DNA from: Escherichia phage phiWec172
Strand: one strand, 5' to 3'
Sequence record: LC739530.1
Length of the DNA: 64,000 nt
In this document: positions 1-64,000 of the stretch, one piece after another
How the letters are laid out: each line of letters starts with the position of its first letter
Position numbering within the stretch: position 1 is the first letter of the stretch
Program-made: the position numbers and the translations under genes
Notes under the pieces: generated by a model
Told to the model about the DNA's origin: nothing
What the model saw: only the letters and a program-made list of their open reading frames with translations
Database searches by the model: none

Positions 1-47
1 CCCCCCCCCCCGTTGATTGACAATTTACAGATTTTTATCAGGCTTGT

Positions 48-281
48 CTAGTCTTTTTCAATGATAATCTCATATTGTCCATCAACACTGTCGAAATAGA
101 TTCCTTCGTCATCTTCTGTCTTAAAGTAACATTGTATATCATCACTTGCGGGATAGTCTTGCCTTGCTATCTGGCAAACTTGAACAGCATTCTCTTTACT
201 CCCTGTAAACTCCTCAAGCCCTTTAAAATCGCATGAATGGCCATTACAAATTGAGAGGATGAGATAAACGGTTGTTAGCAT
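48..281 (-). CDS. hypothetical protein
   Basis: 77-aa ORF from track; no recognisable motif. Confidence 0.3.
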   Translation of the reverse strand: MLTTVYLILSICNGHSCDFKGLEEFTGSKENAVQVCQIARQDYPASDDIQCYFKTEDDEGIYFDSVDGQYEIIIEKD

Positions 282-346
282 GATTTAAGCCCTCTAAAAG
301 CCCCTGTAAGGGGCTGATTAGTGTTTATAAGGTGATTGTATAGGTT

Positions 347-889
347 TTAAAAAAAGCTCTTTAAGTCTCTCTCTGTGATGTTTCCCGTTAGTGTATCCAT
401 GATGTCACAAAAAACCTGAATACTGTCCGACTGTTGAACACTTTTAGCGAGAAGCTCCAGAGACTCATCAAGATAGTTCATATTTGGGTTATCCAGTGAA
501 GGAAGACAAAAAGGCGAATACATCGCATTAAATTCTGTTACGTAAACCTTTTTAATCCAACTTACATCAAAGTACTCTGTAAAACTTGCTACACTCGACA
601 TATTATCACAAGAATAATCATCGTTTAGCTCATCCTCTGGAATATCGAGTTCTAAGATAACAATATTTTGAGTCTTCATCTGAAAAGCTGCGGTGATAGT
701 GGCATTGCCTAGAGCTTGTTGGATACCTTCGGCTGTTATCTCTTCCTCATCGTCGCCATAGATTTTATTTTCTGGATAAACGTAAAAATTGCCGTCCATA
801 TCCGAACAATTCCATGCGCCCGATGGTTTATCACCGTTATTAATCAGGTTGATAAAGTTTTCTTGAGTAGTACCATGAAAGCATTTCAT
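347..889 (-). CDS. hypothetical protein
   Basis: 180-aa ORF, followed upstream (890-974) by a conserved cassette and RBS. Confidence 0.4.
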   Translation of the reverse strand: MKCFHGTTQENFINLINNGDKPSGAWNCSDMDGNFYVYPENKIYGDDEEEITAEGIQQALGNATITAAFQMKTQNIVILELDIPEDELNDDYSCDNMSSVASFTEYFDVSWIKKVYVTEFNAMYSPFCLPSLDNPNMNYLDESLELLAKSVQQSDSIQVFCDIMDTLTGNITERDLKSFF

Positions 890-974
890 TTTTGAATCTC
901 CAGTTTAGGATTTAGTGGTAAAGCTCTTTATCTGGGGCTTAAGATACCAACTTTTAAGCCCCTTGTAAAGTACT
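890..974 (-). promoter_or_regulatory. Repeated intergenic cassette type A (hairpin GGGGCTTAA-11nt-TTAAGCCCC plus conserved leader with GGAGA RBS)
   Basis: Near-identical copies at 1684-1769, 2756-2843, 3240-3311; sits between stop of upstream gene and ATG of 347..889. Confidence 0.5.
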
Positions 975-1178
975 TTATTTGTTATTTTTGACAACTTTTA
1001 AAACTGCACGGTAACCTAAGCAATAAGAATCACCGAAGAGTGACCGGCCCATGAAAGATTCTTCTGTAATATCTTTCGCCGTGACAGTTTTTTCTACGCC
1101 GTGAAAGAGAACTATATCACCAACTTTAATATCTTTGATGTGAGTTGTTTCAATGTGTAAGCCGTTGATAATAGCCAT
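975..1178 (-). CDS. hypothetical protein
   Basis: 67-aa ORF directly preceded by type B cassette. Confidence 0.35.
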   Translation of the reverse strand: MAIINGLHIETTHIKDIKVGDIVLFHGVEKTVTAKDITEESFMGRSLFGDSYCLGYRAVLKVVKNNK

Positions 1179-1278
1179 TTTAGAATCTCCAGTTTAGGAC
1201 TTTATTTAGTGGGGAGGTTATCGCCTCCCCGTTGATGTGTAATTTAACCTATCTAAAAATCAGTGTCAACAAAATTTT
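1179..1278 (-). promoter_or_regulatory. Repeated intergenic cassette type B with sigma70-like promoter (TTGACA-17-TAAATT), hairpin GGGGAGG-6nt-CCTCCCC and conserved RBS leader
   Basis: Minus-strand TTGACA at about 1264-1269, TAAATT at about 1241-1246, hairpin about 1213-1232; related copies at 2043-2132 and 3693-3770. Confidence 0.4.
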
Positions 1279-1683
1279 TTAGAGTTCTGCATAAATTGCA
1301 TCACAGACATCACGAAAATCGTGATTTGTCAAATTACGTTGTAACCAAGTGGCAAAGAAATCAGCGATTGCAAAATTAGCGTCATACTCGACGGATAGCC
1401 ATACTTTAACAGCAAATCTAAACATTTTCAAATCTAACTCCCTATTCATTACCTTAGATTTGCCTAGCATATCAATCATTTCATATTGCGCACCGTCTAG
1501 CGTGATACCTGCTGCAACGTCAGCCAATGAACTTTTTACGTTTTCAACGTCTAAAATAATACTTTGAATCTTCCCAATAATGCTGTGCAATGTTTCATCT
1601 GGTGCTGATGACGTAATAACATTAATCCGGTTAACGGTCAAACGTGCTTTTAAAATTGATAATTCACGGTTATTAATAGCCAT
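1279..1683 (-). CDS. hypothetical protein
   Basis: 134-aa ORF; stop immediately abuts cassette B. Confidence 0.4.
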   Translation of the reverse strand: MAINNRELSILKARLTVNRINVITSSAPDETLHSIIGKIQSIILDVENVKSSLADVAAGITLDGAQYEMIDMLGKSKVMNRELDLKMFRFAVKVWLSVEYDANFAIADFFATWLQRNLTNHDFRDVCDAIYAEL

Positions 1684-1769
1684 TTTTAAGTTCTCCAGTT
1701 TAGGATTGAGTGGTAAAGCTCTTTATCTGGGGCTTACTTTATCGAACTATAAGCCCCTTGTAAAGTACT
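1684..1769 (-). promoter_or_regulatory. Repeated intergenic cassette type A
   Basis: Hairpin GGGGCTTAC-11nt-GTAAGCCCC (plus-strand view) plus conserved leader ...CTAAACTGGAGAACTTAAAAATG. Confidence 0.5.
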
Positions 1770-2042
1770 TTATGCTAAATGCAGCTTTTTACCTTTTACC
1801 ATGATGTAACTTGTTGCGCTATTGCTGTATACATCTTGATAAATTCTGCGCAAACGGCCTTCGTAGTATACTTTCCAGCTAGTTGGAATCTTTTTCCCGT
1901 ATCCTGTAACAGTTTTTTGGAGTCCTGCAAGTTGCCAATCTAAAATGTGTTGTTCGGCTTGTAAATCCTCGAAGTGCATTACACCGTTCACATAGTGGCG
2001 TAGGGTTACGTTTAAAGTGCGACCGTTGTTAGTAGTATACAT
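1770..2042 (-). CDS. hypothetical protein
   Basis: 90-aa ORF flanked by cassettes. Confidence 0.4.
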   Translation of the reverse strand: MYTTNNGRTLNVTLRHYVNGVMHFEDLQAEQHILDWQLAGLQKTVTGYGKKIPTSWKVYYEGRLRRIYQDVYSNSATSYIMVKGKKLHLA

Positions 2043-2132
2043 TTTTGAATCTCCTAGTTTAAGGACTTTACTTAGTGGGGAAGTTCATTCCCTCACCGTT
2101 GATTAGTAATTTACTTGTTTTAAAAACCAAAA
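2043..2132 (-). promoter_or_regulatory. Repeated intergenic cassette type B (imperfect hairpin, TAAATT -10-like box)
   Basis: Shares ...CAACGG-hairpin-...AAAGTCCTTAAACTAGGAGATTCAAAAA leader with 1179-1278. Confidence 0.35.
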
Positions 2133-2465
2133 TCAAGAGGAATTTTTTCGTTTGCTCAATTCTTGAACAATTACAACGTAATAATCTTTTAAGTCACTGA
2201 CATTCAAAGCATTTATCAGTGAATTATAATCATCGACTAACTGAAAATCATCTTTGAAGATGTCACTTATCTGATAGGTTTTCGCTTTATATCTGAAGCT
2301 CATCTCTAGCCGCTTTATTTGCTCATCACTGAGGCGTCCTAGAAAGCTCTCTACAAGGTTATTGCTAACCTGCTGTGTGATTGCCTTATTTGCTAGATTA
2401 TAGGCTTTATATGCCTTATATAGCGCGAAAATGGCAATGATTGCAGTGATACCAGTCATTAACAC
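2133..2465 (-). CDS. hypothetical membrane protein
   Basis: 110 aa; hydrophobic N-terminus MLMTGITAIIAIFALY suggests one TM helix. Confidence 0.4.
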   Translation of the reverse strand: MLMTGITAIIAIFALYKAYKAYNLANKAITQQVSNNLVESFLGRLSDEQIKRLEMSFRYKAKTYQISDIFKDDFQLVDDYNSLINALNVSDLKDYYVVIVQELSKRKNSS

Positions 2466-2755
2466 GGTGTTTCCTCTTTACGTGATACTTTGCCACTTAC
2501 AGTTATCTCATAAGATTCTAATAAATCGCTTTTAGACTTTACAGGGCTTTTAAAAGTATCATCGTAGATATTGACTTGTAATACAGGTTTTTTATATTCC
2601 CTGCAACTATTCCATAAGCAAATTACTACACGACGGCCTTTTATTTTGCCGTGTAACCATTCCATAACATCATGACTATTCCTTGATGTTTCAATAAAAT
2701 CAATTTTGTTAAGTAACTTGCTTAGATTTTCACGGGCTTTATTTGATAGTTTCAT
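2459..2755 (-). CDS. hypothetical protein
   Basis: 98-aa ORF preceded by cassette A. Confidence 0.4.
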   Translation of the reverse strand: MKLSNKARENLSKLLNKIDFIETSRNSHDVMEWLHGKIKGRRVVICLWNSCREYKKPVLQVNIYDDTFKSPVKSKSDLLESYEITVSGKVSRKEETPC

Positions 2756-2843
2756 TTTTGAAACTCCAGTTTAGGATTGAGTGGTAAAGCTCTTTATCTG
2801 GGGCTTACTTTATCGAACTGTAAGCCCCCTGTAAAGTACTTTA
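2756..2843 (-). promoter_or_regulatory. Repeated intergenic cassette type A
   Basis: Hairpin GGGGCTTAC...GTAAGCCCC plus conserved leader. Confidence 0.5.
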
Positions 2844-3239
2844 TTAGTTAATTTTGAAAATTGTCACATAGCCGTCACTGCCGATTATTTGAGACACTCC
2901 AGCTTTTTCCACTGAATAGCCCATATTTTCAAGATGATAAACAGCATCATCATAACCATATGCGCCACCCTGATAACGTCTCTTATCGCATCTTATCAGG
3001 TTTTTACCACGTCCTGCAAGTGCATGGAGAATTGTTTTTTCACTTGAAAGAGTACCATCTAACATGGTTGCCGTGTAATGGTTGATTTTATTCCCGTTGA
3101 TATCATACTTAAAATTGAACGAGTGAACAACAATTATTTTGCCGTTAAATTTTTCATCAAGCGCCTTCTCTAATACATTACGAAAATTTTCTTTATTGAT
3201 GAATTTCGGTGCGCGGTATGCCATTTTTAAGTTCTCCAA
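2844..3239 (-). CDS. hypothetical protein
   Basis: 131-aa ORF. Confidence 0.4.
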   Translation of the reverse strand: MENLKMAYRAPKFINKENFRNVLEKALDEKFNGKIIVVHSFNFKYDINGNKINHYTATMLDGTLSSEKTILHALAGRGKNLIRCDKRRYQGGAYGYDDAVYHLENMGYSVEKAGVSQIIGSDGYVTIFKIN

Positions 3240-3311
3240 TTTAGGATTGAGTGGTAAAGCTCTTTATCTGGGGCTTAAGATACTACCTTTTTAAACCCCA
3301 TGTAAAGCACT
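3240..3311 (-). promoter_or_regulatory. Repeated intergenic cassette type A (imperfect hairpin)
   Basis: Same conserved leader GTGGTAAAGCTCTTTATCTGGGGCTTAAG... (plus-strand view). Confidence 0.45.
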
Positions 3312-3473
3312 TTATGAAATAATTTTTATAAAATCTTTCATGGTTATCTTGTCGCCATTTGTTAGGGCTATGCAGTCATTATCCATCACTGACTTGTAAA
3401 GGTAGAAAACTTTCCCAATTTTTGGGTATCCGTCTAAATCTTTGTAGCTTATTACATTGCCTTCTTTAATCAT
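3312..3473 (-). CDS. small hypothetical protein (about 53 aa), below ORF-track length cutoff
   Basis: ATG-initiated frame MIKEGNVISYKDLDGYPKIGK... read on minus strand; stop overlaps end of cassette A. Confidence 0.3.
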   Translation of the reverse strand: MIKEGNVISYKDLDGYPKIGKVFYLYKSVMDNDCIALTNGDKITMKDFIKIIS

Positions 3474-3485
3474 TGTCAAGCCCTT

Positions 3486-3692
3486 TTAAACGTCATAGTA
3501 GTAAACTGCTGTATGTCTTGTAAACTGTCTTGTGTGATTTGTCAAATAACAATCTGACCTGATTGATGTATCAACATATTTATCAAAATCCTTTTCTGAG
3601 ATACGTTGCCATACATCACAAATAAGCATAAAGAAACGGCGCTTTTTAGTCTTGTTATTGTCTACAATCATCAATTGGCGTTGATATAACAT
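3486..3692 (-). CDS. hypothetical protein
   Basis: 68-aa ORF preceded by cassette B. Confidence 0.4.
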   Translation of the reverse strand: MLYQRQLMIVDNNKTKKRRFFMLICDVWQRISEKDFDKYVDTSIRSDCYLTNHTRQFTRHTAVYYYDV

Positions 3693-3770
3693 TTTAGAAT
3701 CTCCAGTTTAGGGAGTGGGCTTGCTTGCCCGTCTGATGCAAATATTACGTAAACCTGTTTTGTGTGTCAA
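3693..3770 (-). promoter_or_regulatory. Cassette type B with strong sigma70-like promoter (TTGACA-17-TAATAT), hairpin GGGC-6nt-GCCC and conserved RBS leader
   Basis: Minus-strand TTGACA at about 3765-3770, TAATAT at about 3742-3747, hairpin about 3717-3730. Confidence 0.45.
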
Positions 3771-4165
3771 TAGTTTTTATTAAATATTTTTGTAAGTTTG
3801 GGAGAGGAACGGGCGCGCACGACTACCACAAAACAGAACTACAATCAAGAATTATTTTTCAATCCGCTACAAATTTTTCTGTTGACTTTTCTTTTTAGAT
3901 GTGGTAGCCTTGTGAGAAATGGCGACATCCCCACCTACACCCACCTACCTGCACAATTCTAAAATGATTTTTCTTGCCCGACCTGATTTTTCTCTGCACG
4001 TTTTGAAAATGATTTTTCTATCCGGCGATGAGATTTTTTGGGATATCTGTACAGACCCCTCCAGATACCTGCACAAATTGAAAATGAAAAAGGCCGCCTT
4101 ACCTTAAATTTTTCAATGGGTTAGGCAGCCTTCTTAGATGATTTGTAGATACTGTGAAGTACTAA
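3771..4165. repeat. About 400-bp non-coding region with iteron-like direct repeats
   Basis: Three copies of CTGCAC(A/G)-N5-(A/G)AAAATGA at about 3949, 3995, 4069; tandem CACCTAC; GC island GGGCGCGC; no ORF with coding character (track ORF 3919..4107 looks spurious). Confidence 0.4.
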
Positions 4166-4945
4166 TCAGCTTATGAATTTGAACTTTTTAGAATACAGCA
4201 AGTAGTGAACTTCATCCTGATTTGTTGTGTAGATGTACGCTGCTGGGTAGTTATCAAAGAATACACCTTCATATCTTCCAAACGGGTCAACTGGGAACAT
4301 TTCACTGTTACACATACCCATCTCACTAACCAGAGGGTAACTAACCTCAACCTTGCCATCAACAAGCTGATAGAGGGTAACTTGATTAGTCTTCCCGTCA
4401 CTTAGCACGACACCATCATAGAATTGTGGTGCTGAGGTAGCATACTTAGTGGTAACTACACTTGCCATTGCTTCATCATAGACGTATAGGTACACATCAA
4501 CGTTATACATAACACTATTAATGAGGCTTTTCACAGCTTGTGCATCTAAACCGCCTATACCTGCCCCAATCATGGGTAAACCAATCTTACGAATGTTGTG
4601 CAGCCAGCAAAATTTACGGAGTTTTTCTAGTGACTCCACTAAGTATCGGTATGATGCACACTTCCCAACATCCAACTGTGTATATAGGTTAAAAATGTAA
4701 CCATACTCCGTTCGAGCATGTGACACCTCACCAGCCATCTGGTATCCGATATCATGGGCACTGTAGCCAAACTTTTTATGGAACTTCCGGTCAGCTTCTT
4801 CAGCTTTTGGGAAAATCTTAGCAATTTTTTGAGCGATTCCAGCACCCATGAGGTTACGACAGTTGCAACCATGAGCAATTAACTCAATGTCTGTGTTTTT
4901 GAAGGCAGCTAGTAAGTTACCTTTTACAACTTTTACAATACCCAT
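4166..4945 (-). CDS. Macro-domain (ADP-ribose-binding/processing) protein with C-terminal extension
   Basis: N-terminus VVKGNLLAAF..DIELIAHGCNCRNLMGAGIAQKIAKIFP resembles macro-domain core (compare YmdB [32 protein letters not shown]); about 90 extra C-terminal residues. Confidence 0.5.
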   Translation of the reverse strand: MGIVKVVKGNLLAAFKNTDIELIAHGCNCRNLMGAGIAQKIAKIFPKAEEADRKFHKKFGYSAHDIGYQMAGEVSHARTEYGYIFNLYTQLDVGKCASYRYLVESLEKLRKFCWLHNIRKIGLPMIGAGIGGLDAQAVKSLINSVMYNVDVYLYVYDEAMASVVTTKYATSAPQFYDGVVLSDGKTNQVTLYQLVDGKVEVSYPLVSEMGMCNSEMFPVDPFGRYEGVFFDNYPAAYIYTTNQDEVHYLLYSKKFKFIS

Positions 4946-5182
4946 TTAACATCTCTCCCAAGATTCTTTATCTTCTGAAGGCTTTACACGTTGCCCTTCG
5001 TGGTCTACCCAGATACATCCACAACCTTCACAGATTACTGGCATTGCATAGCCAGCTTTAAAGTCATCTTCAGTGATAAGACCTTTTAAGTCACCTGTAT
5101 CACGTCCGAACATTTCGATAGCACAATCTTTGCAGAAGTCAGCCATGAATAATTGCCTCTTGGATGATGATGCCTTCGCCAC
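4946..5182 (-). CDS. Small Cys-rich putative zinc-binding protein
   Basis: 78 aa with FCKDCA ... CEGCGC cysteine clusters. Confidence 0.4.
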   Translation of the reverse strand: MAKASSSKRQLFMADFCKDCAIEMFGRDTGDLKGLITEDDFKAGYAMPVICEGCGCIWVDHEGQRVKPSEDKESWERC

Positions 5183-5372
5183 AGCGACTTTTGAAATCTT
5201 CTAATGGTTCAGAGATGAAGCCGCGTAAACGGTCACTGAATTTACGTTTTAAACCCTTCTTATAAGTTAGCACATCTTCCCCTGCAAACGGGACGACTTC
5301 ATCTCTCCCTATGAATACTGCTGAACGTACAATCTTGCGGGTCTTTTTATCTCTGGCTAGTATTACTTTCAT
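5139..5372 (-). CDS. hypothetical protein
   Basis: 77-aa ORF; 5-prime end overlaps neighbour, true start may be internal. Confidence 0.3.
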   Translation of the reverse strand: MKVILARDKKTRKIVRSAVFIGRDEVVPFAGEDVLTYKKGLKRKFSDRLRGFISEPLEDFKSRCGEGIIIQEAIIHG

Positions 5373-5676
5373 AGTTTACCTTCTCAGTTAGCTCATACAA
5401 GTCAACATGCTCAATGCTATCAATGTTGATACCAATCTTTTTGAAGCGTTCTATCACTTCGTTGTCAGTCATCCATATCAGACACCAATGATTATGGATG
5501 GATTCTTCAAGAAGGTCAACACAGTCTTTAAAAGTTTTTGTATCACTTCTTGTTCCGACTACTGCGATTGTCCCATACAACCACTTACCATTGCCATAAG
5601 ATACTTGTGCTACGCCAACTTCTTTATCTTTCTCGTCGTAGTAAACGGCTACAAAGTCTCTTCCATTAATCTGCAT
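5347..5676 (-). CDS. hypothetical protein
   Basis: 109-aa ORF. Confidence 0.4.
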   Translation of the reverse strand: MQINGRDFVAVYYDEKDKEVGVAQVSYGNGKWLYGTIAVVGTRSDTKTFKDCVDLLEESIHNHWCLIWMTDNEVIERFKKIGINIDSIEHVDLYELTEKVNYESNTSQR

Positions 5677-5678
5677 AT

Positions 5679-5948
5679 TTACTTCCTCGTTTTAAGAACT
5701 GCTAAGATTTCTTTAGAATCTGGTAAGAACCATGTGTAGTGATTCTCTTTGATTTCTGGATGAGTGTCAACCTTTATTTTGCAGTCTTTACCAACATGCT
5801 TAAGCTGTGCTGTGACACCCTGCATAAAGATATGACACATCACATTATCCATAATGGTTGGTATGAAGTCAATTCGCATATAAGTTTCTTTTGGGCGTGG
5901 TAACAGTAAGTACCCTTCTACGTAAAAAGTATCTTCATTCTCTGTCAT
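5679..5948 (-). CDS. hypothetical protein
   Basis: 89-aa ORF. Confidence 0.4.
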   Translation of the reverse strand: MTENEDTFYVEGYLLLPRPKETYMRIDFIPTIMDNVMCHIFMQGVTAQLKHVGKDCKIKVDTHPEIKENHYTWFLPDSKEILAVLKTRK

Positions 5949-6214
5949 TGCTGTTTATTTCCTAATAAAATCATGTCAATAAGGTTGTTAGCTTTGATTG
6001 TGCACTGGTAAAAGCCGTCACGATAGGACTCAAGGGCTGCTGCTACATCACTGCCTGTGTTACCTTTGATGATATACCGTGATTCTTCTTGAGTGTACTT
6101 ATCACTCTCACTTACTTGGGAGTTTTTGAATGTACTGCTCACTTTGTTCGTTGAACACCCTGACATAGTTATCAGTAACACAAACATTATAAAACTCTGG
6201 CTTAGTTTTTTCAT
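5945..6214 (-). CDS. Putative lipoprotein; candidate outer-membrane spanin (Rz1-like) overlapping the upstream gene
   Basis: Signal peptide with lipobox LITMSGC; starts inside 6108..6455 in another frame. Confidence 0.35.
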   Translation of the reverse strand: MKKLSQSFIMFVLLITMSGCSTNKVSSTFKNSQVSESDKYTQEESRYIIKGNTGSDVAAALESYRDGFYQCTIKANNLIDMILLGNKQQ

Positions 6215-6455
6215 ATGTTAGTACCTCTTTTGTATGCTTATTCTTAGCAAGCACATCTTTCAAATCATTTTTGTAATTGGTGCTCAGTGTGACTAATCCT
6301 TCCTGATAAGCATCTTTAGCAACACTTATGAGCTTTTGATTGTTTAGCTCAGTTTCAGCAACTTGATAGTCTCTGTAAGAGTATCCTCCCCAGACACCTG
6401 CACCAACTAAGAAAACAATTATGAAAGTAGCTTGACAGAACTCTTTAAATGTCAT
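6108..6455 (-). CDS. Putative inner-membrane spanin (Rz-like): N-terminal TM helix plus periplasmic domain
   Basis: N-terminal hydrophobic segment ATFIIVFLVGAGVWGG; embedded overlapping lipoprotein gene. Confidence 0.35.
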   Translation of the reverse strand: MTFKEFCQATFIIVFLVGAGVWGGYSYRDYQVAETELNNQKLISVAKDAYQEGLVTLSTNYKNDLKDVLAKNKHTKEVLTYEKTKPEFYNVCVTDNYVRVFNEQSEQYIQKLPSK

Positions 6456-6469
6456 TTAACAATCTCCTA

Positions 6470-6497
6470 AAATGAAAAAGGCTCCCGAAGGAGCCTG
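6470..6497 (-). terminator. Intrinsic terminator (GGCUCC-UUCG-GGAGCC then U5 on minus strand)
   Basis: Perfect 6-7 bp GC stem with UUCG tetraloop followed by TTTTT in direction of transcription, downstream of 6508..6972. Confidence 0.6.
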
Positions 6498-6507
6498 TAT
6501 CTTAACC

Positions 6508-6972
6508 TTAACCGAGGACTTTAGCAAGGATATTCGCAGCCATCGAAGAAGCTTTTGCAGCAGCAACTACGCCAGCTTTGATAGTGCTATCCTTAATAGC
6601 AGATACCGTTGCAGCATCAGTAAAGAGATAAGTAGTTGTTTTAGAACCACTTGTAAAGGAAAGCATAAGAGCAGTTTCCAGATTGAAAGAGCGATACGGA
6701 GCACCTTCTTTAACAATACCTTCAGCACCTAATTCTGAAGCCATACCCATATCATAGATAGTCATCAGATTTTCTTTATGTGCTGTCGTTGAGCCAGAAC
6801 CTTTTACGTGTTTCTTAACATTCAAAAGAGCACGATACTCTCGGATGTTACCGTCTGCTTTTACATTGACAGCACGGAAGATTTTACCCTCAAAGTTGCT
6901 CTTGATAATGTTACGAACTACTTCAGATTTGTTTGCCGTAACGTCCAGTGCTACCGTAATGATATTGTTCAT
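6508..6972 (-). CDS. hypothetical protein
   Basis: 154-aa ORF. Confidence 0.45.
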   Translation of the reverse strand: MNNIITVALDVTANKSEVVRNIIKSNFEGKIFRAVNVKADGNIREYRALLNVKKHVKGSGSTTAHKENLMTIYDMGMASELGAEGIVKEGAPYRSFNLETALMLSFTSGSKTTTYLFTDAATVSAIKDSTIKAGVVAAAKASSMAANILAKVLG

Positions 6973-6982
6973 AAGTTTTCTC

Positions 6983-7678
6983 TCAATGTTTAACTAACAT
7001 GGTTTTAATGTGTGGAAGGATTCTGTTCACCTTCTGCACATTCTTCTCTGTGTCTTCTATAAAACATACTATATTAAAGTAAGGCAGAATGCAAGACTGA
7101 ATTATCCTCACTTTCAAACTTTCTGCACTTATAGAGTTAGTCCCAAAACCACGCATAAAAAGCATGTAGTCATGCTCTGTGTTATGCCTTAAAAACATCT
7201 CAGTAGGTATTCTCTGAGATTCACCTCTCGCTGTCAAGAGTCCAACAGCAGCATGATTAGCAATTGCATCAATGATATTGAAAACATACGTCGGCTTTGC
7301 TCTTACAGAATCAAGAAGATTGGTATACTGCGAGAATGAACCGTCGGTCAATTCCGTTGAGCAATCTTCGTGATTAAAATTTGTAAGAACACCATCAATA
7401 TCTGCTAAGATGAGATTCCCTTTTTCTACAAGGTCTTTATTGACTATGACTAAGCTATCACGACTCACACCTATAGTTTGTCCAGTCTCTTTATCTACAA
7501 CATTCACAATTGGCTCTGATGTGTGGAACTCTTCGAGTGAACATACAACTTCTCTTGCGGTGTCTTCAAAATCCCTACACTGTTCTGGAGTCCATATGTC
7601 AGAATCAAGACCTAACTCATGAGGATGCAAGTCATAAGCATGGCACAGTACTTCATCAGACTTTCTTAATTTTTTCAT
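6983..7678 (-). CDS. HAD-superfamily phosphatase (possible nucleotidase)
   Basis: Motif LILADIDGVLTNF (DxDGT-type HAD motif I). Confidence 0.4.
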   Translation of the reverse strand: MKKLRKSDEVLCHAYDLHPHELGLDSDIWTPEQCRDFEDTAREVVCSLEEFHTSEPIVNVVDKETGQTIGVSRDSLVIVNKDLVEKGNLILADIDGVLTNFNHEDCSTELTDGSFSQYTNLLDSVRAKPTYVFNIIDAIANHAAVGLLTARGESQRIPTEMFLRHNTEHDYMLFMRGFGTNSISAESLKVRIIQSCILPYFNIVCFIEDTEKNVQKVNRILPHIKTMLVKH

Positions 7679-8204
7679 GATTTACCTTAGAAATGTTTGT
7701 TGCAAATTCACATTGAGCGATAACTTTCATGTTGTTATAGACATCTTGAGAATATTTCTTAGCTTTAGGGATTCTGTACGAATACCCAGCATTATATGAT
7801 GCTAAAACTTTTTGTAAAATCTTCTTTGACTTTGGCTGACCATGCACCTTTGTCCAAAACTCAAGTTCTTTGTGCGTTTCCTTCGCAGCATAGTCAAAGT
7901 CTTTTAAGAGTTTCTTTTTAGCCACATTAGGACTAATTTTGTTACGCTTTACAACAGTCTTCAAGTGATTCTGGAAAATACCATAATCATGTGTCTTTTT
8001 ATTCTCTACCTTCAGACCTAACTCTGACTCTTGTAAGGCTATAGCAGCTAGAGTGATACCCCAACCTTTACCCATGTTATTCTCACCATACTGGTAAGCT
8101 TTTAACATGTTTACTTTTTGGCTAATTGATAGCTCTGGGCAGTCAACTGCATAAGATAAGTGTGCTGTAAACATTAAGCACAAACCTAGAATCAATTTCT
8201 TCAT
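7656..8204 (-). CDS. Secreted lytic transglycosylase-like protein (SLT domain)
   Basis: N-terminal signal peptide MKKLILGLCLMFTAHLSYA; motifs QESELG, YGIFQ, SYNAGYSY resemble SLT E-S / GLMQ / AYNAG. Confidence 0.45.
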   Translation of the reverse strand: MKKLILGLCLMFTAHLSYAVDCPELSISQKVNMLKAYQYGENNMGKGWGITLAAIALQESELGLKVENKKTHDYGIFQNHLKTVVKRNKISPNVAKKKLLKDFDYAAKETHKELEFWTKVHGQPKSKKILQKVLASYNAGYSYRIPKAKKYSQDVYNNMKVIAQCEFATNISKVNHEKIKKV

Positions 8205-8235
8205 TGGTTCTCCTGTTTAGTTTATCGTGACAACA

Positions 8236-8266
8236 ATTATACAGCACTCTGCACAAAATACAAATA
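8236..8266 (-). promoter_or_regulatory. Candidate extended -10 promoter (TGTATAAT) for 7656..8204
   Basis: Minus-strand TGTATAAT at about 8236-8243, weak -35; strong SD AGGAGA upstream of ATG. Confidence 0.3.
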
Positions 8267-8293
8267 AAAAAGGCCGCCGAAGCAGCCTTTTAA
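8266..8293 (-). terminator. Intrinsic terminator downstream of rIIB (stem with one mismatch, UUCG loop, U-run)
   Basis: AAAGGCCGC-CGAA-GCAGCCTTT palindrome; T-run on minus strand. Confidence 0.45.
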
Positions 8294-8304
8294 GAAATTA
8301 CTTA

Positions 8305-9414
8305 TTAGATTTCACGTTTACGCTGAGAGATAAGTTCTCCAGCAGTACCAACGATGACATGAAAAGCTTCAGTCTTGCCATCCCATGCTTTCAGTACTTT
8401 ACGTTGATTATCAACGATTGCTGCAACTTCATAACGAGACGAGCGCATCTTCATATCGTTGTAATCAGTTGGAACAGATACAACATCTCGTGGATGAACA
8501 CGAACCTTCAGAATTGTATCACCTGAGAAGCAACGAACATAATCCCAAGCACCAACATGAAGACCCTGAGAGCAAGTCACGTTACGGTTATTATCAACCA
8601 TCCAACGTGGCATTTCTACAATATTACCTAAATCATTAGGTACTCTGTAGGTGTGGGAGTCAACCAGCTTGCCTTCACGAGTGGATACTTTCTTCCAACC
8701 AATGATGTAGCCTTCTTCATCAATTTCAACATCAAGGTGAGATACGAAGCCCCAAAGTTGTTCTACAGAATCTTTAGATGGGTTTTCCATCAGTTTTTCG
8801 AAGAACATTACAAGTCGTTCAAAACCTTTATCACCAGTCTTCATCATGTGAAGAATACGGTCAACCAGAGTAGAACGCATCTCAACAGCACCGTAGAATA
8901 GCTTGTCACCTTTGATTGTGATAGCCCCCTGAGTGAAGTTTTCGATAGACTTACGAATGTTCATCAGTTCAAAGGCTTTCTTAAACTCACCTTTCACAAC
9001 ATGAACTACAATCTCTTGATAGTTCGGATGAGTAGATTCAACAATTTCAGACTCTGAACCGTAAGTCATAATTACAGAGTCACCAGTAATCATGTACTCA
9101 ATCTTGTCATCTTTCTGCATAGCTTCATGCAGTTTATTTACCGGAGCTTTCTGTACAGCATCTTTAACAACCTTTTCAACTGGTTTGCCAGCTTTCTTTT
9201 TAAAGGTCTTAGCAACTTGCTTCAAAGTCTTCGTAGCTGGTGTAGAAGTCACCTTCTTATTTCCTTTTAAGGTTGCTTCATGACGCTCTACAGCACGACC
9301 AACTGAACGGGTTGAAGTATTAAATCTCTGTGCAATAGCTGTTTTAGTCAGCTTGCCATCTTTAACCAGTTTGTAAATTTCTGCGTCAATCTGTGATTTA
9401 GTTTTAGTAGTCAT
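8305..9414 (-). CDS. rIIB: rIIB-like protein
   Basis: C-terminal motifs VEMPR, CSQGLHV, VHPRDVVSVPTDYNDMKMR match T4 rIIB as recalled. Confidence 0.65.
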   Translation of the reverse strand: MTTKTKSQIDAEIYKLVKDGKLTKTAIAQRFNTSTRSVGRAVERHEATLKGNKKVTSTPATKTLKQVAKTFKKKAGKPVEKVVKDAVQKAPVNKLHEAMQKDDKIEYMITGDSVIMTYGSESEIVESTHPNYQEIVVHVVKGEFKKAFELMNIRKSIENFTQGAITIKGDKLFYGAVEMRSTLVDRILHMMKTGDKGFERLVMFFEKLMENPSKDSVEQLWGFVSHLDVEIDEEGYIIGWKKVSTREGKLVDSHTYRVPNDLGNIVEMPRWMVDNNRNVTCSQGLHVGAWDYVRCFSGDTILKVRVHPRDVVSVPTDYNDMKMRSSRYEVAAIVDNQRKVLKAWDGKTEAFHVIVGTAGELISQRKREI

Positions 9415-9493
9415 CTTATTACTCTCTCTTGTTAGTTAATAAATCATTTTGTGAGGATATTCTAAGGGGCTTTGAAGCCCCTTGTCAAACACT

Positions 9494-11860
9494 TTAATCG
9501 TAAATTGTAGTCCCTTCTGGAACACACTTCACATCAAAGCCCAAGAACTTACTCACTTCGATGGGTGACACTTTATTCCAATCTAAATGAGAAAGCAAGA
9601 AGTTTTCTTGTTTTCTTTTTGAGAAGTAGTTTGTCACCTTAATAAACATACGGTCACCAGCTTTCTTAATTTTCTTGTAAAGCTTTGTATCATTATCAAG
9701 ACACCTTTTCAAATCTTGCAACACACTAATAGTGTAAGTGTATGCAAATTGTGCAGCAACGTATTGGATTTTACCGAACATTGCCTCAACAGCATCTTCA
9801 TTACCTTCTAGGAAGATAGTTTTGTTTGTGTCCCGTGAATAGCAATAACCATCAGAAATCTTCCTGTTATTGAACGTAAAGTTTCTGGTAATAATCCAAC
9901 AGCTTGTAAGGTTAAGGACACCACGCATACAGATGCGTGTCATATACCTGTTATGATTAATCCAATGAACATCAGTTAAGCTGTCGTTCAAGAGCTTCTC
10001 ATCTACTTCAATCCAGTCTTCTGGTATCTTTTTCCAATTTGCTTTTCGGAAAACATAGACTGTCTTCCCTATAACATTAGCAACTGACTTAGCTACATCT
10101 TCTGGAGATGAGCAAAAACATTCACCATCAACTGTGTCGCCAACTGCCTTAATGTAAAGCTGAGGTTCTTCAATTGTGTCTAAGTCTTCTGACACCTCTG
10201 TGTATGAGGCTACACCTTCTGCTGGAACAGCTTTCCAGAGTTTTACAACACCTCTTACAGCTTCTTTACGCTGATAGTGATGTTCCTTATCAGACATCTT
10301 CACAATCTTTAACAAGCTTTTATCAAGTTTGTGTAGGTTGATTAAGTCATCTAGCTCTTTTTCAGTCGAGAATACAAACACAATACCATTATATCTGTGA
10401 AACAGACTTGACTCACTGGCGTAATCTCGACATGCACCACGCAGAATCTGATTGCGGCCTACAGTCTTCTCAGTGCCATTTTTATTACGACGGTCATTAA
10501 TCACGAACAAAAACTGTTCAATTTGGCTTTTACGCATTGCACCAAAGATATTGAACATACTTGCCTCTTGAGTGTAGGAAAGTGCTGTTGCACGAATCTT
10601 ACTCTCTAAAGAGTTGAACTTGACATAAGCAACTGGATTATAAAGATAATCCACTTTAGGGATATTGTTCCCGTTCCTATCAACCTTGATATTACCTTTA
10701 CCGTCACGTTCATAAATGACTGAGCCGTCTTCTGCGTAGATAATCCCACGACGGATGTTTAGTAATTCTACTTCCAGAGAATCAAGCTTAACGCCTCCCC
10801 ACTCTAGCTTTGGACACACAACATTAAACATCTCTCGTGAGTTCAAACGTAACTCAGCATAAGCCTGTGCAGCATCCATGAGTGTAGGTTGGCTGTTAAC
10901 TTTCTTGATAACATCCTTTGTAATGGCTTCAGTTATCTTTTTAGTAGCCTCAATGATAACATTTTTTGTCGTATCATTCATCTGCAATGCTTCACGAGAA
11001 GCTGCAATAGCAACTGAACCAATAGGCATGTAAATGTTTACAAGGTCTACGCTCCTACGGAAAAACTCTGGCAAGACTTTGAAGAAATCATCACCAAGTA
11101 ATGCTTCCATATTAACTGGATAGGCAATATTACCCATCACCACATTAAACTCTGTCCTGTTACCACTAGAACGCCAGCTTTGCTTATGAATCATAGCGTC
11201 ATAAACACCTTCTTCACGAGCAATGACATTCATGTCTGCTAACACGTCATCATATACAATATTACTTTCTGGTTTTACAGCAAAGTATGAGTATACGTGA
11301 CCAGCCTCTTCAAAGAACTTTGAAATACGGTGGTCAGCAACTGCCACACGTACAGCTAAACCATTAGGTTCTTTTGTTGGGTTAGTGGTCAGCTTAGTTA
11401 CTTGAGGGATACCATTCTCAAGGTAAACAGAGTACTTATTAACAACACCATCAACATAGCTAGATACTGTGAATGACTGAGCAATTGCAAATGGAGATTT
11501 TGAACCGATACCCATTGCACCAATGTAATCATTAGAGTCATTCTTCGTAGAAGCCCCGTAGTTTAGGTACAAACTCATAACTTTATCATGAGTCAATCCA
11601 GTTCCAAAATCACGGACTTCAAAGTAAGGCTCAAAACGAGTAGGTAAATGCACATGGAACGGGATATTCTCTTTTCCAGCTTCTTTCTGAGCATCTACTG
11701 CGTTACATGACAGTTCACGAATCACTGCCCTTTCTTTAAAGGTATATACACCAGAACTCAAAAGGCTGAACATTTCAGGTGTCATTGTAATCTGTGCTTG
11801 AGATGTCTCCAAAGAAGTTGAACTCTTAATCACTTCTGCGTGGTCATTTACCATGCGCAT
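9494..11860 (-). CDS. rIIA: rIIA-like protein (N-terminal GHKL/HATPase-like domain)
   Basis: AVIRELSCNAVDAQ, FEVRDFGTGL, NDYIGAMGIGSKSPF match T4 rIIA N-terminal motifs; 788 aa. Confidence 0.7.
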   Translation of the reverse strand: MRMVNDHAEVIKSSTSLETSQAQITMTPEMFSLLSSGVYTFKERAVIRELSCNAVDAQKEAGKENIPFHVHLPTRFEPYFEVRDFGTGLTHDKVMSLYLNYGASTKNDSNDYIGAMGIGSKSPFAIAQSFTVSSYVDGVVNKYSVYLENGIPQVTKLTTNPTKEPNGLAVRVAVADHRISKFFEEAGHVYSYFAVKPESNIVYDDVLADMNVIAREEGVYDAMIHKQSWRSSGNRTEFNVVMGNIAYPVNMEALLGDDFFKVLPEFFRRSVDLVNIYMPIGSVAIAASREALQMNDTTKNVIIEATKKITEAITKDVIKKVNSQPTLMDAAQAYAELRLNSREMFNVVCPKLEWGGVKLDSLEVELLNIRRGIIYAEDGSVIYERDGKGNIKVDRNGNNIPKVDYLYNPVAYVKFNSLESKIRATALSYTQEASMFNIFGAMRKSQIEQFLFVINDRRNKNGTEKTVGRNQILRGACRDYASESSLFHRYNGIVFVFSTEKELDDLINLHKLDKSLLKIVKMSDKEHHYQRKEAVRGVVKLWKAVPAEGVASYTEVSEDLDTIEEPQLYIKAVGDTVDGECFCSSPEDVAKSVANVIGKTVYVFRKANWKKIPEDWIEVDEKLLNDSLTDVHWINHNRYMTRICMRGVLNLTSCWIITRNFTFNNRKISDGYCYSRDTNKTIFLEGNEDAVEAMFGKIQYVAAQFAYTYTISVLQDLKRCLDNDTKLYKKIKKAGDRMFIKVTNYFSKRKQENFLLSHLDWNKVSPIEVSKFLGFDVKCVPEGTTIYD

Positions 11861-11872
11861 AATACTTTCCTC

Positions 11873-12064
11873 TTAGTTTACTGTTAAATTACTTATTAAA
11901 CATTTTACCAGAACCACCACACATAGGGCAACAACCTGCTCTTGTATACCCTTCCCATTGCAGTAATCACACTTCTTGTACTCTGCATAGTACTTGCAAA
12001 GAAGGTAAACAAAAACTGCTACACTACTAAGTGACAGTAAAATTTCTATCCAATATGCTTGCAT
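11873..12064 (-). CDS. hypothetical small membrane protein
   Basis: 63 aa, hydrophobic N-terminus. Confidence 0.3.
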   Translation of the reverse strand: MQAYWIEILLSLSSVAVFVYLLCKYYAEYKKCDYCNGKGIQEQVVALCVVVLVKCLISNLTVN

Positions 12065-12381
12065 GACTCACCTCTCATATTTTTGTAAAGGATAAAGCTT
12101 CTGTCATGGACGATACTTGTAGATACTGCAAAGTTACTTTCAAGCATCTGTTTGTTTGGATTGTAGAAGCTTTCTTTAAACTCGTCAAGCGCAAATTGGT
12201 GATGTTGTGGAAGACCTTTTATACATATTTTTATTGTGATTGCTGCTGCAATCTTGCCAGTCAGTTCTTCTTTAGCTGCTACTAAAATTTTGTTAAGGAA
12301 CTTATGACCATTTTCAGGTTTCTTAATGTTCTCCCAACGTTCTTCTAAGACAATGTTGATATTCATCTCTTTGATTTTCAT
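12046..12381 (-). CDS. hypothetical protein
   Basis: 111-aa ORF; RBS GGAGAAAAC upstream. Confidence 0.4.
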   Translation of the reverse strand: MKIKEMNINIVLEERWENIKKPENGHKFLNKILVAAKEELTGKIAAAITIKICIKGLPQHHQFALDEFKESFYNPNKQMLESNFAVSTSIVHDRSFILYKNMRGESCKHIG

Positions 12382-12394
12382 AGTTTTCTCCAGA

Positions 12395-12422
12395 AATTAA
12401 AAAGGCTCCCGTAGGAGCCTCT
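12395..12422 (-). terminator. Intrinsic terminator after nadV (GGCUCC-UACG-GGAGCC then U5)
   Basis: GC stem with UNCG-type tetraloop and T-run on minus strand. Confidence 0.55.
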
Positions 12423-12434
12423 TATCATATACTT

Positions 12435-14216
12435 TTAAAGCTGCTTGTCAATATTATTTCGAATATCACCAAGAGATGTGTAACCGTACTGCTCAGAGTC
12501 ACTAAAGACTAAACGTAAAGCACAAGCTGGGTGGTCAAGTGCATCTGCAAAGCTCTGGAATCCATAGCCATCTACAGCTTTCAACTTATCACCATCCCAC
12601 ATAGGTGCTACACCACCAAAAGCAGACTTCTTAACACCACTATCTGTTTTAGGGTCTTTTGCAAGCATAATCTCTTTACCACCAATGCTTGCAAGAGTTG
12701 CTTTAACAGCAAATGCAAAGGTGTCACGAGTCATGTACTGGTAAGTGTAAGAGCCTACGCCAAACACTACGTTAGAGCTTGCAAAACCCATTTCATACAG
12801 ACGCTTCAGGATTTCGTTTGCACGTTCCAGCGTGATAGAGTCACCATAGATAAGGCCGATATGCTCATCCAGTACCTTAAACCCTTTAGAGTTAATAGTT
12901 CCCCCAAAGATGTTATACAGTGTCTTGATAGCTCCATCAATCTCCGCTACAGGACGTGTTACAACGTTTGCAGAACCAACCATATAAGCATTTTTCAACA
13001 GCACTGTATCAGCAACTTCAAAGTCTTCTCTGTCAACAACCATTTCGTAGCCTTCTGACAGTAGCCATCCAGCAATACCATAATTGATGTTTTCAAGCTT
13101 CATGTTCAGGACAGAGTTCAGCATTGTGTCACTTGCCTCTAGCTTGCTTAGGTGCTCGTAATAAGCCTTCTTAGCACACTCTAAGTGAATTGCTTTATAA
13201 CCTGTGACAATATGTACAGGGTCTCCAGAGTCAGGGCGAATTACCAGTTTGCCATCACGTTCCATAATTTCTTTACGGAGTGCTGGTAAGATTTCTGACA
13301 CAGTTCTCCAGAAGTTGTAAGTATCTGAAACAATACTTGCAATACCAGTTGGGTAAGTTTCTGTTAAGAAACGACGGAAGGTTTGTAACTCACCTTTAAA
13401 GCGTCTTTCTTCTTCAATCAACTCATTACCACCTTCCCAAGCAATGTTTGCACACATTACAGAGTGTTCAGTGGCTGGTACAGAGTTACCAATATCAGAG
13501 ATTGGGTAGGACTGACCGTAGATGCGTTTAGCTGTATAAACAGCAGGGAAACTATCAGTTCCTTTAAAGCTGGTTAAGTGACCTACAGCGTTAAATGCGT
13601 CATCAGTAAAGCCGGACATACCACGCATAGCAAAGTCATGGCACTGATAGGGTAGATGCAAGTCGTTGTCACAAGTAAGGTCAGCCCACTTCTTACAGAT
13701 ACGTTTGTAGTGCAATGCAATAGTTGCAATGGTACAAGCCTTCCAAATCTCAGCAGAGAAAGCATCTTCCAGATACCCAGCTACCCAATGGAAACCTGAA
13801 ATAGTGTTCTGGAAGACAATCATTGGGGCACGCATAGGGACAACTGTGCCTTCTTCTACAGCGTATACTTCAACTGGTAGATAACCTAAGTCGTTAAGTG
13901 CTTCCCAATGCTCTCGACCGATAGCATCTTTACCTAGAACACCGTTCATGACTTCTAAGATTTCGTCAATTGCTTCTTTTTTGTCACGTTCAAAGAAAGT
14001 GGCGTTCCAGTGGTCTATCAAGTAATCTTTAACAAAACGTTGAATACCAAAAGCCACTACACCGTCAATTGCTAAAGGGCTGTTAAACCATTTGTCACTA
14101 CGTGGTGTCAGGTTCAACATAAGATATTGCGTAGCATCTGGATACTGATATATATGTGATGCCTTGTAAGCATCTGCATTAAGACCTGCTGGTACTGCAT
14201 AAAGTGATTTAGTCAT
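12435..14216 (-). CDS. nadV: Nicotinamide phosphoribosyltransferase (NAMPT/NadV), with a roughly 90-aa internal insertion
   Basis: N-terminus DAYKASHIYQYP, core VIRPDSGDP and GLIYGDSI motifs match the NAMPT family; 593 aa versus about 490 typical. Confidence 0.75.
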   Translation of the reverse strand: MTKSLYAVPAGLNADAYKASHIYQYPDATQYLMLNLTPRSDKWFNSPLAIDGVVAFGIQRFVKDYLIDHWNATFFERDKKEAIDEILEVMNGVLGKDAIGREHWEALNDLGYLPVEVYAVEEGTVVPMRAPMIVFQNTISGFHWVAGYLEDAFSAEIWKACTIATIALHYKRICKKWADLTCDNDLHLPYQCHDFAMRGMSGFTDDAFNAVGHLTSFKGTDSFPAVYTAKRIYGQSYPISDIGNSVPATEHSVMCANIAWEGGNELIEEERRFKGELQTFRRFLTETYPTGIASIVSDTYNFWRTVSEILPALRKEIMERDGKLVIRPDSGDPVHIVTGYKAIHLECAKKAYYEHLSKLEASDTMLNSVLNMKLENINYGIAGWLLSEGYEMVVDREDFEVADTVLLKNAYMVGSANVVTRPVAEIDGAIKTLYNIFGGTINSKGFKVLDEHIGLIYGDSITLERANEILKRLYEMGFASSNVVFGVGSYTYQYMTRDTFAFAVKATLASIGGKEIMLAKDPKTDSGVKKSAFGGVAPMWDGDKLKAVDGYGFQSFADALDHPACALRLVFSDSEQYGYTSLGDIRNNIDKQL

Positions 14217-14231
14217 CTTTTAATCTCTCTC

Positions 14232-14723
14232 TTAGTTATGTCTTGCAAACTCACCATGAAGTTCTATTCGCTTTTTAATTACAGCTTCTTTTGCTTCTTC
14301 TACCGTTTTAAATCTTCCACAAAAGTATTCTTTACGGTAAAGCATGACTCTTGCTTTGTAAAGACCTGTTTGTTTACAAAAACTTACACCCTTCACACCA
14401 GTTTTATTATTCTTGTGTATACCCCTATTCCTCTGATTTTGTGACTTTGTGCTAAGTCTTAAATTCTCCAACTTATTATTAGCTTTATCAAGGTCTATGT
14501 GGTCTATCTCATATCCACTTGGTATCTCACCTCCAGACATAATCCATGCAATATTATGTGCATAGTACCTCTTCTTATTTATCTGGACTTGGATATAACC
14601 CTTCTTAGACCTTGTGCCAGCCACATTACCAGCAATAGCGGTACTGCAAAGGGTTACTCTCCAAATTAATAAACCTGTATCTGGTTCATATATTAGGTAT
14701 TTTTCAAAATAACCCTTATTCAT
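14232..14723 (-). CDS. HNH homing endonuclease with AP2 DNA-binding domain
   Basis: IDHIDLDKANNKLENLRLSTKSQN (HNH) and GVKGVSF..GLYKARV..GRFKTVEEAKEA (AP2-like). Confidence 0.7.
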   Translation of the reverse strand: MNKGYFEKYLIYEPDTGLLIWRVTLCSTAIAGNVAGTRSKKGYIQVQINKKRYYAHNIAWIMSGGEIPSGYEIDHIDLDKANNKLENLRLSTKSQNQRNRGIHKNNKTGVKGVSFCKQTGLYKARVMLYRKEYFCGRFKTVEEAKEAVIKKRIELHGEFARHN

Positions 14724-14731
14724 ACTGTTAC

Positions 14732-15628
14732 CTAATCAAGGTTTGCTACAGTAACTTGACTGTAATGTGTTAAGCCACGGTCTTTAGCTTCGCCTAAAGA
14801 GTTTGTAGTGTAAATATGGTCGATACCATTGTCAAGAAGGTTTTCAACATCTTTAGAGAAGATACCATGTGTTACATATAGTTCCACACGTTTTGCACCT
14901 GCTTCACGAAGATGTTTCGCTGCTTCTATGAAGGTTCGACCACCATCACAGATATCATCCAGAATCATGACGGTTTTATCTGTCAAATCAACATCATCAA
15001 GGATTCGCATACCAGTAATTTCACCAGTCTTAAGGTTACGCACTTTAGACATTGTGATGTATGGTTTATCCACCTCTTTAGCAGTCTCTGCAATCTTCTT
15101 AGCAGCACCTGCATCTGGGGCTACTAAGTAATCAATCAGTGGGTCATTTGCGTAGTGGACTGCAATCTCCTTTTGAGGAATACTCTGGAAGCAGTTAAAC
15201 AGGTTATCTGGAACGTAACTGTGAGGGTCAACTGCACAGACTGCACCAAACCCCATTGCATTTACCTGTTTAGCAAAAACCTTTAAAGCTGCTGCGTCGC
15301 CTTTAAACATGTGACGGTCATATCGTGCATTTGGTAAGTAGTAAAAGATGACAGTCTTTAAAGCATAATCATGAGGAATTAAATCATCAATTGCTTCTTT
15401 AGCAAGTGCCACAGCAAACAATGTGTCCTTATCATAACCTTTTACAATCATAATCACATTGTTGATAGATGATGCTGCATAAGCAGTGAAATCAACAAAC
15501 TCCGGTGAAAAGTGTCCACCAATCTCACCAGAAGGGAATTGGACGATGTTAAACTCTTCTTCATGAGTCCCTTTAGTTGGTGAATGAACTGTAACACGGA
15601 TAGATGTTTTCATAGTTTTCTCTCTCAA
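14732..15628 (-). CDS. prs: Ribose-phosphate pyrophosphokinase (PRPP synthetase)
   Basis: PRPP-binding motif VMILDDICDGGRTF; 298 aa. Confidence 0.7.
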   Translation of the reverse strand: MREKTMKTSIRVTVHSPTKGTHEEEFNIVQFPSGEIGGHFSPEFVDFTAYAASSINNVIMIVKGYDKDTLFAVALAKEAIDDLIPHDYALKTVIFYYLPNARYDRHMFKGDAAALKVFAKQVNAMGFGAVCAVDPHSYVPDNLFNCFQSIPQKEIAVHYANDPLIDYLVAPDAGAAKKIAETAKEVDKPYITMSKVRNLKTGEITGMRILDDVDLTDKTVMILDDICDGGRTFIEAAKHLREAGAKRVELYVTHGIFSKDVENLLDNGIDHIYTTNSLGEAKDRGLTHYSQVTVANLD

Positions 15629-15903
15629 TCAAAAGTTACGTTTGTTACTGCCATTGCAGATTTGCATTTTGCAGGGTCTACAACGTGATAAAGTACACTA
15701 CAGTTACCTGTGCTGTCTGGTACAGGCTTTACCCATTGCTGCTTTATAGTTGGCTCTCCTAAGTCTTTGTAAGAACCATCTGTAAAGTTGTTTACCATCT
15801 CAAGTGCAATTGGCTCTGGAACATGACCACGTATCATGTACATTTCACAACCATTACCTCCTTCACTGACTAATGGTAAAATCTCCCACTTTTCTTTAGC
15901 CAT
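15625..15903 (-). CDS. hypothetical protein
   Basis: 92-aa ORF. Confidence 0.4.
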   Translation of the reverse strand: MAKEKWEILPLVSEGGNGCEMYMIRGHVPEPIALEMVNNFTDGSYKDLGEPTIKQQWVKPVPDSTGNCSVLYHVVDPAKCKSAMAVTNVTFD

Positions 15904-16411
15904 TGTAAGTTGCCCTATAAACTGTCTCGAACTTCAACAGGAGAGATATTGCCAAATCTGTATAGTGGTTGTCAAGCACATCTGGCATATTATTTTTGAT
16001 ATATTTCTCTTGCTCTTCGTAGGTCATCTTAGGGGTACTTAAAAGACTATCCCCTTGCTTCTGGTTATCAAGTTTAGTCTGGATAAACCAGTTTGCACAG
16101 TGATGTTCACCACCTTTTGTAACAGGTTTGTGGTGACCTAATGTGAAGGATTGACTGCCTGTGTATCTGCAAAGTTTATTGAGTACTGTAATGGTGTTCT
16201 TCACAACAAAGCATTCATATAGGTTGTCTATGGTATAGTGTGGGTAATATCGAAATAATGCTCTTTCACGAGTACTCTCACGATTCCAGAGAATCATGTG
16301 ATTGGAGTTGGAAGGGTCGTATTGGTGAGAGTCAATGAACTCTTGACGTTCCTCAAAACTGAGTCTTAACACTGACATTGCAGCAGAACGTTTCAGATTT
16401 GACAGATACAT
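15896..16411 (-). CDS. hypothetical protein
   Basis: 171-aa ORF. Confidence 0.4.
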   Translation of the reverse strand: MYLSNLKRSAAMSVLRLSFEERQEFIDSHQYDPSNSNHMILWNRESTRERALFRYYPHYTIDNLYECFVVKNTITVLNKLCRYTGSQSFTLGHHKPVTKGGEHHCANWFIQTKLDNQKQGDSLLSTPKMTYEEQEKYIKNNMPDVLDNHYTDLAISLLLKFETVYRATYNG

Positions 16412-16462
16412 ATTATCTCCAAAATAAAAAGGGAACCTTTACAGTTCCCTTATAGTATCTGC

Positions 16463-16783
16463 TTACTGAGCTACTTTCAAGATTCTTGTGAATGGAATTT
16501 CACTTTCTTCCATTAACTCTTTAGTTTCTTTGGTAACTTTCACAAAGTTGTCTAGGCAGATAATCTTCTTATCTTTCTTACTATAGGTTAATTTAACCTT
16601 TTCAATATCTTTCTCAGAGCTTTTCTCTTCATTGAAGAGTTTTACAGCCTCTTTGAATGGGAGATATGAGCCATCATTATCACTAATGAATCCTGTACCA
16701 CAATAGTAGGAGTTATGCTCTCTAGCCATAAACTGGCACAGTAAGAAAATCTGTAATTTACGAGTGTTATAAACTTTGCTCAT
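16463..16783 (-). CDS. hypothetical protein
   Basis: 106-aa ORF. Confidence 0.4.
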   Translation of the reverse strand: MSKVYNTRKLQIFLLCQFMAREHNSYYCGTGFISDNDGSYLPFKEAVKLFNEEKSSEKDIEKVKLTYSKKDKKIICLDNFVKVTKETKELMEESEIPFTRILKVAQ

Positions 16784-16785
16784 GA

Positions 16786-17052
16786 TTATTTAGCCTTCTT
16801 ATTACGTTTACGGTTACGAGCTTTCTTAGCTGCTCGTTTAATAGCTGCTGCACCAGACGGACGGTGGGCTTGTTTCTTACCACCTTTGCCACGGCCTACA
16901 TAGATGTAAGGCTGCTGTTCAATTTGGCTTGTAAGAACCTGTGCAACCGCTGAAGCATCTACACCGACCTGCTTTCCAGTCATAGAAACAATTGCTGCTG
17001 CTTTTGCCAGTGCAGCTAAGAAACCAGCTTTCATATTACCTAAAATTCCCAT
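16786..17052 (-). CDS. hypothetical protein with highly basic C-terminal tail
   Basis: C-terminus AAIKRAAKKARNRKRNKKAK. Confidence 0.4.
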   Translation of the reverse strand: MGILGNMKAGFLAALAKAAAIVSMTGKQVGVDASAVAQVLTSQIEQQPYIYVGRGKGGKKQAHRPSGAAAIKRAAKKARNRKRNKKAK

Positions 17053-17067
17053 TTTTAGTCTCTCTCA

Positions 17068-17424
17068 TTAAAGTTTAATACAGAACTTATGAAGTTCTTC
17101 TTCAGTGATTCCTATTGGAGTGATACCCTCTCTCATGTTTTGAATCCTGTAGAAGTCTCCAAATTTATCTGACTCGTGTATGACAAAGGTGACATTCTTT
17201 ACAATCGTTGCAAGAGCACATAATGAATGTGCACCAAATTTTTCTCTTGTATAAATAATCCAGGCATCTAACTTGTTGATGTCATAAGTCCACTTGCCAG
17301 AATAATCATTCTGCTCGCCATTGACAATCGCCTTGCCACCCATACTCTTTTCTCCAGAGGTTTTGGTTATCAGAACCACGATACGGTTTAACTGTTGGTT
17401 TAGATGAATCATACTTACCATCAA
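17068..17424 (-). CDS. hypothetical protein (true start probably internal)
   Basis: 118-aa ORF overlapping 3-prime end of nrdG by about 119 nt. Confidence 0.3.
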   Translation of the reverse strand: MMVSMIHLNQQLNRIVVLITKTSGEKSMGGKAIVNGEQNDYSGKWTYDINKLDAWIIYTREKFGAHSLCALATIVKNVTFVIHESDKFGDFYRIQNMREGITPIGITEEELHKFCIKL

Positions 17425-17791
17425 TCACCACGTCAACATATTTCATCACATCTAGGTGGATTTTTTCGTGTAACTGAAAACCTGTCCAAAGCCATATAGA
17501 TTTTTCTGGGTAAACAGTTTTAATACGTTTGCATATGTTGGTGACCTCTTGAATGTTTCTGTCATCCAGAGGCTCTCCACCAAGTATTGACAACCCACTA
17601 ATGGCCTTATCATCCATTAACTTAATGATGCCGTAGAGGTTTGCATAAGTAAACTCTTTACCAGCATTAAACTTCCAAGACTCCCTGTTAAAGCAGCCTT
17701 CACAGTGATGTTTACAGCCAGCTACGAAGAGGCTTACCCGAACCCCTTCACCATTAGCTGTGTCAAATGGTCGAATCTCCATGTAATTCAT
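17306..17791 (-). CDS. nrdG: Anaerobic ribonucleotide reductase activating protein (radical SAM)
   Basis: CKHHCEGC (CxxxCxxC radical SAM) and RGSDNQ motif as in E. coli NrdG. Confidence 0.7.
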   Translation of the reverse strand: MNYMEIRPFDTANGEGVRVSLFVAGCKHHCEGCFNRESWKFNAGKEFTYANLYGIIKLMDDKAISGLSILGGEPLDDRNIQEVTNICKRIKTVYPEKSIWLWTGFQLHEKIHLDVMKYVDVVIDGKYDSSKPTVKPYRGSDNQNLWRKEYGWQGDCQWRAE

Positions 17792-17826
17792 CTAGTTACC
17801 TCACCAAGACTATTTAATTGTTTTAC

Positions 17827-18222
17827 TCATTCAAACACTACCTGACAAGGAACCTGTTTAGTAATAAATTCTTCACAGTGTTCTTTAATGAAGTTTTGTA
17901 ATGGTACACAATCTTGTGCGCAAGTCATTAGCATAATGTACTCTGGGTTCATGATGTTTTCAAGGGTGTAGAAGACAACAGCGTTAGATAGTTCATGCCC
18001 ATCTTCTTCAGACCAAGTTCCAGTGACTACAGCTAATTTGTCAAGCAATTCATTAGGCAATGCTACACCATCTTCTACAGAATCACTTAGAACATTGTCA
18101 CCGATATACAATGTGAAGGTCGTATGGAATGTTGAGTATCTTACGTGGTTCTTTTCACAAGAGCCACACTCTGAGGCGTAATCTTTAATCCACTCTAACT
18201 GTTTTTGGTTCAACTTAATCAT
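17827..18222 (-). CDS. hypothetical protein
   Basis: 131-aa ORF. Confidence 0.4.
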   Translation of the reverse strand: MIKLNQKQLEWIKDYASECGSCEKNHVRYSTFHTTFTLYIGDNVLSDSVEDGVALPNELLDKLAVVTGTWSEEDGHELSNAVVFYTLENIMNPEYIMLMTCAQDCVPLQNFIKEHCEEFITKQVPCQVVFE

Positions 18223-18419
18223 AATTTCACCTTAGTTGGTAATGCACTGAATGCTATAGCTAATCCTAAAAATGGTTTGAAGCATGACCATAAATCCATC
18301 TGACCATGATATGAGAAACTCCATTGTGGGTCTGAAAAACCCCATACCATAACGCTAACACCAAAGAAGAAGATTAGAATGTGGAGTATGTATATCAACG
18401 CTTTTGATATCTTAAACAT
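18219..18419 (-). CDS. hypothetical small membrane protein
   Basis: 66 aa, hydrophobic (ILHILIFFFGVSVMVWGF). Confidence 0.3.
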   Translation of the reverse strand: MFKISKALIYILHILIFFFGVSVMVWGFSDPQWSFSYHGQMDLWSCFKPFLGLAIAFSALPTKVKL

Positions 18420-18572
18420 TTTAACTTATCTCTCAATTCACAATAAGAGAGTCCTAAAAAGAACCCCAGTAAGACAGAACCTATGAACAACCCAATAATA
18501 CTATCTGTCATATCTAACATCCAATAAAAAGGTGATGTAAGCCTATCAAGACCCACATCACCTTGTCAAGTT

Positions 18573-19520
18573 TTACATAGAGACTCTATCACGAATCTCA
18601 GCGATTTTTGCATCGTTCATTCGGGATTCACCTTTAATCTTAGTCCATCCAAGATACCCACACACCCTGTTAATCACAGAGATATCATGTGAATGGCAAA
18701 CCTCACATTCTTCAACATCAGCCTTTGGTCTGTTACCACAATGTTCACAGATTGCTAAGTCAAAGTTAAGCCCCTGATAAAAACCTTTCAACATCCCTCT
18801 GGTAATACAACTTTTAAGTGCTGTTAAGTTTTCTGGGTTAGCTACCCTGACATACTGGATTCTCCCACCTCTACAGATATGGAAGAATGGCTCTTCTAAG
18901 TCCTGCTTCTCAAATGGTGATATGTCTGCTGCAACATTCATATGGAAACTGTTTGTAAAGTATTCCTTATCAGAAACACCTTTGATAACGCCAAACATAT
19001 CTCTGAACTGTTTTAGCTGAGTTCCGCAAAGTGATTCTGCTGGAGTACCATAGACGGCATATAAGAAGCCGTCTTCATTTTTAAACTCTTCAGTTTTCAT
19101 GTTAATGTATGCCAGAACATCGTATGTAAAACTACAGCTTCCAACTTCATGAAGCCGTTTACCTTCAGCAAGAACAGATAGCTCATCAAGCGCAGTAACC
19201 CCAAAAGAAGCTGTGAAGGACTTCACAATATCCCAACCAACCCTGTCAGTAGGATTCTTAGTTCCTTTATACAGACCACCTTGTGTAAATGCAAGAGGGT
19301 TAGAACTTGCTGGCATATTAGCAATCATTTCGTAGCGTTTCTTGTGGAAGCTGCGAATTATTTCTAGGTACTTATCAAGCTCTTTCCAGAAATCTAAACC
19401 ATTCTCTTTAGAATACTGGTAAATCATCGGTAAGTTCAAAGATACAGCACCAATGTTTGCACGACCTACATAAAACTCTTCACCATATTCGTTATAGTAT
19501 GGTGATAAAAATGCTCTACA
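18573..19520 (-). CDS. nrdD: Anaerobic ribonucleoside-triphosphate reductase NrdD, exon 2 (glycyl-radical and zinc-ribbon region)
   Basis: Glycyl-radical motif RVCGYLG, Cys cluster CEHCG..CEVC; open frame extends upstream of track start to CRAFLSPYY... Confidence 0.65.
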   Translation of the reverse strand, partial: CRAFLSPYYNEYGEEFYVGRANIGAVSLNLPMIYQYSKENGLDFWKELDKYLEIIRSFHKKRYEMIANMPASSNPLAFTQGGLYKGTKNPTDRVGWDIVKSFTASFGVTALDELSVLAEGKRLHEVGSCSFTYDVLAYINMKTEEFKNEDGFLYAVYGTPAESLCGTQLKQFRDMFGVIKGVSDKEYFTNSFHMNVAADISPFEKQDLEEPFFHICRGGRIQYVRVANPENLTALKSCITRGMLKGFYQGLNFDLAICEHCGNRPKADVEECEVCHSHDISVINRVCGYLGWTKIKGESRMNDAKIAEIRDRVSM

Positions 19521-20262
19521 CTTGTTGTTCAGGTAAGTTCGCTAAGCTTACCCCGCTTTATTCAAGCTGCTTACTGTCGCCAGTAAGTCCAGACTATATC
19601 TTCTACTTATTTCTAAGTAGCGTACCATTTCGAGTCGCTTGACCCTACACCGCTACATTCATCACGGTTAGTCGTTCGGCATTTAGATGTATTCAAACTC
19701 ATACTCAAAGTTATTATGCTCTTTCACACCCTTCAATATTGAAGAGATGGTCTTGCGATTGTGTCCAAGTATATTGGATAACTCTCGTATTGACTTAGCA
19801 ACAATAACTTCCTTTGTCACTTTGTGTGTGGCTTTCACGGCATATGAACGCTTTTGGAACTTGTAGCATCCGTTCTCATAACCTTCTTTAGCATTCTCAG
19901 AATGAGTACCCCATTCTAAGTTAGATGCGTGGTTATTTAGTTTGTTATCGTCCTTATGTTTTACAATTGGAAGATTATTTGGGTTAGGTACATACTTCTC
20001 AGCAACTAACCTGTGGACATACATGTCACGATTCTTCTTACCGTAAAACCTCACTTTCATATACCCAGTGTTGGATTTCCACTGCGTAAGCTCTACACCA
20101 TTTTCCCTAAAGACTTTTCCATCTTCAGTGACGTGATAGTTTGGCATGTAAGACTCCTATGTTGTATAGTTTCTTACATCGTACATCATTTAGCACAGGA
20201 TTGTCTACATATGTAGAGTTTCCCTGTTTAGGCACGTTTTAGATGAGCTATAGAGCCTGTTA
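19521..20262 (-). mobile_element. Group I intron in nrdD carrying an HNH endonuclease ORF
   Basis: Exon 1 ends in U, in-frame TAA right after; P-like AACAGGGAAAC, Q-like AAUCCUGUGC, R-like UCAAGCGACUCG, S-like AGAUAUAGUCUGG; terminal G before exon 2. Confidence 0.6.
19683..20147 (-). CDS. HNH homing endonuclease (intron-encoded)
   Basis: HKDDNKLNNHASNLEWGTHSEN HNH motif; lies inside the nrdD intron. Confidence 0.65.
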   Translation of the reverse strand: MPNYHVTEDGKVFRENGVELTQWKSNTGYMKVRFYGKKNRDMYVHRLVAEKYVPNPNNLPIVKHKDDNKLNNHASNLEWGTHSENAKEGYENGCYKFQKRSYAVKATHKVTKEVIVAKSIRELSNILGHNRKTISSILKGVKEHNNFEYEFEYI

Positions 20263-21459
20263 ACCCATCGGCGAAATAACCTTGCCAGAACGCTCAAAAG
20301 CCTCTGCTACAGCCCCATGACCAGACACACTTAAGAAATCTGGATACATTGCTTTAGAGCAACACTCAATAGCTTTACTGTACAGGTGGCATTGACAGAT
20401 ATTCTCATTATGTCTCTTCTGGTCATAAATATAAACCAGTTTAGGGAATACAACAGGTTTCTTGCTCTTACCTTGTCCATTCATACGAACATCTAGGAGA
20501 GTACTTGCAATCATATATTGCAGTCGGTTATCTTCATTGGACATATCTGAATCAAGTAACCCGAATGTCAAAGTTGTAAATGCAAAATCCCCACGACTAC
20601 AAGGTACAGTGTTTAGTTTCATTTCAAGTGACTGGAAACCTTGAGTCAGTTCAATCTGTAGCTGCTCCATGACATAATTGTGGTAATGCTCTTTAGGAAT
20701 ACCATAAGATGCTGCTTTCTCAGCATGATAGCGTAGAGACTTCTTAGCATACGGTACAAGTACCTTATCAATCTCTGCTAAAGTAAAACCACCAAATTGC
20801 TGTGCAGTTGCTGAAAGAACTATGTCACCAATAACCTGTAAGGCCGACAGCACAGACTTTGGTTCACAGTATTCAATGCCAGACATTTCAAAGCCACCTT
20901 TCAGTACTTTACCGATGTCAAACAGACAACAGTTGATACCACCAAAAATTAGGTCTCTTAAGTCATGGATGTAGATAAACCCTTTTTCAATGGCTTCAAG
21001 TTCCTCTGGTGTTAAGTGGTACTGCTTAAAGATTTCTTTAGTCAGATAACCACGAATAATTGAACCTTTTGTAGAAATTAAACTGCTGTCAAAGTTAGCA
21101 TTCTCTCTGTCGCCTAAGAAGAGTGTATCTTTGGTCTTCTGGTAGAGTTCATCCCAATTTTGAGCAACTTCTTTACGGTAATTTCTATATGTTGAGTAAG
21201 ACTCATAAATCTCGTGATTGACTTCTGCCAAAGCACCCTCAACAATACTGTGAATATCATTTACAGAAATCAGCAAATTATTCTGCTTAGTGGACTTTAC
21301 CAGAATCCTCATAAATGCTGACTCAAGAGCTTGGGTAACATCTGGTGGGAGTTCTTTATATCCAACCCTGTTAGCTGACTTAGTTACTGCTGCTAAAACT
21401 TTTTTGATATCAGGTTCTTCAAGTGAGCCATTCTTTTTAATAATCTGTACTTTGTTCAT
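20263..21459 (-). CDS. nrdD: Anaerobic ribonucleoside-triphosphate reductase NrdD, exon 1 (ATP-cone and N-terminal core)
   Basis: ATP-cone-like N-terminus VQIIKKNGSLEEPDIKKV; ends ...GKVISPMG at 5-prime splice site. Confidence 0.65.
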
Positions 21460-21477
21460 TATTGCCCCTTTACATGC

Positions 21478-21500
21478 TAAAAAGGTCTCCGAAGAGACCC
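21478..21500 (-). terminator. Intrinsic terminator (GGUCUC-UUCG-GAGACC then U5) upstream of nrdD
   Basis: Perfect 6-bp stem, UUCG loop, T-run on minus strand. Confidence 0.5.
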
Positions 21501-21507
21501 TTTCATT

Positions 21508-21714
21508 TTAAATCTTTTTAGAAAACTTTGAAACGAGTTTTCTTAGTTTTTCAGTGATGCCTAGCTGTATCTCTAATATTTCAAAGATAACCCATAGTAA
21601 CATGGCTCCAAACAATGAACCTTGTTCAAAATCAGTAAATAGGTTAACAACAAGCATACCAATCACAATAGCTGGTGCATCAACAACCAAACCTTCCCAA
21701 AGGCGTTTAAGCAT
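21508..21714 (-). CDS. hypothetical small membrane protein
   Basis: 68 aa, hydrophobic. Confidence 0.35.
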   Translation of the reverse strand: MLKRLWEGLVVDAPAIVIGMLVVNLFTDFEQGSLFGAMLLWVIFEILEIQLGITEKLRKLVSKFSKKI

Positions 21715-21949
21715 TATTCACCTCTGTCATAAAATTCTGTAGCGTTCCAACAGGTTTTAGGTTTTGACCGTCAGTTTTCATGATGAATGGCATCTGACGA
21801 ACTGGCATCTGTGCAATATCCATCAGGTCTGGCAGTTCATAATCCTGCCCTAACATTCTCACAACATGGTCAATACCACGAGCTTTCGCAAAATTCTTTG
21901 CAGTCTCACACTGAGGGCATCCAGTTTTGGAGTAAATTACATAAGTCAT
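21707..21949 (-). CDS. nrdH: Glutaredoxin-like protein (NrdH-type redoxin)
   Basis: CPQC active site near N-terminus, 80 aa, adjacent to nrdB. Confidence 0.65.
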   Translation of the reverse strand: MTYVIYSKTGCPQCETAKNFAKARGIDHVVRMLGQDYELPDLMDIAQMPVRQMPFIMKTDGQNLKPVGTLQNFMTEVNNA

Positions 21950-23022
21950 TAAGGAACCTCTAAAAATCCACTATTCAAATCATCTACAACAGTATTCAAT
22001 AAATACGCACCGTTCTGTTGCTCCTGATTAGCATTCTGCTCTTTATCAATTTCCATCTTCTTAATCATATACTTCAAAGGTGGTTCTTTAGGAGCTACAA
22101 AATCTCTGGGAATGCCAAACATGTCATACAGTGGGGCAGCATTATAGTAAACCCACTCATGAAGAAGCTTTGTATTTAACCCAACTACAGCACGTCCTTC
22201 GGAGAAGATATAATACGACCATTTCTCTTCACTTTCAACCACTTCATCTAAGATTACTTTAATCTCTGGAAGAATTTGTTGAAAAGCTTTCTGCCACTCA
22301 TCATCTCTTAAAGTTTCTTTTAAAACTTCAATATCAATTTTAGTGTGAAGGATTTCGTCAAGCATAATTTTCTGGACAGCTTGAGCAATACCCTGAAATT
22401 TATCTTGAGCATCAAGTGCAAAAGTACATGCAAAGGATGCCATAAAAGATATACCTTCAAGTGCAGTCACTGCAAATAGACCTTTTAGAATCACTTTATG
22501 GAAGTGTAAAGGGTCTTTGTCCAGAAGTGAATCACGGACATAACTCAGTCGGTAATTTATCCCTTCATCCAGTAATTCTTCAAGAACACGATTCACAGTT
22601 TTTAATCGGTCTTGCACAGCAACATTCTGGTTAATCTCATCTAAGATTGTTTCAGGGTTTTTAATACATTGCCTTACAATCTCTGAGTAAGTAAGGGCAT
22701 GTAGGTTTTCAATCTCAGACTGCTTCATAATTGCAGTTGCATAGATGTCATCAGAGATAAAGGGTGCAAAGGCAAATGCCAAGCTCTTAGCAACTTGAGT
22801 ATCTGCTTCCCATTGCCACTTGAGAATCTCAAGCATTACACCTGACATAGATGCTGGAACACTCTCAAAATCAAGACGTGATTGTTCAAAAGGGAACTCA
22901 TCTTCTGACCAATCTTGTGCTTTTTGTTGCTTATATAGTTCAAAGATTTTTGGGTAGTGTTTATTAAGTGAGTCAAAAGTTTTTCTCTCACCACCTAAAA
23001 AGATTGGGTGCTGGTTAATCAT
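21949..23022 (-). CDS. nrdB: Ribonucleotide reductase class I small subunit
   Basis: Start adjusted to internal ATG (MINQHPIF...) giving ATGA overlap with upstream gene; track ORF extends to 23082 from a TTG. Confidence 0.7.
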   Translation of the reverse strand: MINQHPIFLGGERKTFDSLNKHYPKIFELYKQQKAQDWSEDEFPFEQSRLDFESVPASMSGVMLEILKWQWEADTQVAKSLAFAFAPFISDDIYATAIMKQSEIENLHALTYSEIVRQCIKNPETILDEINQNVAVQDRLKTVNRVLEELLDEGINYRLSYVRDSLLDKDPLHFHKVILKGLFAVTALEGISFMASFACTFALDAQDKFQGIAQAVQKIMLDEILHTKIDIEVLKETLRDDEWQKAFQQILPEIKVILDEVVESEEKWSYYIFSEGRAVVGLNTKLLHEWVYYNAAPLYDMFGIPRDFVAPKEPPLKYMIKKMEIDKEQNANQEQQNGAYLLNTVVDDLNSGFLEVP

Positions 23023-23360
23023 AATGTGATTTCTCCTTTCTTTATCATTTCTAAGGCTTGTTTTCTGTCTAAAACTTCCCAATTTTCTTTGTTAAACATC
23101 TCATAAGGTCTTGCGTAGATTTTACAATCTGCTGTAGAGATGTAAGAGATACCAGCAACCCATGAGTCATCATTTTGTTTTATCATCATGTCTGTGCTAC
23201 TCACATAGTACATCGTTTTCCGAGGCTTGTGGAGCAAGTATATAGGTCGCTTATGTTTTTCTATTAAATCTTTCATGGTCTCTCCAAAGTTATTTTTAGA
23301 GGGTCTTTTACGACCCTCATAGTTGTTAAAACTAAACACCACAACCCTCGCAATAAGCAT
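23019..23360 (-). CDS. hypothetical protein between nrdA and nrdB
   Basis: 113-aa ORF. Confidence 0.4.
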   Translation of the reverse strand: MLIARVVVFSFNNYEGRKRPSKNNFGETMKDLIEKHKRPIYLLHKPRKTMYYVSSTDMMIKQNDDSWVAGISYISTADCKIYARPYEMFNKENWEVLDRKQALEMIKKGEITL

Positions 23361-25566
23361 CTTGCAGTGCGGATTTACCTACACCAATGCGGCTGTTAAG
23401 GTAGTACATGGTTTTCATACCTACCGAGTTGGCATAAATCATGTACTTCAAAGCTTGAGCCAATGATACCTTCTTAGCTTTTGCGTAGTCAACATAGAAA
23501 TCTGAAGAGATAGCTTGACCAGTGAACTTTTGAACAATTGCATAACAATCAATCAGGTCAAAGGTGTCAATACCCCAAGCAATCTCATAGACATACTTCA
23601 ACTCTTCATAATCTGGAACAATAAACAGTACGTTACCAGTTGCAGATTTTTTAGTTAAAATAAAGTCACGAATTGGGTACAAGCCATTTGTCGTATTAGT
23701 TGCTAGTGAAGAACTCTCATTAGGCATGTAAGCTTCTAATACAGAGTTTCGGATTCCACCATTTTCTTTGATACGTTGTGCTAAGTCATCCCAATCATAT
23801 CGTAGTTTTGCATCATGCTTTTCATCAATCTTCTTGTTAGCTGTCTTTGGAGGAACCCAGCCTTCAGGGTACTTAGTGAACTTCATGTACTCTGGAACAC
23901 CACGCTCTTTAGCAAGTCTCAGAGAGGCTTCATGCAGATAGTAAGAGTGCATCTCTGCAAGTTCATGAAGTTTCGTTTTACCTGCTCGTGAAGAGTAGTT
24001 CACGTAGTTCTTCGCAAGGTAATGAGCCACATTTGTAAGGCCAATCCCAACAGAACGACGCTTCTGAACATGGTTACGCATCGACGGATACGGATAATCC
24101 ATAAGGTCAATAACGGAGTCAACCATTGCAAGAGCATAATAAGCAACGTCAGCGTATTCATCTTCTGAAATTCTCCCTGCAACCAAACTAGCTAGGAAGC
24201 AAAGAGCCACCTCACCATCCTCTTTCACAGCATCATCTCTGTAAAGGTCTGTCTCTTTCTCAAAACCATACACTGGCAACACAACTTCCATACAAAGATT
24301 TGACATCTTCAATGGTTCTTTAAATGGTGTATGTGTGTTCGCATTGTTAGTGAAGAATGGATACACACGACCTGTAGCATAACGCTGTTGAATAAACAGC
24401 TTAGCAATTTCACGAGCCTTGACTCGTCTATGTTTAACACCTGAATGTACTGCATGACCAACTGCCATAGCAAACTCATCAGCAGATGCTGTGTAGAACA
24501 TGTCATAGAGTTTTGGTGCATCTTTGTAAGAGAATAGCAACCAATCTGTATCATACTGAACACACTGCCAGAAATAATCGTTTGTGCCGAATGAGTAGTC
24601 CATCTCGTTAATGCGTTTAGAAGGAACCGTTGTAGGGTGCTTCAAACGCAGTAAATCTTCAATCTGCGGGTCTAGAGCAGTGTAGAAGTTATTAGCTGAA
24701 CCACCACGACTCTTCTGTTTATTTGCCTCTACAGATGAACGTACAAGCTTGTAATAAGGTAGCTTACCCATGTGCTCAATAGTATTTTGACGGATACCAT
24801 CACCAATAGTGCGAGTCTCCATCAGCATACCAATACCAGCTTGCTTTGTAGTCATATCATAAGCAACCTTTGCAGCAATACCAAGTGATTCAGCAGTATC
24901 ATTTGCCTTAATCAAACAGCATGACGCATAACCTGATTTAGTAGCTCTTAAACCATTTAAATAAGGTGTAGGAGCGTTAATCTTCAGGTCAGATAGGTAA
25001 GTGTACAGCTTGATAACATCTTGCAGTCTACGGTGCTTTGGTTGCTTCTCAAAGGCTTTCATAGCCATACCCATAAACATAAATTGTGGTGACTCAAAAA
25101 GTCTTCCCGTTTTAATATCACGGATACCATACTTGTCTCTGAACTGTTTCAAGACTGCATAACCGTAAGAGATATCTTTTGAGTGCACGATGTAACCTTG
25201 CAGGTATTCAAGCTCTTCCTGTGAGTAATCCATCTTCTCCCAAAGTCCTGCTCTCTCCATATTTTTAACGAAGGTAATCAGCGTAGGAACCTTAGTAAAG
25301 CCTCCAAAGGCTTCTTTGTAGATAATCCCCAGAAGTAGCCGTCCAGCCATATCTGAGTACTCTTGAGTTTGTTTATCAACACAAACATCAATCATGGCTT
25401 GGTGCATCTCTTTTGTAGTGCAACCCTCATAGACACGTTTCATAGCTTCCATAGTGACTTCTGACCAGATAATTCCACGCTTATCTGCCCATGATGCCCA
25501 CTTATTCAGTCTTTCTGGGTCAAAGTTTACTACTGTACCATTTGATTTTTTAATTGTCTTAATCAT
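23332..25566 (-). CDS. nrdA: Ribonucleotide reductase class I large subunit
   Basis: 744 aa; N-terminal ATP-cone-like region, C-terminal CEGCGV cysteine pair. Confidence 0.8.
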   Translation of the reverse strand: MIKTIKKSNGTVVNFDPERLNKWASWADKRGIIWSEVTMEAMKRVYEGCTTKEMHQAMIDVCVDKQTQEYSDMAGRLLLGIIYKEAFGGFTKVPTLITFVKNMERAGLWEKMDYSQEELEYLQGYIVHSKDISYGYAVLKQFRDKYGIRDIKTGRLFESPQFMFMGMAMKAFEKQPKHRRLQDVIKLYTYLSDLKINAPTPYLNGLRATKSGYASCCLIKANDTAESLGIAAKVAYDMTTKQAGIGMLMETRTIGDGIRQNTIEHMGKLPYYKLVRSSVEANKQKSRGGSANNFYTALDPQIEDLLRLKHPTTVPSKRINEMDYSFGTNDYFWQCVQYDTDWLLFSYKDAPKLYDMFYTASADEFAMAVGHAVHSGVKHRRVKAREIAKLFIQQRYATGRVYPFFTNNANTHTPFKEPLKMSNLCMEVVLPVYGFEKETDLYRDDAVKEDGEVALCFLASLVAGRISEDEYADVAYYALAMVDSVIDLMDYPYPSMRNHVQKRRSVGIGLTNVAHYLAKNYVNYSSRAGKTKLHELAEMHSYYLHEASLRLAKERGVPEYMKFTKYPEGWVPPKTANKKIDEKHDAKLRYDWDDLAQRIKENGGIRNSVLEAYMPNESSSLATNTTNGLYPIRDFILTKKSATGNVLFIVPDYEELKYVYEIAWGIDTFDLIDCYAIVQKFTGQAISSDFYVDYAKAKKVSLAQALKYMIYANSVGMKTMYYLNSRIGVGKSALQDAYCEGCGV

Positions 25567-25583
25567 TTTTGAATCCTACAGAT

Positions 25584-25607
25584 GAAAAGAGCCTCCGAAG
25601 AGGCTCC
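25584..25607 (-). terminator. Intrinsic terminator (GAGCCUC-UUCG-GAGGCUC) upstream of nrdA
   Basis: 7-bp stem with UUCG loop; short T-run. Confidence 0.45.
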
Positions 25608-25612
25608 CTAGT

Positions 25613-25951
25613 TTAAATCTTGAAAATTTGCTCATTCTGCCACATATCGTAAAACTTATCACTTACTTTTGTGACTGAAGAAGTGTGCATACAATTCAGG
25701 GAGAACCATGATGATGTATTATCATCCATAAGTGTTTCAAGTTTTTGTGTAACATTCACATCCATGTCTGCAACAACGTAATTGCCTCGCATCTTGCAAA
25801 CAATTCTTCCAAACAAGATTGCACTTCTGCCTCTTTGGTCATCACAGTACATAACTGTGTCTCCGTGCTTAACATCTTGTCCGATACTGTCAACACCTAA
25901 TTTAGCACCTGAGATAATGTCATCATAAGATAGCTTTTTTGCTTTAGACAC
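25613..25951 (-). CDS. hypothetical protein
   Basis: 112-aa ORF. Confidence 0.4.
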   Translation of the reverse strand: MSKAKKLSYDDIISGAKLGVDSIGQDVKHGDTVMYCDDQRGRSAILFGRIVCKMRGNYVVADMDVNVTQKLETLMDDNTSSWFSLNCMHTSSVTKVSDKFYDMWQNEQIFKI

Positions 25952-26276
25952 GGTATTTCTCCAAGTTTCTTTTTAGATACAACCAACCATCGTCAGTTCT
26001 TTCTACACCCATAAAGAGGGGGGCCATCACAACTTTCCCAAAAGTATTTCTGTGTTGGCAGATTTCAAAGGAATACTCTTTCTCAATATCAATCCCGTAT
26101 TTGTACAGGACTGCTTTTAAAACTTGTTCATTGTCCAGAAGTGTATCTGGAGTCTCACCATACTTTTCAAGTAACGGGTCATTCATAAACACCGTCATAG
26201 AAATATTGTAGTTTGAGAAGTGGCTCTTCTGAGCCACACCCTCTTTATTAATGTTCTGTGAATCCATTATAACCAA
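25944..26276 (-). CDS. hypothetical protein
   Basis: 110-aa ORF. Confidence 0.4.
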   Translation of the reverse strand: MVIMDSQNINKEGVAQKSHFSNYNISMTVFMNDPLLEKYGETPDTLLDNEQVLKAVLYKYGIDIEKEYSFEICQHRNTFGKVVMAPLFMGVERTDDGWLYLKRNLEKYRV

Positions 26277-27003
26277 CCCCTTTTAACCAGCACTTCAGGT
26301 TATTAGCATCATAATTCAGTTTCGGGTATGAGGTTACATGGAACTGCTCACCATCATAGTAGACAATATCTGCAATCCATAGTCCATTCTCTTTACAGAA
26401 GTCTTTATCTGCTTTAGAGGTAATTGGATTAACTTCTACAAAACCATCTACACCCAAATCCTTTAAGCTACCTACAAGACCTTTGCAGATAACGCATGTC
26501 TCAGATACTACCACAAAAAGTTCTTGGCTTTCAAGTTCTACAATGTATTCACCAAGCTGTACTTTAGGGAGATTCGATTGCTTCATAATCTTCCCATCTG
26601 CTGCACGAACAATTGCATACCACTCTTTACCATCAACTACTGACATTCTGATAATACACTCTTGACCAGTACGCTTTTCAATGTCTGCAAGACGCTTTAA
26701 AGCTTCTTCATAGTCATCTGTGTACTTCAGGTCATTATTATGGCAAACAGCTTTCATAGCACCGTTATGGTCATGTTGTGACAGGTAAATCAAGCCGTCA
26801 AGAACATATTGTAAATCTGCCTGAGCATCCAGTGTCTCAATGGGGTCTTTCTCTTCAATTGCTTTTACAAGCTCTTTTGCTTCTTCAAGCATACACAGAG
26901 ATTGAGATTTTAAAGATTCCCAATACTCATCACTGTAAGGTTGCTTTTGAGTGTTTCCACAACGAAGGTTCCAGTTTTTTACTGATTCTCTTGAGTTAAA
27001 CAT
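26248..27003 (-). CDS. hypothetical protein
   Basis: 251-aa ORF. Confidence 0.45.
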   Translation of the reverse strand: MFNSRESVKNWNLRCGNTQKQPYSDEYWESLKSQSLCMLEEAKELVKAIEEKDPIETLDAQADLQYVLDGLIYLSQHDHNGAMKAVCHNNDLKYTDDYEEALKRLADIEKRTGQECIIRMSVVDGKEWYAIVRAADGKIMKQSNLPKVQLGEYIVELESQELFVVVSETCVICKGLVGSLKDLGVDGFVEVNPITSKADKDFCKENGLWIADIVYYDGEQFHVTSYPKLNYDANNLKCWLKGVGYNGFTEH

Positions 27004-27242
27004 TCGGACTCCTTAAAATATTTGTTAACCTTTAGCTCTCGTGTTTCAATATATTCTAGATGTTCACGTAGCTCTTGACGTTTAAGCATTAGGTGCTGCA
27101 TTTGAGATTCAACAGCTTCAACTTCTTTAATTATTGACTCTTTAGCATTTGCAAGAATGCGCTCAAGTTCTTCAATCTTGCTGTCAACTTTTGCTACATG
27201 ACTTACAGCTTTACTTTTGTTAAACATTTTATTCTCTCTCAA
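26979..27242 (-). CDS. hypothetical coiled-coil protein
   Basis: 87 aa, charged heptad-like sequence. Confidence 0.35.
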   Translation of the reverse strand: MRENKMFNKSKAVSHVAKVDSKIEELERILANAKESIIKEVEAVESQMQHLMLKRQELREHLEYIETRELKVNKYFKESECLTQENQ

Positions 27243-27248
27243 TAGTTA

Positions 27249-27746
27249 TCAAGCACAATTTGCTTTCATTACCTTATGGATTCTTTTTTCAGCATCTTCA
27301 TAAGTTTCTTTAGTAATAAACTTAATTGCTGCAATATTGGCATTGTAGAAGAGTCTGAGCTTCGAGTCAATCCTTTTTGTCATTACATCGAACTTATGTT
27401 GAAGGTTTGCTTCACCATAAACTAGGCCACCTTTTGTGTAGTAGGTTTGGATAATGTAAAAGTCAAAAAATTCTTTTCCAAAACTCTCAATATCTTTTTT
27501 AATATACTCAGAAGAAGTCTCGTAAGTCATCCAATCACTTTCCTTAGTGACTATTTTCTTCCGAGTCTTACCAGCAACTTTTCTTTTGGTCACGCTATTA
27601 AACTGTTTCCTTCCGATATAATATTGTCCAGTCTTCTTACAGTGTACTAAATAGATAAAGCCAAAATGTTTAGTGGGGTCAACTTCCCCACATAAAGATA
27701 CCCAATGACCATAGGTAGGGTAATTACCAAATCCTTTAATCTTCAT
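27249..27746 (-). CDS. GIY-YIG homing endonuclease
   Basis: GFIYLVHCKKTGQYYIGRKQ (GIY...YIG motif) near N-terminus; free-standing between DNA-metabolism genes. Confidence 0.6.
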   Translation of the reverse strand: MKIKGFGNYPTYGHWVSLCGEVDPTKHFGFIYLVHCKKTGQYYIGRKQFNSVTKRKVAGKTRKKIVTKESDWMTYETSSEYIKKDIESFGKEFFDFYIIQTYYTKGGLVYGEANLQHKFDVMTKRIDSKLRLFYNANIAAIKFITKETYEDAEKRIHKVMKANCA

Positions 27747-28776
27747 TCATACAAGGCTCCCAATTATATTTCTTAAAAGTAAAATCGTCTTTCTTGTTTC
27801 TTTCCTGATAAGCTAAGAAAAAGTGTTGCTGCATTAACTCTAAAGGTGTTCTGGTAATTGTTTGACCATCCCACGAGACATAAGTGTATGACTCTTTCTT
27901 AGCATAAAGTTCATAGATAGCATCAAGACACTCTTTGTAAGTGGTTTTACCTTCAAGGGCTTTCATTATAGTAGCCTTACCAACACCCTTTAAACCAAAA
28001 TAATTATCCGCATTATCACCAGCCACAGCTTGGTAACAAAGGAATTTAAAACCTACCCCAACTGTCTTCTTAGCTTTTGGTGTCGATTTTATTGGACAAT
28101 CCCAAATTTCACCAACGTTGTTATCAGCAATGAAAATCAAAGGTGACTTTTCATAGGTCATATCAATACAGTAAGTCCCTTCAGCTTGGCGAAGGTCTTT
28201 ATCAATACTCATTAAGGCAGCCTTTTTTCCCATCTTTTCAGCTTTAGCAATAACGATAGAGTCAGCTTCAAATCCATCAAGAATCAATTTGAACTCTGGT
28301 CTTGACAGAAGATATTCACGACAAGCAACTAAGTGTGTTGGTGTGACAGCATCTTTACGGTTACCTTGATATTGGTGCTCAAGACCTTTAATGTCTTTGT
28401 GTTTATGCACACCTTTCTCTGTTAAATAACCTACCCAAGTTCTCTCTTTACCAACAACCTTAAGCCATTCCTGAAGCACCTGTTGAGTAGCCATGATAGC
28501 TTCTTTTTCACTCTTAGCTTCTTTCCAAGTCTGTCTTTCCCATTCATCTTCATCAAATGTCAGGCCAAGTTCTTCCACAAGGATTCTCTGGTCTGCTAAC
28601 CATCTTGCAGCATCTTTCGCATTATCAAATGGCTCAGATTCTTCTGCTGTGAGTTTATTGACATATTTATATTTTGCTTTCTCAACTACACAAGCACCTT
28701 TGTAGGCAATACTGTCAGAGTCAATAAAAACATGTGTAACTGAATCGGGAAGTTTTGTTAATGTGTACTTCTCCAT
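27736..28776 (-). CDS. 5-prime to 3-prime exonuclease / flap endonuclease (RNase H-like)
   Basis: N-terminal acidic motif VFIDSDSIAYKGA and H3TH-like AGDNADNYFGLKGVGKATIMKAL. Confidence 0.65.
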   Translation of the reverse strand: MEKYTLTKLPDSVTHVFIDSDSIAYKGACVVEKAKYKYVNKLTAEESEPFDNAKDAARWLADQRILVEELGLTFDEDEWERQTWKEAKSEKEAIMATQQVLQEWLKVVGKERTWVGYLTEKGVHKHKDIKGLEHQYQGNRKDAVTPTHLVACREYLLSRPEFKLILDGFEADSIVIAKAEKMGKKAALMSIDKDLRQAEGTYCIDMTYEKSPLIFIADNNVGEIWDCPIKSTPKAKKTVGVGFKFLCYQAVAGDNADNYFGLKGVGKATIMKALEGKTTYKECLDAIYELYAKKESYTYVSWDGQTITRTPLELMQQHFFLAYQERNKKDDFTFKKYNWEPCMNED

Positions 28777-28780
28777 TATG

Positions 28781-28812
28781 GCTCTCCATATGAAAAAGCC
28801 CCATACTGAGTA
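28781..28812 (-). terminator. Candidate terminator after putative SSB gene
   Basis: Imperfect hairpin AGCCCTGTAC/GTATGGGGCT followed by TTTTT on minus strand. Confidence 0.3.
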
Positions 28813-28838
28813 CAGGGCTTTAAAGTAACTTTTAGAGA

Positions 28839-29705
28839 TTAGTCTTCTGTATCGAAGTCTTCATCTTCTTCGTCATCTGGGTCTGGCAAATCTTCATCAT
28901 CACCGTCATCAGAATCATCAGAATCATTCGAAGGTTTGTGGTCTGTTGCGTCTTCTTCAGTGATTTCACCGTTATCTTCAACACCATCAAGACCAAGCAT
29001 AGCCAGTTCATCTTCATCCAGTTCAGGTTCACCATTAGCACCGTTACCACCAGTGTAAGGTACAAGAGTATCAATGATAAACTGTTCCTGAATAGGTTTT
29101 GTCAGAACATTGTTCTCAAAAGTGTAGAAGTGAGTAGAAAGAATCACACTACCAAAAGAACCGTTACCAACTGCGATATCTGGATGAATTACATCATAGT
29201 TCTTATCATCTTCATGTTTATCAGATGCTTGAGCTTTGATTTTCTTCATCGGTTGTTTAACAGCTACACGCTTACCATTTACTTCTTCAATAAGCATAAC
29301 AGGGAATGACTGTTTAGCTGTCCATACAGCACCATCTTTATAAGCTGCTGCACGACTTACTTTCAAGATGTAGTAAGTGTCTGCTTCAAATGGTGGTTTG
29401 CAGCCAAACTTCTCTTCGAAGTCATCTGCATCAACTGCTTCAGTAGTAACTTTATCCCAACCTTCTGGGTTCTTCTTAGACTTAGTAAACTCTTTAAAGA
29501 GCTTGTTACCATCTTCTGCCAGAATTGAAACACTGTAGTTGCAGTCTTTTCCTGGGAATTTCTTGTCAATAGATTTACCTTTACCCGGACGTGGTGAAGT
29601 GTTCAGGTAATAAAACCAGACATCTTTCAGCAGGTAACGCAGAGTTTGACGTTCAGTACCATTGTATTTCTCTACCGGAGCTTTCATTTTAACAACTTTA
29701 GACAT
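28839..29705 (-). CDS. Putative single-stranded DNA-binding protein with acidic C-terminal tail
   Basis: C-terminus DSDDSDDGDDEDLPDPDDEEDEDFDTED typical of phage SSBs; placement among replication genes. Confidence 0.4.
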   Translation of the reverse strand: MSKVVKMKAPVEKYNGTERQTLRYLLKDVWFYYLNTSPRPGKGKSIDKKFPGKDCNYSVSILAEDGNKLFKEFTKSKKNPEGWDKVTTEAVDADDFEEKFGCKPPFEADTYYILKVSRAAAYKDGAVWTAKQSFPVMLIEEVNGKRVAVKQPMKKIKAQASDKHEDDKNYDVIHPDIAVGNGSFGSVILSTHFYTFENNVLTKPIQEQFIIDTLVPYTGGNGANGEPELDEDELAMLGLDGVEDNGEITEEDATDHKPSNDSDDSDDGDDEDLPDPDDEEDEDFDTED

Positions 29706-29777
29706 TATTTAAACCTCTATCTCAATTTATGAAGAGTACCAATTCTAATTTGTTGATACTCTATTGTCAAATACTAA

Positions 29778-29927
29778 TTACTGGAAGTTGTGCTTATCTT
29801 TAGAAGCTGCTTTACGTGCAGTTTTTCCAGTTCTTACACGTTTTTCTTCATAGTATTTTGCTGGTTTTCCAGCAGTGGCTTTTAAGGAATCCCCAAAAAC
29901 TTTTTCAAATGCTTTAGAGTGTTTCAT
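29778..29927 (-). CDS. small basic hypothetical protein (about 49 aa), below track cutoff
   Basis: ATG with GGAGAA RBS; ATGA overlap with stop of 29924..30217. Confidence 0.3.
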   Translation of the reverse strand: MKHSKAFEKVFGDSLKATAGKPAKYYEEKRVRTGKTARKAASKDKHNFQ

Positions 29928-30217
29928 GATATTCTCCGATATACTTGATATTCAAACACATTTTCTTTAATTATAAACAGCCAACTAATATTATGCTGAG
30001 GCAGCGCAACGATGACTGTAATCATGCTTTGGTGGAAATCTTCTTTTATCTCAACTTCTCCATCGCATTTCATAAGGAGCATTCTATAGAACCTATCAAT
30101 CTTTGTCAAACACTCTTCCTGAAATTTATTTAAACTTTTTTCTTCAAAGAAGGGTGTGAACCCCTCTCTTTTATAACTATCACTCAGTTTCGAATGGGCA
30201 GTCATCTGCATCCTCAC
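29924..30217 (-). CDS. hypothetical protein
   Basis: 97-aa ORF. Confidence 0.4.
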   Translation of the reverse strand: MRMQMTAHSKLSDSYKREGFTPFFEEKSLNKFQEECLTKIDRFYRMLLMKCDGEVEIKEDFHQSMITVIVALPQHNISWLFIIKENVFEYQVYRRIS

Positions 30218-32171
30218 TTAATACAGGTGGAATCGTTGAGCTTTGACGCTGTTCTTCAGTATAGACTTCACCAGTCTCACGGTCAAACACTTCATCCTCA
30301 TAATGTGGCAAAGAGTCATCGTAATGGTCTTCAGCTTCACCAATACCAAACTGTTGGCGAATATTTTCTGCTGCGCCATCAATGTCAACTCCACAACCAG
30401 ATGCTTTGATGAGGCGTCCTGTATCTGGATTGTACCAAGTATGACCAGCAATACCCGTTGACTTACCATGACGACGACACTTAGTTAACTTGATTTTTGT
30501 CAAGTTTTTCTTAACAGGGTCTGGGTCAACCTTGTTACGCATTAACAGAATGTTGTTCATAGAAATCTGGAAATACGCACCAGAGCCTTTAATATCCTCT
30601 TCAGAGATATCTCCACCTTCAGAGTTAGCCTTCTGACCACCTGCACTCTTACGAACGTGACAGACGTTCACCTGTGCATACTGGTAGCGTTTGCAACGGC
30701 GCAATAGCTCAGACAAAACTTCCTCTTCATCCGTATCTGAACGTGACAGAGCCAACGTAATAGGGTCAAGAATAATAATCTTACAGTCTAAACTGTTAAC
30801 AAGATAGTCAACAAATTCCAGCAGGTTATCTTGGTCAATTGCACCTTGATGGTCAACGATGTGGATACGACGACATTTAGACAGTTCTGCATGTGCTTCC
30901 TTCAATTCATCCCAATCACGTTCGTCATAAGGAATCTCAGAAATCTGCTTGCTCAGGTGGATTGCACAGAGCATCTCCATCAACTCTTCATATGTATCTT
31001 CGACAGGAATTACACCAATATTGTAATCAGTATCTTTCCAAGCAGTGTAAATCATTTCACGAGTGTATGCAGATTTACCCACTGAAGATGGTGCTGCCAG
31101 AGTTGTAATCTCACCTAAACCATAACCGCCATAAGTCAGCCTGTTCAAATCTCCGAAAGATTCTGGGAAAGGAATCAATGGAATCTGACCACGATTCTTC
31201 ATTGCCTCAAAACCATCTGCGAAGTTCTTGATACCAGCAGGACAGTAACGAGGTGCATTGTAGATACGCTGCTTAAATCCTTCCAGAACTGTATCTTTCT
31301 CTTTATAGAACTTTGTCCACCATTCGTTAAGGTCTTTTACACCCTCTGGATACTGGAATAAACGAACCTTCTCAATAGGTAGGATACCAGCAGCCTCTTT
31401 AGTAGCTTTAGCACCTGCTTCATCGTTATCAAAGCACAAGTAAATCTCATCAAATGATGTGATGTACTGATAGTTGTCTTTGATAGACTTAATGTTTGCA
31501 CCTGACGGAACAGATACGTGACAGTAATTCTTACGACGAGACTTATCTTTAATCGCCAAAGAAGTCATGTAGATTGCTGTCGCACATTCCATCTCACCTT
31601 CCCAGATGAATAGACGGTTACCACCTTCTGGAGCAATCCATGAACCGAACATTGCCAGTTCACCTTTAATGTCTCCAACACCACCAGAAAAGTCTTTTAG
31701 CTTACCACGTAGGTGCTCTTTTGGATGGTCTTCTGGGTAACGGTGACGAACACGGTAACCAACATGTTCTAGCTTACCATCTTCATTACGTTTGTAAGTT
31801 GGATAGAAATGTGCGTCAATTTCACCATCACTGTCAATGTCAACCTTGATACCTAAGCGTTCAAGGACTTTTGCAGGAATCTTCCTATCTTTCAAGTCCA
31901 TTGCTTCTAGGTTTTCTTTCACATCGTCTAAATCCATTCCACGGAAAGTACGGTTTTTATTGTCTGAACCAGTAGAATAAGTGCTCACGATTTGTCCTTT
32001 ATCAAAATCCCACTCTGGGAAACCTTTGTTACAACTAAAGCAAGTCATCGAATAAGAATCATCGTCATGATGATAGATTGAACCAGCATCTGATGAACCA
32101 CAACGTGGACATGCACAATGACCAATAAACTGACCAGCCTCTTTCAATTTACGACCTTTAGACATTAGCAC
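30180..32171 (-). CDS. Bifunctional DNA primase-helicase (zinc ribbon, TOPRIM and DnaB-like helicase)
   Basis: N-terminal CxxC..CxxC zinc ribbon (CPRCGS...CFSC), Walker A GLGEITTLAAPSSVGKS; 663 aa. Confidence 0.7.
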   Translation of the reverse strand: MLMSKGRKLKEAGQFIGHCACPRCGSSDAGSIYHHDDDSYSMTCFSCNKGFPEWDFDKGQIVSTYSTGSDNKNRTFRGMDLDDVKENLEAMDLKDRKIPAKVLERLGIKVDIDSDGEIDAHFYPTYKRNEDGKLEHVGYRVRHRYPEDHPKEHLRGKLKDFSGGVGDIKGELAMFGSWIAPEGGNRLFIWEGEMECATAIYMTSLAIKDKSRRKNYCHVSVPSGANIKSIKDNYQYITSFDEIYLCFDNDEAGAKATKEAAGILPIEKVRLFQYPEGVKDLNEWWTKFYKEKDTVLEGFKQRIYNAPRYCPAGIKNFADGFEAMKNRGQIPLIPFPESFGDLNRLTYGGYGLGEITTLAAPSSVGKSAYTREMIYTAWKDTDYNIGVIPVEDTYEELMEMLCAIHLSKQISEIPYDERDWDELKEAHAELSKCRRIHIVDHQGAIDQDNLLEFVDYLVNSLDCKIIILDPITLALSRSDTDEEEVLSELLRRCKRYQYAQVNVCHVRKSAGGQKANSEGGDISEEDIKGSGAYFQISMNNILLMRNKVDPDPVKKNLTKIKLTKCRRHGKSTGIAGHTWYNPDTGRLIKASGCGVDIDGAAENIRQQFGIGEAEDHYDDSLPHYEDEVFDRETGEVYTEEQRQSSTIPPVLSEDADDCPFETE

Positions 32172-32358
32172 CTCTTCGTTGTAGTTCTGCCTTCAATCCG
32201 TTTTCAATCTTGTCCAGTTCATGAATTTCATCTGCAATCTCTTTCCTTCGTGATTCAACTCTCTTAAGACGTTCAATCATTACCTCATTGGAAAGAGATG
32301 AGAGTTCCACTAAACGGTGGTCAATAACTTTAAAATTGTCTTTTACTCTCATCTTCAT
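32158..32358 (-). CDS. hypothetical protein
   Basis: 66-aa charged ORF. Confidence 0.35.
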   Translation of the reverse strand: MKMRVKDNFKVIDHRLVELSSLSNEVMIERLKRVESRRKEIADEIHELDKIENGLKAELQRRGANV

Positions 32359-32366
32359 TCTCTCTT

Positions 32367-33110
32367 TTAAACTTTAATGATGGCTCTTAGCTTGTTCTCA
32401 AGGTCTGCAAGAGTACCATTATTATGAATAATGTCACGCTCATATTTTGTAGAAATCCCATTTTCTGAAACATGTGATGAAACTTTGTCCACATTGTCTC
32501 TTTTTACTTCAATAGTTTGGTGTGCAAATCTACTCAGCCATTCAGCTTCAGAGTCAAATCTTAAATCACTGATTAAGACAAAACCATATTGGTTTCTAAG
32601 TGAGCACATTTCATGGAATCTAACCATTCTTTTTTCAAGGTCTTTAGACCAGAACTTGTCGCCCATTACTTTACGGACAACTTCAGTACCCCAAACCTGT
32701 TGAATTTGTCTTGATGAGAATTTATACTTTTTACTAAACCCCAGACGTGTCAATAGAGTCGGTTTAGCAACCTTCTTAAGCTCCATGATTAATCGTCCGG
32801 TTAACTCTGACATAAGCTTGAAGTCCATATGGTAACGTTCATCTCTGAAGGTGAACTCCATAGCTTCCGTAACTTTAAACATCAGTTCAGAGTATGATAA
32901 GTCAAAAACCTGTGGAGTCTCTTTAGTTTCACCGTACAGGTCATTCCAAGTCAAGTCAAATATCTTTGATGCAGATAGTTTAAGGTTGTCTGCAAAGGCC
33001 ATTACAGCAACATTGTAGCCATACTCATCCTCTAAGATGTTCTTCACAATAGAACATGAGGTGTCTTTTCCAGAACGTGCCTTTCCAGTAAATGCGATAA
33101 TATTACTCAT
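32367..33110 (-). CDS. Deoxynucleoside monophosphate kinase
   Basis: N-terminus IIAFTGKARSGKDT resembles T4 gp1 dNMP kinase (LIFLSGVKRSGKDT). Confidence 0.55.
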   Translation of the reverse strand: MSNIIAFTGKARSGKDTSCSIVKNILEDEYGYNVAVMAFADNLKLSASKIFDLTWNDLYGETKETPQVFDLSYSELMFKVTEAMEFTFRDERYHMDFKLMSELTGRLIMELKKVAKPTLLTRLGFSKKYKFSSRQIQQVWGTEVVRKVMGDKFWSKDLEKRMVRFHEMCSLRNQYGFVLISDLRFDSEAEWLSRFAHQTIEVKRDNVDKVSSHVSENGISTKYERDIIHNNGTLADLENKLRAIIKV

Positions 33111-33171
33111 TTTATCTCCCTTAATTACTAAAAAGCCCCCAACTAAGGAGGCTTGTAAGATTTATAAAGAC

Positions 33172-33972
33172 TTAGTGCAGTTGCTCAGCAGACTCTTTTT
33201 CAGCCATAGCTGAGATTTGCTTCACAAAATCATCACCGAAGTTAATGCGTAGTTTCTCTTCAATGATTGAAGCACCAATGTTCACCAAAACATCATTGAT
33301 TGCTTGCATACTAACGCCACCAGTCATTTCCTCAATGAACTCAATACTCACACCCATCATCTGTGACAGTTGGATTAGTGCAACGATATTCATCATCGTA
33401 GATATAGCTGGAATCATCAGTGCAACTTTCACCTGAAGTGGTTCAATGTCAGCTACAGAGTCATTTTCAACAGCTTCTTCCAAAGACTCTTTAGTTTGCT
33501 GGATAATCTCTTTGATTCGTGGGTTTAATTCTTCTACGCCCCAATCAAGTTTTTCATATCGTGAAAGTTTCTCTTCCATACGCTTCTCAAGAACAGCCAT
33601 AACAGCACTCGTTGATGAGATAAGTGTATCAATAATGAAATCAGTGTCCTTAGTCAGCAACAGTTCCTTATCTTCGTCTGACATCCTGATATAGTCATTC
33701 TTTTGCATTTCATAAAAAATGAACTCAGCAAGTGCATCAACACCAACCGCAATAGATGCCAGAGCAAGTGTAGTGTCTGTCAACATCATATTAACCTGTT
33801 CTGCAAAAGCACCGTTATCAGACTTGTCTTCAGGCAAGTTATAGCTTGCAGGCATAAACTGTTCTGTGTAGTTGTTGCCACGAAGAATCATAGCCATGCT
33901 TTCTACGGCATTGATTAAGAATGCTTCATCAACACCTTTCTCTTCAAGCATCTTTTCTACATCGATATTCAT
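33172..33972 (-). CDS. hypothetical protein
   Basis: 266-aa ORF. Confidence 0.45.
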   Translation of the reverse strand: MNIDVEKMLEEKGVDEAFLINAVESMAMILRGNNYTEQFMPASYNLPEDKSDNGAFAEQVNMMLTDTTLALASIAVGVDALAEFIFYEMQKNDYIRMSDEDKELLLTKDTDFIIDTLISSTSAVMAVLEKRMEEKLSRYEKLDWGVEELNPRIKEIIQQTKESLEEAVENDSVADIEPLQVKVALMIPAISTMMNIVALIQLSQMMGVSIEFIEEMTGGVSMQAINDVLVNIGASIIEEKLRINFGDDFVKQISAMAEKESAEQLH

Positions 33973-33973
33973 A

Positions 33974-34396
33974 TTATTTCTCTCTCAGTTGGTTAAGTTT
34001 CTTTCTAGAACATTTTAAGTTTTCGGATGAAGAAAAGTCAAGTGTCTTTTCAGAACGTGGATAATAGTGCCTATCCCAAGAAGTTTCAACATCGTTAATC
34101 AGTGATGCTAGATTACACAGGTCTGTACCACTTTGCAACCTCTTTTTAAGAGAATCTAGTAAAGCAACTGTGTCTTTAGCTTTACGTCTCGCTGTAGCAA
34201 CATCTTTCATATGCTCAAATACAGAGCATTTTAAGTCATCTTCATAGTCTTCAGACAACTCTATTTCATGTTGTATATCAACCATTCTCCTGTGATGGTG
34301 AGCATATTCCCGTTGAGCAGCAATGTCAAGTTCTTCCAACTTCTGCAAAGCTCTAACAAAGTCAGCTATGTCTGGGTGAACAAACATTTTCTGCAT
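33974..34396 (-). CDS. hypothetical protein
   Basis: 140-aa ORF; first gene of the minus-strand block. Confidence 0.45.
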   Translation of the reverse strand: MQKMFVHPDIADFVRALQKLEELDIAAQREYAHHHRRMVDIQHEIELSEDYEDDLKCSVFEHMKDVATARRKAKDTVALLDSLKKRLQSGTDLCNLASLINDVETSWDRHYYPRSEKTLDFSSSENLKCSRKKLNQLREK

Positions 34397-34654
34397 GTAA
34401 GCCTCTTTTAAGTAGCTATTAAGTTTTAATCTTTTATCTTAACGTATTCTATACGTTATACTTTAAAGCTTTTTAAAAGCTATTAAATAATCTTTTAAGA
34501 GTTTTAAAGTATCTGTATAGTTAAACTGTTAAGTAACCTTTTAAGTAAAAACCCACTTCGCAAAGATTAACACCTTGTCAAGTACATTGTCAACTTGCTT
34601 TTTATAATTTTTTGCAGTAATGTATGAAGTTAACGGTTTTAGAGGGAGTAAAAA
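34397..34654. promoter_or_regulatory. AT-rich divergent control region (strand switch) with perfect TATAAT and strong RBS for DNA polymerase
   Basis: TATAAT at about 34603-34608 on plus strand; GGGAG SD 8 nt before ATG at 34655; genes diverge from this region. Confidence 0.4.
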
Positions 34655-36797
34655 ATGGAAAACGTAGATTTTAAGAACTTACATTTGGTTGGTGATACAG
34701 AAACTGATGGTTTACTCCTTGAGTTCACTAAAGTGCACGTAATGGCTTTCGCAGACTATAAATCTGACGATGAAGAGCCACCTGTATGGGTCTTTACAGA
34801 TGAGCCTATCCTCGGTCACAAGTATACCAAGTACATTAAGGGTGGTTTACGTGAAGGTGTTGAATTTGCGTTAAAGGCAAAACGTCTTTGCATCCATAAC
34901 GGTCTCGGTTATGACTGGTGGGTCTTCAATCACATTGCACCTGATTTATGGAACTTTGATAATCCAAAATGTAAGCCGTGGAGTAATTTCTTTCAGGATT
35001 CTCTTATCCAGTCTCGTGTTCAGTGGATGGATAGACCAACTCCAAAGGGTTATAAAGGTGCTCATGGTTTGGCTGCATGGGGTGCTCGTGTTGGTGTTCG
35101 TAAGCCAGAGATTGAACATTGGGGTGTGTGGAATGCAGAAATCTTCACTCGTGTTGTAGAAGATATCCGTATTAACGCCAAAACTAAACGGGCACTTGAT
35201 AACGAGTATCTCAAGCTTAAGAAGTGTGGTATAGACACTTATGAAACTTACATGCGAGCTAAAGAAACATCTTTCTGGATGAGTCAACAAGCTATCAATG
35301 GTTGGAAAGCTGATAAAGAGCTTATGGAGTTCCATGTAAAGGAACTTGACAAGTTGACTAATGAGCTTGCTTCAGAGGTTGAACCACATCTACCTCCAAC
35401 TATTAAGACCAAAGGTAAAGTGACTGGAGAAGAGTTTGCAAAAGCTTGGAATGAGTATGTTGAAACATTTGGTCATGCAGATGGACTGAAAAGAATTACC
35501 AAGTACCCTAAAACAAAGTATCGTCAGCAGGTGCGTAACGGTGAGATGCAGACATACGAAATCAAGCCATTTGGTAAGCCAACTACAAAGATTTTTAACA
35601 TTGAAAAAAGAAATTGCTATACACCAACCAACTCTGTAACTGGTGAAGAGTACAAGGAAGGTTTTGTAGCAATGAAGGATGCTCGTGCAATTTGCAATGA
35701 GTTGAATGCAAAGATTGGTAAGAAGTGCAAAGACTGGAAGCCAGTAAAAACAGTCAAAACTGTGAAGTACTATAACAGCCACGTTGTTAACCACTTTGAA
35801 CTTGAGTCAAGTCGCTACACAGGTTTGATTGATGCACCATATACACCAATTGAGTTCGAAGTTTCTCGCATGACTCAGGTAGCAGTTGTTAAAGACTACT
35901 TGAAATCAGTTGGTTGGATTCCAGATGACTGGAACTACAAGAAAGACTCAGACGGTCGCCCTGTCAAAGTTTGTCGTTTCAAAGACAATAAAAAGATGAT
36001 TACAAAGCATCCTAAGTGGCAGGAAATGGTTGAGCGGTGTGGTTTGAGCTATGTTGAGCATGAAGGTGTACAGTACATTGAGCATAACTGGTCTGTGAAG
36101 AAATACACAGATTTGCTTGAGCCTTGCTTAATCCGTACTTCACCAAAACTTACTGAGTCATCTTATGATACGATTGAAGGTGAGCTTGGACAGAAGATTG
36201 CTAAGTACTATACTTTGATGCACCGACGCAGAACTATTGAGAACTCAAAGGATGATGAAAAAGGTTGGTTGAACCAGATTCGTCCTGATGGTCGCCTTAG
36301 TGCTGGTGCAATGGTGTTTGGCACTTCAACTGGACGTATGACACAATATGGTATTGTAAACGTACCATCTGGTGCTGCTGTCTATGGAGCGCCTATGAGG
36401 GAGGTGTGGATTTGTGAGGAAGGGACTAATATCGTTTCAGTTGACCAGAACTCTGCACAGCTTGTTTTACTGTGTAACTTTATGGGTGATAAAGACTTCA
36501 CCAAAGCGGTAACTGAAGGTAAAGAGTTTGTAGAGTTCACTAAACAGGATGATGGACGATACTACTGCAAGCATCTTGATAAGTACCTAAATCCAGAGGC
36601 TGATAAATATTGTCGTTACGATGCTGATAATGATTTGTATGAAGTCTACACAGGTACTGATGCGCATACACTTAACAGTATTTACTTTGGTCTGAACAAG
36701 GAAGAAGATATTGTTCGTTGTAGGGAGACACAGGATGAGGAACTTCTTCATGAGATTACAAAAGGTCGTAAGAAGAGCAAAAATGGCATTTATGCGT
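34655..36797 (+). CDS. DNA polymerase (family A), exon 1: 3-prime-5-prime exonuclease and N-terminal polymerase region up to motif B
   Basis: Exo motif GDTETDG; ends ...KKSKNGIYA within motif B; track ORF runs to stop at 36838 inside the intron. Confidence 0.7.
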
Positions 36798-37065
36798 CAG
36801 TGGCGCATGTAAAACGTTGTGAATTGCTGGAAGCCTAAGTCTGTAAAGATATGGTAATCAGCAGCGAAGCCTCTTAAGAGGAACGTTCAGAGACTATCGA
36901 AAAGCATACTTAACGTATGAACTGAGTAGAGTAGGGTGGTAAGCTAATGACCATCCCCAAGTGCAACGGTAGTATTACTACTACGTGATATAGTCCGACA
37001 CTCCGTAGAAATGCGGAGAAGTTCATAAGAGAACTGGTACACCTTGCGAGTGTATTGACCAGATG
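36798..37065 (+). ncRNA. ORF-less group I intron (about 268 nt) interrupting DNA polymerase motif B
   Basis: P1: exon AUGCGU pairs with intron GCGCAU (U.G at splice site); P AAUUGCUGGAAG, Q AAUCAGCAGC, R GUUCAGAGACUA, S GAUAUAGUCC; terminal G; splice restores ...GIYALLFGAGDEK... Confidence 0.75.
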
Positions 37066-37622
37066 TATTGTTCGGGGCTGGAGACGAGAAGTTTGCAAAA
37101 ACTATCAAGGCATCATCTACGGAAGAAGGTGCATTGACTAAACAAACTTACTATATGCGTCTGCCAAAGATTAAGAAGTTACTTGATAGCTTAGAAGCCG
37201 ATTTTAAGGCGTCTAAAAAGGCTCTGGAAGAGGTTTTTGGGAAGAATTCTTCAATTGCTAAAGGTGGTTATATCAGGGTCGCTGGAGCATGGATATGGTG
37301 CAAATCTCCACATAAACTACTGAACTACCTCCTGATGAGTTCGGAAGCACAGATTCAGAATGAGGCCATCAACCTTGCAGCAAGAAAAGCCTGTGAAGAT
37401 GGCCTGACAAAACTGAATGCTCGAAAACCAGCTATCGGAGCAAGGTTGCTTCTGGCATATCACGATGAAAATAGTTGGGAATGTCCAGAGGGTATGACAC
37501 AGGATATGAAAGCAATTGCTGACTGGATGTATGGACAAGCTTCAAAAAACTTAGGTTTGAGGAAAGAAACACTTGTAACTGGTACAGCAAAGGTTGGTAA
37601 GTCGTGGTATGAGGTACATTGA
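37066..37622 (+). CDS. DNA polymerase (family A), exon 2: motif B C-terminal half and motif C
   Basis: FGAGDEK(F) matches T7 YGAGDEK; motif C LLLAYHDENSWE. Confidence 0.7.
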
Positions 37623-38134
37623 TGAGAGATTGTGGATTCACACATGAACAGTTAAAATCTTGGTTAGATTATGACCCCGAAACAGGGGTCTTAACATGGA
37701 TTGGTAGACCTCCACACAGTAGTAGGGTGGTTATTGGAAGCCAAGCCGGAGCAATTAAGCGCACAAGGTCTGGTGTGTATATGCACACACAGATTTTAGG
37801 ATACAGGACAGGCAATCACCGAATTGCTTGGTTCTGGATGACAGGCAAGTGGCCTGATAAGCAAATTGACCACAAAGATGGAGATGGTTTGAATAACGCT
37901 TGGGACAATCTAAGAGAGGCCACAAAAGAACAGAACATGTCTAATAGGAGACAACCTAGAACATCAAAAAACTTAAAAGGTACAAGTAGAAGTAAGTCTG
38001 GTAAGTGGAAAGCCCAGATTAACCATAATGGCAAGACTATACATATAGGGACATACACAACAGAAGAAGAAGCCCATAAAGCTTACTGTGAAGCTGCTAT
38101 TAAACTCCACGGAGAGTTTGCAAAACTAAGTTGA
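37619..38134 (+). CDS. HNH homing endonuclease with AP2 domain (free-standing, abutting polymerase exon 2)
   Basis: IDHKDGDGLNNAWDNLREATKEQN (HNH); GKWKAQINHNGKTIHIGTYTTEEEAHKAY (AP2); start overlaps polymerase stop (TGATG). Confidence 0.7.
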   Translation: MMRDCGFTHEQLKSWLDYDPETGVLTWIGRPPHSSRVVIGSQAGAIKRTRSGVYMHTQILGYRTGNHRIAWFWMTGKWPDKQIDHKDGDGLNNAWDNLREATKEQNMSNRRQPRTSKNLKGTSRSKSGKWKAQINHNGKTIHIGTYTTEEEAHKAYCEAAIKLHGEFAKLS

Positions 38135-38185
38135 CAAGGTGCTCAGGGAAGAGTACCTTATACTGTATCTTATATAGGAGGGCTT

Positions 38186-38395
38186 ATGAGCCATCGTGGA
38201 AGAACCCATGCAGCAATGATGAAAGGTGCTTCAAAGGAAACTATCAAGAACCGTAAGCAGAAGTTGTTTGAGAGAATGAACAGGTTAATTGACAATTCAT
38301 CTCTTTCTGGTTCTGAGAAGGTTTTCTTGAAAGGTAATCTGAAAAGCATTGCACAAGAACTTATTGACATTGAGTATTGGAGACATCAAAAATGA
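38186..38395 (+). CDS. hypothetical protein
   Basis: 69-aa ORF. Confidence 0.35.
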   Translation: MSHRGRTHAAMMKGASKETIKNRKQKLFERMNRLIDNSSLSGSEKVFLKGNLKSIAQELIDIEYWRHQK

Positions 38396-38610
38396 CACTT
38401 GCAGACGTTATTCAGCAACTTCACGACAATTGCTATACTCCAGAGTTGATTCAGGAGATGTGTATTGTAGTGATGCCTAGCAAGTTCGTAAAAGCCTTTA
38501 ACAGTGACACTTTAAGGTCTGCACACATTCTTATTGTTGAAGGGAAGATTGCAAAAGACCGTACTGGAGTCCTTAAGGGTGAACGTATTAATATTGACTT
38601 ATCCTTTTAA
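38377..38610 (+). CDS. hypothetical protein
   Basis: 77-aa ORF. Confidence 0.35.
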   Translation: METSKMTLADVIQQLHDNCYTPELIQEMCIVVMPSKFVKAFNSDTLRSAHILIVEGKIAKDRTGVLKGERINIDLSF

Positions 38611-38619
38611 GGGGAAACG

Positions 38620-38826
38620 ATGGAAGTCCTAGTAAACTATATCTATCGTTATGATGTTGTTCACTCCACTACAACCGTAGCTCAACGTAACCCAATCGTC
38701 CCACGAGAAGGTGAGTTTGTTCGCATTGATGGTTGTACTTACACTGTGGAAAGCATCATTCATAAGTTTGATGTTGCTGGCGATGTTCAAGTTATCGACG
38801 TAGAGATTGGTGGTAAGAGAAAATGA
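38620..38826 (+). CDS. hypothetical protein
   Basis: 68-aa ORF. Confidence 0.35.
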   Translation: MEVLVNYIYRYDVVHSTTTVAQRNPIVPREGEFVRIDGCTYTVESIIHKFDVAGDVQVIDVEIGGKRK

Positions 38827-39923
38827 CAACACTGTACAAACAAAATAAAGATGGTTCCTTCAACGTTTGGTCATGTGTTGCTGTAGGTGACAAAGTTATT
38901 ACAACCTACGGTAAAGAAAATGGCAAGATGATGTTTGAAGAGTATACAGCAGAACCGAAGAACATCGGTAAAAAGAATGAGCGTAATGCTGAACAGCAAG
39001 CTCTCTTTGAAGTTGCTGCTAAGTATAAAAAGCAAGTTGACCGTAAAGGTTATGCTTACACAAAAGAATCTGCACAGAATACTGAGAAGGTAGGTGTACA
39101 GCTTGCTCATGATGCTGCAAAGGTTAGTCATGCAAAGTATCTGAAGTTCCCTGCTGATGCTCAACCAAAACTTGATGGTGTCCGTTGTAGAATTTCAAGA
39201 GATACTGATTCAGTTAGTTTCACAGCTTATTCTCGTGAGAATACTGTTTACAACGTTCCAGCAGAACTAATCCCAGACTTACTTTTGTTGCTTAAATTAC
39301 ATCCGCAAGTTGAAGACTTTGATGGAGAGATTTATGCTCATGGTTGGGACTTAGAAGATATTGTGTCTATGATTAAGAATGCTGACAATCCAGACCGTCA
39401 CCTTCTTAAATTCTACTGGTATGATATCTGTGACAATTCAAAATCTTGGCCTGAGCGTCGTGAAGTTATTGATAGTTCACCTCTCGTTCAGCTTGGGGAT
39501 ACCTGTAGAGTGGTTCCTGTACAGACTATCCGTGTAAATTCTTGGGAAGAGTTTGATGAAGCTCATGATAAGTGGGTTGAAGCTAAGTTTGAAGGTGCAA
39601 TGTACCGTTCAATCTCTGAAGACTCCTTCTATGAGTGTTGTCACCGTTCATACTTCTTGATTAAGCACAAGAAGATGCACACTGAAGAGTTTAAAGTGAC
39701 TGGTGTAAAGACCGATAAGCGTGGTCATGGTAAGTTCGTTGTAGAGACTCTTCCTAACGTCTTTGTAGATGTCTCATGGAAGACTACTCATGAGAAGAAA
39801 CAGTATCTTGCTGAGCATCCTGAAGAGTTTATCGGGAAGCCTTTAACGGTTCAGTTCCAGAAGATGACTCGTAAGGGTTCTTTACAGTTCCCTGTTGGCC
39901 TAGTTATTAGGGATTACGAATAA
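38823..39923 (+). CDS. ATP-dependent DNA ligase
   Basis: Adenylation motif I KLDGVR; 366 aa; ATGA overlap with upstream ORF. Confidence 0.65.
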   Translation: MTTLYKQNKDGSFNVWSCVAVGDKVITTYGKENGKMMFEEYTAEPKNIGKKNERNAEQQALFEVAAKYKKQVDRKGYAYTKESAQNTEKVGVQLAHDAAKVSHAKYLKFPADAQPKLDGVRCRISRDTDSVSFTAYSRENTVYNVPAELIPDLLLLLKLHPQVEDFDGEIYAHGWDLEDIVSMIKNADNPDRHLLKFYWYDICDNSKSWPERREVIDSSPLVQLGDTCRVVPVQTIRVNSWEEFDEAHDKWVEAKFEGAMYRSISEDSFYECCHRSYFLIKHKKMHTEEFKVTGVKTDKRGHGKFVVETLPNVFVDVSWKTTHEKKQYLAEHPEEFIGKPLTVQFQKMTRKGSLQFPVGLVIRDYE

Positions 39924-39946
39924 AAAGTTGTTGACATAGAAAATTT

Positions 39947-39986
39947 GGTGAGTATGCTGAGCAGCATAAACCAACGGGTACTCACC
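39947..39986 (+). other. Large inverted repeat GGTGAGTA-24nt-TACTCACC with nested palindrome, downstream of ligase
   Basis: 8-bp perfect stem; inner TGCTGAGCAGCA palindrome; no U-run, so not a canonical terminator. Confidence 0.3.
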
Positions 39987-40205
39987 AGCATCACTTAAGA
40001 GTCTTCTAAGAGGGTTTTAAGTAATGTATTGCACGGTAAGGTGATGTGAAGTCTGGTCTGGCATGGTGTAGTCTGGTATGGAAGGATGGCAGTAGCCTTA
40101 TAAAAAATCTGCCAAATAAGCTATAAAGTCTGTTGACAAGTCAGGTGTTATAGCTTATTTTTATACTCAATGTAATACAAAATTTAATATAACTTTGAGG
40201 TCATT

Positions 40206-40589
40206 ATGAAAAAGATTTTATTAGCTGCTGCAATGGTTATGGCAATGAATTTACCAGTCAATGCAACAGAACTTCCAAATGTGGACTTGTCAGGTGTTCC
40301 AGAAGATACTTGCCAGATTGTAAAAGGTGTTGCTCTATCTAAAGGTGAGTTACTTAAACCAATCTCTGAAGAATCTTTGACAGAGATGACTGATAAGGTG
40401 ACTGACTACCAGTATCGCGTTCTTGCAGAGTATTTCCTGCAATCTGCAAATATTAAAGAGAAACACCATGATGATATTGATGTACAGGTTATGCTCAATC
40501 ATCGTATCCAGTTTAAAGAAGATTTGATGCAAAAAGCTATGTATGGTGTTGAGTATTTCTTAGAAAACAGAAGCTGCACAGGTATTTGA
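40206..40589 (+). CDS. Secreted or periplasmic hypothetical protein
   Basis: Signal-peptide-like N-terminus MKKILLAAAMVMAMNLPVNA; GAGG RBS. Confidence 0.45.
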   Translation: MKKILLAAAMVMAMNLPVNATELPNVDLSGVPEDTCQIVKGVALSKGELLKPISEESLTEMTDKVTDYQYRVLAEYFLQSANIKEKHHDDIDVQVMLNHRIQFKEDLMQKAMYGVEYFLENRSCTGI

Positions 40590-40590
40590 T

Positions 40591-40803
40591 ATGGCTCTTA
40601 AAAAGTTACATCCCAGAAGCGGTTATGGTAAGATAATTGACGATACAGACGGCTTTACAGTCTTTACAGTTATCTGTCAAGATGATTCACAGATTGAAAA
40701 GGTTCTTGATGATTATCTTAATGATGAACGTGAAAAGGTTAGGGCTACAAACATAGATTCATTGATTGACACTTCACGCAAACGGAAGAAGAAAGATGAA
40801 TGA
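40591..40803 (+). CDS. hypothetical protein
   Basis: 70-aa ORF. Confidence 0.35.
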   Translation: MALKKLHPRSGYGKIIDDTDGFTVFTVICQDDSQIEKVLDDYLNDEREKVRATNIDSLIDTSRKRKKKDE

Positions 40804-41095
40804 AGCTTTTGACCCTTATGCCCCACAAGATGATTGGGAGGCTGACAGAGAGGCTGAAATGGAGAGTTATATTTGTCCAATGGATGTAGACGAAATGAGG
40901 GACTTCGTTGCACATCGTTTTAAGAGAGAGATTAAATCCAGAGGTCTTTCTCAAGAGCAAGTCGCTAAAATTTGTGGTATCTCTCAGGCTCGTGTATCCA
41001 ACATAATCCACCTCACTGGGAATGTCTCTCTTGAGTATATGTTGGGAGTATGTGAAAAATTTGGTGTTAATTTTAATTTAAGGTTGGCAGATTAA
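40766..41095 (+). CDS. Putative helix-turn-helix DNA-binding protein
   Basis: SQEQVAKICGISQARVSNIIHLTGN resembles an HTH motif. Confidence 0.35.
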   Translation: MTLHANGRRKMNEAFDPYAPQDDWEADREAEMESYICPMDVDEMRDFVAHRFKREIKSRGLSQEQVAKICGISQARVSNIIHLTGNVSLEYMLGVCEKFGVNFNLRLAD

Positions 41096-41096
41096 T

Positions 41097-41456
41097 ATGA
41101 AACGTGAAAACATTATCCATTCTGAAAACTTCGCATTAGGCTTTTATGGCGTACCCACTCACCTTGAAAAGTATTATGGTGTGAAGATTCTTTCCAATCT
41201 CATTATGGCTTACAAAGATGGTAAGATTAAGCACACTGAGAAGAAACGTGTCATGGGTTATATGGCTGTAGGTTCAGCAATCTCGAACATTAAGTTGGAA
41301 ACAACTAGCAGTCAGATTGTAAAAGACCACTTCATCAAAGAGCTTTACCAAAATCTTGATGGTGTAGATGCTCAGGCTGTTTGGCTAGATGTTGATGGTC
41401 ACAACTACACAAGTTTCGTTTTCAAAAACGATGACATTAAGTGTCTGTTCCCATAA
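41097..41456 (+). CDS. hypothetical protein
   Basis: 119-aa ORF. Confidence 0.4.
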   Translation: MKRENIIHSENFALGFYGVPTHLEKYYGVKILSNLIMAYKDGKIKHTEKKRVMGYMAVGSAISNIKLETTSSQIVKDHFIKELYQNLDGVDAQAVWLDVDGHNYTSFVFKNDDIKCLFP

Positions 41457-41469
41457 TAGGTGATTAACG

Positions 41470-41985
41470 ATGATTGATATCTACTTACAAGATGCTCATG
41501 CAGATTTCCTTAAAGAGATGCTTAAAAAGTTTATGGCTTCACAGTATGAGAATGAAGCATCTTTTAAAATAGTTACATGTGGCGACGAAGCTGGTTTTGT
41601 TGAGATTGAACATGAAGGTACTGGAAAGACTGTTTGTAAGTTACCTGATAGTATGTTCTCTAATACATTCTTAACAAAGACTAGTATAAATGTTAAGCTT
41701 GTTCCTCAGATTGAAACATACTCTGGTACAGATTACCCTAAAGGTTTTAAGTCATTGATGAAGTACTTCTTAGATGACTTTGTGGGTAATCTTCTGAGGG
41801 AGGTAAAAGAAAGTCGTACAGTGTTAACTGTAGAGAACATTGGAGGAACTATCAGGGTCACTTCTGACTGTTTTGTTATGAGCCTCTTCGACTTCGTTCC
41901 TAAGAACTTTGATGGTATTCTGGATGAAGAAGATGACTGTGTAGACTTTATATTGGTTCTTGAGCCAGTTTTTGAGGTTAAATAG
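41470..41985 (+). CDS. hypothetical protein
   Basis: 171-aa ORF. Confidence 0.4.
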   Translation: MIDIYLQDAHADFLKEMLKKFMASQYENEASFKIVTCGDEAGFVEIEHEGTGKTVCKLPDSMFSNTFLTKTSINVKLVPQIETYSGTDYPKGFKSLMKYFLDDFVGNLLREVKESRTVLTVENIGGTIRVTSDCFVMSLFDFVPKNFDGILDEEDDCVDFILVLEPVFEVK

Positions 41986-42246
41986 ATGAAAATTGAACAC
42001 TGCTATGAGTCTGATGGAACACCTATCCGATGTCCACATTGTGGGTGTACAGACTTACAAGGTGAGGTAAGTGAAATAGTCAACGGTCATATTGCTGAAG
42101 AAAGTACCCGATGCACAGGGTGTAATGAAATTATCGCTTTCTGGGCTTATGGTTCATACCAACCCTCTCCACATTTTATCTACCATCGTAGTAAAGTTGT
42201 GAAGAGTGTCATCAACTGGTTCATTAAGAAAGGGTTTACAAAATGA
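41986..42246 (+). CDS. hypothetical zinc-ribbon protein
   Basis: CPHCGC ... CTGCNE cysteine pairs. Confidence 0.4.
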   Translation: MKIEHCYESDGTPIRCPHCGCTDLQGEVSEIVNGHIAEESTRCTGCNEIIAFWAYGSYQPSPHFIYHRSKVVKSVINWFIKKGFTK

Positions 42247-42788
42247 TTAAGCTAATATTTGCAAGTGGTGAAAACGGTGAATTTGGTACTCCAACTGGTA
42301 TGCCGTGGCCTCGACATAAACAGGACATGCAAGAGTTTAAGAGACTCACTAAAAACAACTTAGTAGTGATGGGGAATGAGACTTTCAAGACTCTGGGTAG
42401 TAAACCTTTACCAGAACGTGCAAACCTCATCTTAACAAACTCTGTACCATACTTAGGCATAGACTTTGGCAAAGATGAGGTAATGTATGCTAAGGCCAGC
42501 AAAGAATCCTTTGGAGCATTTTTGAAGTATCTTGATAGCTCTATTGATGAAGATGTCTTTGTAATTGGTGGTGCAGGTGTCCTTGTCAATGCTTTACCGT
42601 ATGCTGGTGTAGTTTTCCATACAGTTTTCCATAAAGTTACTGAAGAGGCCACTGTGCATTTACCTTTTGAAAACTTCTTTGAGAAGCTGTATGATAACCG
42701 TGTATTTACAAAGGTACAGTCAAAACCATCAGAGGATGGTAAAGCAACTTTTGAAATTTATGTTCCACAAGTAAAAGGACACTTTTGA
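42243..42788 (+). CDS. frd: Dihydrofolate reductase
   Basis: N-terminus IKLIFASGENGEFGTPTGMPWPRHKQDMQEFK typical of DHFR; directly upstream of thymidylate synthase. Confidence 0.7.
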   Translation: MIKLIFASGENGEFGTPTGMPWPRHKQDMQEFKRLTKNNLVVMGNETFKTLGSKPLPERANLILTNSVPYLGIDFGKDEVMYAKASKESFGAFLKYLDSSIDEDVFVIGGAGVLVNALPYAGVVFHTVFHKVTEEATVHLPFENFFEKLYDNRVFTKVQSKPSEDGKATFEIYVPQVKGHF

Positions 42789-42789
42789 T

Positions 42790-43689
42790 ATGTCACAAGC
42801 AGATTCAAGTTACAAAAATATCCTGAACCATGTTTTATCCGTTGGTGAACTGCGTACTACACGAACTGGAGATGTTATCTCTGCATTTGCTCCACCACAG
42901 TTTCGCTTTGATATGCGTACTGGTTTTCCACTCTTAACATCTAAACAGGTGTTTACACGGCAAGTTATTGGGGAAGCTTTATGGTTCCTGAATGGTGAGA
43001 ATAAACTTGGCGAACTCCGTTACCGTACTTGGGGTGAAAATGATGGAGAACGCTGGACTATCTGGTCAGATGATTTTAAACGCTGGTTAAGCTCTAATTA
43101 TTCTTCTGAACAAGATTGGTTAGAAGATGCAGGCGGGAGAATCTACGGTGTTCAGTGGAGAAACTTTGAAGGTCATAATGGTTGTGTTGTAGACCAGTTA
43201 GAGACCTTAGTAACGAAGATGAAGGGTGATATCACAGACCGTTACATGCTTGTTAATGCTTGGAATGCAGCAGATATTGCAGCAAACTCAATGGCTTTAG
43301 CACCTTGTCATGTTCTGTTTCAGATTTATATCACTAACGAGGGTGAAGTTGACTTACAATGGTATCAACGTTCTGTAGACACCTTTTTAGGACTTCCGTT
43401 TAACATTGCATCTTATGGTTTTATTCTGGAAGTTCTTTGCAAGATGACTGGATACACTCCACGATACTTGATAGGTGTCTTTGGGGATACTCAGATTTAT
43501 CAGAACCATATGAAGCAGGTTTATGAACTGATGAACAATAAAGAGTTCCATGCACCTACTTTTGAGATTGGTGTGCAGCTTAACACACTAAGTGACCTAA
43601 AACACCTTACTGCAAGTGATTTTATTGGTGGCATTAACAACTACCAACATGCAGGAAAGATTGAAGCACCTTTGTCAGTAGGTAAGTAG
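42790..43689 (+). CDS. td: Thymidylate synthase (ThyA-type), uninterrupted
   Basis: Motifs PPQFRFD, ALAPCHVLFQ (active-site Cys), FNIASYGF; 299 aa. Confidence 0.8.
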   Translation: MSQADSSYKNILNHVLSVGELRTTRTGDVISAFAPPQFRFDMRTGFPLLTSKQVFTRQVIGEALWFLNGENKLGELRYRTWGENDGERWTIWSDDFKRWLSSNYSSEQDWLEDAGGRIYGVQWRNFEGHNGCVVDQLETLVTKMKGDITDRYMLVNAWNAADIAANSMALAPCHVLFQIYITNEGEVDLQWYQRSVDTFLGLPFNIASYGFILEVLCKMTGYTPRYLIGVFGDTQIYQNHMKQVYELMNNKEFHAPTFEIGVQLNTLSDLKHLTASDFIGGINNYQHAGKIEAPLSVGK

Positions 43690-43696
43690 AAACAAA

Positions 43697-43722
43697 AAAG
43701 GCTCCCGTAAAAAGGAGCCTTA
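43697..43722. terminator. Bidirectional intrinsic terminator between convergent td and structural block
   Basis: AAGGCTCC-8nt-GGAGCCTT hairpin flanked by A-run upstream and T-run downstream. Confidence 0.55.
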
Positions 43723-43733
43723 AAATTTTATTT

Positions 43734-44099
43734 TCAGTGTTCTTTTGTGTTCTTCTCAGTAATAGCTTGGAGGGCTGATACTGATTGAGCCAGATTGTTC
43801 ACACTGTCAGAGAATTTGTCAAGAGTTTTGGTAAGTTTTGCGTTTTCACCCTTAACATTCTCTAACTGAACTTTCTGGTTCTCCATCCCTAGCTGAATCA
43901 GTCTCATGTCAGACTGTAAATCACGAATAGCTGAATAGTTACTTTTGGAATAATTATCTAGCTGCTGTAACTTTGTTGTGACAGACACTTCTTGCTTACC
44001 ACTTGAAACTTGCATCGTGGTATACATCCCAATAACACTAAAAATACCAACTACAATTGCACCAATATTATTTTTAAAAGCTTCCTCTAGCCACTTCAT
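43734..44099 (-). CDS. Membrane-anchored coiled-coil protein
   Basis: TM helix IGAIVVGIFSVIGMY then coiled-coil region. Confidence 0.4.
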   Translation of the reverse strand: MKWLEEAFKNNIGAIVVGIFSVIGMYTTMQVSSGKQEVSVTTKLQQLDNYSKSNYSAIRDLQSDMRLIQLGMENQKVQLENVKGENAKLTKTLDKFSDSVNNLAQSVSALQAITEKNTKEH

Positions 44100-44294
44100 T
44101 TATTTCTCCCCCTTAAAAGCTTTTTCTAAGTTATCTACGAACTCATCATCAATAGGTGTGTCTGTTTTACTCGCAAGGTATCTTGCAAGCTTAAAGAACA
44201 CTTTCTCAATCATGTATTCACTTAGAAGGGATAAAATGAGTTTCCAGAAGAAGCTACCTAGATTTTTTAGAAGAATTGCTAGGATTGTAGGCAT
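44100..44294 (-). CDS. hypothetical small protein
   Basis: 64-aa ORF. Confidence 0.35.
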   Translation of the reverse strand: MPTILAILLKNLGSFFWKLILSLLSEYMIEKVFFKLARYLASKTDTPIDDEFVDNLEKAFKGEK

Positions 44295-44373
44295 TTAATC
44301 ACCTCATCAGCCAAGATGGTGAGAATACCCATAAAGAATATTAACACCATCTTAACAATCAGTCAACAATGGA

Positions 44374-46908
44374 TTAAGCAGTTCTTACCCAAGCCATTAA
44401 CTTGTAGAACTGGTTAGTAACACTAAATGCTGAACCAGAACCTGTACCACCAGTGTCACCACTGACTGTGTGGTTGTGAGCACCAATACCTACAGAGTGG
44501 GAATGGTCGCCAGCACCGCTAGTCCAAAAAGAGAAAGTATGACTGTGGTTCCCTGACGCATAAGTTTCATGCCCACCATTCCTATATGATACAGCATATG
44601 ATGAAGTCCTATTACCACCAGTACCAGTACCGTTCCATGCCTCAACGTAGTGAGTATGCTCACCATTTGTGCTAGTAGAACCACTACCATAGTGAGCGTG
44701 ACCACCCGTAATGTTAGTTCCCTTCGTACCATAATCAAAAGATGAAGTGGTAGCAGAGAAACTATGAGTGTGTGAAGGTAAATTACCAACATCTAACGCC
44801 ACAGAATCTGAACCACCTGTTGTAGCAACATCTGAACCATTTGCTGCTGCAATTCTAATAGTCCTACCAACACCATTGTTAAGGTACGTCCAAGTTAGAC
44901 CAGGCAGTGCTGTATTAGGGTTAACATTACTGTTAAACCACGTCACAATACCTACTGGATAGATTTTGTTAAGGTCTGTAGAGTCACTAATTGCCTGTGC
45001 AATCTTCTGGTCAGTTTCACCTTTAGTGTATGCACCGATATCTGAAGGGCTTGGCTTCAAAATGCTAGTATAATAGTGAGCAATTGTCCCAGCAACATAG
45101 CCAGATGGAGAACTATCAGAAGTCTCTGGTGTCGCAAACAACTGGATTGTTGCATTATCTGATGACTGAACCCTAGCTGTCGTAGCGTTTTGATAACCAC
45201 CAACATTGCAATAAATGTCATAATTATCACCAGATGTATTGACATAACCAACTTGGTCTACAACACCATTTGGTGAGTTTTTCCATGCAACAACATTTAA
45301 TCCTTTTGGATTACCACTCCCTGTTCTAAGAACAATTTCTGTTTTACAGGCTTGGTCAATTAAGCCAAAGTTAAAACCAGACCCCCCAAACAGTTCAATC
45401 ACTGCTGTTGCTGTACCCTGCGGCATGCTGACAGTAGCAATCTTAGCCCATTTACCACCAGCATTCTTGTTAAAGTCAGTACTTCTGACTCTCAGATACC
45501 TATTATCAGCAGATGATTTGTTATAGTATCGGTCATCAATGTTAGTCCAATCAGAAGGTTGAACTTGACCAGTAATTGTGATGCTTTTGTTAAACTGAAT
45601 ATTATTTGCTCTTAGGGAGAGTTCGGTTCCTAATGCCATTTCACGGATAGTGAAGTTTCCAAATCCGTTATGTCCCATAAACCATTTTTTGTTATTTGAT
45701 GAGTCATAACCTTGTAAGAATAGTCCACCACTATCAGTCACCCCTTGTAATTTAAGACCTTCACCATCAACCATAATAACCTGACCTTGTGTGAAGGTAT
45801 TTTTGGTGTCAATCTTAGCAAGATTACTCAAAGTCCCTGCCGGAATGTATCTAGAGTCAATGTTAGTCCAATCAGAAGGTTGAACTTGACCAGTGATTCT
45901 TACATTCTTATTTAATGCTACGCCAGACGAGTTTAAGACAATAGAAGTGCCACCCTTGTAATCATAAAATGTGATATTATCATTTGCATCACCTTTACCA
46001 ATATACCACAGTTTATTGTTTTCAACGTCTTTTGCTAGGATGAACAAAGATTCATTAACAGCTTTATTTTTTAGCATGATAGCAGCAGCATTAGAGCTAA
46101 CACTAACATAGTTGCTGAAGGTGTTTAAACCACTGAAAGTATTATCCGCAGCTAACTGTGCAAATCTCTGATTAGCAACTGTCTGAGTAAAGTATCTAGC
46201 ATCTAAGTTAGAGAAGTCAGAAGGTTGAACTTGACCATTGACAGCAAGGGTTTTACTAATCTCGACACTTGTGCCTAGAGTGATGGTTGAACCTTGTTTA
46301 CTCTCGATTAGGAAATCACGGCTACCACTAATTAGATTTCCCATAGCCCAAACTTTTTCGTTGCTTGAATCTCTACCTACGATAGCAGAGAATGCACCAC
46401 TCCCACTGGTAGGGTTTATTAGCGTTAGCTGCTCTCCGTTTACTACAATAGTCTGCTGAGAGTTAAATGTGTTTCTAGCACCAAGCTTTGCATATCTTGC
46501 ATCATTCTCTTCATTAGTTCTCATGCCAAGTTCATTAGGACTTGGTTTATTCAAAGTATGATAAACAGTTGCTGACCTTGAAGCATCTGCAATAGTTAGT
46601 TTAAGACCATTTGCGTTGATTTTAAAAGTCTTTAAAACATCCCCAACAGTAATCTCAGAAGAGCCTGTAGGGTCGAATACAGCCTTACCACCATAAAGTA
46701 ACTTAACAATCCCTAAGTCACCCGTCATATTGCTACCAGCAATCTGAACAAATCTTTCTAGTTTAAAAGATGCTAAGAAGTCTTGATAGGTCATTCGACG
46801 GTCTTCATCACCCAGCATTTCAGGTCTCTTTTTAATTCTGACATGAAGAAGGTCATCTGAACGGATTGTATCGATTGAGTTTAATTCACTCAACTTGTAA
46901 TCTGCCAT
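44374..46908 (-). CDS. Tail fiber protein with three internal repeats and His-rich C-terminal domain
   Basis: Repeats (V/I)(N/T)GQVQPSD(F/W)(S/T)N(L/I)D.RY x3; C-terminal HxH clusters ([28 protein letters not shown]). Confidence 0.65.
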
Positions 46909-46954
46909 TATAAATTTTCCTCTAAAAAGGGGCTTTCAAACCCCTGTAAAGAAA

Positions 46955-48127
46955 TTAAGCTGTTCTCTGCCATACATACAGGACGAAGGATGGCTGCTCA
47001 ATATTAACCGCCTGACCTCCACCAACACTATTCGTATTGCCACTATGTGTATGCTCAGAAGAAGAAATTGCCACAGAGCCACTATGTGTATGTGAACCAA
47101 TACCGACTGTGTGGCTGTGAGCACCAATGCCAACTACGTGGCTGTGGTTACCAGATGCACCAGATGTAACGCTAAAACTGTGTGAGTGTGCACCGTCACT
47201 AGATGTCCTTGATGTTCTCCATGCACCACCACCATCAGAGTCAGCTACAGCATTACCAGTACCATCATTTTTTCTAGGGTACACATCATGGTTGTGTGTA
47301 CCATCTGTGCTTGTGTTACCTGATACGTTGTGTGTATGGTTACCTGTTGTATTAGTCTCTTTTGTTCCATAGTCGAAAGAGTTGGTAGCCTTAGTTCCAT
47401 AGTCAAAAGCTGAAATTGACACAGTTGCATTATGAGTGTGACCACCACCGCTAAGCGACACAGAGTGAGAATGCTGAGGCATATTATTAACTGATAAAGT
47501 GACAGTTGAAGCCCCAAATACAGAGCCTGCTGGTCTTGTATCAGAGTTATAACCAACCAATGCCCTACCCTTTGAAACTAACTCCCAAGTACCTCCACAA
47601 ATTAAGTATGTAGAAGGGTTTGCAGAGTTCATGGAAAGATGGATAGTACCTACTGGATAAGAAGCCTGAACAGCCTTGTACAAGTTATTTACTGCTCTTG
47701 CTGTAGCGTACTTATCTGCATCTTCGTTATAAAGGTTAGATACTGTCCAGTTCTGAACATTACTTAGACCAACCTGTGCCTTAGTTGTATTGTGTGGGTT
47801 GCTCTTGTCCTGAATATGCTGTTGAACAAGATTATTAACCTCTTCTGAAGACATAATCTGTAGATTTGCTCTTGCCTCAGCTACATTAATAATATCTGAT
47901 AAGTTATTTGCAGCAACTAACTGAAGAGCATTAATAACATTATCTAAACCAATTTGTGTTTTAGTAACACCATGAGGGTTATTTCTTAGGCTTGAGTGTG
48001 GAGCAAGTAATTGCTCAAGAGTGCATCTCTTATCCTCAATACCCTGTTTAAGATGGAAGATATCACTAAGGTCAATTGGTAAGGCTGCTTGAGGCAAGGC
48101 ACTAATTTGAATTTCACCTACTGCCAT
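46955..48127 (-). CDS. Second tail fiber protein sharing the His-rich C-terminal domain
   Basis: N-terminal NPHxxTKxQ(I/V)GL.NV repeats; C-terminal HxH clusters and ...VWQRTA end similar to 44374..46908. Confidence 0.6.
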   Translation of the reverse strand: MAVGEIQISALPQAALPIDLSDIFHLKQGIEDKRCTLEQLLAPHSSLRNNPHGVTKTQIGLDNVINALQLVAANNLSDIINVAEARANLQIMSSEEVNNLVQQHIQDKSNPHNTTKAQVGLSNVQNWTVSNLYNEDADKYATARAVNNLYKAVQASYPVGTIHLSMNSANPSTYLICGGTWELVSKGRALVGYNSDTRPAGSVFGASTVTLSVNNMPQHSHSVSLSGGGHTHNATVSISAFDYGTKATNSFDYGTKETNTTGNHTHNVSGNTSTDGTHNHDVYPRKNDGTGNAVADSDGGGAWRTSRTSSDGAHSHSFSVTSGASGNHSHVVGIGAHSHTVGIGSHTHSGSVAISSSEHTHSGNTNSVGGGQAVNIEQPSFVLYVWQRTA

Positions 48128-48129
48128 TA

Positions 48130-56160
<8,031 letters not shown>

Positions 56161-56161
<1 letters not shown>

Positions 56162-56400
56162 TACATTTTTCCTGCTCTTCTAAGTTCGTTGTAAGCAATT
56201 TCCTCTTTATACGACCTCTGAATTTCAAGAAATTGTCTCAATGATAATAAATCAGAGAATGTCATAGCAAAGAGTTGGTCAAGTGTTTCTTTACACCCTT
56301 CCATACCATAAATAGCAAGCACAAATTTCATCTCGTCTGCTTCTTCATAGGTTGCCTCTACAGCAGCATCAGTTAGTGGTGTCTGTAGAGTGTTACCCAT
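56161..56400 (-). CDS. Putative tail assembly chaperone (small)
   Basis: 79 aa directly upstream of tape measure. Confidence 0.3.
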
Positions 56401-56402
56401 GT

Positions 56403-56801
56403 TTACTGAGAAGTTAGGCTTTTGAAAATGCTTGCTTCGAAAAAACTTCCGAAGTTTGCCTCCAGCGCAAATGCTAAGTAATCAATAAACTCACCGTAGT
56501 TTGCTTGGAAGTATGTATCAATATTAAGTGGGAAGTCATCAACAGTTGCCCCTTGAAACAATAAGGTAGCCATTTCTTCAAGGTTGATTTCTTCAATTCT
56601 GTCAAAACAAGCTTCAACAAGTTCTTTAAATGGAACCATTGGAGCTTCTTTCTTATCTTTATCAGTCAGACTTGACAGCATCTGTGCAAAAGTTGGAACA
56701 ACAATTTTACCCAACTTCATAGACATCTTAATACCATCTCTTGCCCCAAGCAGAATGATATTTACTTTCTTGCCATTAATTACTCTAGATTCTGTTTTCA
56801 T
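56403..56801 (-). CDS. Putative tail assembly chaperone
   Basis: 132 aa between tube and tape measure genes. Confidence 0.35.
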   Translation of the reverse strand: MKTESRVINGKKVNIILLGARDGIKMSMKLGKIVVPTFAQMLSSLTDKDKKEAPMVPFKELVEACFDRIEEINLEEMATLLFQGATVDDFPLNIDTYFQANYGEFIDYLAFALEANFGSFFEASIFKSLTSQ

Positions 56802-56837
56802 TGTGATTCCTTAATACTTTTAAAAGAAACAAAAAAG

Positions 56838-56864
56838 GGGGAGACCTTTTAAAGTCTCCCCCTT
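56838..56864 (-). terminator. Strong intrinsic terminator after tail tube gene
   Basis: GGGGGAGAC-8nt-GTCTCCCCC (9-bp GC-rich stem) followed by T6 on minus strand. Confidence 0.65.
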
Positions 56865-56874
56865 ATAGGATTTA

Positions 56875-57321
56875 TTAAACACTTGACGCTGGAATTGTAG
56901 AAGTGTAGTCTAACTTCTCACAACCAAAAATCCAAGTTTTAGAGTTCTGGTCACGACCAAGTTCAATCTGTGGTAACTCCTGCAACCAAGCGTTAATACC
57001 AGTTGCCAGAACAGAGCCTGATGGGTCGTAGATTACGAAGTTAGAAGAGATATCTTCTTCAAGTTCCATATTGTCTTGTTTAGCTTGAATTGCAGAAAGC
57101 ATCTGGTTAGAGAGAGAAGTCTGCATTAACTCAATCTCAATAGTACCTGTCTTGTCTGCATTTCTTGTCAGAGCAACCTGACCACCCGCCCCAACAACTG
57201 GTGTCACAAGTGGTGATGTTCTCTGTAGACGCAAGAATGAGTCTGGAGCAAAGCCTTCAATAGCAATGCCGTTCCAGCTACATACAACGTCTTTAGGGGA
57301 ATATTGCTGATACATAGCCAT
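56875..57321 (-). CDS. Tail tube protein
   Basis: 148 aa immediately downstream of sheath gene; followed by strong terminator. Confidence 0.5.
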   Translation of the reverse strand: MAMYQQYSPKDVVCSWNGIAIEGFAPDSFLRLQRTSPLVTPVVGAGGQVALTRNADKTGTIEIELMQTSLSNQMLSAIQAKQDNMELEEDISSNFVIYDPSGSVLATGINAWLQELPQIELGRDQNSKTWIFGCEKLDYTSTIPASSV

Positions 57322-57336
57322 TCCAATTTACCTCTA

Positions 57337-58689
57337 TTATTCGTAAGCCACTGTACCTTTCAAGTCAACATCCAAGATAGCTCCTGCTAAGATACCTGAG
57401 AAGGTAACGTCTTTCAGGATACGTGCTTTCTTGTCTGCTAAAGCAACTTGAGAGGCTTTAGGAACATTAACTGTGTAAGATGACAGGAAGTTTCTGTTGA
57501 CTGCTCTTTGCAGAGAGGTTTCAATGACTTGACGAATACGGGTAATACCAGTATCATCATAAGTAATCTTACCACCCTTCTGATTAATTAGCAAGTCTCT
57601 CAGAGAAGTTTTCAGGTCTGATTCTAACCAGTCAACACCACGGATGATATCAATCCATTCCCCACCAGAAGTAATACCTCTACGAACCACTGGAACACCA
57701 CCATCAAGGTCAATAAAGTTACAGTGACGTGCATCTAAAGCTGACTTCTGAATACTTGTCAGAGGTCTCTTATTAGCTGGCTGTAGAGAAGCAGCTACAC
57801 CAGTTAGCTGAGCATTACCCCAAGCAATCGAGCCTGCATCATATGGAGCACCATAAGCAATGTATGCCATTTCTGGATAGTCTTCTGCTGCCGTGTGATG
57901 CCACAAGCAAACTGTGCGAGTATACATACCCTTAGCAAGCTGTGCTGGAACATCATTTGCACTGGCTAATTCTGTGCCTTGTAGGGCTGTTACATCAGAG
58001 TTAGCTGTAAAGAAAATCTTCTTACGGGATTGAATCTCAGAAGCCATTGCTAAGACAAACTGTTGAGTTCTATCTTCTGCTGCAATGAAATACCAGTCAG
58101 TAGAATAGGCTTCAATAGCTGCCAGAGCAGTTGATGCTGTATCGGCAGTTGTACTTGCAATATATACAGTCTTTGCTGTGGTTGTTACTTTCACAAAGTC
58201 ATTATCACCAGCTTTGGTAATAATCATTATGGCAGAGCCATTGCTACCAGTCACATTCACAGAAACCTTATTTTTGATTGTTGGGTCAGCTTCAATCTGT
58301 GTTTTAAACTGTTGCAAAACTTTCTCAGCAGTGTCTGATTTCAGTGCTGTGTACTGGTATGGTTGAGAAATTCCACCACCAACAGCAACAGTAATTGAGT
58401 AGTCTGTACTTTCGGTAACGGCATCAGGAATTGATACAGTGTACTGCATAGCACGTCTACCAATATAAAGCTGAGTTACTTTAGGAGTCTGACTCCAAAG
58501 TTGTTTAGCAGCCTTATATGCAGCAGACCTCTCATCGAAATCTTCAGCAACTTCAGTTAAGGAAGTGTAGCCACGGACTCTTTCTTCAAAGTTATCTGTT
58601 GAAGCTAAGAATAGTGGCAAACCAAAACCTTCTCTTGTAGTTCCTGCGGTGTTCAATGTAATATCTACATTAACAATTGGATTCCACAT
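57337..58689 (-). CDS. Tail sheath protein
   Basis: 450 aa; position upstream of tube; N-terminal sheath-like sequence. Confidence 0.6.
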   Translation of the reverse strand: MWNPIVNVDITLNTAGTTREGFGLPLFLASTDNFEERVRGYTSLTEVAEDFDERSAAYKAAKQLWSQTPKVTQLYIGRRAMQYTVSIPDAVTESTDYSITVAVGGGISQPYQYTALKSDTAEKVLQQFKTQIEADPTIKNKVSVNVTGSNGSAIMIITKAGDNDFVKVTTTAKTVYIASTTADTASTALAAIEAYSTDWYFIAAEDRTQQFVLAMASEIQSRKKIFFTANSDVTALQGTELASANDVPAQLAKGMYTRTVCLWHHTAAEDYPEMAYIAYGAPYDAGSIAWGNAQLTGVAASLQPANKRPLTSIQKSALDARHCNFIDLDGGVPVVRRGITSGGEWIDIIRGVDWLESDLKTSLRDLLINQKGGKITYDDTGITRIRQVIETSLQRAVNRNFLSSYTVNVPKASQVALADKKARILKDVTFSGILAGAILDVDLKGTVAYE

Positions 58690-59289
58690 TTATTTTACCC
58701 CTTTGGAGTCTACATCTAGATGGATAGTATATTCTGGTGGCTCTTGTCCTTCTTCGTAAACCAATTCACCATCAACAATGACACGCTCAATAATACTTCC
58801 ACGTTCATCTTTCAGGACTGAGTTTTTTACAAGAGTTACAACAAGAGGTGCAGAATTTTCGAAATCTGTATTAAGATAAGTATAGTCATTTGGGATAGCT
58901 CCAGTATCTAGAACTGTAGCTCCTGTCTCTTCAAGAATTAAATCTCTGACTGAACTCATCTCTAATCTTTGTTTAAGCTCAAGCATAATACTGTGAGCGC
59001 CTTTACCATTTACCGTAATTAATACTGGAATCTGAAAAGCAATTCTGTAGCAAACTACATCATTCTCAACAAACTTATCAAGAACCCAACCATAAGGTGT
59101 TGCAGCATCTTGACAATATACGGTAATAAATGGCTGGTCAGGTTTTAAACCTTTGTCATTTGAGTTATCAGAAGGGTAAGCTCTAATTACATTTGGTCTA
59201 TTATTTTTATCACGAGCTAGTCTGTGACCAATAACATCCACTAAGGTTCTAACTAGACCTTTTTCAAGTTCTGCTGTTTCTAACTGCAT
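58690..59289 (-). CDS. hypothetical neck/tail completion protein
   Basis: 199 aa between head and sheath genes. Confidence 0.3.
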   Translation of the reverse strand: MQLETAELEKGLVRTLVDVIGHRLARDKNNRPNVIRAYPSDNSNDKGLKPDQPFITVYCQDAATPYGWVLDKFVENDVVCYRIAFQIPVLITVNGKGAHSIMLELKQRLEMSSVRDLILEETGATVLDTGAIPNDYTYLNTDFENSAPLVVTLVKNSVLKDERGSIIERVIVDGELVYEEGQEPPEYTIHLDVDSKGVK

Positions 59290-59665
59290 TCATTTTATCC
59301 CTTCTAATAATGATATATTCATAATGGGACGTATGGGCTAATTGTTGTGACCAATCCATAGTCATAAATACTTCATACTCATGACCATCAATCATAACAA
59401 TATCAGACTCATTCCACTCTACATCATCTGAAGTTCTAAGTTTATATGTAGTATACAGGATTCTTGTATCGGTAAGCCTGATACCTTCCGGTAAAGCAAT
59501 CTGTGTACCATTCTTTACAGAACCTTTGATATATGGCTGGATATTACCTTTACAGTTAACCTCTACAATATCTTGTGAAGCTACCCAATCACCATCATCG
59601 TTATAATAACCGTCTTCAGAGACTTTACGCTTTACTACAAAGCTGTGTCTGTTTAAGAGTCTCAT
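59264..59665 (-). CDS. hypothetical neck protein
   Basis: 133-aa ORF. Confidence 0.3.
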   Translation of the reverse strand: MRLLNRHSFVVKRKVSEDGYYNDDGDWVASQDIVEVNCKGNIQPYIKGSVKNGTQIALPEGIRLTDTRILYTTYKLRTSDDVEWNESDIVMIDGHEYEVFMTMDWSQQLAHTSHYEYIIIRRDKMNAVRNSRT

Positions 59666-60144
59666 TTCTTAATACCCTTCTTAGTAGAAATTTTATAAGC
59701 AAGGTTGTCTCTTAAGTCACCTGTCTCAACAAGAGGTGCGTTAAAGCCTTTTTTCTTGACTGTGGAAGGTGCGTTAGGAGGGAGGATAGCAGAATTACCA
59801 AAGCCCCTTTTAATTGCCTTCTGAGCATTCTTTGCAAATGCTTCTAAGGTATTTGAAGGGTCTGTGTTGAGACTGCTAAGTTGCTTATATAGATTCTTCT
59901 TAGTCTGCTCTAACAAGGTCTGTTTGTTTAGCATCATAGTGATTTCAAACAACCTACGATATACTTTACCAGAAGCTGAAGGGACTCCAATAACTTCTTG
60001 TAAATACATTAAAGCAGGATAAGAAAAACCAGAGCTATGTTGACCTTGTTCTTGAAAATACCCAACTTGAGCATTAGCCGTTTGCAAGTTCTTCATAGCC
60101 CCGACTAATTTTGCTCTAGCGGGGTGAATAACCCTTTTAACCAT
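59662..60144 (-). CDS. hypothetical head-tail joining protein
   Basis: 160-aa ORF. Confidence 0.3.
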   Translation of the reverse strand: MVKRVIHPARAKLVGAMKNLQTANAQVGYFQEQGQHSSGFSYPALMYLQEVIGVPSASGKVYRRLFEITMMLNKQTLLEQTKKNLYKQLSSLNTDPSNTLEAFAKNAQKAIKRGFGNSAILPPNAPSTVKKKGFNAPLVETGDLRDNLAYKISTKKGIKK

Positions 60145-60593
60145 TATTCATCTCGCTCGATAATAAATACGCCATTAACACGGTTGCAGTAATCTCTGCC
60201 TTCGTATCTGGCAGCATCACCATATTCTGTGTATTTCTTGACAGAGCAAGGATTCTGACGACGCATGTCAATATCACACTGATTAATACCACCTGCATAG
60301 GGTAGTCCTGAAACAGAGCTTTTAACAAGGTCATCATAAACAGCTTTCAGAGATTTGAATCTGGAAGAGTTACGTAAATAAACACCACCAACCTTCTCAT
60401 CTCCCATCTTGGCTACTTGAAAGAGTAAATATTTAAGAGCTTTGATGGCTGCTTTCTTTTCATCCTTTCCAGATTCTAGATAGAACCACTCTAGCACAGA
60501 CTGCTCAATAAGAATTTCATCATTATTAGTGTCTGTGCAGAGGATTCTTACTCTATCAAGAGGGTTATTGGCTGGGTCGCCTGTATAACACAT
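60144..60593 (-). CDS. hypothetical head completion protein
   Basis: 149-aa ORF. Confidence 0.3.
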   Translation of the reverse strand: MCYTGDPANNPLDRVRILCTDTNNDEILIEQSVLEWFYLESGKDEKKAAIKALKYLLFQVAKMGDEKVGGVYLRNSSRFKSLKAVYDDLVKSSVSGLPYAGGINQCDIDMRRQNPCSVKKYTEYGDAARYEGRDYCNRVNGVFIIERDE

Positions 60594-60613
60594 TCATAAC
60601 CCCCTTAAGAATA

Positions 60614-61717
60614 TTAGCCTCTAGCGTCAGCGCGAACATCTACCAGCAACTGAGGACGAGTGCAGTATGGCAGCATGTAAGAGTGAGCTTCGAAGTCAAT
60701 ACCTTCGTCACGGTCTTTTTCGTATTCAAATACGTACAGTTCCTGACCAAGTGTATTTGCATAACCCATCTTAGGACATGGGCCATATGCCACTTCGAAG
60801 ATGTTGTTAGCTTCACCCAGCATAGATACGTTAGGGAAGGCATGACCAACACCAACAGTTGCTGCTACACCATCAATGCCCACCAGAGTGTGAACCTTAC
60901 CACGCTTGTCTTTGAACTTACCGTTGTACTGGACAAACTTAACACCACCGTAGTAGAAGGTGTTCATATGAGCCTGAACGCCGTCAGTACCACCAGTTCT
61001 CAGAGAACCAGTAATCTGTTGCCAAGCCAGCGGAGTCTGCTGTGCAAGATAGGCGTCACGAATCTTAGGGTGTTTAGTCAGCTTGCTGAAGAACACACGG
61101 TCAACAACTACGTGAATTTCTTCACCGTTGATTACAGTGCCAGTCTTAGCTTCGTCTTCCATGTGCATACGCAGTTCTTCAATAGAAGCGTCGATGTCAG
61201 CATTAGGGTTGTCAAGGTCGAAGTGGACAGTCTTCTTCTCAACGTCGAACTGCTTGTACAGGTCAGCGTACAGAGTACCACGAGCATCAACAACTTTACC
61301 CTTCAGAGCTTGCATAAACAGGAACTCACGAGTAATATCGAACTTGGTACGAATCTTCATCAGCTTCTTAGCACGTACTACAGCTTCAGTAGTCAGTTCG
61401 TTTGCAGTGCCTGGCTGACGTACACCCTGAATCTCATCAGGAGTAATGCTTTCAACTTCTTTGAAGTACATCATTGGGAAGCTGATTTGACGAACACGCT
61501 CAGGTGCGCTAGTCTCTGCTTTACGGCTATCACGGTCTACCGCATCAAGCAAGCTAACATCCCAATCAGTCAAGTCCATAAGGAAAGTGGTTTGGGTGAT
61601 TGGTGCTGAACGGAACAGACCTAAGTTGGAAATATACCCATAAGTATTTGGGATAGACTGGACTTCACCAGTCAGGTCAGCAAGGAAAAATCTGCTTTTT
61701 TCAGAATTAGTCAACAT
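60614..61717 (-). CDS. Major capsid protein
   Basis: 367 aa; locally higher GC / biased codon usage typical of a highly expressed gene; downstream of decoration and protease genes. Confidence 0.6.
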   Translation of the reverse strand: MLTNSEKSRFFLADLTGEVQSIPNTYGYISNLGLFRSAPITQTTFLMDLTDWDVSLLDAVDRDSRKAETSAPERVRQISFPMMYFKEVESITPDEIQGVRQPGTANELTTEAVVRAKKLMKIRTKFDITREFLFMQALKGKVVDARGTLYADLYKQFDVEKKTVHFDLDNPNADIDASIEELRMHMEDEAKTGTVINGEEIHVVVDRVFFSKLTKHPKIRDAYLAQQTPLAWQQITGSLRTGGTDGVQAHMNTFYYGGVKFVQYNGKFKDKRGKVHTLVGIDGVAATVGVGHAFPNVSMLGEANNIFEVAYGPCPKMGYANTLGQELYVFEYEKDRDEGIDFEAHSYMLPYCTRPQLLVDVRADARG

Positions 61718-61750
61718 TGTAAAATTCTCCAGAATGTCTTATTATTGTTA

Positions 61751-62128
61751 TTACAGGCCAGTTGGTACGAAATCAATACCTTTAGCAGCCAGAGCTTTCT
61801 TGACTTCAGCAGCATTAACGCTTGATTCAAGAGTCAGCAGGTCTTTTAGTTCTGCATCACGGTGGATACCTACCACTTTCAACTGACCATGATAAGACAG
61901 TTGCAGGTCTGCGTAGAAATTAACGATACATACAGAATCTGCTTGTGCTTCTTCTCCAGCTTGTACCTTAGTACCATCTGCTTTCAGAACTTCACCTACA
62001 CGGTATTCTGTTGAAGCAACTGGAGTGTACTCTTTACGAGAGTGGCCTGTTGGGGTAATCTGTTCCCAAAGAATGATATCATTCAGAGGTTCTCTTTTAC
62101 CTAACTTAGTAAAACCTTGATATGCCAT
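61751..62128 (-). CDS. Head decoration protein (gpD-like)
   Basis: 125 aa between protease/scaffold and major capsid. Confidence 0.45.
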   Translation of the reverse strand: MAYQGFTKLGKREPLNDIILWEQITPTGHSRKEYTPVASTEYRVGEVLKADGTKVQAGEEAQADSVCIVNFYADLQLSYHGQLKVVGIHRDAELKDLLTLESSVNAAEVKKALAAKGIDFVPTGL

Positions 62129-62139
62129 TATTGTGTTCC

Positions 62140-63486
62140 TTATTTAATAAGAGATTTTAGAGCATTCTGGAGAGCCAGTTTGCGTTGTTCAGCGGTGTCT
62201 TCGGAAGCATTTTTAGCTGGTTCTTTTTCTTCTTCAACCAAATCAGCTTCGCCGTCATTACCCACTTCTTCCATAGCGTTGGAATGTTCAAGAACAGCAC
62301 CAGCAGTTTCTTTCAGCTTGGTAATTTCTGATTCTTTTTCTTCCATTGCAGAAGCATGGGACGCGATAGTTTCATTAAGTTTCTGGTTAGCACCTTCCAT
62401 AGCATTCATAAACAGAACACTCAGAGGGTTATCAAGACCAGCACCTAAAATAGTCGTTGCAGCTTCTTTTGCATCAAACCCAAAAACTTCAGCAGAAGCA
62501 GAAATCTTATTAGTCAAATCTGACAAAGCAGCTTCCTGTTCTTTAGCTTTCATTTGAGCAACCTGAAGACGCAAAGCTTCTAGTTCTTGCTTTTCTTGTT
62601 CAGTCATTTCTTCACCTGAATTGTTAACGTTTAAACTTACAGGAGCCTCTTCAGAACCTTGTAAGTAATTTAAGAAATCATCTTGAGACATGATTGAGTT
62701 AATTAAACCAAGTTCAAGAGCTTCCTGAGCAGAATAAACATTCGCCTCAGTATTCTTTACAGCTTCTTCAGAGAGATTACGAGATTCGGCTACAAAACCT
62801 GTAAAGGTTGCGTAGGTATCATTAATTCTCTTTTGAAGTCTTTCTTTGCTTTCTTCTGAAAGTGCTTGGAATGGTGAACCCATACCTTTAAACTCACCAG
62901 CTTTGATGACGTTAATTGTTACGCCATTCTTTTCAAACGCCTTAGTTAATTCCTGATGAACCATAATTACACCAATAGAACCAACATCTGCATCTGGTGA
63001 TGCAATAATTTCTTCAGCAGAAGATGCAAGAGCGTATGCAGCGGAACAAGCGAACTCATCTACATAAGCAATAATTTTCTTTTGGCCTCTTGAAGCCATA
63101 ATGTGACGTGCTAATTCAAAGCAACCTGAAGCTTCACCACCACCAGAATCAATATGCAGAACGATAGTCTTGATTGACTCATCTGCTAAAGCTTCGTCAA
63201 AGCCTCTACGTAAACCTTCATAAGAGCTTAAACCACCTGTACACATTGCATCAATGAATGTCATACGATGAGTTAAACCACCCATAATAGGGATAATAGC
63301 AATGTCATCTCTTACTTTTAAAAGACTTCTTGCGTCACCTTTGGGTTTATCAAAGTTTACTGCTGCTTGGACATCACCCAGTAATCTGTTATTTACATAA
63401 GTTGCTGCTGAGTGAGCTAATGATTCAGTGGCTAGTAAAGGTTGGTTGAATAATCTATCAGCAAGTCTGAAGATATTCGAACTCAT
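62140..63486 (-). CDS. Prohead protease (S49/ClpP-like) fused to scaffold-like coiled-coil domain
   Basis: Protease core IVLHIDSGGGEASG ... FACSAAYALAS; C-terminal charged Ala/Glu/Lys-rich coiled coil. Confidence 0.6.
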   Translation of the reverse strand: MSSNIFRLADRLFNQPLLATESLAHSAATYVNNRLLGDVQAAVNFDKPKGDARSLLKVRDDIAIIPIMGGLTHRMTFIDAMCTGGLSSYEGLRRGFDEALADESIKTIVLHIDSGGGEASGCFELARHIMASRGQKKIIAYVDEFACSAAYALASSAEEIIASPDADVGSIGVIMVHQELTKAFEKNGVTINVIKAGEFKGMGSPFQALSEESKERLQKRINDTYATFTGFVAESRNLSEEAVKNTEANVYSAQEALELGLINSIMSQDDFLNYLQGSEEAPVSLNVNNSGEEMTEQEKQELEALRLQVAQMKAKEQEAALSDLTNKISASAEVFGFDAKEAATTILGAGLDNPLSVLFMNAMEGANQKLNETIASHASAMEEKESEITKLKETAGAVLEHSNAMEEVGNDGEADLVEEEKEPAKNASEDTAEQRKLALQNALKSLIK

Positions 63487-63497
63487 TTTTACTCACC

Positions 63498-63830
63498 CTA
63501 TTTGTTTAAATCTACAGAGACTGAAGAGATAACATAGATACCTTCTTCAGCAAAGAATTGAGGTTTGCTAAGAGCACCAGTTGCCACGCATTTATCGTTA
63601 GCATCCCACAAGCTATAGTGTGAGACCGTTGCAGAAGCTGGGACAGTAATGTTAACTGTGTCTTCTGAGGCAATTAAGCCATTATCCGGTTCAGAAAAAT
63701 AAATAGCCACTGGCTGAGTAACCTTATTTGCTGTAGGGTCTGCCGTTGGGTCTACATTGTGTAAAATAATAGTCTTTGGGGTTAGCGTGGCGAGGATTTT
63801 GTTCTTACCATCAATAGTTAATGTTCCCAT
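63498..63830 (-). CDS. hypothetical head protein
   Basis: 110-aa ORF. Confidence 0.35.
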   Translation of the reverse strand: MGTLTIDGKNKILATLTPKTIILHNVDPTADPTANKVTQPVAIYFSEPDNGLIASEDTVNITVPASATVSHYSLWDANDKCVATGALSKPQFFAEEGIYVISSVSVDLNK

Positions 63831-63844
63831 TAATTAAACCTTAC

Positions 63845-64000
63845 TTTTTGTTTAAGGACTGTTGAATGGTTACCAGATTCATCTACCACATTTACAATCA
63901 TATCATATACTTTACCTTTGACAAGTACTTTGTAATCATTTTGTGAAAAAATGTACTCAAGTCTGTTTGTTTCTTTATTAACTGTCATTGGAGATTGAAA
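63845..64000 (-). CDS. Partial CDS (C-terminal end), continues beyond window; possibly portal or other head protein
   Basis: Open minus-strand frame running off the window edge. Confidence 0.3.

What the first reader, a model, noticed from the sequence alone, without database searches (positions are those of the whole stretch)
6470..25607. Terminators share a UUCG (UNCG) tetraloop on the transcribed strand
At least five minus-strand terminators (about 6470-6497, 8266-8293, 12395-12422, 21478-21500, 25584-25607) are built on the same plan: a 6-7 bp GC stem closed by CGAA or CGTA on the plus strand, which is UUCG/UACG in the RNA, followed by a U-run. UUCG-capped hairpins are very stable and are characteristic of T4-type terminators and mRNA stabilisers. 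Several sit directly before the next RBS, suggesting partial termination or processing sites.
Basis: seen in the sequence. Interest (0 to 1): 0.35.

Follow-up and report, generated by a model that had tools for sequence, protein, structure and literature searches.

The report
UUCG-capped terminators in Felix-O1-like phage
Five short RNA hairpins between early genes of this Felix O1-type coliphage are ordinary factor-independent transcription terminators capped by the very stable UUCG/UACG loop; the motif has been known since 1988 and these sites are already listed for phage Felix O1.

Summary
The window is a Felixounavirus, 100% identical to Escherichia phages phiWec174/177, not a T4-type phage. 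All five sites exist. Each reads, on the transcribed minus strand, as a 6-7 bp GC stem (10-11 bp with A-U extension), a C(UUCG)G or C(UACG)G tetraloop, then 4-6 U. Each lies in a 46-100 nt gap between co-directional genes.

There are 5 such hairpins on the minus strand and 0 on the plus strand, against 0.21 expected from dinucleotide shuffles. They make up 5 of 13 terminator-like hairpins in the window.

The loop is kept across about 30 related genomes while stems change by compensatory substitutions. At the site before nrdA, three different stems all carry UUCG.

The Felix O1 genome paper already lists four of the five as rho-independent terminators. The RefSeq record of Erwinia phage phiEa21-4 annotates equivalent hairpins as terminators. 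UUCG loops in T4 hairpins and in E. coli terminators are textbook. So this is real, and already known.

One addition: a conserved sigma70-like promoter ends 0-5 nt before the stem at H1, H3, H4 and other terminators (6 of 18 genome-wide). Its predicted start site lies inside the 5' arm. This could explain how transcription resumes after these terminators. No RNA-end data exist.

The parts
6479..6496 (-). H1: AGGCUCC-UUCG-GGAGCCU hairpin. The U-run UUUUUCAUUUU follows at 6478-6468, then SD AGGAG and the ATG of the i-spanin homologue at 6455. It lies 11 nt after the stop of CDS 6508-6972.
   Evidence: fold -13.0 kcal/mol, z -4.0. Equals Felix O1 t5. UUCG in 25 related loci and UACG in 2.
8268..8291 (-). 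H2: AAAAGGCUGC-UUCG-GCGGCCUUUU hairpin followed by UU AUUUGUAUUUU. It lies 13 nt after the rIIB stop (CDS 8305-9414). It has the longest U-run of the five.
   Evidence: fold -14.7. The G.U pair exists only in the minus sense and becomes A-U in divergent relatives. Loop is UUCG in 28 loci and UCCG in 1. Equals Felix O1 t2.
8236..8241 (-). Invariant TATAAT hexamer 26 nt downstream of the H2 stem. It is a probable -10 of a re-start promoter for CDS 7656-8204. A conserved TGTGCAG motif lies just upstream of it.
   Evidence: Read directly from the sequence. Invariant in all 29 Felixounavirus loci while the flanks vary. The -35 is weak in the window.
12400..12423 (-). H3: AAGAGGCUCC-UACG-GGAGCCUUUU hairpin followed by UAAUUUCU and then SD GGAG. 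It lies 11 nt after the NAMPT stop (CDS 12435-).
   Evidence: fold -16.6. UACG in 14 of 18 loci, UACA in 1, inverted loop CGUA in 3.
12424..12451 (-). Sigma70-like promoter TTGACA-16-TATGAT directly abutting H3. The predicted start site, about 12419-12416, lies in the 5' arm of the stem.
   Evidence: 11 of 12 consensus matches. PWM score 13.4, background fraction 0.003. The -35, the -10 (TATGAT or TATTAT) and the 16-nt spacing are kept in 13 distinct relatives while the spacer sequence varies.
21483..21500 (-). H4: GGGUCUC-UUCG-GAGACCU hairpin (11 pairs with the GAAAG/UUUUU extension, 21504-21479). It is followed by UUUUAGC. It lies between CDS 21508-21714 and nrdD part 20260-21459.
   Evidence: fold -14.7. 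Invariant in 29 loci although the upstream protein falls to 40% identity. Equals Felix O1 t116.
21505..21532 (-). Sigma70-like promoter TTCAAA-16-TAAAAT ending 4-5 nt before H4. The predicted start site, about 21499-21497, lies in the 5' arm.
   Evidence: PWM score 7.8, background fraction 0.044. Divergent relatives have TTGAAA, TTGAGA or TTGATA, a 17-nt spacer, then TAATAT, TAAAAT or TATAAT at the same place.
25588..25607 (-). H5: GGAGCCUC-UUCG-GAGGCUCU hairpin followed by UUUCAUC, the weakest U-run of the five. It lies between CDS 25613-25951 and nrdA 23332-25566. No convincing promoter lies on either side.
   Evidence: fold -15.2. Equals Felix O1 t111. The stem is replaced by GGGGUCUC/GAGACCCU in 7 divergent loci and by AGGGACUC/GAGUCCUU in Erwinia phages, always with UUCG.
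6499..6527 (-). Sigma70-like promoter TTGCTA-17-TAAGAT ending 2 nt before H1. The predicted start site is about 6494-6491, inside the stem.
   Evidence: PWM score 9.0, background fraction 0.024. The -10 varies only at its two middle positions in relatives (TAAGAT, TATGAT, TATTAT, TAATAT). The -35 lies in coding sequence and is less constrained.
16429..16480 (-). Comparison site: a non-UNCG terminator AAGGGAACU-GUAAA-GGUUCCCUU (16451-16429) abutted by TTGAAA-17-TACTAT (16480-16452). It has the same promoter/terminator overlap without a UNCG loop.
   Evidence: score 10.8, background fraction 0.010. TTGAAA, the 17-nt spacing and TACTAT/TATGAT are kept in 17 distinct contexts, including two different upstream genes. 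Equals Felix O1 t124.

Best explanation
These are rho-independent (intrinsic) transcription terminators of the leftward early/middle gene array of a Felix O1-like phage, which is transcribed by the host RNA polymerase.

Proposed mechanism. As the polymerase transcribes each site, the nascent RNA folds into a short GC-rich stem. The C(UUCG)G or C(UACG)G tetraloop folds very fast and adds extra stability, which lets a stem of only 6-7 GC pairs act as a terminator inside a 46-53 nt intergenic gap. The following run of 4-6 U weakens the RNA-DNA hybrid, so a fraction of polymerases release.

Termination is probably partial, because the U-runs are short and interrupted and because needed genes (i-spanin, nrdD, nrdA) start 20-30 nt downstream. 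The hairpin left at the 3' end of released or processed transcripts should also protect them from 3' exonucleases.

Shown here: sequence anatomy, strand specificity, excess over chance, conservation with covarying stems, and agreement with published annotation. Inferred: actual termination, its efficiency, and mRNA stabilisation.

An added layer is likely but unproven. At H1, H3 and H4 a conserved sigma70-like promoter ends 0-5 nt before the stem, so transcripts would restart within the 5' arm. At H2 the restart promoter lies downstream. At H5 expression of nrdA would depend on read-through.
For: - Anatomy and strand. Gene orientation and the 46-100 nt gaps.
- Energies of -13 to -16.6 kcal/mol, z about -4, and always more stable in the mRNA sense. 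The H2 G.U pair exists only in that sense.
- 5 observed against 0.21 expected; none on the non-transcribed strand. 5 of 8 tetraloop terminators are UNCG, P about 1e-8.
- Orthologous sites in about 30 IMG/VR Felixounavirus genomes keep UNCG in 127 of 132 cases (my tally from the listing). Two of the four loop point changes fall at the free N position.
- The nrdA-upstream site has three different stems with the same UUCG across two genera.
- On 9 distinct hairpins, 100% of cells pair, 5 of 7 pairs show changes on both sides, and the closing C-G and U.CG are invariant.
- A sixth copy sits on the plus strand among plus-strand genes.
- The Felix O1 paper lists t2, t5, t35, t111 and t116 as rho-independent terminators (PMC3185647). 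NC_011811 annotates the Erwinia-phage versions as terminators.
- Stability of CUUCGG and its occurrence in T4 mRNA and in terminators: PMC4371310 and PMC3972237.
Against: - No RNA 3'-end mapping exists for any Felixounavirus that I could find.
- The U-runs are short (UUUU C in H5, UUUUU A in H3 and H4), so some sites may terminate weakly.
- The loop is not indispensable. Relatives carry UACA (L003), UUUG (L035) and an inverted CGUA loop (L015, L016, L018) at otherwise intact sites. A Hafnia-phage-like relative (L032/L073) has terminators in 23 kb but no UNCG loop.
- Most related genomes are over 90% identical, so the conservation counts are not independent.
- Promoters abutting H1, H3 and H4 raise the possibility that the hairpin also, or instead, serves the downstream transcript.
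Confidence: 0.82

Rival explanations
1. Pure RNA-stability or processing elements. The polymerase reads through. RNase E cuts the AU-rich stretch after the hairpin, and the UNCG-capped stem only blocks 3' exonucleases, setting different half-lives for upstream and downstream cistrons.
For: The hairpins sit 10-14 nt before the next Shine-Dalgarno sequence in four of the five gaps, and the stretch after them is AU-rich. CUUCGG hairpins in T4 were linked to several processes, not only termination (PMC3972237). The U-runs are short.
Against: A U-run immediately follows the stem at every site and in every relative, including sites with different stems. That is the terminator signature and is not needed for an exonuclease block. 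H2 ends a gene pair and is followed by its own TATAAT. Stabilisation and termination are not exclusive.
Confidence: 0.1
2. 5'-terminal stem-loops. The hairpins belong to transcripts started at the abutting sigma70-like promoters and protect their 5' ends from RNase E/RppH-dependent decay. The U-run is only a spacer before the ribosome binding site.
For: Conserved promoter-like -35/-10 pairs end 0-5 nt before the stem at H1, H3 and H4, and also at 16452 and at phiWec174 78228 and 80296.
Against: With the usual 6-8 nt between the -10 and the start site, initiation falls inside the 5' arm. The hairpin would then be truncated, and at 16451 and 80296 it would be destroyed, rather than sitting intact at the 5' end. 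H2 and H5 have no such promoter. The U-run is conserved.
Confidence: 0.06
3. DNA-level palindromes: a dispersed repeat (REP-like or mobile), or a binding or cleavage site for a phage protein, that is unrelated to RNA.
For: The stem AGGCTCC/GGAGCCT recurs at H1, H3, 43698-43721 and phiWec174 78228. H5 of the divergent relatives nearly copies H4. This suggests copying or conversion between sites.
Against: Strand asymmetry argues against a DNA element. The loop always reads UNCG in the mRNA sense. The T-run is on one side only. The H2 stem has a G.U that is a C.A mismatch in the other sense. Stems differ between sites by compensatory changes with no conserved flanks. All copies are intergenic and co-oriented with the genes.
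Confidence: 0.02

Closest known systems
Rho-independent terminators of Salmonella phage Felix O1 (Whichard et al. 2010, Table 2: t2, t5, t35, t111, t116)
   Same: The sequences match at orthologous positions. t2 ggctgcttcggcggcctttttt equals H2. t5 ggctccttcgggagccttttt equals H1. t111 gagcctcttcggaggctctttt equals H5. t116 ggtctcttcggagaccttttt equals H4. t35 equals the sixth copy outside the window.
   Different: H3 (the UACG loop, after NAMPT) is not in that table. The paper does not comment on the shared tetraloop. It states that how transcription passes the terminators is unknown. The phiWec174 record itself carries no regulatory annotation.
C(UUCG)G hairpins of phage T4 intercistronic regions (Tuerk et al. 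1988) and UNCG tetraloops in general
   Same: They share the hexamer C-UNCG-G with a C-G closing pair, an intercistronic position in a lytic coliphage, and a proposed role as a very stable, fast-folding cap (PMC4371310, PMC3972237).
   Different: This phage belongs to Ounavirinae, not to the T4 group. I did not compare with T4 sequences directly. What I state about T4 rests on those two secondary sources.
E. coli intrinsic terminators with tetraloop caps (d'Aubenton Carafa et al. 1990, cited in PMC3972237) and synthetic UUCG-loop terminators
   Same: A GC stem, a 4-nt stable loop and a U-run. UUCG and GAAA loops are cited as nucleating stable terminator hairpins.
   Different: The frequency here is high: 5 of 13 terminators in the window and 6 of 18 in the genome. 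I have no matched figure for E. coli from a tool or from a paper I could read, so I make no claim that it is unusual.
Annotated terminators of Erwinia phage phiEa21-4/phiEa104 (Kolesnikvirus, Ounavirinae)
   Same: AAGGGACUC-UUCG-GAGUCCUU followed by a U-run, one of them upstream of nrdA as H5 is. They are annotated 'terminator' in NC_011811.
   Different: The stem sequence differs. No abutting promoter was evident at the two sites I read.

Membership tests
Intrinsic (rho-independent) terminator | GC-rich RNA hairpin of about 5-14 bp with a short loop, on the transcribed strand | tested here: met
   6-7 GC-rich pairs (10-11 with the A-U extension), a 4-nt loop, -13 to -16.6 kcal/mol, z about -4, and stronger in the mRNA sense.
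Intrinsic (rho-independent) terminator | U-rich tract immediately 3' of the stem | tested here: met
   4-6 consecutive U start at or inside the last stem pairs at all five sites and in all relatives. The tracts are short and interrupted, which suggests moderate strength.
Intrinsic (rho-independent) terminator | Position downstream of a stop codon, co-oriented with the genes | tested here: met
   The hairpins start 11-13 nt after the stop at H1-H3 and within about 6 nt at H4 and H5, counting from the core GC stem. All are in gaps between minus-strand CDS.
Intrinsic (rho-independent) terminator | Transcript 3' ends or polymerase release at the U-tract | not testable with these tools
   No RNA-end data for Felixounavirus were found in the paper library. 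Felix O1 has only RT-PCR timing data.
C(UNCG)G tetraloop hairpin | Loop sequence U-N-C-G | tested here: met
   UUCG four times and UACG once. Relatives show UACG and UCCG variants at the N position.
C(UNCG)G tetraloop hairpin | C-G closing base pair | tested here: met
   Invariant in all 9 distinct hairpins.
C(UNCG)G tetraloop hairpin | Exceptional thermodynamic stability and the specific loop fold (syn G, U-G trans-wobble) | not testable with these tools
   Only nearest-neighbour energies were computed. The stability claim rests on the literature (PMC4371310).
T4-type phage regulatory hairpins | The genome is a T4-like (Straboviridae) phage | tested here: not met
   100% identity to Escherichia phages phiWec174/177. 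Taxonomy is Ounavirinae; Felixounavirus. It works like the T4 hairpins but is not a member of that phage group.
RNase III processing site | Double-stranded stem of roughly two helical turns (about 20 bp) | tested here: not met
   Stems are 6-11 bp. The length criterion comes from general knowledge of RNase III.
Dispersed palindromic repeat (REP-like or mobile) | Conserved sequence including flanks, in either orientation, copy-like distribution | tested here: not met
   There are four different stems related by compensatory changes and no shared flanks beyond the U-run and RBS. All copies are co-oriented with transcription. Some stems do recur (H1, H3, 43698, 78228).
Rfam families | Match at gathering score to any curated RNA family | tested here: not met
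   No gathering-level hit at any hairpin. Only sub-threshold hits appear over H1 and H2, to the Trp leader and three sRNA-type families.

The most novel reading that the evidence does not exclude
In Felix O1-like phages many terminators are fused to a host-type promoter. The -10 hexamer ends 0-5 nt before the terminator stem, so the polymerase would initiate inside the 5' arm.

Transcripts arriving from upstream contain the full hairpin and terminate. Transcripts started at the fused promoter lack part of it and escape. This would give a roughly 50-nt insulating 'stop-and-restart' module.

If true, it would answer the question left open in the Felix O1 genome paper: how transcription gets past its numerous terminators. 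The hyperstable UNCG cap would be what allows the stem to be short enough for this packing.

Support: 6 of 18 terminators genome-wide score in the top 5% for an abutting promoter (binomial P 1.7e-4). The -35, the -10 and the spacing are conserved while spacers vary.
Probability: 0.4. Interest if true: 0.45.

Novelty: already known. Interest (0 to 1): 0.18.

Why it matters
The finding itself matters little. It confirms that this unannotated phage genome carries the same intrinsic terminators already tabulated for Felix O1. It also confirms that they use the classic UUCG/UACG cap. This helps annotate transcription units (rIIA-rIIB, NAMPT, the nrd genes, the spanins), and the hairpins could serve as compact terminator parts.

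The side observation could matter more for this phage group, whose temporal regulation is unexplained. Conserved host-type promoters abut the terminator stems. That gives a concrete, testable model of how a phage without its own RNA polymerase or known sigma or anti-terminator factors meters transcription along a long co-directional gene array.

Tried and rejected
- Chance: rejected by shuffles (5 against 0.21).
- DNA palindrome or mobile repeat: rejected on strand asymmetry and covarying stems.
- Known RNA family: Rfam gives nothing at gathering level over the hairpins.
- RNase III site: the stems are too short.
- T4 relationship: the genome is a Felixounavirus.
- Transcriptome or TSS data for Felixounavirus: two literature searches gave nothing usable. 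One search was badly framed.
- Prior descriptions of start sites inside terminator hairpins: the search returned nothing pertinent. The search was narrow, so I do not claim this is unreported.
- Tuerk et al. 1988 (PMC279771) is not held, so T4 statements rest on secondary sources.
- The d'Aubenton-Carafa terminator score was considered but not computed, because I could only recall the formula from memory.
- The built-in terminator scan missed H5 entirely and listed H4 only on the plus strand, so I wrote my own enumerator.


Full report
**What the window is.** A megablast of window 6000-14000 gives 100% identity to Escherichia phages phiWec177 and phiWec174, and 95-97% to many Felixounavirus genomes. 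Taxonomy is Caudoviricetes; Ounavirinae; Felixounavirus. It is therefore a Felix O1-like phage, not a T4-type one, although it carries rIIA/rIIB homologues. Window coordinates equal LC739531 coordinates up to about 13950 and are +1 after that. From position 1 to about 34400 every annotated gene is on the minus strand. The minus strand is therefore the mRNA sense for all five sites.

**Check of the observation.** In RNA sense they read:
- H1, 6496-6479: AGGCUCC UUCG GGAGCCU, then UUUUUCAUUUU.
- H2, 8291-8268: AAAAGGCUGC UUCG GCGGCCUUUU, then UU.
- H3, 12423-12400: AAGAGGCUCC UACG GGAGCCUUUU, then UAAUUU.
- H4, 21500-21483: GGGUCUC UUCG GAGACCU, then UUUUAGC.
- H5, 25607-25588: GGAGCCUC UUCG GAGGCUCU, then UUUCAUC.

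All five have the C-G closing pair of the classic C(UNCG)G motif.

ViennaRNA gives -13.0, -14.7, -16.6, -14.7 and -15.2 kcal/mol. The z-scores are -3.6 to -4.3 and none of 200 shuffles folds as well. The complementary (plus-sense) strands fold less well at every site: -12.6, -10.3, -12.2, -8.8 and -12.1. The H2 stem contains a G.U pair in the minus sense that is a C.A mismatch in the plus sense.

**Chance.** There are 39 C(UNCG)G hexamers in the window, 16 on the plus strand and 23 on the minus strand. Only these five cap a stem longer than 4 pairs, and all five are minus-sense. Hairpins with a stem of at least 6 pairs, a UNCG loop and a U tail number 5, against a mean of 0.21 (maximum 2) in 200 dinucleotide-preserving shuffles.

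My own enumeration finds 13 terminator-like hairpins on the transcribed strand at -9 kcal/mol or better. Eight of them have tetraloops and five of those are UNCG. Given base composition the probability is about 1e-8. The other terminators have loops UAC, GUAAA, UGAU, UCA, UUAGUU, UUUUAC, UGAA and UAAA. The UNCG cap is therefore frequent but not universal.

**Context.** Each hairpin lies in a short gap between co-directional genes:
- H1 lies between a hypothetical gene (6508-6972) and the i-spanin homologue (6108-6455).
- H2 follows rIIB (8305-9414).
- H3 follows nicotinamide phosphoribosyltransferase (12435-).
- H4 lies between a small ORF (21508-21714) and the first part of nrdD (20260-21459).
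- H5 lies between a small ORF (25613-25951) and nrdA (23332-25566).

Gap lengths are 52, 100, 53, 48 and 46 nt. In four of the five gaps the Shine-Dalgarno sequence of the next gene begins 10-14 nt after the stem. At H2 it is 57 nt away.

**Related genomes.** I fetched 72 IMG/VR loci around rIIB and nrdB homologues. I extracted the orthologous gaps by anchoring on the flanking proteins.
- H1 has UUCG in 25 loci and UACG in 2.
- H2 has UUCG in 28 and UCCG in 1. Its G.U pair becomes A-U in the divergent lineages.
- H3 has UACG in 14, UACA in 1, and an inverted CGUA loop in 3.
- H4 is invariant in 29 loci, although the upstream protein drops to 40% identity.
- H5 has UUCG in 28 and UUUG in 1. In seven divergent genomes the stem is GGGGUCUC/GAGACCCU instead of GGAGCCUC/GAGGCUCU.

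In Erwinia phages phiEa104 and phiEa21-4 (genus Kolesnikvirus; identified) the hairpin upstream of nrdA is AGGGACUC UUCG GAGUCCUU, and further copies occur nearby. One orthologous position thus carries three different stems and the same loop.

On nine distinct hairpin sequences, all 63 cells form standard pairs. Five of the seven pairs show changes on both sides. The closing C-G and the U, C and G of the loop are invariant. Sliding the partner by one to three columns drops pairing to 38-60%. That alignment mixes paralogues chosen because they are hairpins, so it describes the common plan and is not an independent proof.

A Hafnia-phage-like relative (L032/L073, identified) has terminators in 23 kb but none with a UNCG loop. 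The loop mutants listed above show that the cap is favoured, not essential.

**What is already known.** The Felix O1 genome paper (PMC3185647) tabulates 19 rho-independent terminators found with TransTerm. Among them are t2 (= H2), t5 (= H1), t111 (= H5), t116 (= H4) and t35. t35 corresponds to a sixth UUCG hairpin outside the window, at phiWec174 78228-78245 on the plus strand among plus-strand genes. H3 is not in that table. The paper does not mention the shared loop. It says it is not known whether transcription passes the terminators by read-through or by downstream promoters.

The RefSeq record of phiEa21-4 annotates its UUCG hairpins as 'terminator'. The CUUCGG hairpin was discovered in T4 mRNA, is unusually stable, and nucleates folding. 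UUCG and GAAA loops are associated with rho-independent terminators. These points are stated in PMC4371310 and PMC3972237, which cite Tuerk et al. 1988 and d'Aubenton Carafa et al. 1990. I could not read the 1988 paper itself. Both the sites and the principle are therefore already described.

**Most likely mechanism.** These are intrinsic terminators. The UNCG cap gives a stem of only 6-7 GC pairs enough stability and folding speed to work in a gap of about 50 nt. The short U-runs (UUUU in H5, UUUUU in H1, H3 and H4, UUUUUU in H2) suggest incomplete termination. So does the need to express nrdA, nrdD and the spanin genes just downstream. The 3' hairpin should also protect released RNA from 3' exonucleases. 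Only the anatomy, statistics and conservation are shown here. Termination itself is inferred.

**An unexpected regularity.** The consensus scan placed sigma70-type promoters directly against several hairpins. With a simple position-weight model I scored the best promoter whose -10 ends 0-10 nt before each stem, and compared it with the same statistic at all positions of the gene block.
- H1 (TTGCTA-17-TAAGAT) scores in the top 2.4%.
- H3 (TTGACA-16-TATGAT) scores in the top 0.3%.
- H4 (TTCAAA-16-TAAAAT) scores in the top 4.4%.
- The GUAAA terminator at 16451 (TTGAAA-17-TACTAT) scores in the top 1.0%.
- H2 and H5 do not stand out.

Outside the window the same holds for the sixth UUCG terminator (TTGACA-17-TATCTT, gap 3 nt) and for a GAGA-loop terminator (TTGACC-17-TATGAT, gap 0). 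That makes 6 of 18 terminators genome-wide, binomial P 1.7e-4.

In relatives the hexamers and the spacing persist while the spacer sequence changes:
- At H3, TTGACA-16-TAT(G/T)AT appears in 13 distinct contexts.
- At H4 the -35 is TTGAAA, TTGAGA, TTGATA or TTTAAA. A 17-nt spacer follows, then a -10 of TAATAT, TAAAAT or TATAAT.
- At 16451, TTGAAA-17-TA(C/T)(T/G)AT appears in 17 contexts, behind two different upstream genes.
- At H1 the -10 varies only at its two central positions.

With the usual 6-8 nt from the -10 to the start site, initiation would fall inside the 5' arm of the stem. Transcripts made there would then carry a truncated hairpin or none. The simplest reading is a compact stop-and-restart module. 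Upstream transcripts see the whole terminator and locally initiated ones do not.

H2 instead has an invariant TATAAT 26 nt downstream of the stem (8241-8236). H5 has nothing convincing, so nrdA would depend on read-through. This is inference from sequence geometry and conservation. I rate it at about 0.4 and report it as the most novel reading, not as the finding.

**Rivals.**
- A pure stability or processing role is possible, but it does not explain the invariable U-run.
- A 5'-terminal protective stem-loop is disfavoured because the predicted start lies inside the stem, not before it.
- A DNA-level palindrome or mobile repeat is disfavoured by the strict strand asymmetry and the covarying stems. 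However, recurrence of the AGGCUCC stem at H1, H3, 43698-43721 and 78228 hints at copying between sites. So does the near-identity of H4 with the divergent H5.
- Rfam has no family covering these hairpins.

**Verdict.** The thing is already known, both as annotated terminators of the type phage and as a general principle of terminator design. Interest is low for the finding itself. The promoter-terminator overlap is worth a transcript-end mapping experiment.

Noticed in passing
window 6499-6527, 12424-12451, 16452-16480, 21505-21532 (minus); phiWec174 record about 78195-78227 and 80267-80295 (L075 28195-28227, 30267-30295, plus): Conserved sigma70-like promoters end 0-5 nt before terminator stems. 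This holds for 6 of 18 terminators genome-wide (binomial P 1.7e-4). The predicted start site lies inside the 5' arm, which suggests a stop-and-restart module.
   Followed up: partly
window 36735-37018 (+): An Rfam Group I intron match above the gathering score (63.8 bits). It lies between plus-strand CDS 34654-36837 and 37067-37621. The host gene was not identified.
   Followed up: no
window 18573-21459 (-), especially 19570-19750: nrdD is split into two CDS (18573-19427 and 20260-21459) around a homing-endonuclease ORF (19683-20147). The gaps are highly structured. A sub-threshold Group I intron hit is present (33 bits, E 2e-6). This is probably a second intron, reminiscent of the T4 nrdD intron.
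   Followed up: partly
window 890-974, 1684-1769, 2756-2843, 3225-3311 (-): Four near-identical early-region intergenic modules. In each, TTTACA is followed by a GGGGCUUAA...UUAAGCCCC hairpin that spans the promoter spacer and the -10 (TATCTT). A conserved CCTAAACTGGAGA ribosome site follows. These hairpins have no U-run.
   Followed up: no
window 9415-9493 (-), rIIA-rIIB gap: A promoter TTGACA-18-TAGAAT (11 of 12 consensus matches) whose spacer is entirely the hairpin AAGGGGCU-UCAA-AGCCCCUU.
   Followed up: no
window 3693-4165 (-) and 8245-8255 (-): The motif TGTGCAG (or CGTGCAG) occurs three times in the 473-nt non-coding region. It is also conserved between H2 and its downstream TATAAT in all relatives. 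It may be a regulator site or a phage-specific promoter element.
   Followed up: no
L015, L016, L018 (orthologues of window 12400-12423): The H3 loop is exactly inverted (CGUA instead of UACG) with the stem kept. This looks like a palindrome-mediated loop inversion. It is a natural variant that lacks the UNCG cap.
   Followed up: no
window 43698-43721 (both strands): A bidirectional terminator between convergent thyA (+) and CDS 43733-44098 (-). It uses the same AAGGCUCC/GGAGCCUU stem as H1 and H3 but with an 8-nt loop (UUUUUACG in the minus sense). It equals Felix O1 t79/t80.
   Followed up: no
window about 13950-13972: A one-base indel relative to phiWec174. In that record the NAMPT gene is annotated as frameshifted. 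The window matches phiWec177 perfectly in the stretch tested.
   Followed up: no

What the first reader, a model, noticed from the sequence alone, without database searches (positions are those of the whole stretch)
12435..15628. NAD+ salvage cluster (NadV - HNH-AP2 endonuclease - Prs) as a candidate counter-defence module
A nicotinamide phosphoribosyltransferase and a PRPP synthetase sit side by side, separated only by a homing endonuclease. Together they convert nicotinamide and ribose-5-phosphate into NMN. Phage NAD+-reconstitution pathways are known to counter NAD+-depleting bacterial immunity, so this pair could serve that role. No NMN adenylyltransferase was recognised in the window.
Basis: partly seen in the sequence, partly recalled or inferred. 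Interest (0 to 1): 0.6.

Follow-up and report, generated by a model that had tools for sequence, protein, structure and literature searches.

The report
Known phage NAD+ rebuilding operon (NARP1)
These genes are a near-copy of the NARP1 operon already proven in the closely related coliphage Bas63, which rebuilds NAD+ directly from the fragments left by NAD+-destroying bacterial defences, with a selfish homing-endonuclease gene sitting between the two enzymes; it is real but already known.

Summary
They are a Nampt-like gene (12435-14216), an HNH endonuclease (14232-14723) and a Prs-like gene (14732-15613/15628). The window is a Felixounavirus, 100% identical here to phiWec177/174.

The two enzymes are orthologues of bas63_0080 (97% identity) and bas63_0079 (78%). 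These are the two genes in which Osterman et al. (2024) discovered NAD+ reconstitution pathway 1 (NARP1).

The counter-defence idea is therefore supported, but the proposed chemistry is not. The "Prs" is Adps (ADPR + ATP -> ADPR-PP). The "NadV" is Namat (ADPR-PP + nicotinamide -> NAD+). No NMN adenylyltransferase is needed, and none was found (nor any Nudix domain) in about 96 ORFs.

The Namat signature motif GSYTYQYMTRD, the catalytic residues of both enzymes and the Adps catalytic lysine are all present.

The middle gene is a free-standing mobile homing endonuclease:
- It is present in about a quarter of relatives and absent from Bas63.
- It is about 90% identical in another genus, with identity decaying outward from it.

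Novelty: already known.

Side lead: an unlinked Tk.4/Adpp-family macrodomain gene at 4166-4945 might extend the pathway.

The parts
14732..15613 (-). adps: ADPR-pyrophosphate synthetase (Prs-like), 293 aa. First enzyme of NARP1.
   Evidence: Pfam and PHROG hits. It is 78% identical over 293 aa to Bas63 gene 79, 32% to the structurally characterised ICP1 Adps, and 22% to E. coli Prs. Residues R97, H131, D167, K190 (= ICP1 K185), D219, D220, D223 and the PP loop C222-T227 are conserved. GAGAGAGA RBS lies before the ATG at 15613. An in-frame TTG at 15628 is the mechanical ORF start.
14232..14723 (-). Free-standing HNH homing endonuclease gene (HEG), 163 aa, inserted in the adps-namat spacer.
   Evidence: HNH_3 5.6e-19, with a weak AP2 match. 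It replaces the 30-nt hairpin spacer found in Bas63. It is present in 63 phage records, against about 250 that carry the flanking genes. It is absent from Bas63, REP12, SPJ41, fKMPT1 and LF82P1. It is about 91% identical in phiSUSP1 (another genus), where the flanks fall to 57-75%. A paralogue at 37619-38134 is 38.5% identical.
12435..14216 (-). namat: nicotinamide ADPR-transferase (Nampt-like), 593 aa. Second enzyme of NARP1.
   Evidence: 97% identical over 593 aa to Bas63 gene 80. 8.6e-127 to the solved SpbetaL1 Namat, 9w5w/9w5x. Active-site and selectivity-clamp residues: D15, Y17, K42/W43, F195, R198, D221, H251, R327, D329, and G488-S-Y-T-Y-Q-Y-M-T-R-D498 (with PMC12774641). It contains an Ounavirinae-specific 85-aa insertion, aa 343-427 (window 12936-13190).
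12400..12423 (-). Intrinsic-terminator-like hairpin plus T-run, 11 nt after the namat stop codon. Probable 3' end of the transcription unit.
   Evidence: AAGAGGCTCC-TACG-GGAGCCTTTT followed by TAATTT: 10 pairs, 5 of them G-C. It is overlapped upstream by a promoter-like TTGACA-16-TATGAT at 12451-12424, which would serve the next genes.
16429..16480 (-). Promoter-like site (TTGAAA-17-TACTAT, 16480-16452) directly followed by a hairpin plus T-run (16451-16429). Probable upstream boundary of the unit that contains ORF171, ORF92, adps, the HEG and namat (inferred).
   Evidence: These are consensus matches only. No transcript data were available.

Best explanation
This is the NARP1 (NAD+ reconstitution pathway 1) counter-defence operon of a Felixounavirus, interrupted by a selfish homing-endonuclease gene.

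How it works:
1. A host NADase defence (SIR2-HerA, DSR, type I Thoeris and similar) cleaves NAD+ into ADP-ribose and nicotinamide.
2. Adps (14732-15613) transfers the beta-gamma pyrophosphate of ATP onto the distal ribose of ADP-ribose, giving ADPR-PP.
3. Namat (12435-14216) replaces that pyrophosphate with nicotinamide, regenerating NAD+ in one step.

No PRPP, NMN or NMN adenylyltransferase is involved.

The HNH ORF (14232-14723) is a free-standing mobile homing endonuclease. It has replaced the short hairpin spacer between the two genes. It is not part of the chemistry.

Shown here:
- orthology to the validated Bas63 genes;
- conservation of catalytic and specificity residues;
- absence of an NMNAT;
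- sporadic, laterally transferred distribution of the HEG.

Taken from the literature on orthologues and homologues: the enzyme reactions and the anti-defence phenotype.

Inferred: that this phage's own proteins are active, and that the three genes are co-transcribed.
For: Identity of the locus:
- 100% DNA identity to Felixounaviruses phiWec177/174.
- Synteny with Bas63 genes 77-85, from rIIA/rIIB to nrdG.

Orthology to the validated genes:
- Namat is 97% identical over 593 aa and Adps 78% over 293 aa to bas63_0080 and bas63_0079.
- Bas63 genes 79-80 are the genes deleted in Osterman et al. The deletion lost the ability to overcome SIR2-HerA. ADPR-PP (m/z 720.010) appeared only with wild-type phage plus the defence system.

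Namat features:
- The signature GSX-Phi-X-Phi-X-Phi-TRD is present as GSYTYQYMTRD.
- The clamp loop (K42-W43) is identical to Bas63.
- The catalytic His251 and R327 (= R306 of the SpbetaL1 enzyme) are conserved.

Adps features:
- The catalytic Lys (K190 = ICP1 K185) and the acceptor-site residues R97, H131, D167, D219, D220 and D223 are conserved.
- It is closer to ICP1 Adps (32%) than to E. coli Prs (22%).

Other support:
- No NMNAT or Nudix domain in about 96 ORFs.
- HEG: HNH_3 domain; present in 63 of about 250 relatives; HEG-minus relatives keep a 45-nt spacer; identity to phiSUSP1 peaks in the HEG and decays outward.
- Tight packing: 8 nt and 15 nt gaps, each gene with its own RBS, and terminator-like hairpins only at the two ends.
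Against: - Nothing was measured on this phage's own proteins.
- The biochemistry in the literature used the SpbetaL1 and ICP1 homologues, because the Bas63 Adps did not purify well.
- The Adps N-terminal domain is only 66% identical to Bas63, with 57-68% DNA identity over the first ~315 nt.
- The two aromatic ADPR-adenine contacts of ICP1 Adps (F18, F92) align to T16 and M102 here. That part of the alignment is unreliable.
- The HEG insertion removed the hairpin spacer present in Bas63. Its effect on namat expression is unknown.
- The sibling genome phiWec174 carries a 1-nt deletion in an A6 run that frameshifts namat. The gene can therefore be lost, or that record has a sequencing error.
- SpbetaL1 Namat still makes NMN from PRPP in vitro, so some NMN production cannot be excluded.
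Confidence: 0.9

Rival explanations
1. A genuine PRPP synthetase and a genuine Nampt make NMN from ribose-5-phosphate and nicotinamide, and a host enzyme (NadR or NadD) finishes NAD+.
For: - Pfam, PHROG and GenBank names say Prs and Nampt.
- No phage NMNAT is present, so a host enzyme would be needed.
Against: - The SpbetaL1 Adps gave no product in the Prs-type assay but made ADPR-PP from ADPR + ATP.
- ADPR-PP was detected in cells infected by the 78-97% identical Bas63.
- Given both substrates, Namat made only NAD+.
- The window's Namat carries the adenine-clamp motif that is absent from Nampt.
- Adps clusters with phage Adps rather than with E. coli Prs.
Confidence: 0.04
2. The pair is a housekeeping NAD+ booster for phage metabolism, for example to supply NAD-dependent enzymes or nucleotide synthesis next to the nrd genes. 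It would not be a counter-defence device.
For: - It lies in the nucleotide-metabolism region (nrdA/B/D/G, thyA, folA, dNMP kinase).
- It is conserved in about 250 Ounavirinae genomes whatever the host.
Against: - In Bas63, the pathway intermediates appeared only when the defence system was present. Wild-type and deletion phages were compared on control cells in the same experiments.
- The substrate ADP-ribose is the product of NADase attack.
- NARP1 did not rescue phage from type II Thoeris, which does not deplete NAD+.
Confidence: 0.04
3. The middle ORF is a functional third component of the pathway, like the Adpp macrodomain phosphatase or the RyDEP glycosidase found inside other NARP1 operons. 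It would not be a selfish element.
For: - Accessory genes do occur between adps and namat in other phages.
- The ORF is tightly packed and on the same strand.
Against: - It has an HNH_3 nuclease domain, and no Macro or RyR domain.
- It is absent from Bas63, where NARP1 works.
- It is present in only about a quarter of relatives.
- It shows an inter-genus transfer signature.
- It has a paralogue (38.5% identity) in the intron/homing-endonuclease region that interrupts the DNA polymerase gene.
Confidence: 0.02

Closest known systems
NARP1 of Escherichia phage JohannRWettstein (Bas63), genes bas63_0079/0080 (Osterman et al. 2024; bioRxiv 10.1101/2024.02.11.579819)
   Same: - Same genus and the same genomic position, between ORF92 and the rIIA side.
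- Namat 97% and Adps 78% identical.
- Same 593-aa Namat with the 85-aa insertion and an identical clamp loop.
   Different: - The window has a 492-bp HNH HEG where Bas63 has a 30-nt hairpin spacer.
- The Adps N-terminal domain is a different allele, 66% identical.
- The first 150 nt of namat are 83% identical, against about 95% elsewhere.
- The window lacks bas63_0081.
Biochemically and structurally characterised NARP1 enzymes: SpbetaL1 Adps/Namat (PDB 9w5w/9w5x; PMC12774641) and ICP1 Adps (PMC13586617)
   Same: - Same folds and the same catalytic residues.
- Same Namat SCH motif.
- Same gene order, adps then namat.
   Different: - Only 32% identity to ICP1 Adps.
- The match to SpbetaL1 Namat is strong (8.6e-127) but falls in two blocks split by the insertions.
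- The clamp loop uses K42-W43 in place of R40.
- Namat has two extra insertions, about 15 aa at residues 258-276 and 85 aa at residues 343-427.
NARP1-AP (Adps-Adpp-Namat) of Vibrio phage Gary (bioRxiv 10.64898/2026.01.28.702374)
   Same: - Same core pair, with a gene inserted between adps and namat.
- The window genome also encodes a macrodomain of the same broad Tk.4/Poa1p-like family.
   Different: - The inserted gene here is an HNH endonuclease, not a macrodomain.
- The macrodomain gene lies 7.5 kb (about 13 genes) downstream of namat.
- It is only 28% identical to the Adpp-type protein.
NARP2 of Vibrio phage KVP40 (Nampt + bifunctional Nmnat)
   Same: A Nampt-family enzyme and an NAD+-restoring counter-defence role.
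   Different: NARP2 needs a phage Nmnat and lacks Adps. The window has Adps and no Nmnat or Nudix.
Free-standing HNH homing endonucleases of lytic phages (I-HmuI/HNH_3 type; Mob-like genes of T-even phages)
   Same: - HNH_3 domain with a C-terminal DNA-binding-like region.
- Intergenic position between conserved genes.
- Sporadic distribution, with a flanking identity gradient.
   Different: The cleavage site and activity are unknown. The AP2 match is below Pfam's threshold.

Membership tests
NARP1 (Adps + Namat) | A Prs-family protein that falls with phage Adps rather than with cellular Prs. | tested here: met
   78% identical to Bas63 Adps, 32% to ICP1 Adps and 22% to E. coli Prs. phrog_619 scores 6.1e-97. 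No full phylogeny was built.
NARP1 (Adps + Namat) | Adps catalytic lysine on the beta-hairpin (ICP1 K185, SpbetaL1 K162) and the acceptor and PP-loop residues. | tested here: met
   K190, R97, H131, D167, D219, D220, D223 and C222-D-G-G-R-T227 are conserved (residue list from PMC13586617). The aromatic contacts F18 and F92 are not matched, in an unreliable part of the alignment.
NARP1 (Adps + Namat) | A Namat gene within ten genes of adps (the Osterman criterion). | tested here: met
   One gene apart, on the same strand. The criterion is quoted.
NARP1 (Adps + Namat) | [quoted passage not shown] | tested here: met
   G488-S-Y-T-Y-Q-Y-M-T-R-D498, with Y490 and Y494 at the stacking positions.
NARP1 (Adps + Namat) | A Namat clamp loop that supplies a stacking residue (Arg at position 3, or Lys/Tyr followed by the stacking residue). 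| tested here: met
   S40-D41-K42-W43, identical to Bas63 Namat. The paper models Bas63 as using the fourth residue for stacking.
NARP1 (Adps + Namat) | A Nampt-like catalytic core: the nicotinamide-stacking Phe and Tyr, Asp, the catalytic His, and Arg306. | tested here: met
   F195, Y17, D221, H251, R327, D329, R198 and D15.
NARP1 (Adps + Namat) | Enzyme activities: ADPR + ATP -> ADPR-PP, and ADPR-PP + nicotinamide -> NAD+. | not testable with these tools
   Shown for the SpbetaL1 and ICP1 homologues, and ADPR-PP was detected in Bas63 infections. Not measured for this phage.
NARP1 (Adps + Namat) | Rescue of phage from NAD+-depleting defence systems. | not testable with these tools
   Shown for the Bas63 deletion mutant on SIR2-HerA, for FADO on DSR2, and for an SBSphiJ knock-in on type I Thoeris.
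NARP2 (Nampt + Nmnat) | A phage-encoded NMN adenylyltransferase, and no Adps. | tested here: not met
   No PF01467 or PF00293 hit in about 96 ORFs of the window. Adps is present. The roughly 22 kb of the genome outside the window was not scanned.
NARP1-AP (with Adpp macrodomain phosphatase) | A Macro-domain gene inside the operon or within two genes of it. | tested here: not met
   None of the neighbours of the operon has a Macro domain. The only Macro gene, 4166-4945, lies about 13 genes downstream. The criterion is quoted.
Canonical PRPP synthetase (Prs) | High similarity to cellular Prs, including the ribose-5-phosphate loop DxxxDTGGT. | tested here: not met
   22% identical to E. coli Prs. 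The loop reads DDICDGGRT against DDMIDTGGT. The best solved Prs scores only 5.4e-18. Activity was not testable.
Free-standing homing endonuclease | A nuclease domain, presence/absence polymorphism at a fixed intergenic site, and evidence of lateral movement. | tested here: met
   HNH_3 5.6e-19. 63 records carry it, against about 250 with the flanking genes. HEG-minus genomes keep a 45-nt spacer. Identity to the other-genus phage phiSUSP1 peaks in the HEG at 0.89-0.93 and falls to 0.57-0.75 in the flanks. Cleavage activity was not testable.

The most novel reading that the evidence does not exclude
The phage may run an extended NARP1 'in trans'.

- Window 4166-4945 encodes a 259-aa protein. Its N-terminal macrodomain belongs to the Tk.4/Poa1p-like family.
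- That family includes Adpp, the ADPR-1''-phosphate phosphatase that lets NARP1-AP phages beat aRES defence.
- Homologues sit inside the NARP1 operon in Thalassavirus and two genes from it in Pakpunavirus.
- The published survey looked only within two genes of NARP1, so Felixounaviruses would have been missed.
- This phage's allele is only about 40% identical to the allele in otherwise roughly 95%-identical relatives. That would fit arms-race turnover.

A second, weaker novelty: the homing endonuclease appears to drag the adjacent ends of adps and namat between phage genera. It may thus act as a vehicle for anti-defence alleles.
Probability: 0.2. Interest if true: 0.45.

Novelty: already known. 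Interest (0 to 1): 0.15.

Why it matters
This assigns the correct mechanism to genes that almost every GenBank record still labels 'ribose-phosphate pyrophosphokinase' and 'nicotinamide phosphoribosyltransferase'. In phiWec174 they are even labelled 'nadR' and 'hypothetical'.

It predicts that this therapeutic-type coliphage resists SIR2-, TIR- and DSR-type NAD+-depleting defences. It also explains why no NMNAT is present.

It adds no new biology to NARP1 itself. The modest extras are:
- NARP1 tolerates a mobile endonuclease between its two genes.
- That endonuclease shows a clear inter-genus transfer footprint.
- An unlinked Adpp-family macrodomain is worth testing against aRES.

Tried and rejected
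1. Bas63 accession. My guess from memory (MZ501111) was wrong; that record is WalterGehring. BASEL accessions are alphabetical, which led to MZ501086.

2. NMNAT/Nudix search. About 96 ORFs were scanned against Pfam in batches and none matched.

3. A solved Adps structure. The PDB copy returned only canonical Prs, best 4twb at 5.4e-18. Residues were mapped instead on the ICP1 sequence taken from GenBank.

4. The two upstream ORFs as NARP1 accessories. ORF92 is restricted to Felixounavirus-like phages. In phi92-like phages such as EC.P2, ORF171 homologues lie far from adps. Neither has a Macro or RyR domain. Rejected.

5. A link between the divergent adps 5' allele and the HEG. Rejected, for two reasons:
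   - Felix O1 is HEG-plus but has the Bas63-type 5' allele.
   - REP12, SPJ41 and LF82P1 are HEG-minus with the window-type allele.

6. Rfam and tRNA scans found nothing in the finding's interval.

7. Not run, because 97%/78% identity to the validated genes already settles membership:
   - The search for homologous proteins
   - The search of protein representatives
   - structure prediction
Full report
OBSERVATION.

- 12435-14216 (593 aa) matches NAPRTase PF04095 (7.9e-35), NAMPT_N PF18127 and phrog_448 'nicotinamide phosphoribosyl transferase' (1.4e-199).
- 14232-14723 (163 aa) matches HNH_3 (5.6e-19). The AP2 match is sub-threshold, 21 bits against a cut-off of 33.
- 14732-15628 (298 aa) matches Pribosyltran, Pribosyl_synth and phrog_619 'ribose-phosphate pyrophosphokinase' (6.1e-97).

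The likely true start of the last gene is the ATG at 15613. It has a GAGAGAGA ribosome-binding site, and the TTG at 15628 overlaps the upstream stop codon.

WHAT GENOME THIS IS. The 4.5-kb region is 100% identical to Escherichia phages phiWec177 and phiWec174. It is 90-96% identical to about 200 Felixounavirus genomes, including Felix O1 relatives. The neighbours are rIIA and rIIB on one side and nrdG, nrdD, nrdB and nrdA on the other.

WHAT IS KNOWN.
- Osterman et al. (bioRxiv 10.1101/2024.02.11.579819) started from this same gene pair, genes 79-80 of the BASEL phage Bas63 (JohannRWettstein), a Felixounavirus.
- Deleting the pair made Bas63 sensitive to the NAD+-depleting SIR2-HerA system.
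- Infected cells contained a new metabolite, ADPR-pyrophosphate, only when both the genes and the defence system were present.
- With purified homologues from SpbetaL1, the 'Prs' gave no product in the Prs-type assay. It converted ADP-ribose + ATP to ADPR-PP and was named Adps.
- The 'Nampt' converted ADPR-PP + nicotinamide directly to NAD+ and was named Namat. It could still make NMN from PRPP, but made only NAD+ when given both substrates.
- NARP1 was found in 859 phage genomes, 4.3% of those surveyed.

ORTHOLOGY. I located Bas63 (MZ501086) and compared the proteins.

- The window's Namat is 97% identical over all 593 residues to bas63_0080.
- Adps is 78% identical over 293 residues to bas63_0079.
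- Gene order on both sides is the same.

MEMBERSHIP FEATURES, NAMAT. The Namat structure paper (PMC12774641) defines a Nampt-like catalytic core plus an adenine 'selectivity clamp'. The clamp has the sequence signature GSX-Phi-X-Phi-X-Phi-TRD.

Mapping through the phmmer alignment to the solved SpbetaL1 Namat (9w5x, 8.7e-127) gives the following.
- Core residues: D15, Y17, F195, R198, D221, A248, H251 (the catalytic His), R327 (= R306), D329, G458, D459.
- Motif: G488-S-Y-T-Y-Q-Y-M-T-R-D498.
- Clamp loop: S40-D41-K42-W43, identical to Bas63. In Bas63 the residue after the Lys is modelled as the stacking residue.

MEMBERSHIP FEATURES, ADPS. The ICP1 structure paper (PMC13586617) names K185 as the mobile catalytic lysine. 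It names R87, H121, D161, D212, D213 and D216 as acceptor and phosphate ligands. All are conserved here, as K190, R97, H131, D167, D219, D220 and D223. Identity is 32% to ICP1 Adps against 22% to E. coli Prs.

The aromatic residues F18 and F92 do not align to aromatic residues, but that N-terminal alignment is weak.

NO NMNAT. Pfam scans of about 96 ORFs spanning the window found no cytidylyltransferase-like (PF01467) or NUDIX (PF00293) domain. In NARP1 this is expected. It is NARP2 (KVP40) that pairs a Nampt with an Nmnat.

The proposed route through PRPP and NMN, and the 'missing enzyme', are not.

THE MIDDLE GENE.
- In Bas63 the two genes are separated by 45 nt containing a GGGGCTT-GAAA-GCCCC hairpin. 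In the window, 30 nt of that spacer are replaced by the HNH ORF plus an 8-nt leader.
- The HNH gene occurs in only 63 phage records, against about 250 that carry the flanking genes.
- HEG-minus examples are REP12, SPJ41, fKMPT1, LF82P1 and Bas63. HEG-plus examples are VpaE1, Felix O1 and phiSUSP1.
- phiSUSP1 belongs to another genus, Suspvirus. Against it, identity peaks inside the HEG at 0.89-0.93. It falls progressively to 0.67 in the adps 5' half and to 0.57-0.79 in distal namat. This is the footprint expected for lateral homing with co-conversion of flanks.
- All three HEG-plus genomes examined carry the window-type allele of the first 150 nt of namat (86-96% identity). Three of the five HEG-minus genomes carry another allele (82-83%). 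The sample is small.
- A 38.5%-identical paralogue lies at 37619-38134.

The ORF is a selfish free-standing homing endonuclease. It is not a pathway component like the Adpp macrodomain or the RyDEP glycosidase found inside other NARP1 operons.

TRANSCRIPTION CONTEXT (inferred only).
- Gaps of 8 and 15 nt separate the three genes. Each enzyme gene has a GAGAGAGA ribosome-binding site.
- A strong terminator-like hairpin follows namat at 12423-12400.
- A similar promoter-plus-hairpin unit lies at 16480-16429, upstream of ORF171.
- The unit may therefore run ORF171-ORF92-adps-HEG-namat.
- ORF92 and ORF171 show no NAD-related domains and no conserved linkage to adps outside this lineage.

VARIATION WORTH NOTING.
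- The Adps N-terminal domain exists as two alleles in Felixounaviruses. In one search, 155 records are at least 90% identical to the window and 91 records are 60-80% identical. Against Bas63, the N-domain is 66% identical and the C-domain 89%. The allele is not tied to the HEG.
- Namat carries an 85-aa insertion (aa 343-427) found only in Ounavirinae (253 records). It is also present in the functional Bas63 protein.
- phiWec174 differs from the window by four substitutions and one deleted A in an A6 run, which frameshifts namat.

SIDE LEAD. Window 4166-4945 encodes a 259-aa protein with an N-terminal Macro domain (PF01661, 29 bits against a cut-off of 22; phrog_335 'phosphatase').
- A profile built from it and seven phage homologues hits OARD1/TARG1 (2.5e-22) and yeast Poa1p, the ADPR-1''-phosphate phosphatase (1.5e-14, full length).
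- One member of that alignment, Vibrio phage Wyman gp178, lies between adps and namat. It is 89.8% identical to the experimentally validated Adpp of Vibrio phage Gary. It is 28% identical to the window protein.
- In Pseudomonas phage PaGz-1 the homologue lies two genes after namat.
- The aRES paper searched only within two genes of NARP1.
- The family (T4 Tk.4) is present in more than 2,000 phage records, many without NARP1. Linkage is therefore not specific, and the function here is open.
- The window allele is only about 40% identical to the allele of other Felixounaviruses.

VERDICT. This is a real feature, correctly spotted and correctly guessed to be anti-defence. It is the already published NARP1 operon in the same genus where it was discovered. 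Novelty: already known. Interest: low. Two testable side observations are of modest interest: homing-endonuclease-mediated exchange of NARP1 flanks, and an unlinked Adpp-family macrodomain.

Noticed in passing
window 4166-4945 (-): A 259-aa protein with an N-terminal Macro domain of the Tk.4/Poa1p/TARG1-like family, plus a roughly 100-aa C-terminal extension of unknown function. It is a distant homologue (28%) of the NARP1-AP phosphatase Adpp. Homologues are NARP1-linked in Thalassavirus and Pakpunavirus. This allele is only about 40% identical to the one in other Felixounaviruses, although the genomes are about 95% identical.
   Followed up: partly
window 13977-13982 (A6 run in namat, sense strand): The sibling genome phiWec174 (LC739531) lacks one A here. 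Its namat is therefore annotated as two frameshifted ORFs, while the window copy is intact. This is either a sequencing error or a natural loss of NARP1.
   Followed up: partly
window 15164-15613 (5' half of adps): There are two sharply different alleles of the Adps N-terminal domain among otherwise 90-98%-identical Felixounaviruses. Identity is 57-72% DNA and 66% protein against the Bas63 and Felix O1 type. In one search, 155 records fall with the window type and 91 with the other. The allele is not correlated with the homing endonuclease.
   Followed up: partly
window 12936-13190 (namat aa 343-427): An 85-aa insertion in Namat relative to the solved SpbetaL1 enzyme and to Nampt. It is found only in Ounavirinae (253 records) and is not discussed in the structure paper. 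Its function is unknown.
   Followed up: partly
window 36735-37018 (+) and ORFs 37068-38134: Rfam detects a group I intron (63.8 bits, 7.4e-14) at the end of the first DNA-polymerase ORF (34655-36838). Downstream ORFs include an HNH_3+AP2 endonuclease. Pfam DNA_pol_A hits fall in two separate ORFs, so the polymerase gene appears to be interrupted.
   Followed up: no
window 18573-21459 with 19683-20147 (-): The anaerobic ribonucleotide reductase nrdD is split into two ORFs by an HNH_3 endonuclease gene. Bas63 has the same arrangement, where nrdD is annotated as a two-piece join. A SegE-type GIY-YIG endonuclease ORF is also present somewhere in 17306-34396.
   Followed up: no
window 12400-12451 and 16429-16480 (-): A promoter-like site is immediately followed by a terminator-like hairpin whose 5' arm would contain the predicted transcription start. 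Such a hairpin would stop read-through from upstream but would not form in transcripts started at that promoter. The architecture is repeated.
   Followed up: no
window 884-991, 1681-1773, 2750-2857, 3220-3316: Four copies of a roughly 90-110-bp intergenic repeat, 83-97% identical, lie between small early genes (self-hits).
   Followed up: no
L004:25509-25853 (Bas63 gene 0081), compared with window 12381-12435: Bas63 has an extra 114-aa ORF between namat and the next gene. The window lacks it.
   Followed up: no

What the first reader, a model, noticed from the sequence alone, without database searches (positions are those of the whole stretch)
12435..14216. NadV carries a roughly 90-residue insertion after the RPDSGDP motif
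The NAMPT homolog is 593 aa versus about 490 for canonical enzymes. By eye, the extra sequence lies between the conserved VIRPDSGDP motif and the GTINSKGFKVLDEHIGLIYGDSI region (VHIVTGYKAIHLECAKK...NIFGG). It has no intein signature (no terminal HN, no Cys/Ser-flanked block), so it looks like an inserted domain of unknown function.
Basis: inference. Interest (0 to 1): 0.45.

Follow-up and report, generated by a model that had tools for sequence, protein, structure and literature searches.

The report
Clade-specific inserted subdomain in phage Namat
The gene is the NAD+-rebuilding anti-defence enzyme Namat of a Felix-O1-like phage, and it does carry a real, well-folded ~80-residue extra subdomain that is shared by its whole phage clade, matches no known domain and has never been studied, so the finding is genuine but only modestly surprising.

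Summary
Observation confirmed, with corrections. The 593-aa ORF lies on the minus strand (12435..14216). Against solved homologues the alignment breaks after RPDSGDPVHIVTG and resumes at EIDGAIKTLYNIFGG. The net insertion is +77 aa relative to SPbetaL1 Namat (residues ~344-424), not ~90; the other ~25 extra residues sit at four smaller sites.

The protein is not a generic NadV. The window is a Felixounavirus, and the protein is 97% identical and equal in length to Bas63 gp80, the Namat of NAD+ reconstitution pathway 1. Its partner adps (Prs-like) lies upstream, and the Namat adenine-clamp signature GSYTYQYMTRD is present.

AlphaFold2 models the insert confidently, both in context (block-mean pLDDT 92-97) and alone (pLDDT 85, pTM 0.75), as a small alpha/beta unit. 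It evolves under purifying selection (dN/dS 0.08-0.25) but changes faster than the core. In this sample it marks a single clade, and by tblastn it was found in 253 of 1781 phage genomes carrying this family.

The parts
12435..14216 (-). namat gene (593 aa): nicotinamide ADP-ribose transferase of NARP1, usually annotated as nicotinamide phosphoribosyltransferase / nadV
   Evidence: ORF. Pfam NAPRTase + NAMPT_N. 97% identity and equal length to Bas63/JohannRWettstein protein P0012. Best structural match is SPbetaL1 Namat 9w5x/9w5w, TM 0.95 on the target.
12945..13187 (-). Inserted alpha/beta subdomain, residues ~344-424. Boundaries are good to about +/-4 residues; the variable stretch between the conserved flanks is 340-427 = 12936..13199.
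   Evidence: Gap in PDB alignments. Alignments A1/A2. AF2 block-mean pLDDT 92-97 across the insert in the full-length model, secondary structure beta-alpha-alpha-alpha-beta-beta-alpha-beta. Same fold when modelled alone. dN/dS 0.08-0.25. Coordinates.
13389..13445 (-). Second, smaller length-variable site (residues 258-276) after the catalytic-His motif ATEHSVMCANI: 21 aa here against 8 aa in baseline homologues
   Evidence: 15 gap positions against SPbetaL1 Namat. Alignment A1 columns 270-320. Lengths mapped on the tree.
13224..13238 (-). RPDSG motif (R327-G331). R327 and D329 correspond to SPbetaL1 R306/D308, which bind the NMN ribose. The barrel strand carrying them immediately precedes the insert.
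   Evidence: Invariant columns. Residue mapping. Ligand contacts from PMC12774641.
12723..12755 (-). Selectivity-clamp helix signature GSYTYQYMTRD (G488-D498), the Namat-defining consensus GS-X-phi-X-phi-X-phi-TRD with aromatic X
   Evidence: Sequence. Consensus definition in PMC12774641. G488, S489, Y492, T496, R497 and D498 are invariant in A1/A2.
14076..14102 (-). Selectivity-clamp loop (R39-P47, RSDKWFNSP). K42 aligns with SPbetaL1 R40, and W43 is the predicted adenine-stacking residue, as described for Bas63.
   Evidence: Alignment. Residues. The rule 'Lys/Tyr at position 3, next residue stacks (e.g. Bas63)' is in PMC12774641.
14732..15628 (-). adps (Prs-like ADPR pyrophosphokinase), the NARP1 partner gene. 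The true start is probably the ATG five codons inside the TTG-started ORF.
   Evidence: phrog_619 ribose-phosphate pyrophosphokinase, E 6e-97. TIGR01251. 78% identity to Bas63 gene 79.

Best explanation
[quoted passage not shown] The upstream Prs-like Adps converts ADP-ribose + ATP to ADPR-PP. Namat then joins ADPR-PP to nicotinamide to rebuild NAD+ after host NADase defences have cleaved it. The extra sequence is a lineage-specific, autonomously folding alpha/beta subdomain of about 80 residues (strand, three helices, beta-hairpin, helix, strand). It is spliced into the loop between the barrel strand carrying R327/D329 and the following helix. In insert-less homologues this linker is short, hydrophilic and variable in length. 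The subdomain is not part of the catalytic or adenine-clamp machinery, because every NAD+-contacting position of the insert-less SPbetaL1 enzyme is present outside it. It most likely arose by expansion of a permissive surface loop in the common ancestor of Felixounavirus-like phages and has been kept as a peripheral accessory module on the catalytic face of the barrel. There it would buttress the active-site rim or the dimer rather than perform chemistry. Shown here: the enzyme's identity, the insert's boundaries, its predicted foldedness, selection on it, its clade restriction and the absence of detectable relatives. Inferred: its spatial position (from barrel topology only) and its accessory, non-catalytic role.
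For: Identity. The window is 100% identical to Escherichia phages phiWec177/174, among Felixounavirus hits. The protein is 97% identical to Bas63 gp80. The Bas63 79-80 operon counters SIR2-HerA and yields ADPR-PP in infected cells (bioRxiv 10.1101/2024.02.11.579819). adps lies upstream. SCH signature and SCL K42-W43 are present. The NAD+ contact residues map as D15, Y17, F195, R198, D221, A248, R327, D329, G458, D459, G488, S489, Y490, Y494, T496, R497, D498, plus the catalytic H251; all lie outside residues 344-424.
Fold. The full model has pLDDT 94 and pTM 0.92, with confident secondary structure across 342-427. The core superposes on SPbetaL1 Namat with TM 0.95 on the target but only 0.78 on the query, as expected for about 100 unmatched residues. 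The insert alone (24-sequence alignment) gives pLDDT 84.8, pTM 0.75 and the same secondary structure.
Selection. dN/dS for the insert is 0.08 (within Felixounavirus), 0.22 (within the 605-608-aa group) and 0.25 (between groups), against 0.05, 0.09 and 0.12 for the core. Amino-acid identity to Suspvirus-like alleles is 43-46% in the insert and 82% in the core. GC content equals the core.
Clade restriction. In a core-only NJ tree all sequences with a 68-89-residue stretch form one clade. Baseline relatives have 11-16 residues there.
Permissive loop. Linkers in insert-less proteins are charged and variable, e.g. TGDDRDTEPTRSAEQKG and DIESESKTEFKG. Other NARP1 lineages carry different inserts of 20-91 residues at the same point, with no detectable homology to this one.
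Dispensable for chemistry. The biochemistry and crystal structures I read were obtained with the insert-less SPbetaL1 enzyme.
Against: I could not obtain model coordinates, so the position of the insert relative to the adenine pocket, the partner protomer or the solvent is not measured. 'Rim of the catalytic face' rests only on the general rule that loops following barrel strands lie on the active-site side. Conservation of the acidic hairpin (D/E-E-D-x-D-G-A-x-T) and of G389-Y390 across the clade could reflect a specific binding function rather than packing alone. Expansions at this site and at the second site (residues 258-276) tend to co-occur in independent lineages, which hints at a function beyond neutral decoration. 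The insert-bearing protein has not been assayed in isolation in the papers read (the preprint reports that the Bas63 protein did not purify well). A catalytic or regulatory contribution in this clade is therefore not excluded.
Confidence: 0.6

Rival explanations
1. Neutral passenger. The insert is a tolerated expansion of a surface loop with no function of its own, and selection acts only to keep it folded so that it does not destabilise the enzyme.
For: The site is hypervariable in length across the family, with 11-16 residues in baseline homologues and 20 to 91 in other lineages. The insert evolves 2-4 times faster than the core at the protein level. The residues conserved across the clade are mainly glycines, aromatics and hydrophobics, as expected for packing. 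Insert-less enzymes are fully active.
Against: All 253 phage records matched by the insert query cover at least 80% of it, so no partly deleted allele was seen. It is retained across proteins only 46-58% identical overall. dN/dS stays well below 1. A compact 80-residue fold is unlikely to be kept this long at no benefit in a streamlined phage genome.
Confidence: 0.22
2. Protein-interaction module. The subdomain docks Adps (or another phage or host protein), for example to hand over labile ADPR-PP directly, or it mediates higher-order assembly.
For: ADPR-PP readily gives a cyclic by-product (ADPR-cP is seen in vivo and in vitro), so channelling would be useful. [quoted passage not shown] Adps proteins of the insert-bearing clade have about 15-25 extra N-terminal-domain residues compared with Adps next to insert-less Namat (only six sequences). 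The insert carries a net negative charge (12 acidic against 7 basic residues) and an acidic hairpin.
Against: There is no direct evidence of any interaction. The Adps comparison is tiny and not phylogenetically controlled. An HNH gene separates adps from namat in this window, while other Felixounaviruses show different arrangements with the same insert, so tight co-translation is not required.
Confidence: 0.13
3. Remnant of a mobile element read through in frame: a degenerate mini-intein, or a group I intron or homing-endonuclease scar.
For: The phage region is rich in homing endonucleases (an HNH ORF lies directly upstream of namat). The insert sits next to a catalytic motif, a typical intein location.
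Confidence: 0.02
4. Nucleotide-binding or regulatory mini-domain. The helix-strand-Asp segment YGIAGWLLSEGYEMVVD resembles the alphaA-beta2-Asp part of a Rossmann dinucleotide fingerprint and could bind an adenine nucleotide allosterically.
Against: All these scores are at chance level. The G-x-x-G is not conserved in the clade: most members have LPHLDDWI... there. There is no beta1-Gly-rich loop, and the unit is too small for a Rossmann fold.
Confidence: 0.03

Closest known systems
Namat (gp80) of Escherichia phage JohannRWettstein / Bas63, NARP1 (Osterman et al., bioRxiv 10.1101/2024.02.11.579819)
   Same: 593 aa, 97% identical, with the same insert, the same clamp motifs and the same adps partner. 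The operon was shown genetically to counter SIR2-HerA and to produce ADPR-PP in infected cells.
   Different: In Bas63 adps and namat abut. In this window an HNH endonuclease gene lies between them. The Bas63 protein was not characterised in vitro, and the insert is not discussed in the papers read.
SPbetaL1 Namat, crystal structures 9W5W/9W5X (PMC12774641)
   Same: Same fold (Foldseek TM 0.95 on the target, 37-38% identity). All NAD+-contact residues, the catalytic His, the SCH signature and an SCL stacking residue are conserved. It also sits in a NARP1 operon.
   Different: 491 aa. It has an 8-residue linker where this protein has 85 residues (net +77). It also lacks the 15-residue second insertion and has a 4-residue shorter SCL.
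NAMPT / NadV enzymes (human NAMPT e.g. 2GVJ, HdNadV 9KE8, Vibrio phage KVP40 NadV of NARP2)
   Same: Type II phosphoribosyltransferase fold with NAMPT_N + NAPRTase domains, the RPDSG and GDS/GDG motifs and the catalytic His.
   Different: These enzymes prefer PRPP and make NMN, and they lack the aromatic GS-X-phi-X-phi-X-phi-TRD clamp. None has this insert. Human NAMPT is only 23-24% identical.
Other Namat lineages with insertions at the same loop (e.g. P0096/P0098 with 91 residues between the same flanks; P0081, P0082, P0101 with 44-59)
   Same: Same insertion point between ...RPDSGxPxxIxCG and E..G.IE.LW.IFGG. P0096 is likewise encoded next to a Prs-like gene.
   Different: No detectable sequence homology between the insert types (hhalign probability 2% and 34%, the latter over the shared flank only). 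They lie outside the Felixounavirus-like clade in the core tree.
Mini-inteins
   Same: An in-frame extra segment inside a conserved enzyme, close to a catalytic motif.
   Different: No splice-junction residues, too short, alpha/beta rather than Hint fold, and no family hit.

Membership tests
Namat (NARP1 nicotinamide ADPR-transferase) | NAMPT-like type II phosphoribosyltransferase fold | tested here: met
   Pfam NAPRTase E 8e-35 + NAMPT_N. phmmer to Namat 9w5w at E 9e-127. Foldseek TM 0.95 on the target to 9w5x.
Namat (NARP1 nicotinamide ADPR-transferase) | Selectivity-clamp helix consensus GS-X-phi1-X-phi2-X-phi3-TRD with aromatic X (PMC12774641) | tested here: met
   G488-S-Y-T-Y-Q-Y-M-T-R-D498.
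Namat (NARP1 nicotinamide ADPR-transferase) | Selectivity-clamp loop supplying an adenine-stacking residue (third residue Arg, or Lys/Tyr followed by the stacking residue) | tested here: met
   K42 aligns with SPbetaL1 R40 and is followed by W43, the arrangement the paper describes for Bas63. This is sequence-level only; stacking itself was not modelled.
Namat (NARP1 nicotinamide ADPR-transferase) | Encoded near an Adps (Prs-like) gene; the reference study looked within 10 genes | tested here: met
   adps at 14732..15628(-), one gene (an HNH) away. The two genes are directly adjacent in Bas63.
Namat (NARP1 nicotinamide ADPR-transferase) | Conserved catalytic and NAD+-contact residues | tested here: met
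   D15, Y17, F195, R198, D221, A248, H251, R327, D329, G458, D459, G488, S489, Y490, Y494, T496, R497, D498. Two conservative differences (S190->A196, A362->S460) are at positions the paper describes as a phosphate contact and a backbone/stacking contact.
Namat (NARP1 nicotinamide ADPR-transferase) | Catalyses ADPR-PP + nicotinamide -> NAD+ in preference to PRPP | not testable with these tools
   Shown in vitro only for the insert-less SPbetaL1 enzyme. For the 97%-identical Bas63 protein there is only operon-level in vivo evidence.
NAMPT / NadV of NARP2 or classical salvage | Not associated with Adps (paired instead with an NMN adenylyltransferase) and lacking the aromatic clamp signature | tested here: not met
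   Adps is present and the aromatic SCH signature is present. Presence or absence of an NMNAT gene in the window was not examined.
Intein | Cys/Ser/Thr as first residue, His-Asn at the end followed by Cys/Ser/Thr, Hint fold, at least about 130 aa | tested here: not met
Group I/II intron | Conserved RNA core structure, with the segment not under codon-level selection | tested here: not met
   No Rfam intron match at E <= 1 in 11000-17000. dN/dS 0.08-0.25 with an intact frame in the 28 Ounavirinae loci analysed and this window.
Any known protein domain family (for the insert itself) | Significant sequence or structure match outside Namat | tested here: not met

The most novel reading that the evidence does not exclude
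The insert is a previously undescribed fold that gives Felixounavirus-type Namat a capability the minimal enzyme lacks. Examples would be docking Adps to channel the labile ADPR-PP intermediate, adding a lid over the adenine pocket that changes substrate gating, or shielding the enzyme from a host counter-measure. The recurrent independent expansions of the same loop in other NARP1 lineages would then mark an arms-race interface on Namat.
Probability: 0.2. Interest if true: 0.55.

Novelty: new variant of a known kind. Interest (0 to 1): 0.3.

Why it matters
NARP1 is a widespread phage counter-defence; the source paper reports it in 4.3% of sequenced phages. All the mechanistic work I could find was done on the minimal, insert-less SPbetaL1 enzymes. 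Felix-O1-like phages are common therapeutic and typing phages, and they make up a visible share of NARP1 carriers: 253 of the 1781 phage records with a Namat/Nampt-family gene in this collection. All of them use a larger Namat with an uncharacterised 80-residue module and a second smaller insertion. If the module affects stability, assembly, substrate gating or Adps coupling, conclusions drawn from SPbetaL1 may not transfer directly. The finding also corrects a routine mis-annotation (nadV/NAMPT/'nicotinate phosphoribosyltransferase' rather than Namat). If the module is only a decorated loop, the finding is an ordinary example of lineage-specific loop expansion.

Tried and rejected
- **Group I intron or other RNA element.** The Rfam E-value scan of 11000-17000 gave only three chance-level hits, none an intron.
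- **Intein.** No junction residues, too short, wrong fold.
- **Internal duplication of part of Namat.** hhalign of the insert profile against insert-less Namat gave probability 2%.
- **Copy of another gene in the same phage.** tblastn of the insert against the whole window found only itself; the next best hit had E 0.96.
- **Foreign DNA.** GC is 0.428 against 0.423 for the core, the composition profile is flat across the gene, and there are no flanking direct or inverted repeats.
- **Homology to the other insert types at the same loop.** None beyond the shared flanks.
- **Rossmann-like nucleotide-binding reading of YGIAGWLLSEGYEMVVD.** Rejected: the scores are at chance level and the motif is not conserved in the clade.
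- **P0121, the 1880-aa hit of the profile search.** This is a 14-fold tandem-repeat protein whose score is inflated by repetition, so it was dismissed.
- **PHROG families phrog_16547 and phrog_15800.** They suggested that some phages have a split namat. In the two records I inspected with extra DNA in the region (ESCO50, vB_SflM_004), the extra DNA lies outside an intact namat. This was not pursued further.
- **AFDB fold search.** The library was unavailable.
Full report
**Observation.** The ORF at 12435..14216 is on the minus strand and encodes 593 aa. Pfam finds NAPRTase in two stretches plus NAMPT_N. phmmer against all PDB sequences gives the phage enzymes 9w5w/9w5x as best hits (E about 1e-126), followed by 9ke8 and then eukaryotic NAMPTs. 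Every hit is split into two blocks. Against 9w5x, query residues 5-343 align with 3-322 and query 428-555 with 330-457, so 85 query residues replace an 8-residue linker. The same alignment shows a 15-residue gap after ATEHSVMCANI and a 4-residue gap in the beta1-beta2 loop. Together with small terminal differences, these account for the 102-residue excess. The main insertion is therefore +77 aa, residues ~344-424, window ~12945..13187 on the minus strand.

**What the gene is.** The 4.7-kb neighbourhood is 100% identical to Escherichia phages phiWec177 and phiWec174. It is 94-96% identical to many Escherichia and Salmonella phages, including records named or classified as Felixounavirus. Upstream on the same strand lie an HNH endonuclease ORF (14232..14723) and a Prs-like gene (14732..15628); rIIA lies downstream. 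The protein is 97% identical to, and the same length as, the 'nicotinamide phosphoribosyltransferase' of phage JohannRWettstein (Bas63).

The Bas63 gene pair 79-80 defined NARP1. Deleting it sensitises the phage to SIR2-HerA, and ADPR-PP appears only in infections with the wild-type phage. The homologous SPbetaL1 enzymes were shown in vitro to be Adps (ADPR + ATP -> ADPR-PP) and Namat (ADPR-PP + nicotinamide -> NAD+) (bioRxiv 10.1101/2024.02.11.579819).

The 2026 structural paper (PMC12774641) defines Namat by an adenine 'selectivity clamp'. One part is a helix with the consensus GS-X-phi-X-phi-X-phi-TRD, where X is aromatic. The other is a beta1-beta2 loop that contributes a stacking residue. 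The window protein has GSYTYQYMTRD (488-498) and K42-W43 in the loop, the arrangement described for Bas63. All NAD+-contact positions of SPbetaL1 Namat map to conserved residues outside the insert. I therefore file the gene as Namat, not NadV/NAMPT. Catalysis itself could not be tested here.

**Is the insert a domain?** AlphaFold2 with a 62-sequence alignment gives pLDDT 94 and pTM 0.92 for the whole protein. Block-mean pLDDT across the insert is 92-97. The defined elements are strand 342-344, helices 345-358, 363-370 and 379-387, strands 392-395 and 401-406, helix 407-413 and strand 418-422. The core superposes on SPbetaL1 Namat with TM 0.95 normalised on the target but 0.78 on the query, as expected for about 100 unmatched residues. 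Residues 336-432 modelled alone with 24 homologous inserts give pLDDT 84.8, pTM 0.75 and the same secondary structure. The segment is thus predicted to fold on its own.

**Selection and composition.** I used 28 Ounavirinae loci from IMG/VR plus the window.

| Comparison | dN/dS, insert | dN/dS, core |
|---|---|---|
| Within 593-aa alleles | 0.08 | 0.05 |
| Within 605-608-aa alleles | 0.22 | 0.09 |
| Between the two groups | 0.25 | 0.12 |

- Amino-acid identity to Suspvirus-like alleles is 43-46% in the insert against 82% in the core.
- GC is 0.428 in the insert against 0.423 in the core.
- Sliding windows show that the insert, the second insertion site and both termini are the fastest-evolving parts of a mosaic gene.
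- The segment is coding and constrained, but less so than the catalytic core.

**Distribution.**
- tblastn of the insert finds it in 253 phage records. Nearly all are named as Escherichia, Salmonella, Shigella or Citrobacter phages or as Felixounavirus, and in every listed annotated record the match lies in the gene annotated as NAMPT or nicotinate PRTase (or in an unnamed 'hypothetical protein').
- A conserved C-terminal core segment finds 1781 phage records.
- The general phage family profile phrog_448 has 500 positions and spans the protein without the insert.
- In the large protein database, homologues of 582-610 aa extend down to 46% identity, including a Yersinia and a Pectobacterium phage. 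All carry a recognisably related insert with conserved GY...AK...GYE(M/L)(V/I)V.(E/D)ED..A.T..L.
- In an NJ tree built from core columns only, every sequence with a 68-89-residue stretch falls in one clade, and baseline relatives have 11-16 residues.
- A distant member (P0061) and a member with a different insert type (P0096) are both encoded beside Prs-like genes.
- Insert-less relatives are likewise encoded beside Prs-like genes, on a 5.5-kb metagenomic contig (P0111) and in the Klebsiella chromosome (P0067), the latter next to an NrtR-like regulator.

**The loop is a hot spot.** In insert-less proteins the linker is short, charged and variable in sequence. In other lineages it has grown to 20-59 or 91 residues, with sequences that show no homology to the Felixounavirus-type insert. 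Expansions at this site often coincide with expansions at the second site (residues 258-276). I could not test whether the two pack together.

**Origin and relatives of the insert.** Nothing was found.
- Pfam: best E 0.04.
- PHROGs: only the Namat fragment family.
- Profile of 24 inserts against 1.84 billion representative proteins: two Namat entries and one spurious repeat protein.
- PDB sequences: E 0.36.
- Foldseek against BFVD: best E 0.24.
- AFDB was unavailable.
- There is no second copy in the window, no internal duplication, no flanking repeats and no intron-like RNA.
- Intein features are absent.

**Mechanism.** What is shown:
- the enzyme's identity;
- the catalytic and clamp residues all lie outside the insert;
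- insert-less Namat is fully active (PMC12774641);
- the insert is predicted to be folded, is under selection, and is present in every Namat allele recovered from this clade.

What is inferred: the insert follows the barrel strand bearing R327/D329, which contact the NMN ribose. Established knowledge of alpha/beta-barrel type II phosphoribosyltransferases places strand-to-helix loops on the catalytic face. The subdomain should therefore sit at the rim of that face, next to the strand carrying G458-D459-S460, which contacts the AMP phosphate and ribose in SPbetaL1.

My best reading (0.6) is a non-catalytic accessory subdomain that grew from a permissive loop and now buttresses the rim or the dimer. 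The rivals are:
- pure passenger (0.22);
- a docking module for Adps or another partner (0.13), with a weak lead that Adps in this clade has extra N-terminal residues;
- a nucleotide-binding mini-domain (0.03);
- a mobile-element remnant (0.02).

**Novelty and interest.** The gene is already known as Namat, with a 97%-identical orthologue studied in vivo. The insert must be visible in the published SPbetaL1/Bas63 alignment and AlphaFold3 model. It is not mentioned in the main texts or the held supplement that I searched. All biochemistry and crystallography used the insert-less enzyme, because the Bas63 protein purified poorly. This makes it a new variant of a known kind: real, clade-wide and uncharacterised, but not very surprising, since loop-inserted subdomains are common. 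Interest 0.3.

Noticed in passing
window 14232..14723 (-): An HNH homing-endonuclease ORF (163 aa, phrog_99 E 4e-68) sits between adps and namat. In Bas63 the two genes abut with no such ORF (L030). Its GC is lower (0.33-0.35) than that of the flanking genes (0.40-0.46), as expected for a mobile insertion that splits the NARP1 operon.
   Followed up: partly
window 13389..13445 (-), Namat residues 258-276: A second length-variable site after the catalytic-His motif: 21 aa here, 8 in baseline homologues, 32-35 in Suspvirus-like alleles and up to 45 elsewhere. Expansions here tend to co-occur with expansions at the main insertion site in independent lineages.
   Followed up: partly
window 12435..14216 compared with L015-L017, L020 and L032: namat is mosaic among Ounavirinae. 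Divergence peaks at residues 1-30, in the insert and at the C terminus, and synonymous divergence in the insert (0.36) exceeds that of the core (0.23). This suggests recombination between alleles. Shigella phage vB_SflM_004 carries a 604-aa allele.
   Followed up: partly
window 14732..15628 (-); alignment A5: The mechanical ORF for adps starts at a TTG, while the Bas63 annotation starts at the ATG five codons downstream (MKT...). Adps of the insert-bearing clade has about 15-25 more residues in its N-terminal domain than Adps encoded next to insert-less Namat (six sequences only).
   Followed up: partly
L035 (Klebsiella michiganensis contig DAHJTQ010000013.1), 1211..4491: A chromosomal adps-like/namat-like pair (insert-less, 496 aa) lies beside a divergently oriented NUDIX + NrtR winged-helix regulator gene. 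This is consistent with the bacterial NARP1 homologues reported in PMC12774641 and suggests NAD-responsive regulation.
   Followed up: no
window 15896..16411 (-): A 171-aa ORF of unknown function (phrog_3500) has a weak HNH-endonuclease-like hit (phrog_2214, E 2.8e-4) and an H-x-K-P...GG...H-H-C-x-N-W stretch. It may be another degenerate homing-endonuclease gene in this region.
   Followed up: no
PHROG families phrog_16547 and phrog_15800: Separate PHROG families cover Namat residues 1-320 and 268-593, implying that some deposited phage genomes annotate namat as two overlapping ORFs (a frameshift or sequencing error, or a real split). Two records with extra DNA in the region had an intact namat.
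   Followed up: partly

What the first reader, a model, noticed from the sequence alone, without database searches (positions are those of the whole stretch)
19521..20262. nrdD interrupted by a group I intron carrying an HNH endonuclease
The NrdD reading frame (ATP-cone and core at 20263..21459; glycyl-radical/zinc-ribbon part at 18573..19520) is split by about 742 nt containing an HNH ORF (19683..20147). Exon 1 ends in U with an immediate in-frame TAA; P-like and Q-like elements precede the ORF; R-like and S-like elements follow it; the insert ends in G. Splicing would join ...KVISPMG to CRAFLSPYY.... This parallels the T4 nrdD (sunY) intron, here with an HNH-type endonuclease.
Basis: partly seen in the sequence, partly recalled or inferred. 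Interest (0 to 1): 0.7.

Follow-up and report, generated by a model that had tools for sequence, protein, structure and literature searches.

The report
Self-splicing intron splitting phage nrdD
The anaerobic ribonucleotide reductase gene of this Felix O1-like coliphage is interrupted, right before the codon of its catalytic cysteine, by an ordinary mobile group I intron carrying an HNH homing endonuclease; databases annotate it only as a split gene or as hypothetical proteins.

Summary
On the minus strand, nrdD exon 1 (20263..21459) and exon 2 (18573..19520) are separated by a 742-nt insert (19521..20262) carrying a 154-aa HNH ORF (19683..20147).

The insert is a group I intron of the T4-phage type (IA2-like: no P2, extra P7.1/P7.2, ORF looped out of P6a):
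- All 14 helices, including P1 and P10 with both exons, are complementary.
- Across 10 relatives, 94% of pair cells are paired (32-41% in slid controls) and 41 pairs show compensatory changes.
- Natural alleles with the ORF deleted, about 98% identical, pass Rfam's curated threshold.
- Intron-less relatives read ...ATGGGT|TGTAGA... with nothing between.
- The spliced protein aligns without a gap to T4 NrdD; the junction is Gly289|Cys290, the thiyl-radical cysteine.

The ORF is a full-length homolog of the nicking endonuclease I-HmuI. Mobility is supported by three allele states among near-identical phages, introns more conserved than their exons, and a 54-nt exon 2 haplotype linked to the intron.

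The T4 comparison holds only for intron class. T4's nrdD intron sits about 110 codons upstream, has its ORF 3' of the core, and encodes a GIY-YIG enzyme.

Verdict: real and well supported, but a new member of a known kind. Splicing was not shown experimentally.

The parts
20263..21459 (-). nrdD exon 1 (399 codons: ATP-cone and the N-terminal part of the NrdD core). It ends ...AUGGGU, and the final U is the 5' splice-site nucleotide.
   Evidence: ORF list. Pfam ATP-cone and NRDD profile positions 1-250. Contiguous with exon 2 in intron-less alleles.
19521..20262 (-). Group I intron, 742 nt, IA2-like (no P2, with P7.1/P7.2/P9.1/P9.2). It starts UAA, which is an in-frame stop, and ends in G.
   Evidence: Rfam RF00028 partial hits of 33.1 and 16.1 bits. 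ORF-deleted alleles about 98% identical score 53.6 and 54.4 bits against a cut-off of 50. Helix model. Covariation.
20243..20256 (-). Internal guide sequence. GCUCUAUA (20249..20256) pairs with the first 8 nt of exon 2 (P10). GCUCAU (20243..20248) pairs with the last 6 nt of exon 1 (P1, with a U.G wobble at the splice site).
   Evidence: P10 co-varies in Vibrio phage 184E37.1 (guide UUGGCA with exon UGCCGA).
20182..20236 (-). 5' half of the ribozyme core: P3 5' strand, P4, P5, P6 5' strand and P6a 5' strand.
20146..20179 (-). Local hairpin AUGUAAGA...UCUUACAU. It encloses the Shine-Dalgarno AGGAG (20154..20158) and pairs the A and U of the ORF's AUG. It is a possible translational brake on the endonuclease in unspliced early transcripts (inferred).
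   Evidence: MFE fold of -16.7 kcal/mol with a modest z of -1.9. The same hairpin appears in the whole-intron fold.
19683..20147 (-). HNH homing-endonuclease ORF (154 aa plus stop) looped out of P6a. Its last two codons, UAC AUC (19686..19691), form the 3' strand of P6a.
   Evidence: Pfam HNH_3. phrog_59 at E=1.9e-42. Full-length match to I-HmuI, PDB 1U3E, at E=3.2e-9. Orthologs 40-49% identical in same-site introns of other phages.
19521..19691 (-). 3' half of the ribozyme: P6a/P6 3' strands, P7 (5' strand 19669..19674; 3' strand within J8/7-P7 at 19590..19602), P7.1, P7.2, P3 3' strand (19621..19626), P8 with a GAAA loop, P9 with a GCGA loop, P9.1, P9.2, and the terminal G at 19521.
18573..19520 (-). 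nrdD exon 2 (315 codons plus stop). It starts with the codon of the thiyl-radical Cys (T4 Cys290 equivalent) and contains the zinc ribbon and the glycyl-radical motif.
   Evidence: Pfam NRDD profile positions 264-560 and Gly_radical. Alignment to 1H78 and 9D3X. No start codon is available upstream of the Cys codon.
19467..19520 (-). First 54 nt of exon 2. This haplotype is shared by all intron-containing alleles examined and differs at 8-13 positions from each of the intron-less alleles. It is a candidate co-conversion tract and/or the endonuclease recognition region.
   Evidence: 4 intron-containing against 6 intron-less alleles..

Best explanation
This is a mobile, self-splicing group I intron of the T4-phage type (IA2-like). 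It is inserted in the anaerobic ribonucleotide reductase gene nrdD of a Felix O1-like phage, between the Gly and the catalytic Cys codon of the active-site finger loop.

Proposed mechanism:
- nrdD is transcribed through the insert.
- The intron RNA folds into P1-P10. Its guide sequence GCUCUAUA-GCUCAU holds the end of exon 1 (AUGGGU, with a U.G wobble) and the start of exon 2 (UGUAGAGC).
- A free guanosine attacks after U20263. Exon 1 then attacks after the terminal G19521. The result is an mRNA for a 714-aa NrdD.
- The intron carries, looped out of P6a, a gene for an I-HmuI-like HNH endonuclease.
- In mixed infections this enzyme would nick or cut intron-less nrdD alleles near the insertion site. 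Repair from the intron-containing genome would copy in the intron together with the flanking exon 2 sequence (homing).

Shown here: the anatomy, the fold and its covariation, the exact junction, the population signatures of mobility, and the homology of the enzyme.

Inferred: that splicing and cleavage actually occur, that the enzyme is a nickase, and that the hairpin over its start codon limits its translation.
For: (1) Junction. The intron-less relative FSL SP-107 has 0 nt between ...CCGATGGGT and TGTAGAGC..., and five further intron-less alleles agree. The spliced protein aligns without a gap across the junction to T4 NrdD (1H78) and to 9D3X. Counting along that alignment puts the junction at T4 Gly289|Cys290.

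(2) Ribozyme.
- Rfam RF00028 hits both halves: 33.1 bits at E=1.8e-6, and 16.1 bits.
- The proven T4 td intron, which also has its ORF in the core, scores only 40.3 bits.
- Natural 316-nt ORF-deleted alleles in phages EC6 and momo, 98.4% and 97.8% identical outside the deletion, score 53.6 and 54.4 bits against a cut-off of 50.
- All 14 modelled helices are fully complementary.
- On 10 relatives, 94.4% of cells are paired against 32-41% when partners are slid. 41 pairs have double changes against 6-12. No shuffle out of 500 reaches the observed values.
- RNAalifold independently recovers P1, P3-P6a, P7.1, P8, P9 and P9.2, with 35 of its 67 pairs compensatory.
- The single-sequence MFE fold recovers 11 helices with z=-2.74.
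- P10 co-varies with the exon 2 sequence.

(3) No separate translation. There is no ATG, GTG or TTG between the last in-frame stop and the Cys codon. The first start in exon 2 lies 27 codons past the Cys.

(4) Endonuclease. HNH_3, phrog_59, and a full-length match to I-HmuI with His64, Asn76 and Asn85 aligned to His75, Asn87 and Asn96.

(5) Mobility.
- Among 246 Felix-like nrdD records there are three states. A 40-row sample gave 11 with the ORF-containing intron, 6 with the ORF-less intron and 22 with no intron. Identity bands suggest about 61 and about 44 records with the two intron forms.
- Tribble and momo have introns 98% identical to the window's, but exon 1 is only 81% identical, and most differences lie more than 115 nt from the junction.
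- An intron-linked haplotype covers the first 54 nt of exon 2.
- The same intron with an orthologous endonuclease sits at the same Gly|Cys site in rV5-like, phi92-like and Vibrio phages. It also occurs in 6 viral contigs whose NrdD is only 28-38% identical.
Against: - No experiment shows splicing or cleavage for this phage.
- The window's own copy does not reach Rfam's gathering score (one search found nothing at this site; one search gave 33.1 bits). This is explained by the 465-nt ORF inside P6a, but it is still a formal miss.
- The residue aligned to the I-HmuI metal ligand Asp74 is Lys63, so catalytic competence is not assured.
- The ORF stops five codons earlier than its orthologs.
- Roughly 40% of intron-bearing relatives have lost the ORF, so the endonuclease is dispensable and may be decaying.
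- The promoter scan gives no signal for separate expression of the ORF: 9 sites found against 8.8 expected.
Confidence: 0.92

Rival explanations
1. nrdD is a genuinely split gene. A free-standing homing endonuclease gene has cut it in two, and the two halves are translated separately and assemble into an active enzyme, as in the Aeromonas phage Aeh1 nrdA/mobE case.
For: GenBank records of relatives annotate two separate reductase CDSs with an endonuclease between them. One paper describes it as a split gene interrupted by a homing endonuclease (PMC4837284). The Aeh1 precedent exists (PMC3653736).
Against: - A complete covarying ribozyme surrounds the ORF.
- ORF-less alleles still keep 316 nt of ribozyme at the same place and pass Rfam's threshold.
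- The second half has no start codon that would include the essential catalytic Cys. The annotated second CDSs start 27 or more codons downstream of it.
- The guide sequence pairs with both exon ends.
Confidence: 0.03
2. The insert is a decayed intron that no longer splices, so nrdD is a pseudogene in this phage.
For: Splicing is untested. Phages also carry aerobic nrdAB, so nrdD might be dispensable under laboratory conditions. The window copy scores below Rfam's threshold.
Against: - Every helix is intact.
- P7 and J8/7 are invariant across all 10 relatives.
- The splice-site U.G pair, the terminal G and the 8-bp P10 are preserved.
- Both exons remain open and conserved in about 100 intron-bearing genomes.
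- The sub-threshold score is matched by the functional T4 td intron.
Confidence: 0.04
3. The intron splices, but its endonuclease is inactive or on the way to loss. The element is now inherited vertically or moved only by general recombination. This concerns only the endonuclease's current activity and is compatible with the splicing part of the best explanation, so its confidence is not meant to add up with the others.
For: - Lys63 stands where I-HmuI has the metal ligand Asp74.
- The ORF is five codons shorter than its orthologs, which read on into P7.
- A single 426-nt in-frame deletion of the ORF is found in about 44 relatives.
- This matches the later stages of the homing cycle (invasion, ORF decay, loss), which is established knowledge and was not tested here.
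Against: - The ORF is intact and at least 95% identical in about 60 genomes.
- Orthologs in other phage families also lack Asp at that position yet are conserved over their full length.
- Intron identity exceeds exon identity in divergent backgrounds, with tracts typical of recent homing.
Confidence: 0.25

Closest known systems
T4 td intron with I-TevI (group I, subgroup IA2; subgroup assignment from established literature)
   Same: - Same overall architecture: the ORF is looped out of P6a, and P7.1/P7.2 and P9.1/P9.2 are present.
- Same 5' splice context, GGGU|UAA, giving an in-frame stop.
- 71% nucleotide identity over 228 nt of the ORF-trimmed intron.
- It aligns helix for helix in the covariation test.
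- It also falls below Rfam's threshold because of the ORF.
   Different: - Different host gene (thymidylate synthase).
- td has a P2 hairpin that is absent here.
- Its endonuclease is GIY-YIG I-TevI, not HNH.
- The P7.1 sequence differs.
T4 nrdD (sunY) intron with I-TevII
   Same: Same gene and same intron class. The catalytic core is 74% identical over 191 nt.
   Different: - It is inserted after codon 179 (AYE|YEVNTL). The intron here sits at the T4 Gly289|Cys290 equivalent.
- Its core is contiguous (105 bits in Rfam) with the ORF downstream of it.
- Its endonuclease is GIY-YIG.
Same-site nrdD introns in Escherichia phages JEP1 (Vequintavirus) and PD114 (Justusliebigvirus) and in Vibrio phages 184E37.1, F95 and 1.084.O
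   Same: - Identical insertion point...AUGGGU | UG(U/C) (A/C)G....
- Same helices, with compensatory changes.
- Same P7.1 motif, GUGAUGAAUGUAGC.
- Orthologous HNH ORF in P6a, 40-49% identical.
- PD114 has an ORF-less version that scores 72.5 bits.
   Different: - 71-73% nucleotide identity only.
- Their ORFs read five codons further, into J6/7 and P7.
- In JEP1, PD114 and 1.084.O the P10 guide is shorter and, by my reading of the sequences, separated from the P1 guide by a few nucleotides.
- The host NrdD proteins are highly diverged.
- None of these is annotated as an intron, except for a note on the JEP1 endonuclease.
I-HmuI, the intron-encoded HNH nicking endonuclease of Bacillus phage SPO1 (PDB 1U3E)
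   Same: Full-length similarity, residues 3-152 to 12-169, at E=3.2e-9. The His and the two Asn of the HNH motif are aligned, and there is a C-terminal helix-turn-helix-like segment. It is also encoded inside a phage group I intron.
   Different: - Low identity.
- Asp74 of I-HmuI is Lys here.
- Different host gene (DNA polymerase) and host phage.
- Nicking activity and target are unknown for the window's protein.

Membership tests
Group I intron (Rfam RF00028) | Covariance-model score at or above the curated gathering score (50 bits) | tested here: inconclusive
   The window copy scores 33.1 bits (3' half) and 16.1 bits (P3-P6), with nothing at gathering. The model cannot bridge the 465-nt ORF in P6a. 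The proven T4 td intron behaves the same way, at 40.3 bits. Natural ORF-deleted alleles about 98% identical pass with 53.6 and 54.4 bits.
Group I intron (Rfam RF00028) | Conserved core of paired regions P3-P9, with P3 and P7 forming a pseudoknot, supported by covariation | tested here: met
   All helices are complementary. 94.4% of cells are paired against 32-41% in slid controls. 41 pairs show compensatory changes. 0 of 500 shuffles reach the observed values. There is independent RNAalifold and MFE support.
Group I intron (Rfam RF00028) | 5' splice site after a U that forms a U.G wobble in P1 with an internal guide sequence; the 3' end is a G; P10 pairs with exon 2 | tested here: met
   P1 pairs AUGGGU with GCUCAU. 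P10 pairs GCUCUAUA with UGUAGAGC. The terminal G is at 19521. P10 co-varies in a Vibrio phage.
Group I intron (Rfam RF00028) | Precise removal restores an uninterrupted, conserved reading frame | tested here: met
   Six intron-less alleles and a gapless alignment to solved NrdD structures.
Group I intron (Rfam RF00028) | Guanosine-dependent self-splicing | not testable with these tools
   This needs in vitro transcription and splicing, or RT-PCR.
Subgroup IA2-type phage introns (T4 td/nrdB/nrdD type) | Extra helices P7.1 and P7.2 between P7 and the 3' strand of P3 (a criterion recalled from the literature on group I classification) | tested here: met
   P7.1 pairs ACCG with CGGT, and P7.2 pairs GGGUC with GACUC. 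Both show compensatory changes in relatives.
T4 nrdD (sunY)/I-TevII intron | Same insertion site in nrdD | tested here: not met
   The T4 site is after codon 179. The site here is the Gly289|Cys290 equivalent. T4 nrdD is uninterrupted at the Gly|Cys site (hit H145).
T4 nrdD (sunY)/I-TevII intron | ORF located 3' of the catalytic core and encoding a GIY-YIG enzyme | tested here: not met
   Here the ORF lies between the two strands of P6a and is HNH. In T4 the core is at L007 5640..5871 and I-TevII at 4824..5600, both on the minus strand.
HNH homing endonuclease, I-HmuI-like | HNH domain above the curated cut-off, plus full-length similarity to I-HmuI | tested here: met
   PF13392 at 41.2 bits against 24.8. 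1U3E at E=3.2e-9 over residues 3-152.
HNH homing endonuclease, I-HmuI-like | Catalytic and metal-binding residues (I-HmuI Asp74, His75, Asn96; roles recalled from the structure paper) | tested here: inconclusive
   His64, Asn76 and Asn85 align to His75, Asn87 and Asn96. Asp74 aligns to Lys63. The orthologs also lack Asp at that position.
HNH homing endonuclease, I-HmuI-like | Site-specific nicking or cleavage of the intron-less allele | not testable with these tools
   Only indirect population evidence is available: patchy distribution and co-conversion-like tracts.
Class III ribonucleotide reductase NrdD (spliced product) | ATP-cone, NrdD core with the finger-loop Cys, C-terminal zinc ribbon and glycyl-radical motif in one polypeptide | tested here: met
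   Pfam domains on the two exons are consecutive. The 714-aa spliced protein matches 9D3X (E=1.5e-77) and T4 1H78 (E=1.1e-74) end to end.
Gene split by a free-standing endonuclease (Aeh1 nrdA/mobE type) | No ribozyme, and each half has its own translation start covering all essential residues | tested here: not met
   A ribozyme is present. There is no start codon upstream of the catalytic Cys.
Intein | The insert is in frame with both flanks and has no stop codons | tested here: not met
   An in-frame TAA follows exon 1 immediately, and there are further in-frame stops before exon 2.

The most novel reading that the evidence does not exclude
The element is an actively homing intron-endonuclease pair. 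Its I-HmuI-like enzyme recognises the exon 2 side of a target formed by the codons of the NrdD active-site finger loop.

On this reading, the intron-linked 54-nt exon 2 haplotype is both a co-conversion tract and a self-immunity patch. That haplotype includes two amino-acid changes 8 and 11 residues after the catalytic Cys.

The same Gly|Cys site would also have allowed transfer between unrelated phage families: Felix O1-like, rV5-like, phi92-like and Vibrio phages.

Felix O1-like phages show all three stages of the homing cycle at more than 90% genome identity. They would therefore be a convenient natural system for measuring nickase-driven homing and marker exclusion.
Probability: 0.45. Interest if true: 0.4.

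Novelty: new member of a known kind. Interest (0 to 1): 0.3.

Why it matters
The main value is in annotation and as a possible model system.

- **Annotation.** In the source record (phiWec174) this stretch is labelled only 'hypothetical protein'. In dozens of related therapeutic-candidate phages nrdD is annotated as two separate genes plus an endonuclease. The Felix O1 genome paper stated that introns were absent from that phage (true for Felix O1 itself). In the library I searched, I found no paper that describes this intron. The gene is most probably intact and functional after splicing.
- **Biology.** The case adds one more example of introns targeting the most conserved codons of ribonucleotide reductases, here the thiyl-radical Cys. 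It shows that one intron and endonuclease lineage occupies this exact site in several phage families.
- **Model system.** The coexistence of intron-less, ORF-containing and ORF-deleted alleles in near-identical phages offers an easy experimental system for homing.

None of this changes current understanding of group I introns.

Tried and rejected
- **Rfam at gathering threshold on the whole window** found nothing at this site. It found only another intron, at 36735..37018. The miss is explained by the ORF in P6a. I could not submit an artificial ORF-deleted sequence to the Rfam tool, so I used natural ORF-deleted alleles as a proxy.
- **Same site as the T4 nrdD intron:** rejected.
- **Intein:** rejected because of in-frame stops.
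- **Separately translated halves:** rejected, because there is no start codon before the catalytic Cys.
- **Promoter scan for independent expression of the ORF:** uninformative, with 9 sites against 8.8 expected. One 'terminator' on the plus strand is simply the P9.2 hairpin read backwards.
- **NCBIfam scan of the ORF:** no meaningful hit.
- **Extra ~575 nt in nrdD-region matches of Mushroom-type phages:** I suspected a second intron. It is a free-standing endonuclease gene between nrdD and nrdG.
- **Literature searches for a prior description of this intron:** I found only 'split gene interrupted by a homing endonuclease' (PMC4837284) and an unexplained 'two introns' from an ncRNA scan of phage SPJ41 (PMC9951933).
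- **P1 assignment:** my first guess used the first GCUC (intron nt 7-10). I replaced it with GCUCAU (nt 15-20) after comparison with relatives. The first copy belongs to the P10 guide.
- **Corrected tallies:** my running commentary gave 17 same-site hits (11 Felix-like) and about 23 hits in nrdD. A recount gives 16 (10 Felix-like plus 6 diverged) and 21.
Full report
**Source and observation**

The window is 100% identical to Escherichia phage phiWec174 (LC739531.1), a Felix O1-like myovirus. In that record the whole region is annotated only as 'hypothetical protein'. Reading the minus strand confirms every coordinate in the finding.
- A 399-codon ORF (20263..21459) ends ...CCG ATG GGT and runs straight into TAA.
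- 742 nt follow (19521..20262), containing a 154-codon ORF (19683..20147).
- The frame then resumes with TGT AGA GCA... and runs to 18573.

Pfam places ATP-cone and NRDD profile positions 1-250 on the first piece. It places NRDD positions 264-560 plus Gly_radical on the second piece, and HNH_3 on the middle ORF.

**The junction is exact**

A spliced-exon query finds 246 Felix-like phage records. In many of them the query matches in a single piece.
- In FSL SP-107 the sequence reads ...CCGATGGGT|TGTAGAGC... with zero intervening bases.
- Five more intron-less alleles agree.
- The 714-aa spliced protein aligns without a gap across the junction to two solved NrdD structures, 9D3X (E=1.5e-77) and T4 1H78 (E=1.1e-74).
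- Counting along the T4 alignment puts the junction between Gly289 and Cys290. Cys290 is the thiyl-radical cysteine; its role is taken from the literature on the T4 structure. The count also lands correctly on Asn311.

**The insert is a group I ribozyme**

*Rfam.* At gathering threshold Rfam reports nothing here. A permissive search hits RF00028 twice on the correct strand: 33.1 bits (E=1.8e-6) over the 3' half and 16.1 bits over P3-P6. This shortfall is what an ORF in the core produces. The experimentally established T4 td intron scores 40.3 bits in the same kind of search.

*A natural control.* Phages EC6 and momo carry a 316-nt version at the same site. It is the same intron (98.4% and 97.8% identical) with a clean 426-nt in-frame deletion of the ORF. 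These score 53.6 and 54.4 bits against a cut-off of 50.

*Helix model.* I derived a model by homology with td and with relatives:
- P1: exon AUGGGU with guide GCUCAU.
- P10: guide GCUCUAUA with exon 2 UGUAGAGC.
- P3, P4, P5, P6 and P6a.
- P7, which forms a pseudoknot with P3.
- P7.1 and P7.2.
- P8 with a GAAA loop and P9 with a GCGA loop.
- P9.1 and P9.2.
- There is no P2.

Every pair is a standard pair in the window sequence (coordinates).

*Covariation.* I used an alignment of ten ORF-trimmed relatives: this phage, three other Felix-like phages, phi92-like PD114, rV5-like JEP1, two Vibrio phages, T4 td and an Aeromonas terminase intron.

| Measure | Observed | Control |
|---|---|---|
| Cells forming a standard pair | 94.4% | 32-41% when partners are slid by 1-3 columns |
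| Pairs with changes on both sides | 41 | 6-12 when slid |
| Shuffles reaching any of the five observed measures | 0 of 500 | - |

- P3, P6a, P8 and P9.2 each have 5-6 compensatory pairs, and P7 is invariant.
- RNAalifold, run without my model, predicts P1, P3, P4, P5, P6, P6a, P7.1, P8, P9 and P9.2. 35 of its 67 pairs are compensatory.
- The single-sequence MFE fold of the ORF-trimmed intron recovers 11 of the helices (z=-2.74).
- P10 co-varies with the exon. In Vibrio phage 184E37.1 exon 2 begins UGCCGA and the guide is UUGGCA.

**The halves cannot work as separate proteins**

In the frame of exon 2 the last stop lies 7 codons before the Cys codon. No ATG, GTG or TTG follows it. The first canonical start is a TTG 27 codons past the Cys, with no obvious ribosome-binding sequence in the 20 nt before it. 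A separately translated C-terminal piece would lack the catalytic cysteine.

**The endonuclease**

- The ORF matches phrog_59 'HNH endonuclease' (E=1.9e-42).
- It matches I-HmuI of Bacillus phage SPO1 over its whole length (1U3E, E=3.2e-9).
- His64, Asn76 and Asn85 align with I-HmuI His75, Asn87 and Asn96. The residue aligned to Asp74 is Lys63.
- The ORF sits in the loop of P6a. Its last two codons, UAC AUC, are the 3' strand of P6a.
- A hairpin pairs part of the Shine-Dalgarno region and the AU of the AUG. This resembles the translational control described for I-TevI. That comparison is from my own knowledge and is an inference, and the z-score is modest (-1.9).
- I-HmuI is a nickase. That this enzyme also nicks is an inference.

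**Mobility**

Three allele states coexist among Felix-like phages that are otherwise more than 90% identical.
- In the 40-row spread, 11 records carry the 742-nt intron, 6 carry the 316-nt ORF-less intron and 22 carry none.
- The identity bands suggest about 61 records with the long form and about 44 with the short form.
- In Tribble and momo the intron is 98% identical to the window's, while the 287 nt of exon 1 are 81% identical. 49 of the 57 differences lie more than 115 nt from the junction.
- All four intron-containing alleles share one haplotype over the first 54 nt of exon 2, apart from 1-2 scattered single-base differences each. Each of the six intron-less alleles differs from the window at 8-13 positions there: 11-13 in the five Felixounavirus alleles and 8 in the more distant ESh21. 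These include two amino-acid positions.
- The last 75 nt of exon 1 show no such split.

This asymmetry fits co-conversion during homing. It also fits an I-HmuI-like enzyme that binds mainly the 3' exon side, which I recall from the I-HmuI literature and did not test.

**A wider family at the same site**

Introns at exactly the Gly|Cys position occur in:
- PD114 (ORF-less, 72.5 bits);
- JEP1, whose HNH ORF is 49% identical;
- Vibrio phages 184E37.1, F95 and 1.084.O, whose HNH ORFs are 40-44% identical.

A signature scan of IMG/VR gave 58 loci.
- 21 of these lie in nrdD.
- In 16 of them the NrdD match resumes at residue 400, the Cys. Ten are Felix-like and six have NrdD only 28-38% identical.
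- The other 37 have no NrdD nearby, so the intron subfamily also lives in other genes. One example is a terminase gene in Aeromonas phages.
- My running commentary gave 17, 11 and about 23 for these tallies. The figures here are the recount.

**Comparison with T4**

- The T4 nrdD intron interrupts ...AFQAYE|YEVNTL... after codon 179.
- It has a contiguous core (105 bits), with I-TevII, a GIY-YIG enzyme, downstream of it.
- T4 nrdD is continuous across the Gly|Cys site.
- Its core is nevertheless 74% identical to the window's over 191 nt. That is similar to td (71%) and to the same-site relatives (71-73%).
It is wrong for insertion site, ORF position and endonuclease family.

**Prior knowledge**

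- The Felix O1 paper reports no introns (PMC3185647). That is consistent with Felix O1 being an intron-less allele.
- Moreno Switt et al. note endonucleases inserted into conserved genes (PMC3728262).
- The UAB_Phi87 paper describes 'one split gene (nrdD)' interrupted by a homing endonuclease (PMC4837284).
- The SPJ41 paper lists 'two introns' from an ncRNA scan without comment (PMC9951933).
- A 2013 survey of split phage RNR genes does not list Felix-like phages.
- I found no explicit description of this intron in the searchable library. Subscription journals are not covered.

**Verdict**

This is a real, well-supported group I intron with an HNH homing endonuclease. It is un-annotated or mis-annotated in databases, and it is a new member of a thoroughly known kind. 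Interest is modest (0.3). The remaining uncertainty is experimental: splicing and endonuclease activity have not been shown.

Noticed in passing
window 36798..37065 (+): A second, ORF-less group I intron (268 nt) splits the DNA polymerase gene. Rfam RF00028 gives 63.8 bits, E=7.4e-14, over 36735..37018. The predicted splice at 36797|37066 joins ...KNGIYA to LLFGAGDEK... and yields one open frame of about 900 aa. Intron-less relatives, including Felix O1 itself, match the spliced query in one piece. Intron-bearing relatives span 400+268 nt.
   Followed up: yes
window 37619..38134 (+): A 171-aa ORF immediately after the polymerase gene has an HNH-like motif (IDHKDGDGLNN) and a C-terminal segment that looks AP2-like by eye. 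It is probably a free-standing homing endonuclease next to the polymerase intron. It is only weakly similar to the nrdD-intron HNH (E=0.05).
   Followed up: partly
L019 (Salmonella phage Mushroom KP143762.1) 3093..3593: Some Felix-like phages (Mushroom, Sl26, the GEC_vB series) carry an additional free-standing homing endonuclease with a NUMOD3 domain between nrdD and nrdG. In the window, three small ORFs occupy that position (17827..18556). It is not a second intron.
   Followed up: partly
L012 (JEP1) 110..990; L005 (Vibrio phage F95) 207..1365: rV5-like JEP1 and Vibrio phage F95 carry a second, upstream insertion in nrdD with another HNH ORF. In those phages nrdD is therefore in three pieces. 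In JEP1 that upstream site is neither the window's Gly|Cys site nor the T4 site; I did not map the F95 site. I did not test these inserts for a ribozyme.
   Followed up: no
L002 401..716 (EC6); L003 488..803 (momo): The ORF-less alleles keep a 12-codon remnant, MPNNFEYEFEYI (MPNN... in EC6; momo's first codon is ATA, so its remnant has no start codon). It arose from one 426-nt in-frame deletion with identical end points in both phages. This suggests a single deletion event that then spread.
   Followed up: partly
public records MG065664/MG065668/MG065684/MG065690 ('Campylobacter phage A1xx') and GU169904 ('Staphylococcus phage SA1'): These records match Felix O1-like coliphage nrdD and polymerase sequence at 88-96% identity. 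They are probably mislabelled or contaminated assemblies.
   Followed up: no
window 20090..20097 (-): The 8-mer UGUAGAGC that forms P10 at the start of exon 2 also occurs once inside the HNH ORF. This is probably coincidence, but in principle it is a cryptic partner for the guide sequence.
   Followed up: no
window 18529..18564 (-): A strong terminator-like hairpin (16 pairs followed by a T-run) lies directly after the nrdD stop codon. It suggests that nrdD ends a transcription unit separate from the small ORFs and nrdG downstream.
   Followed up: no
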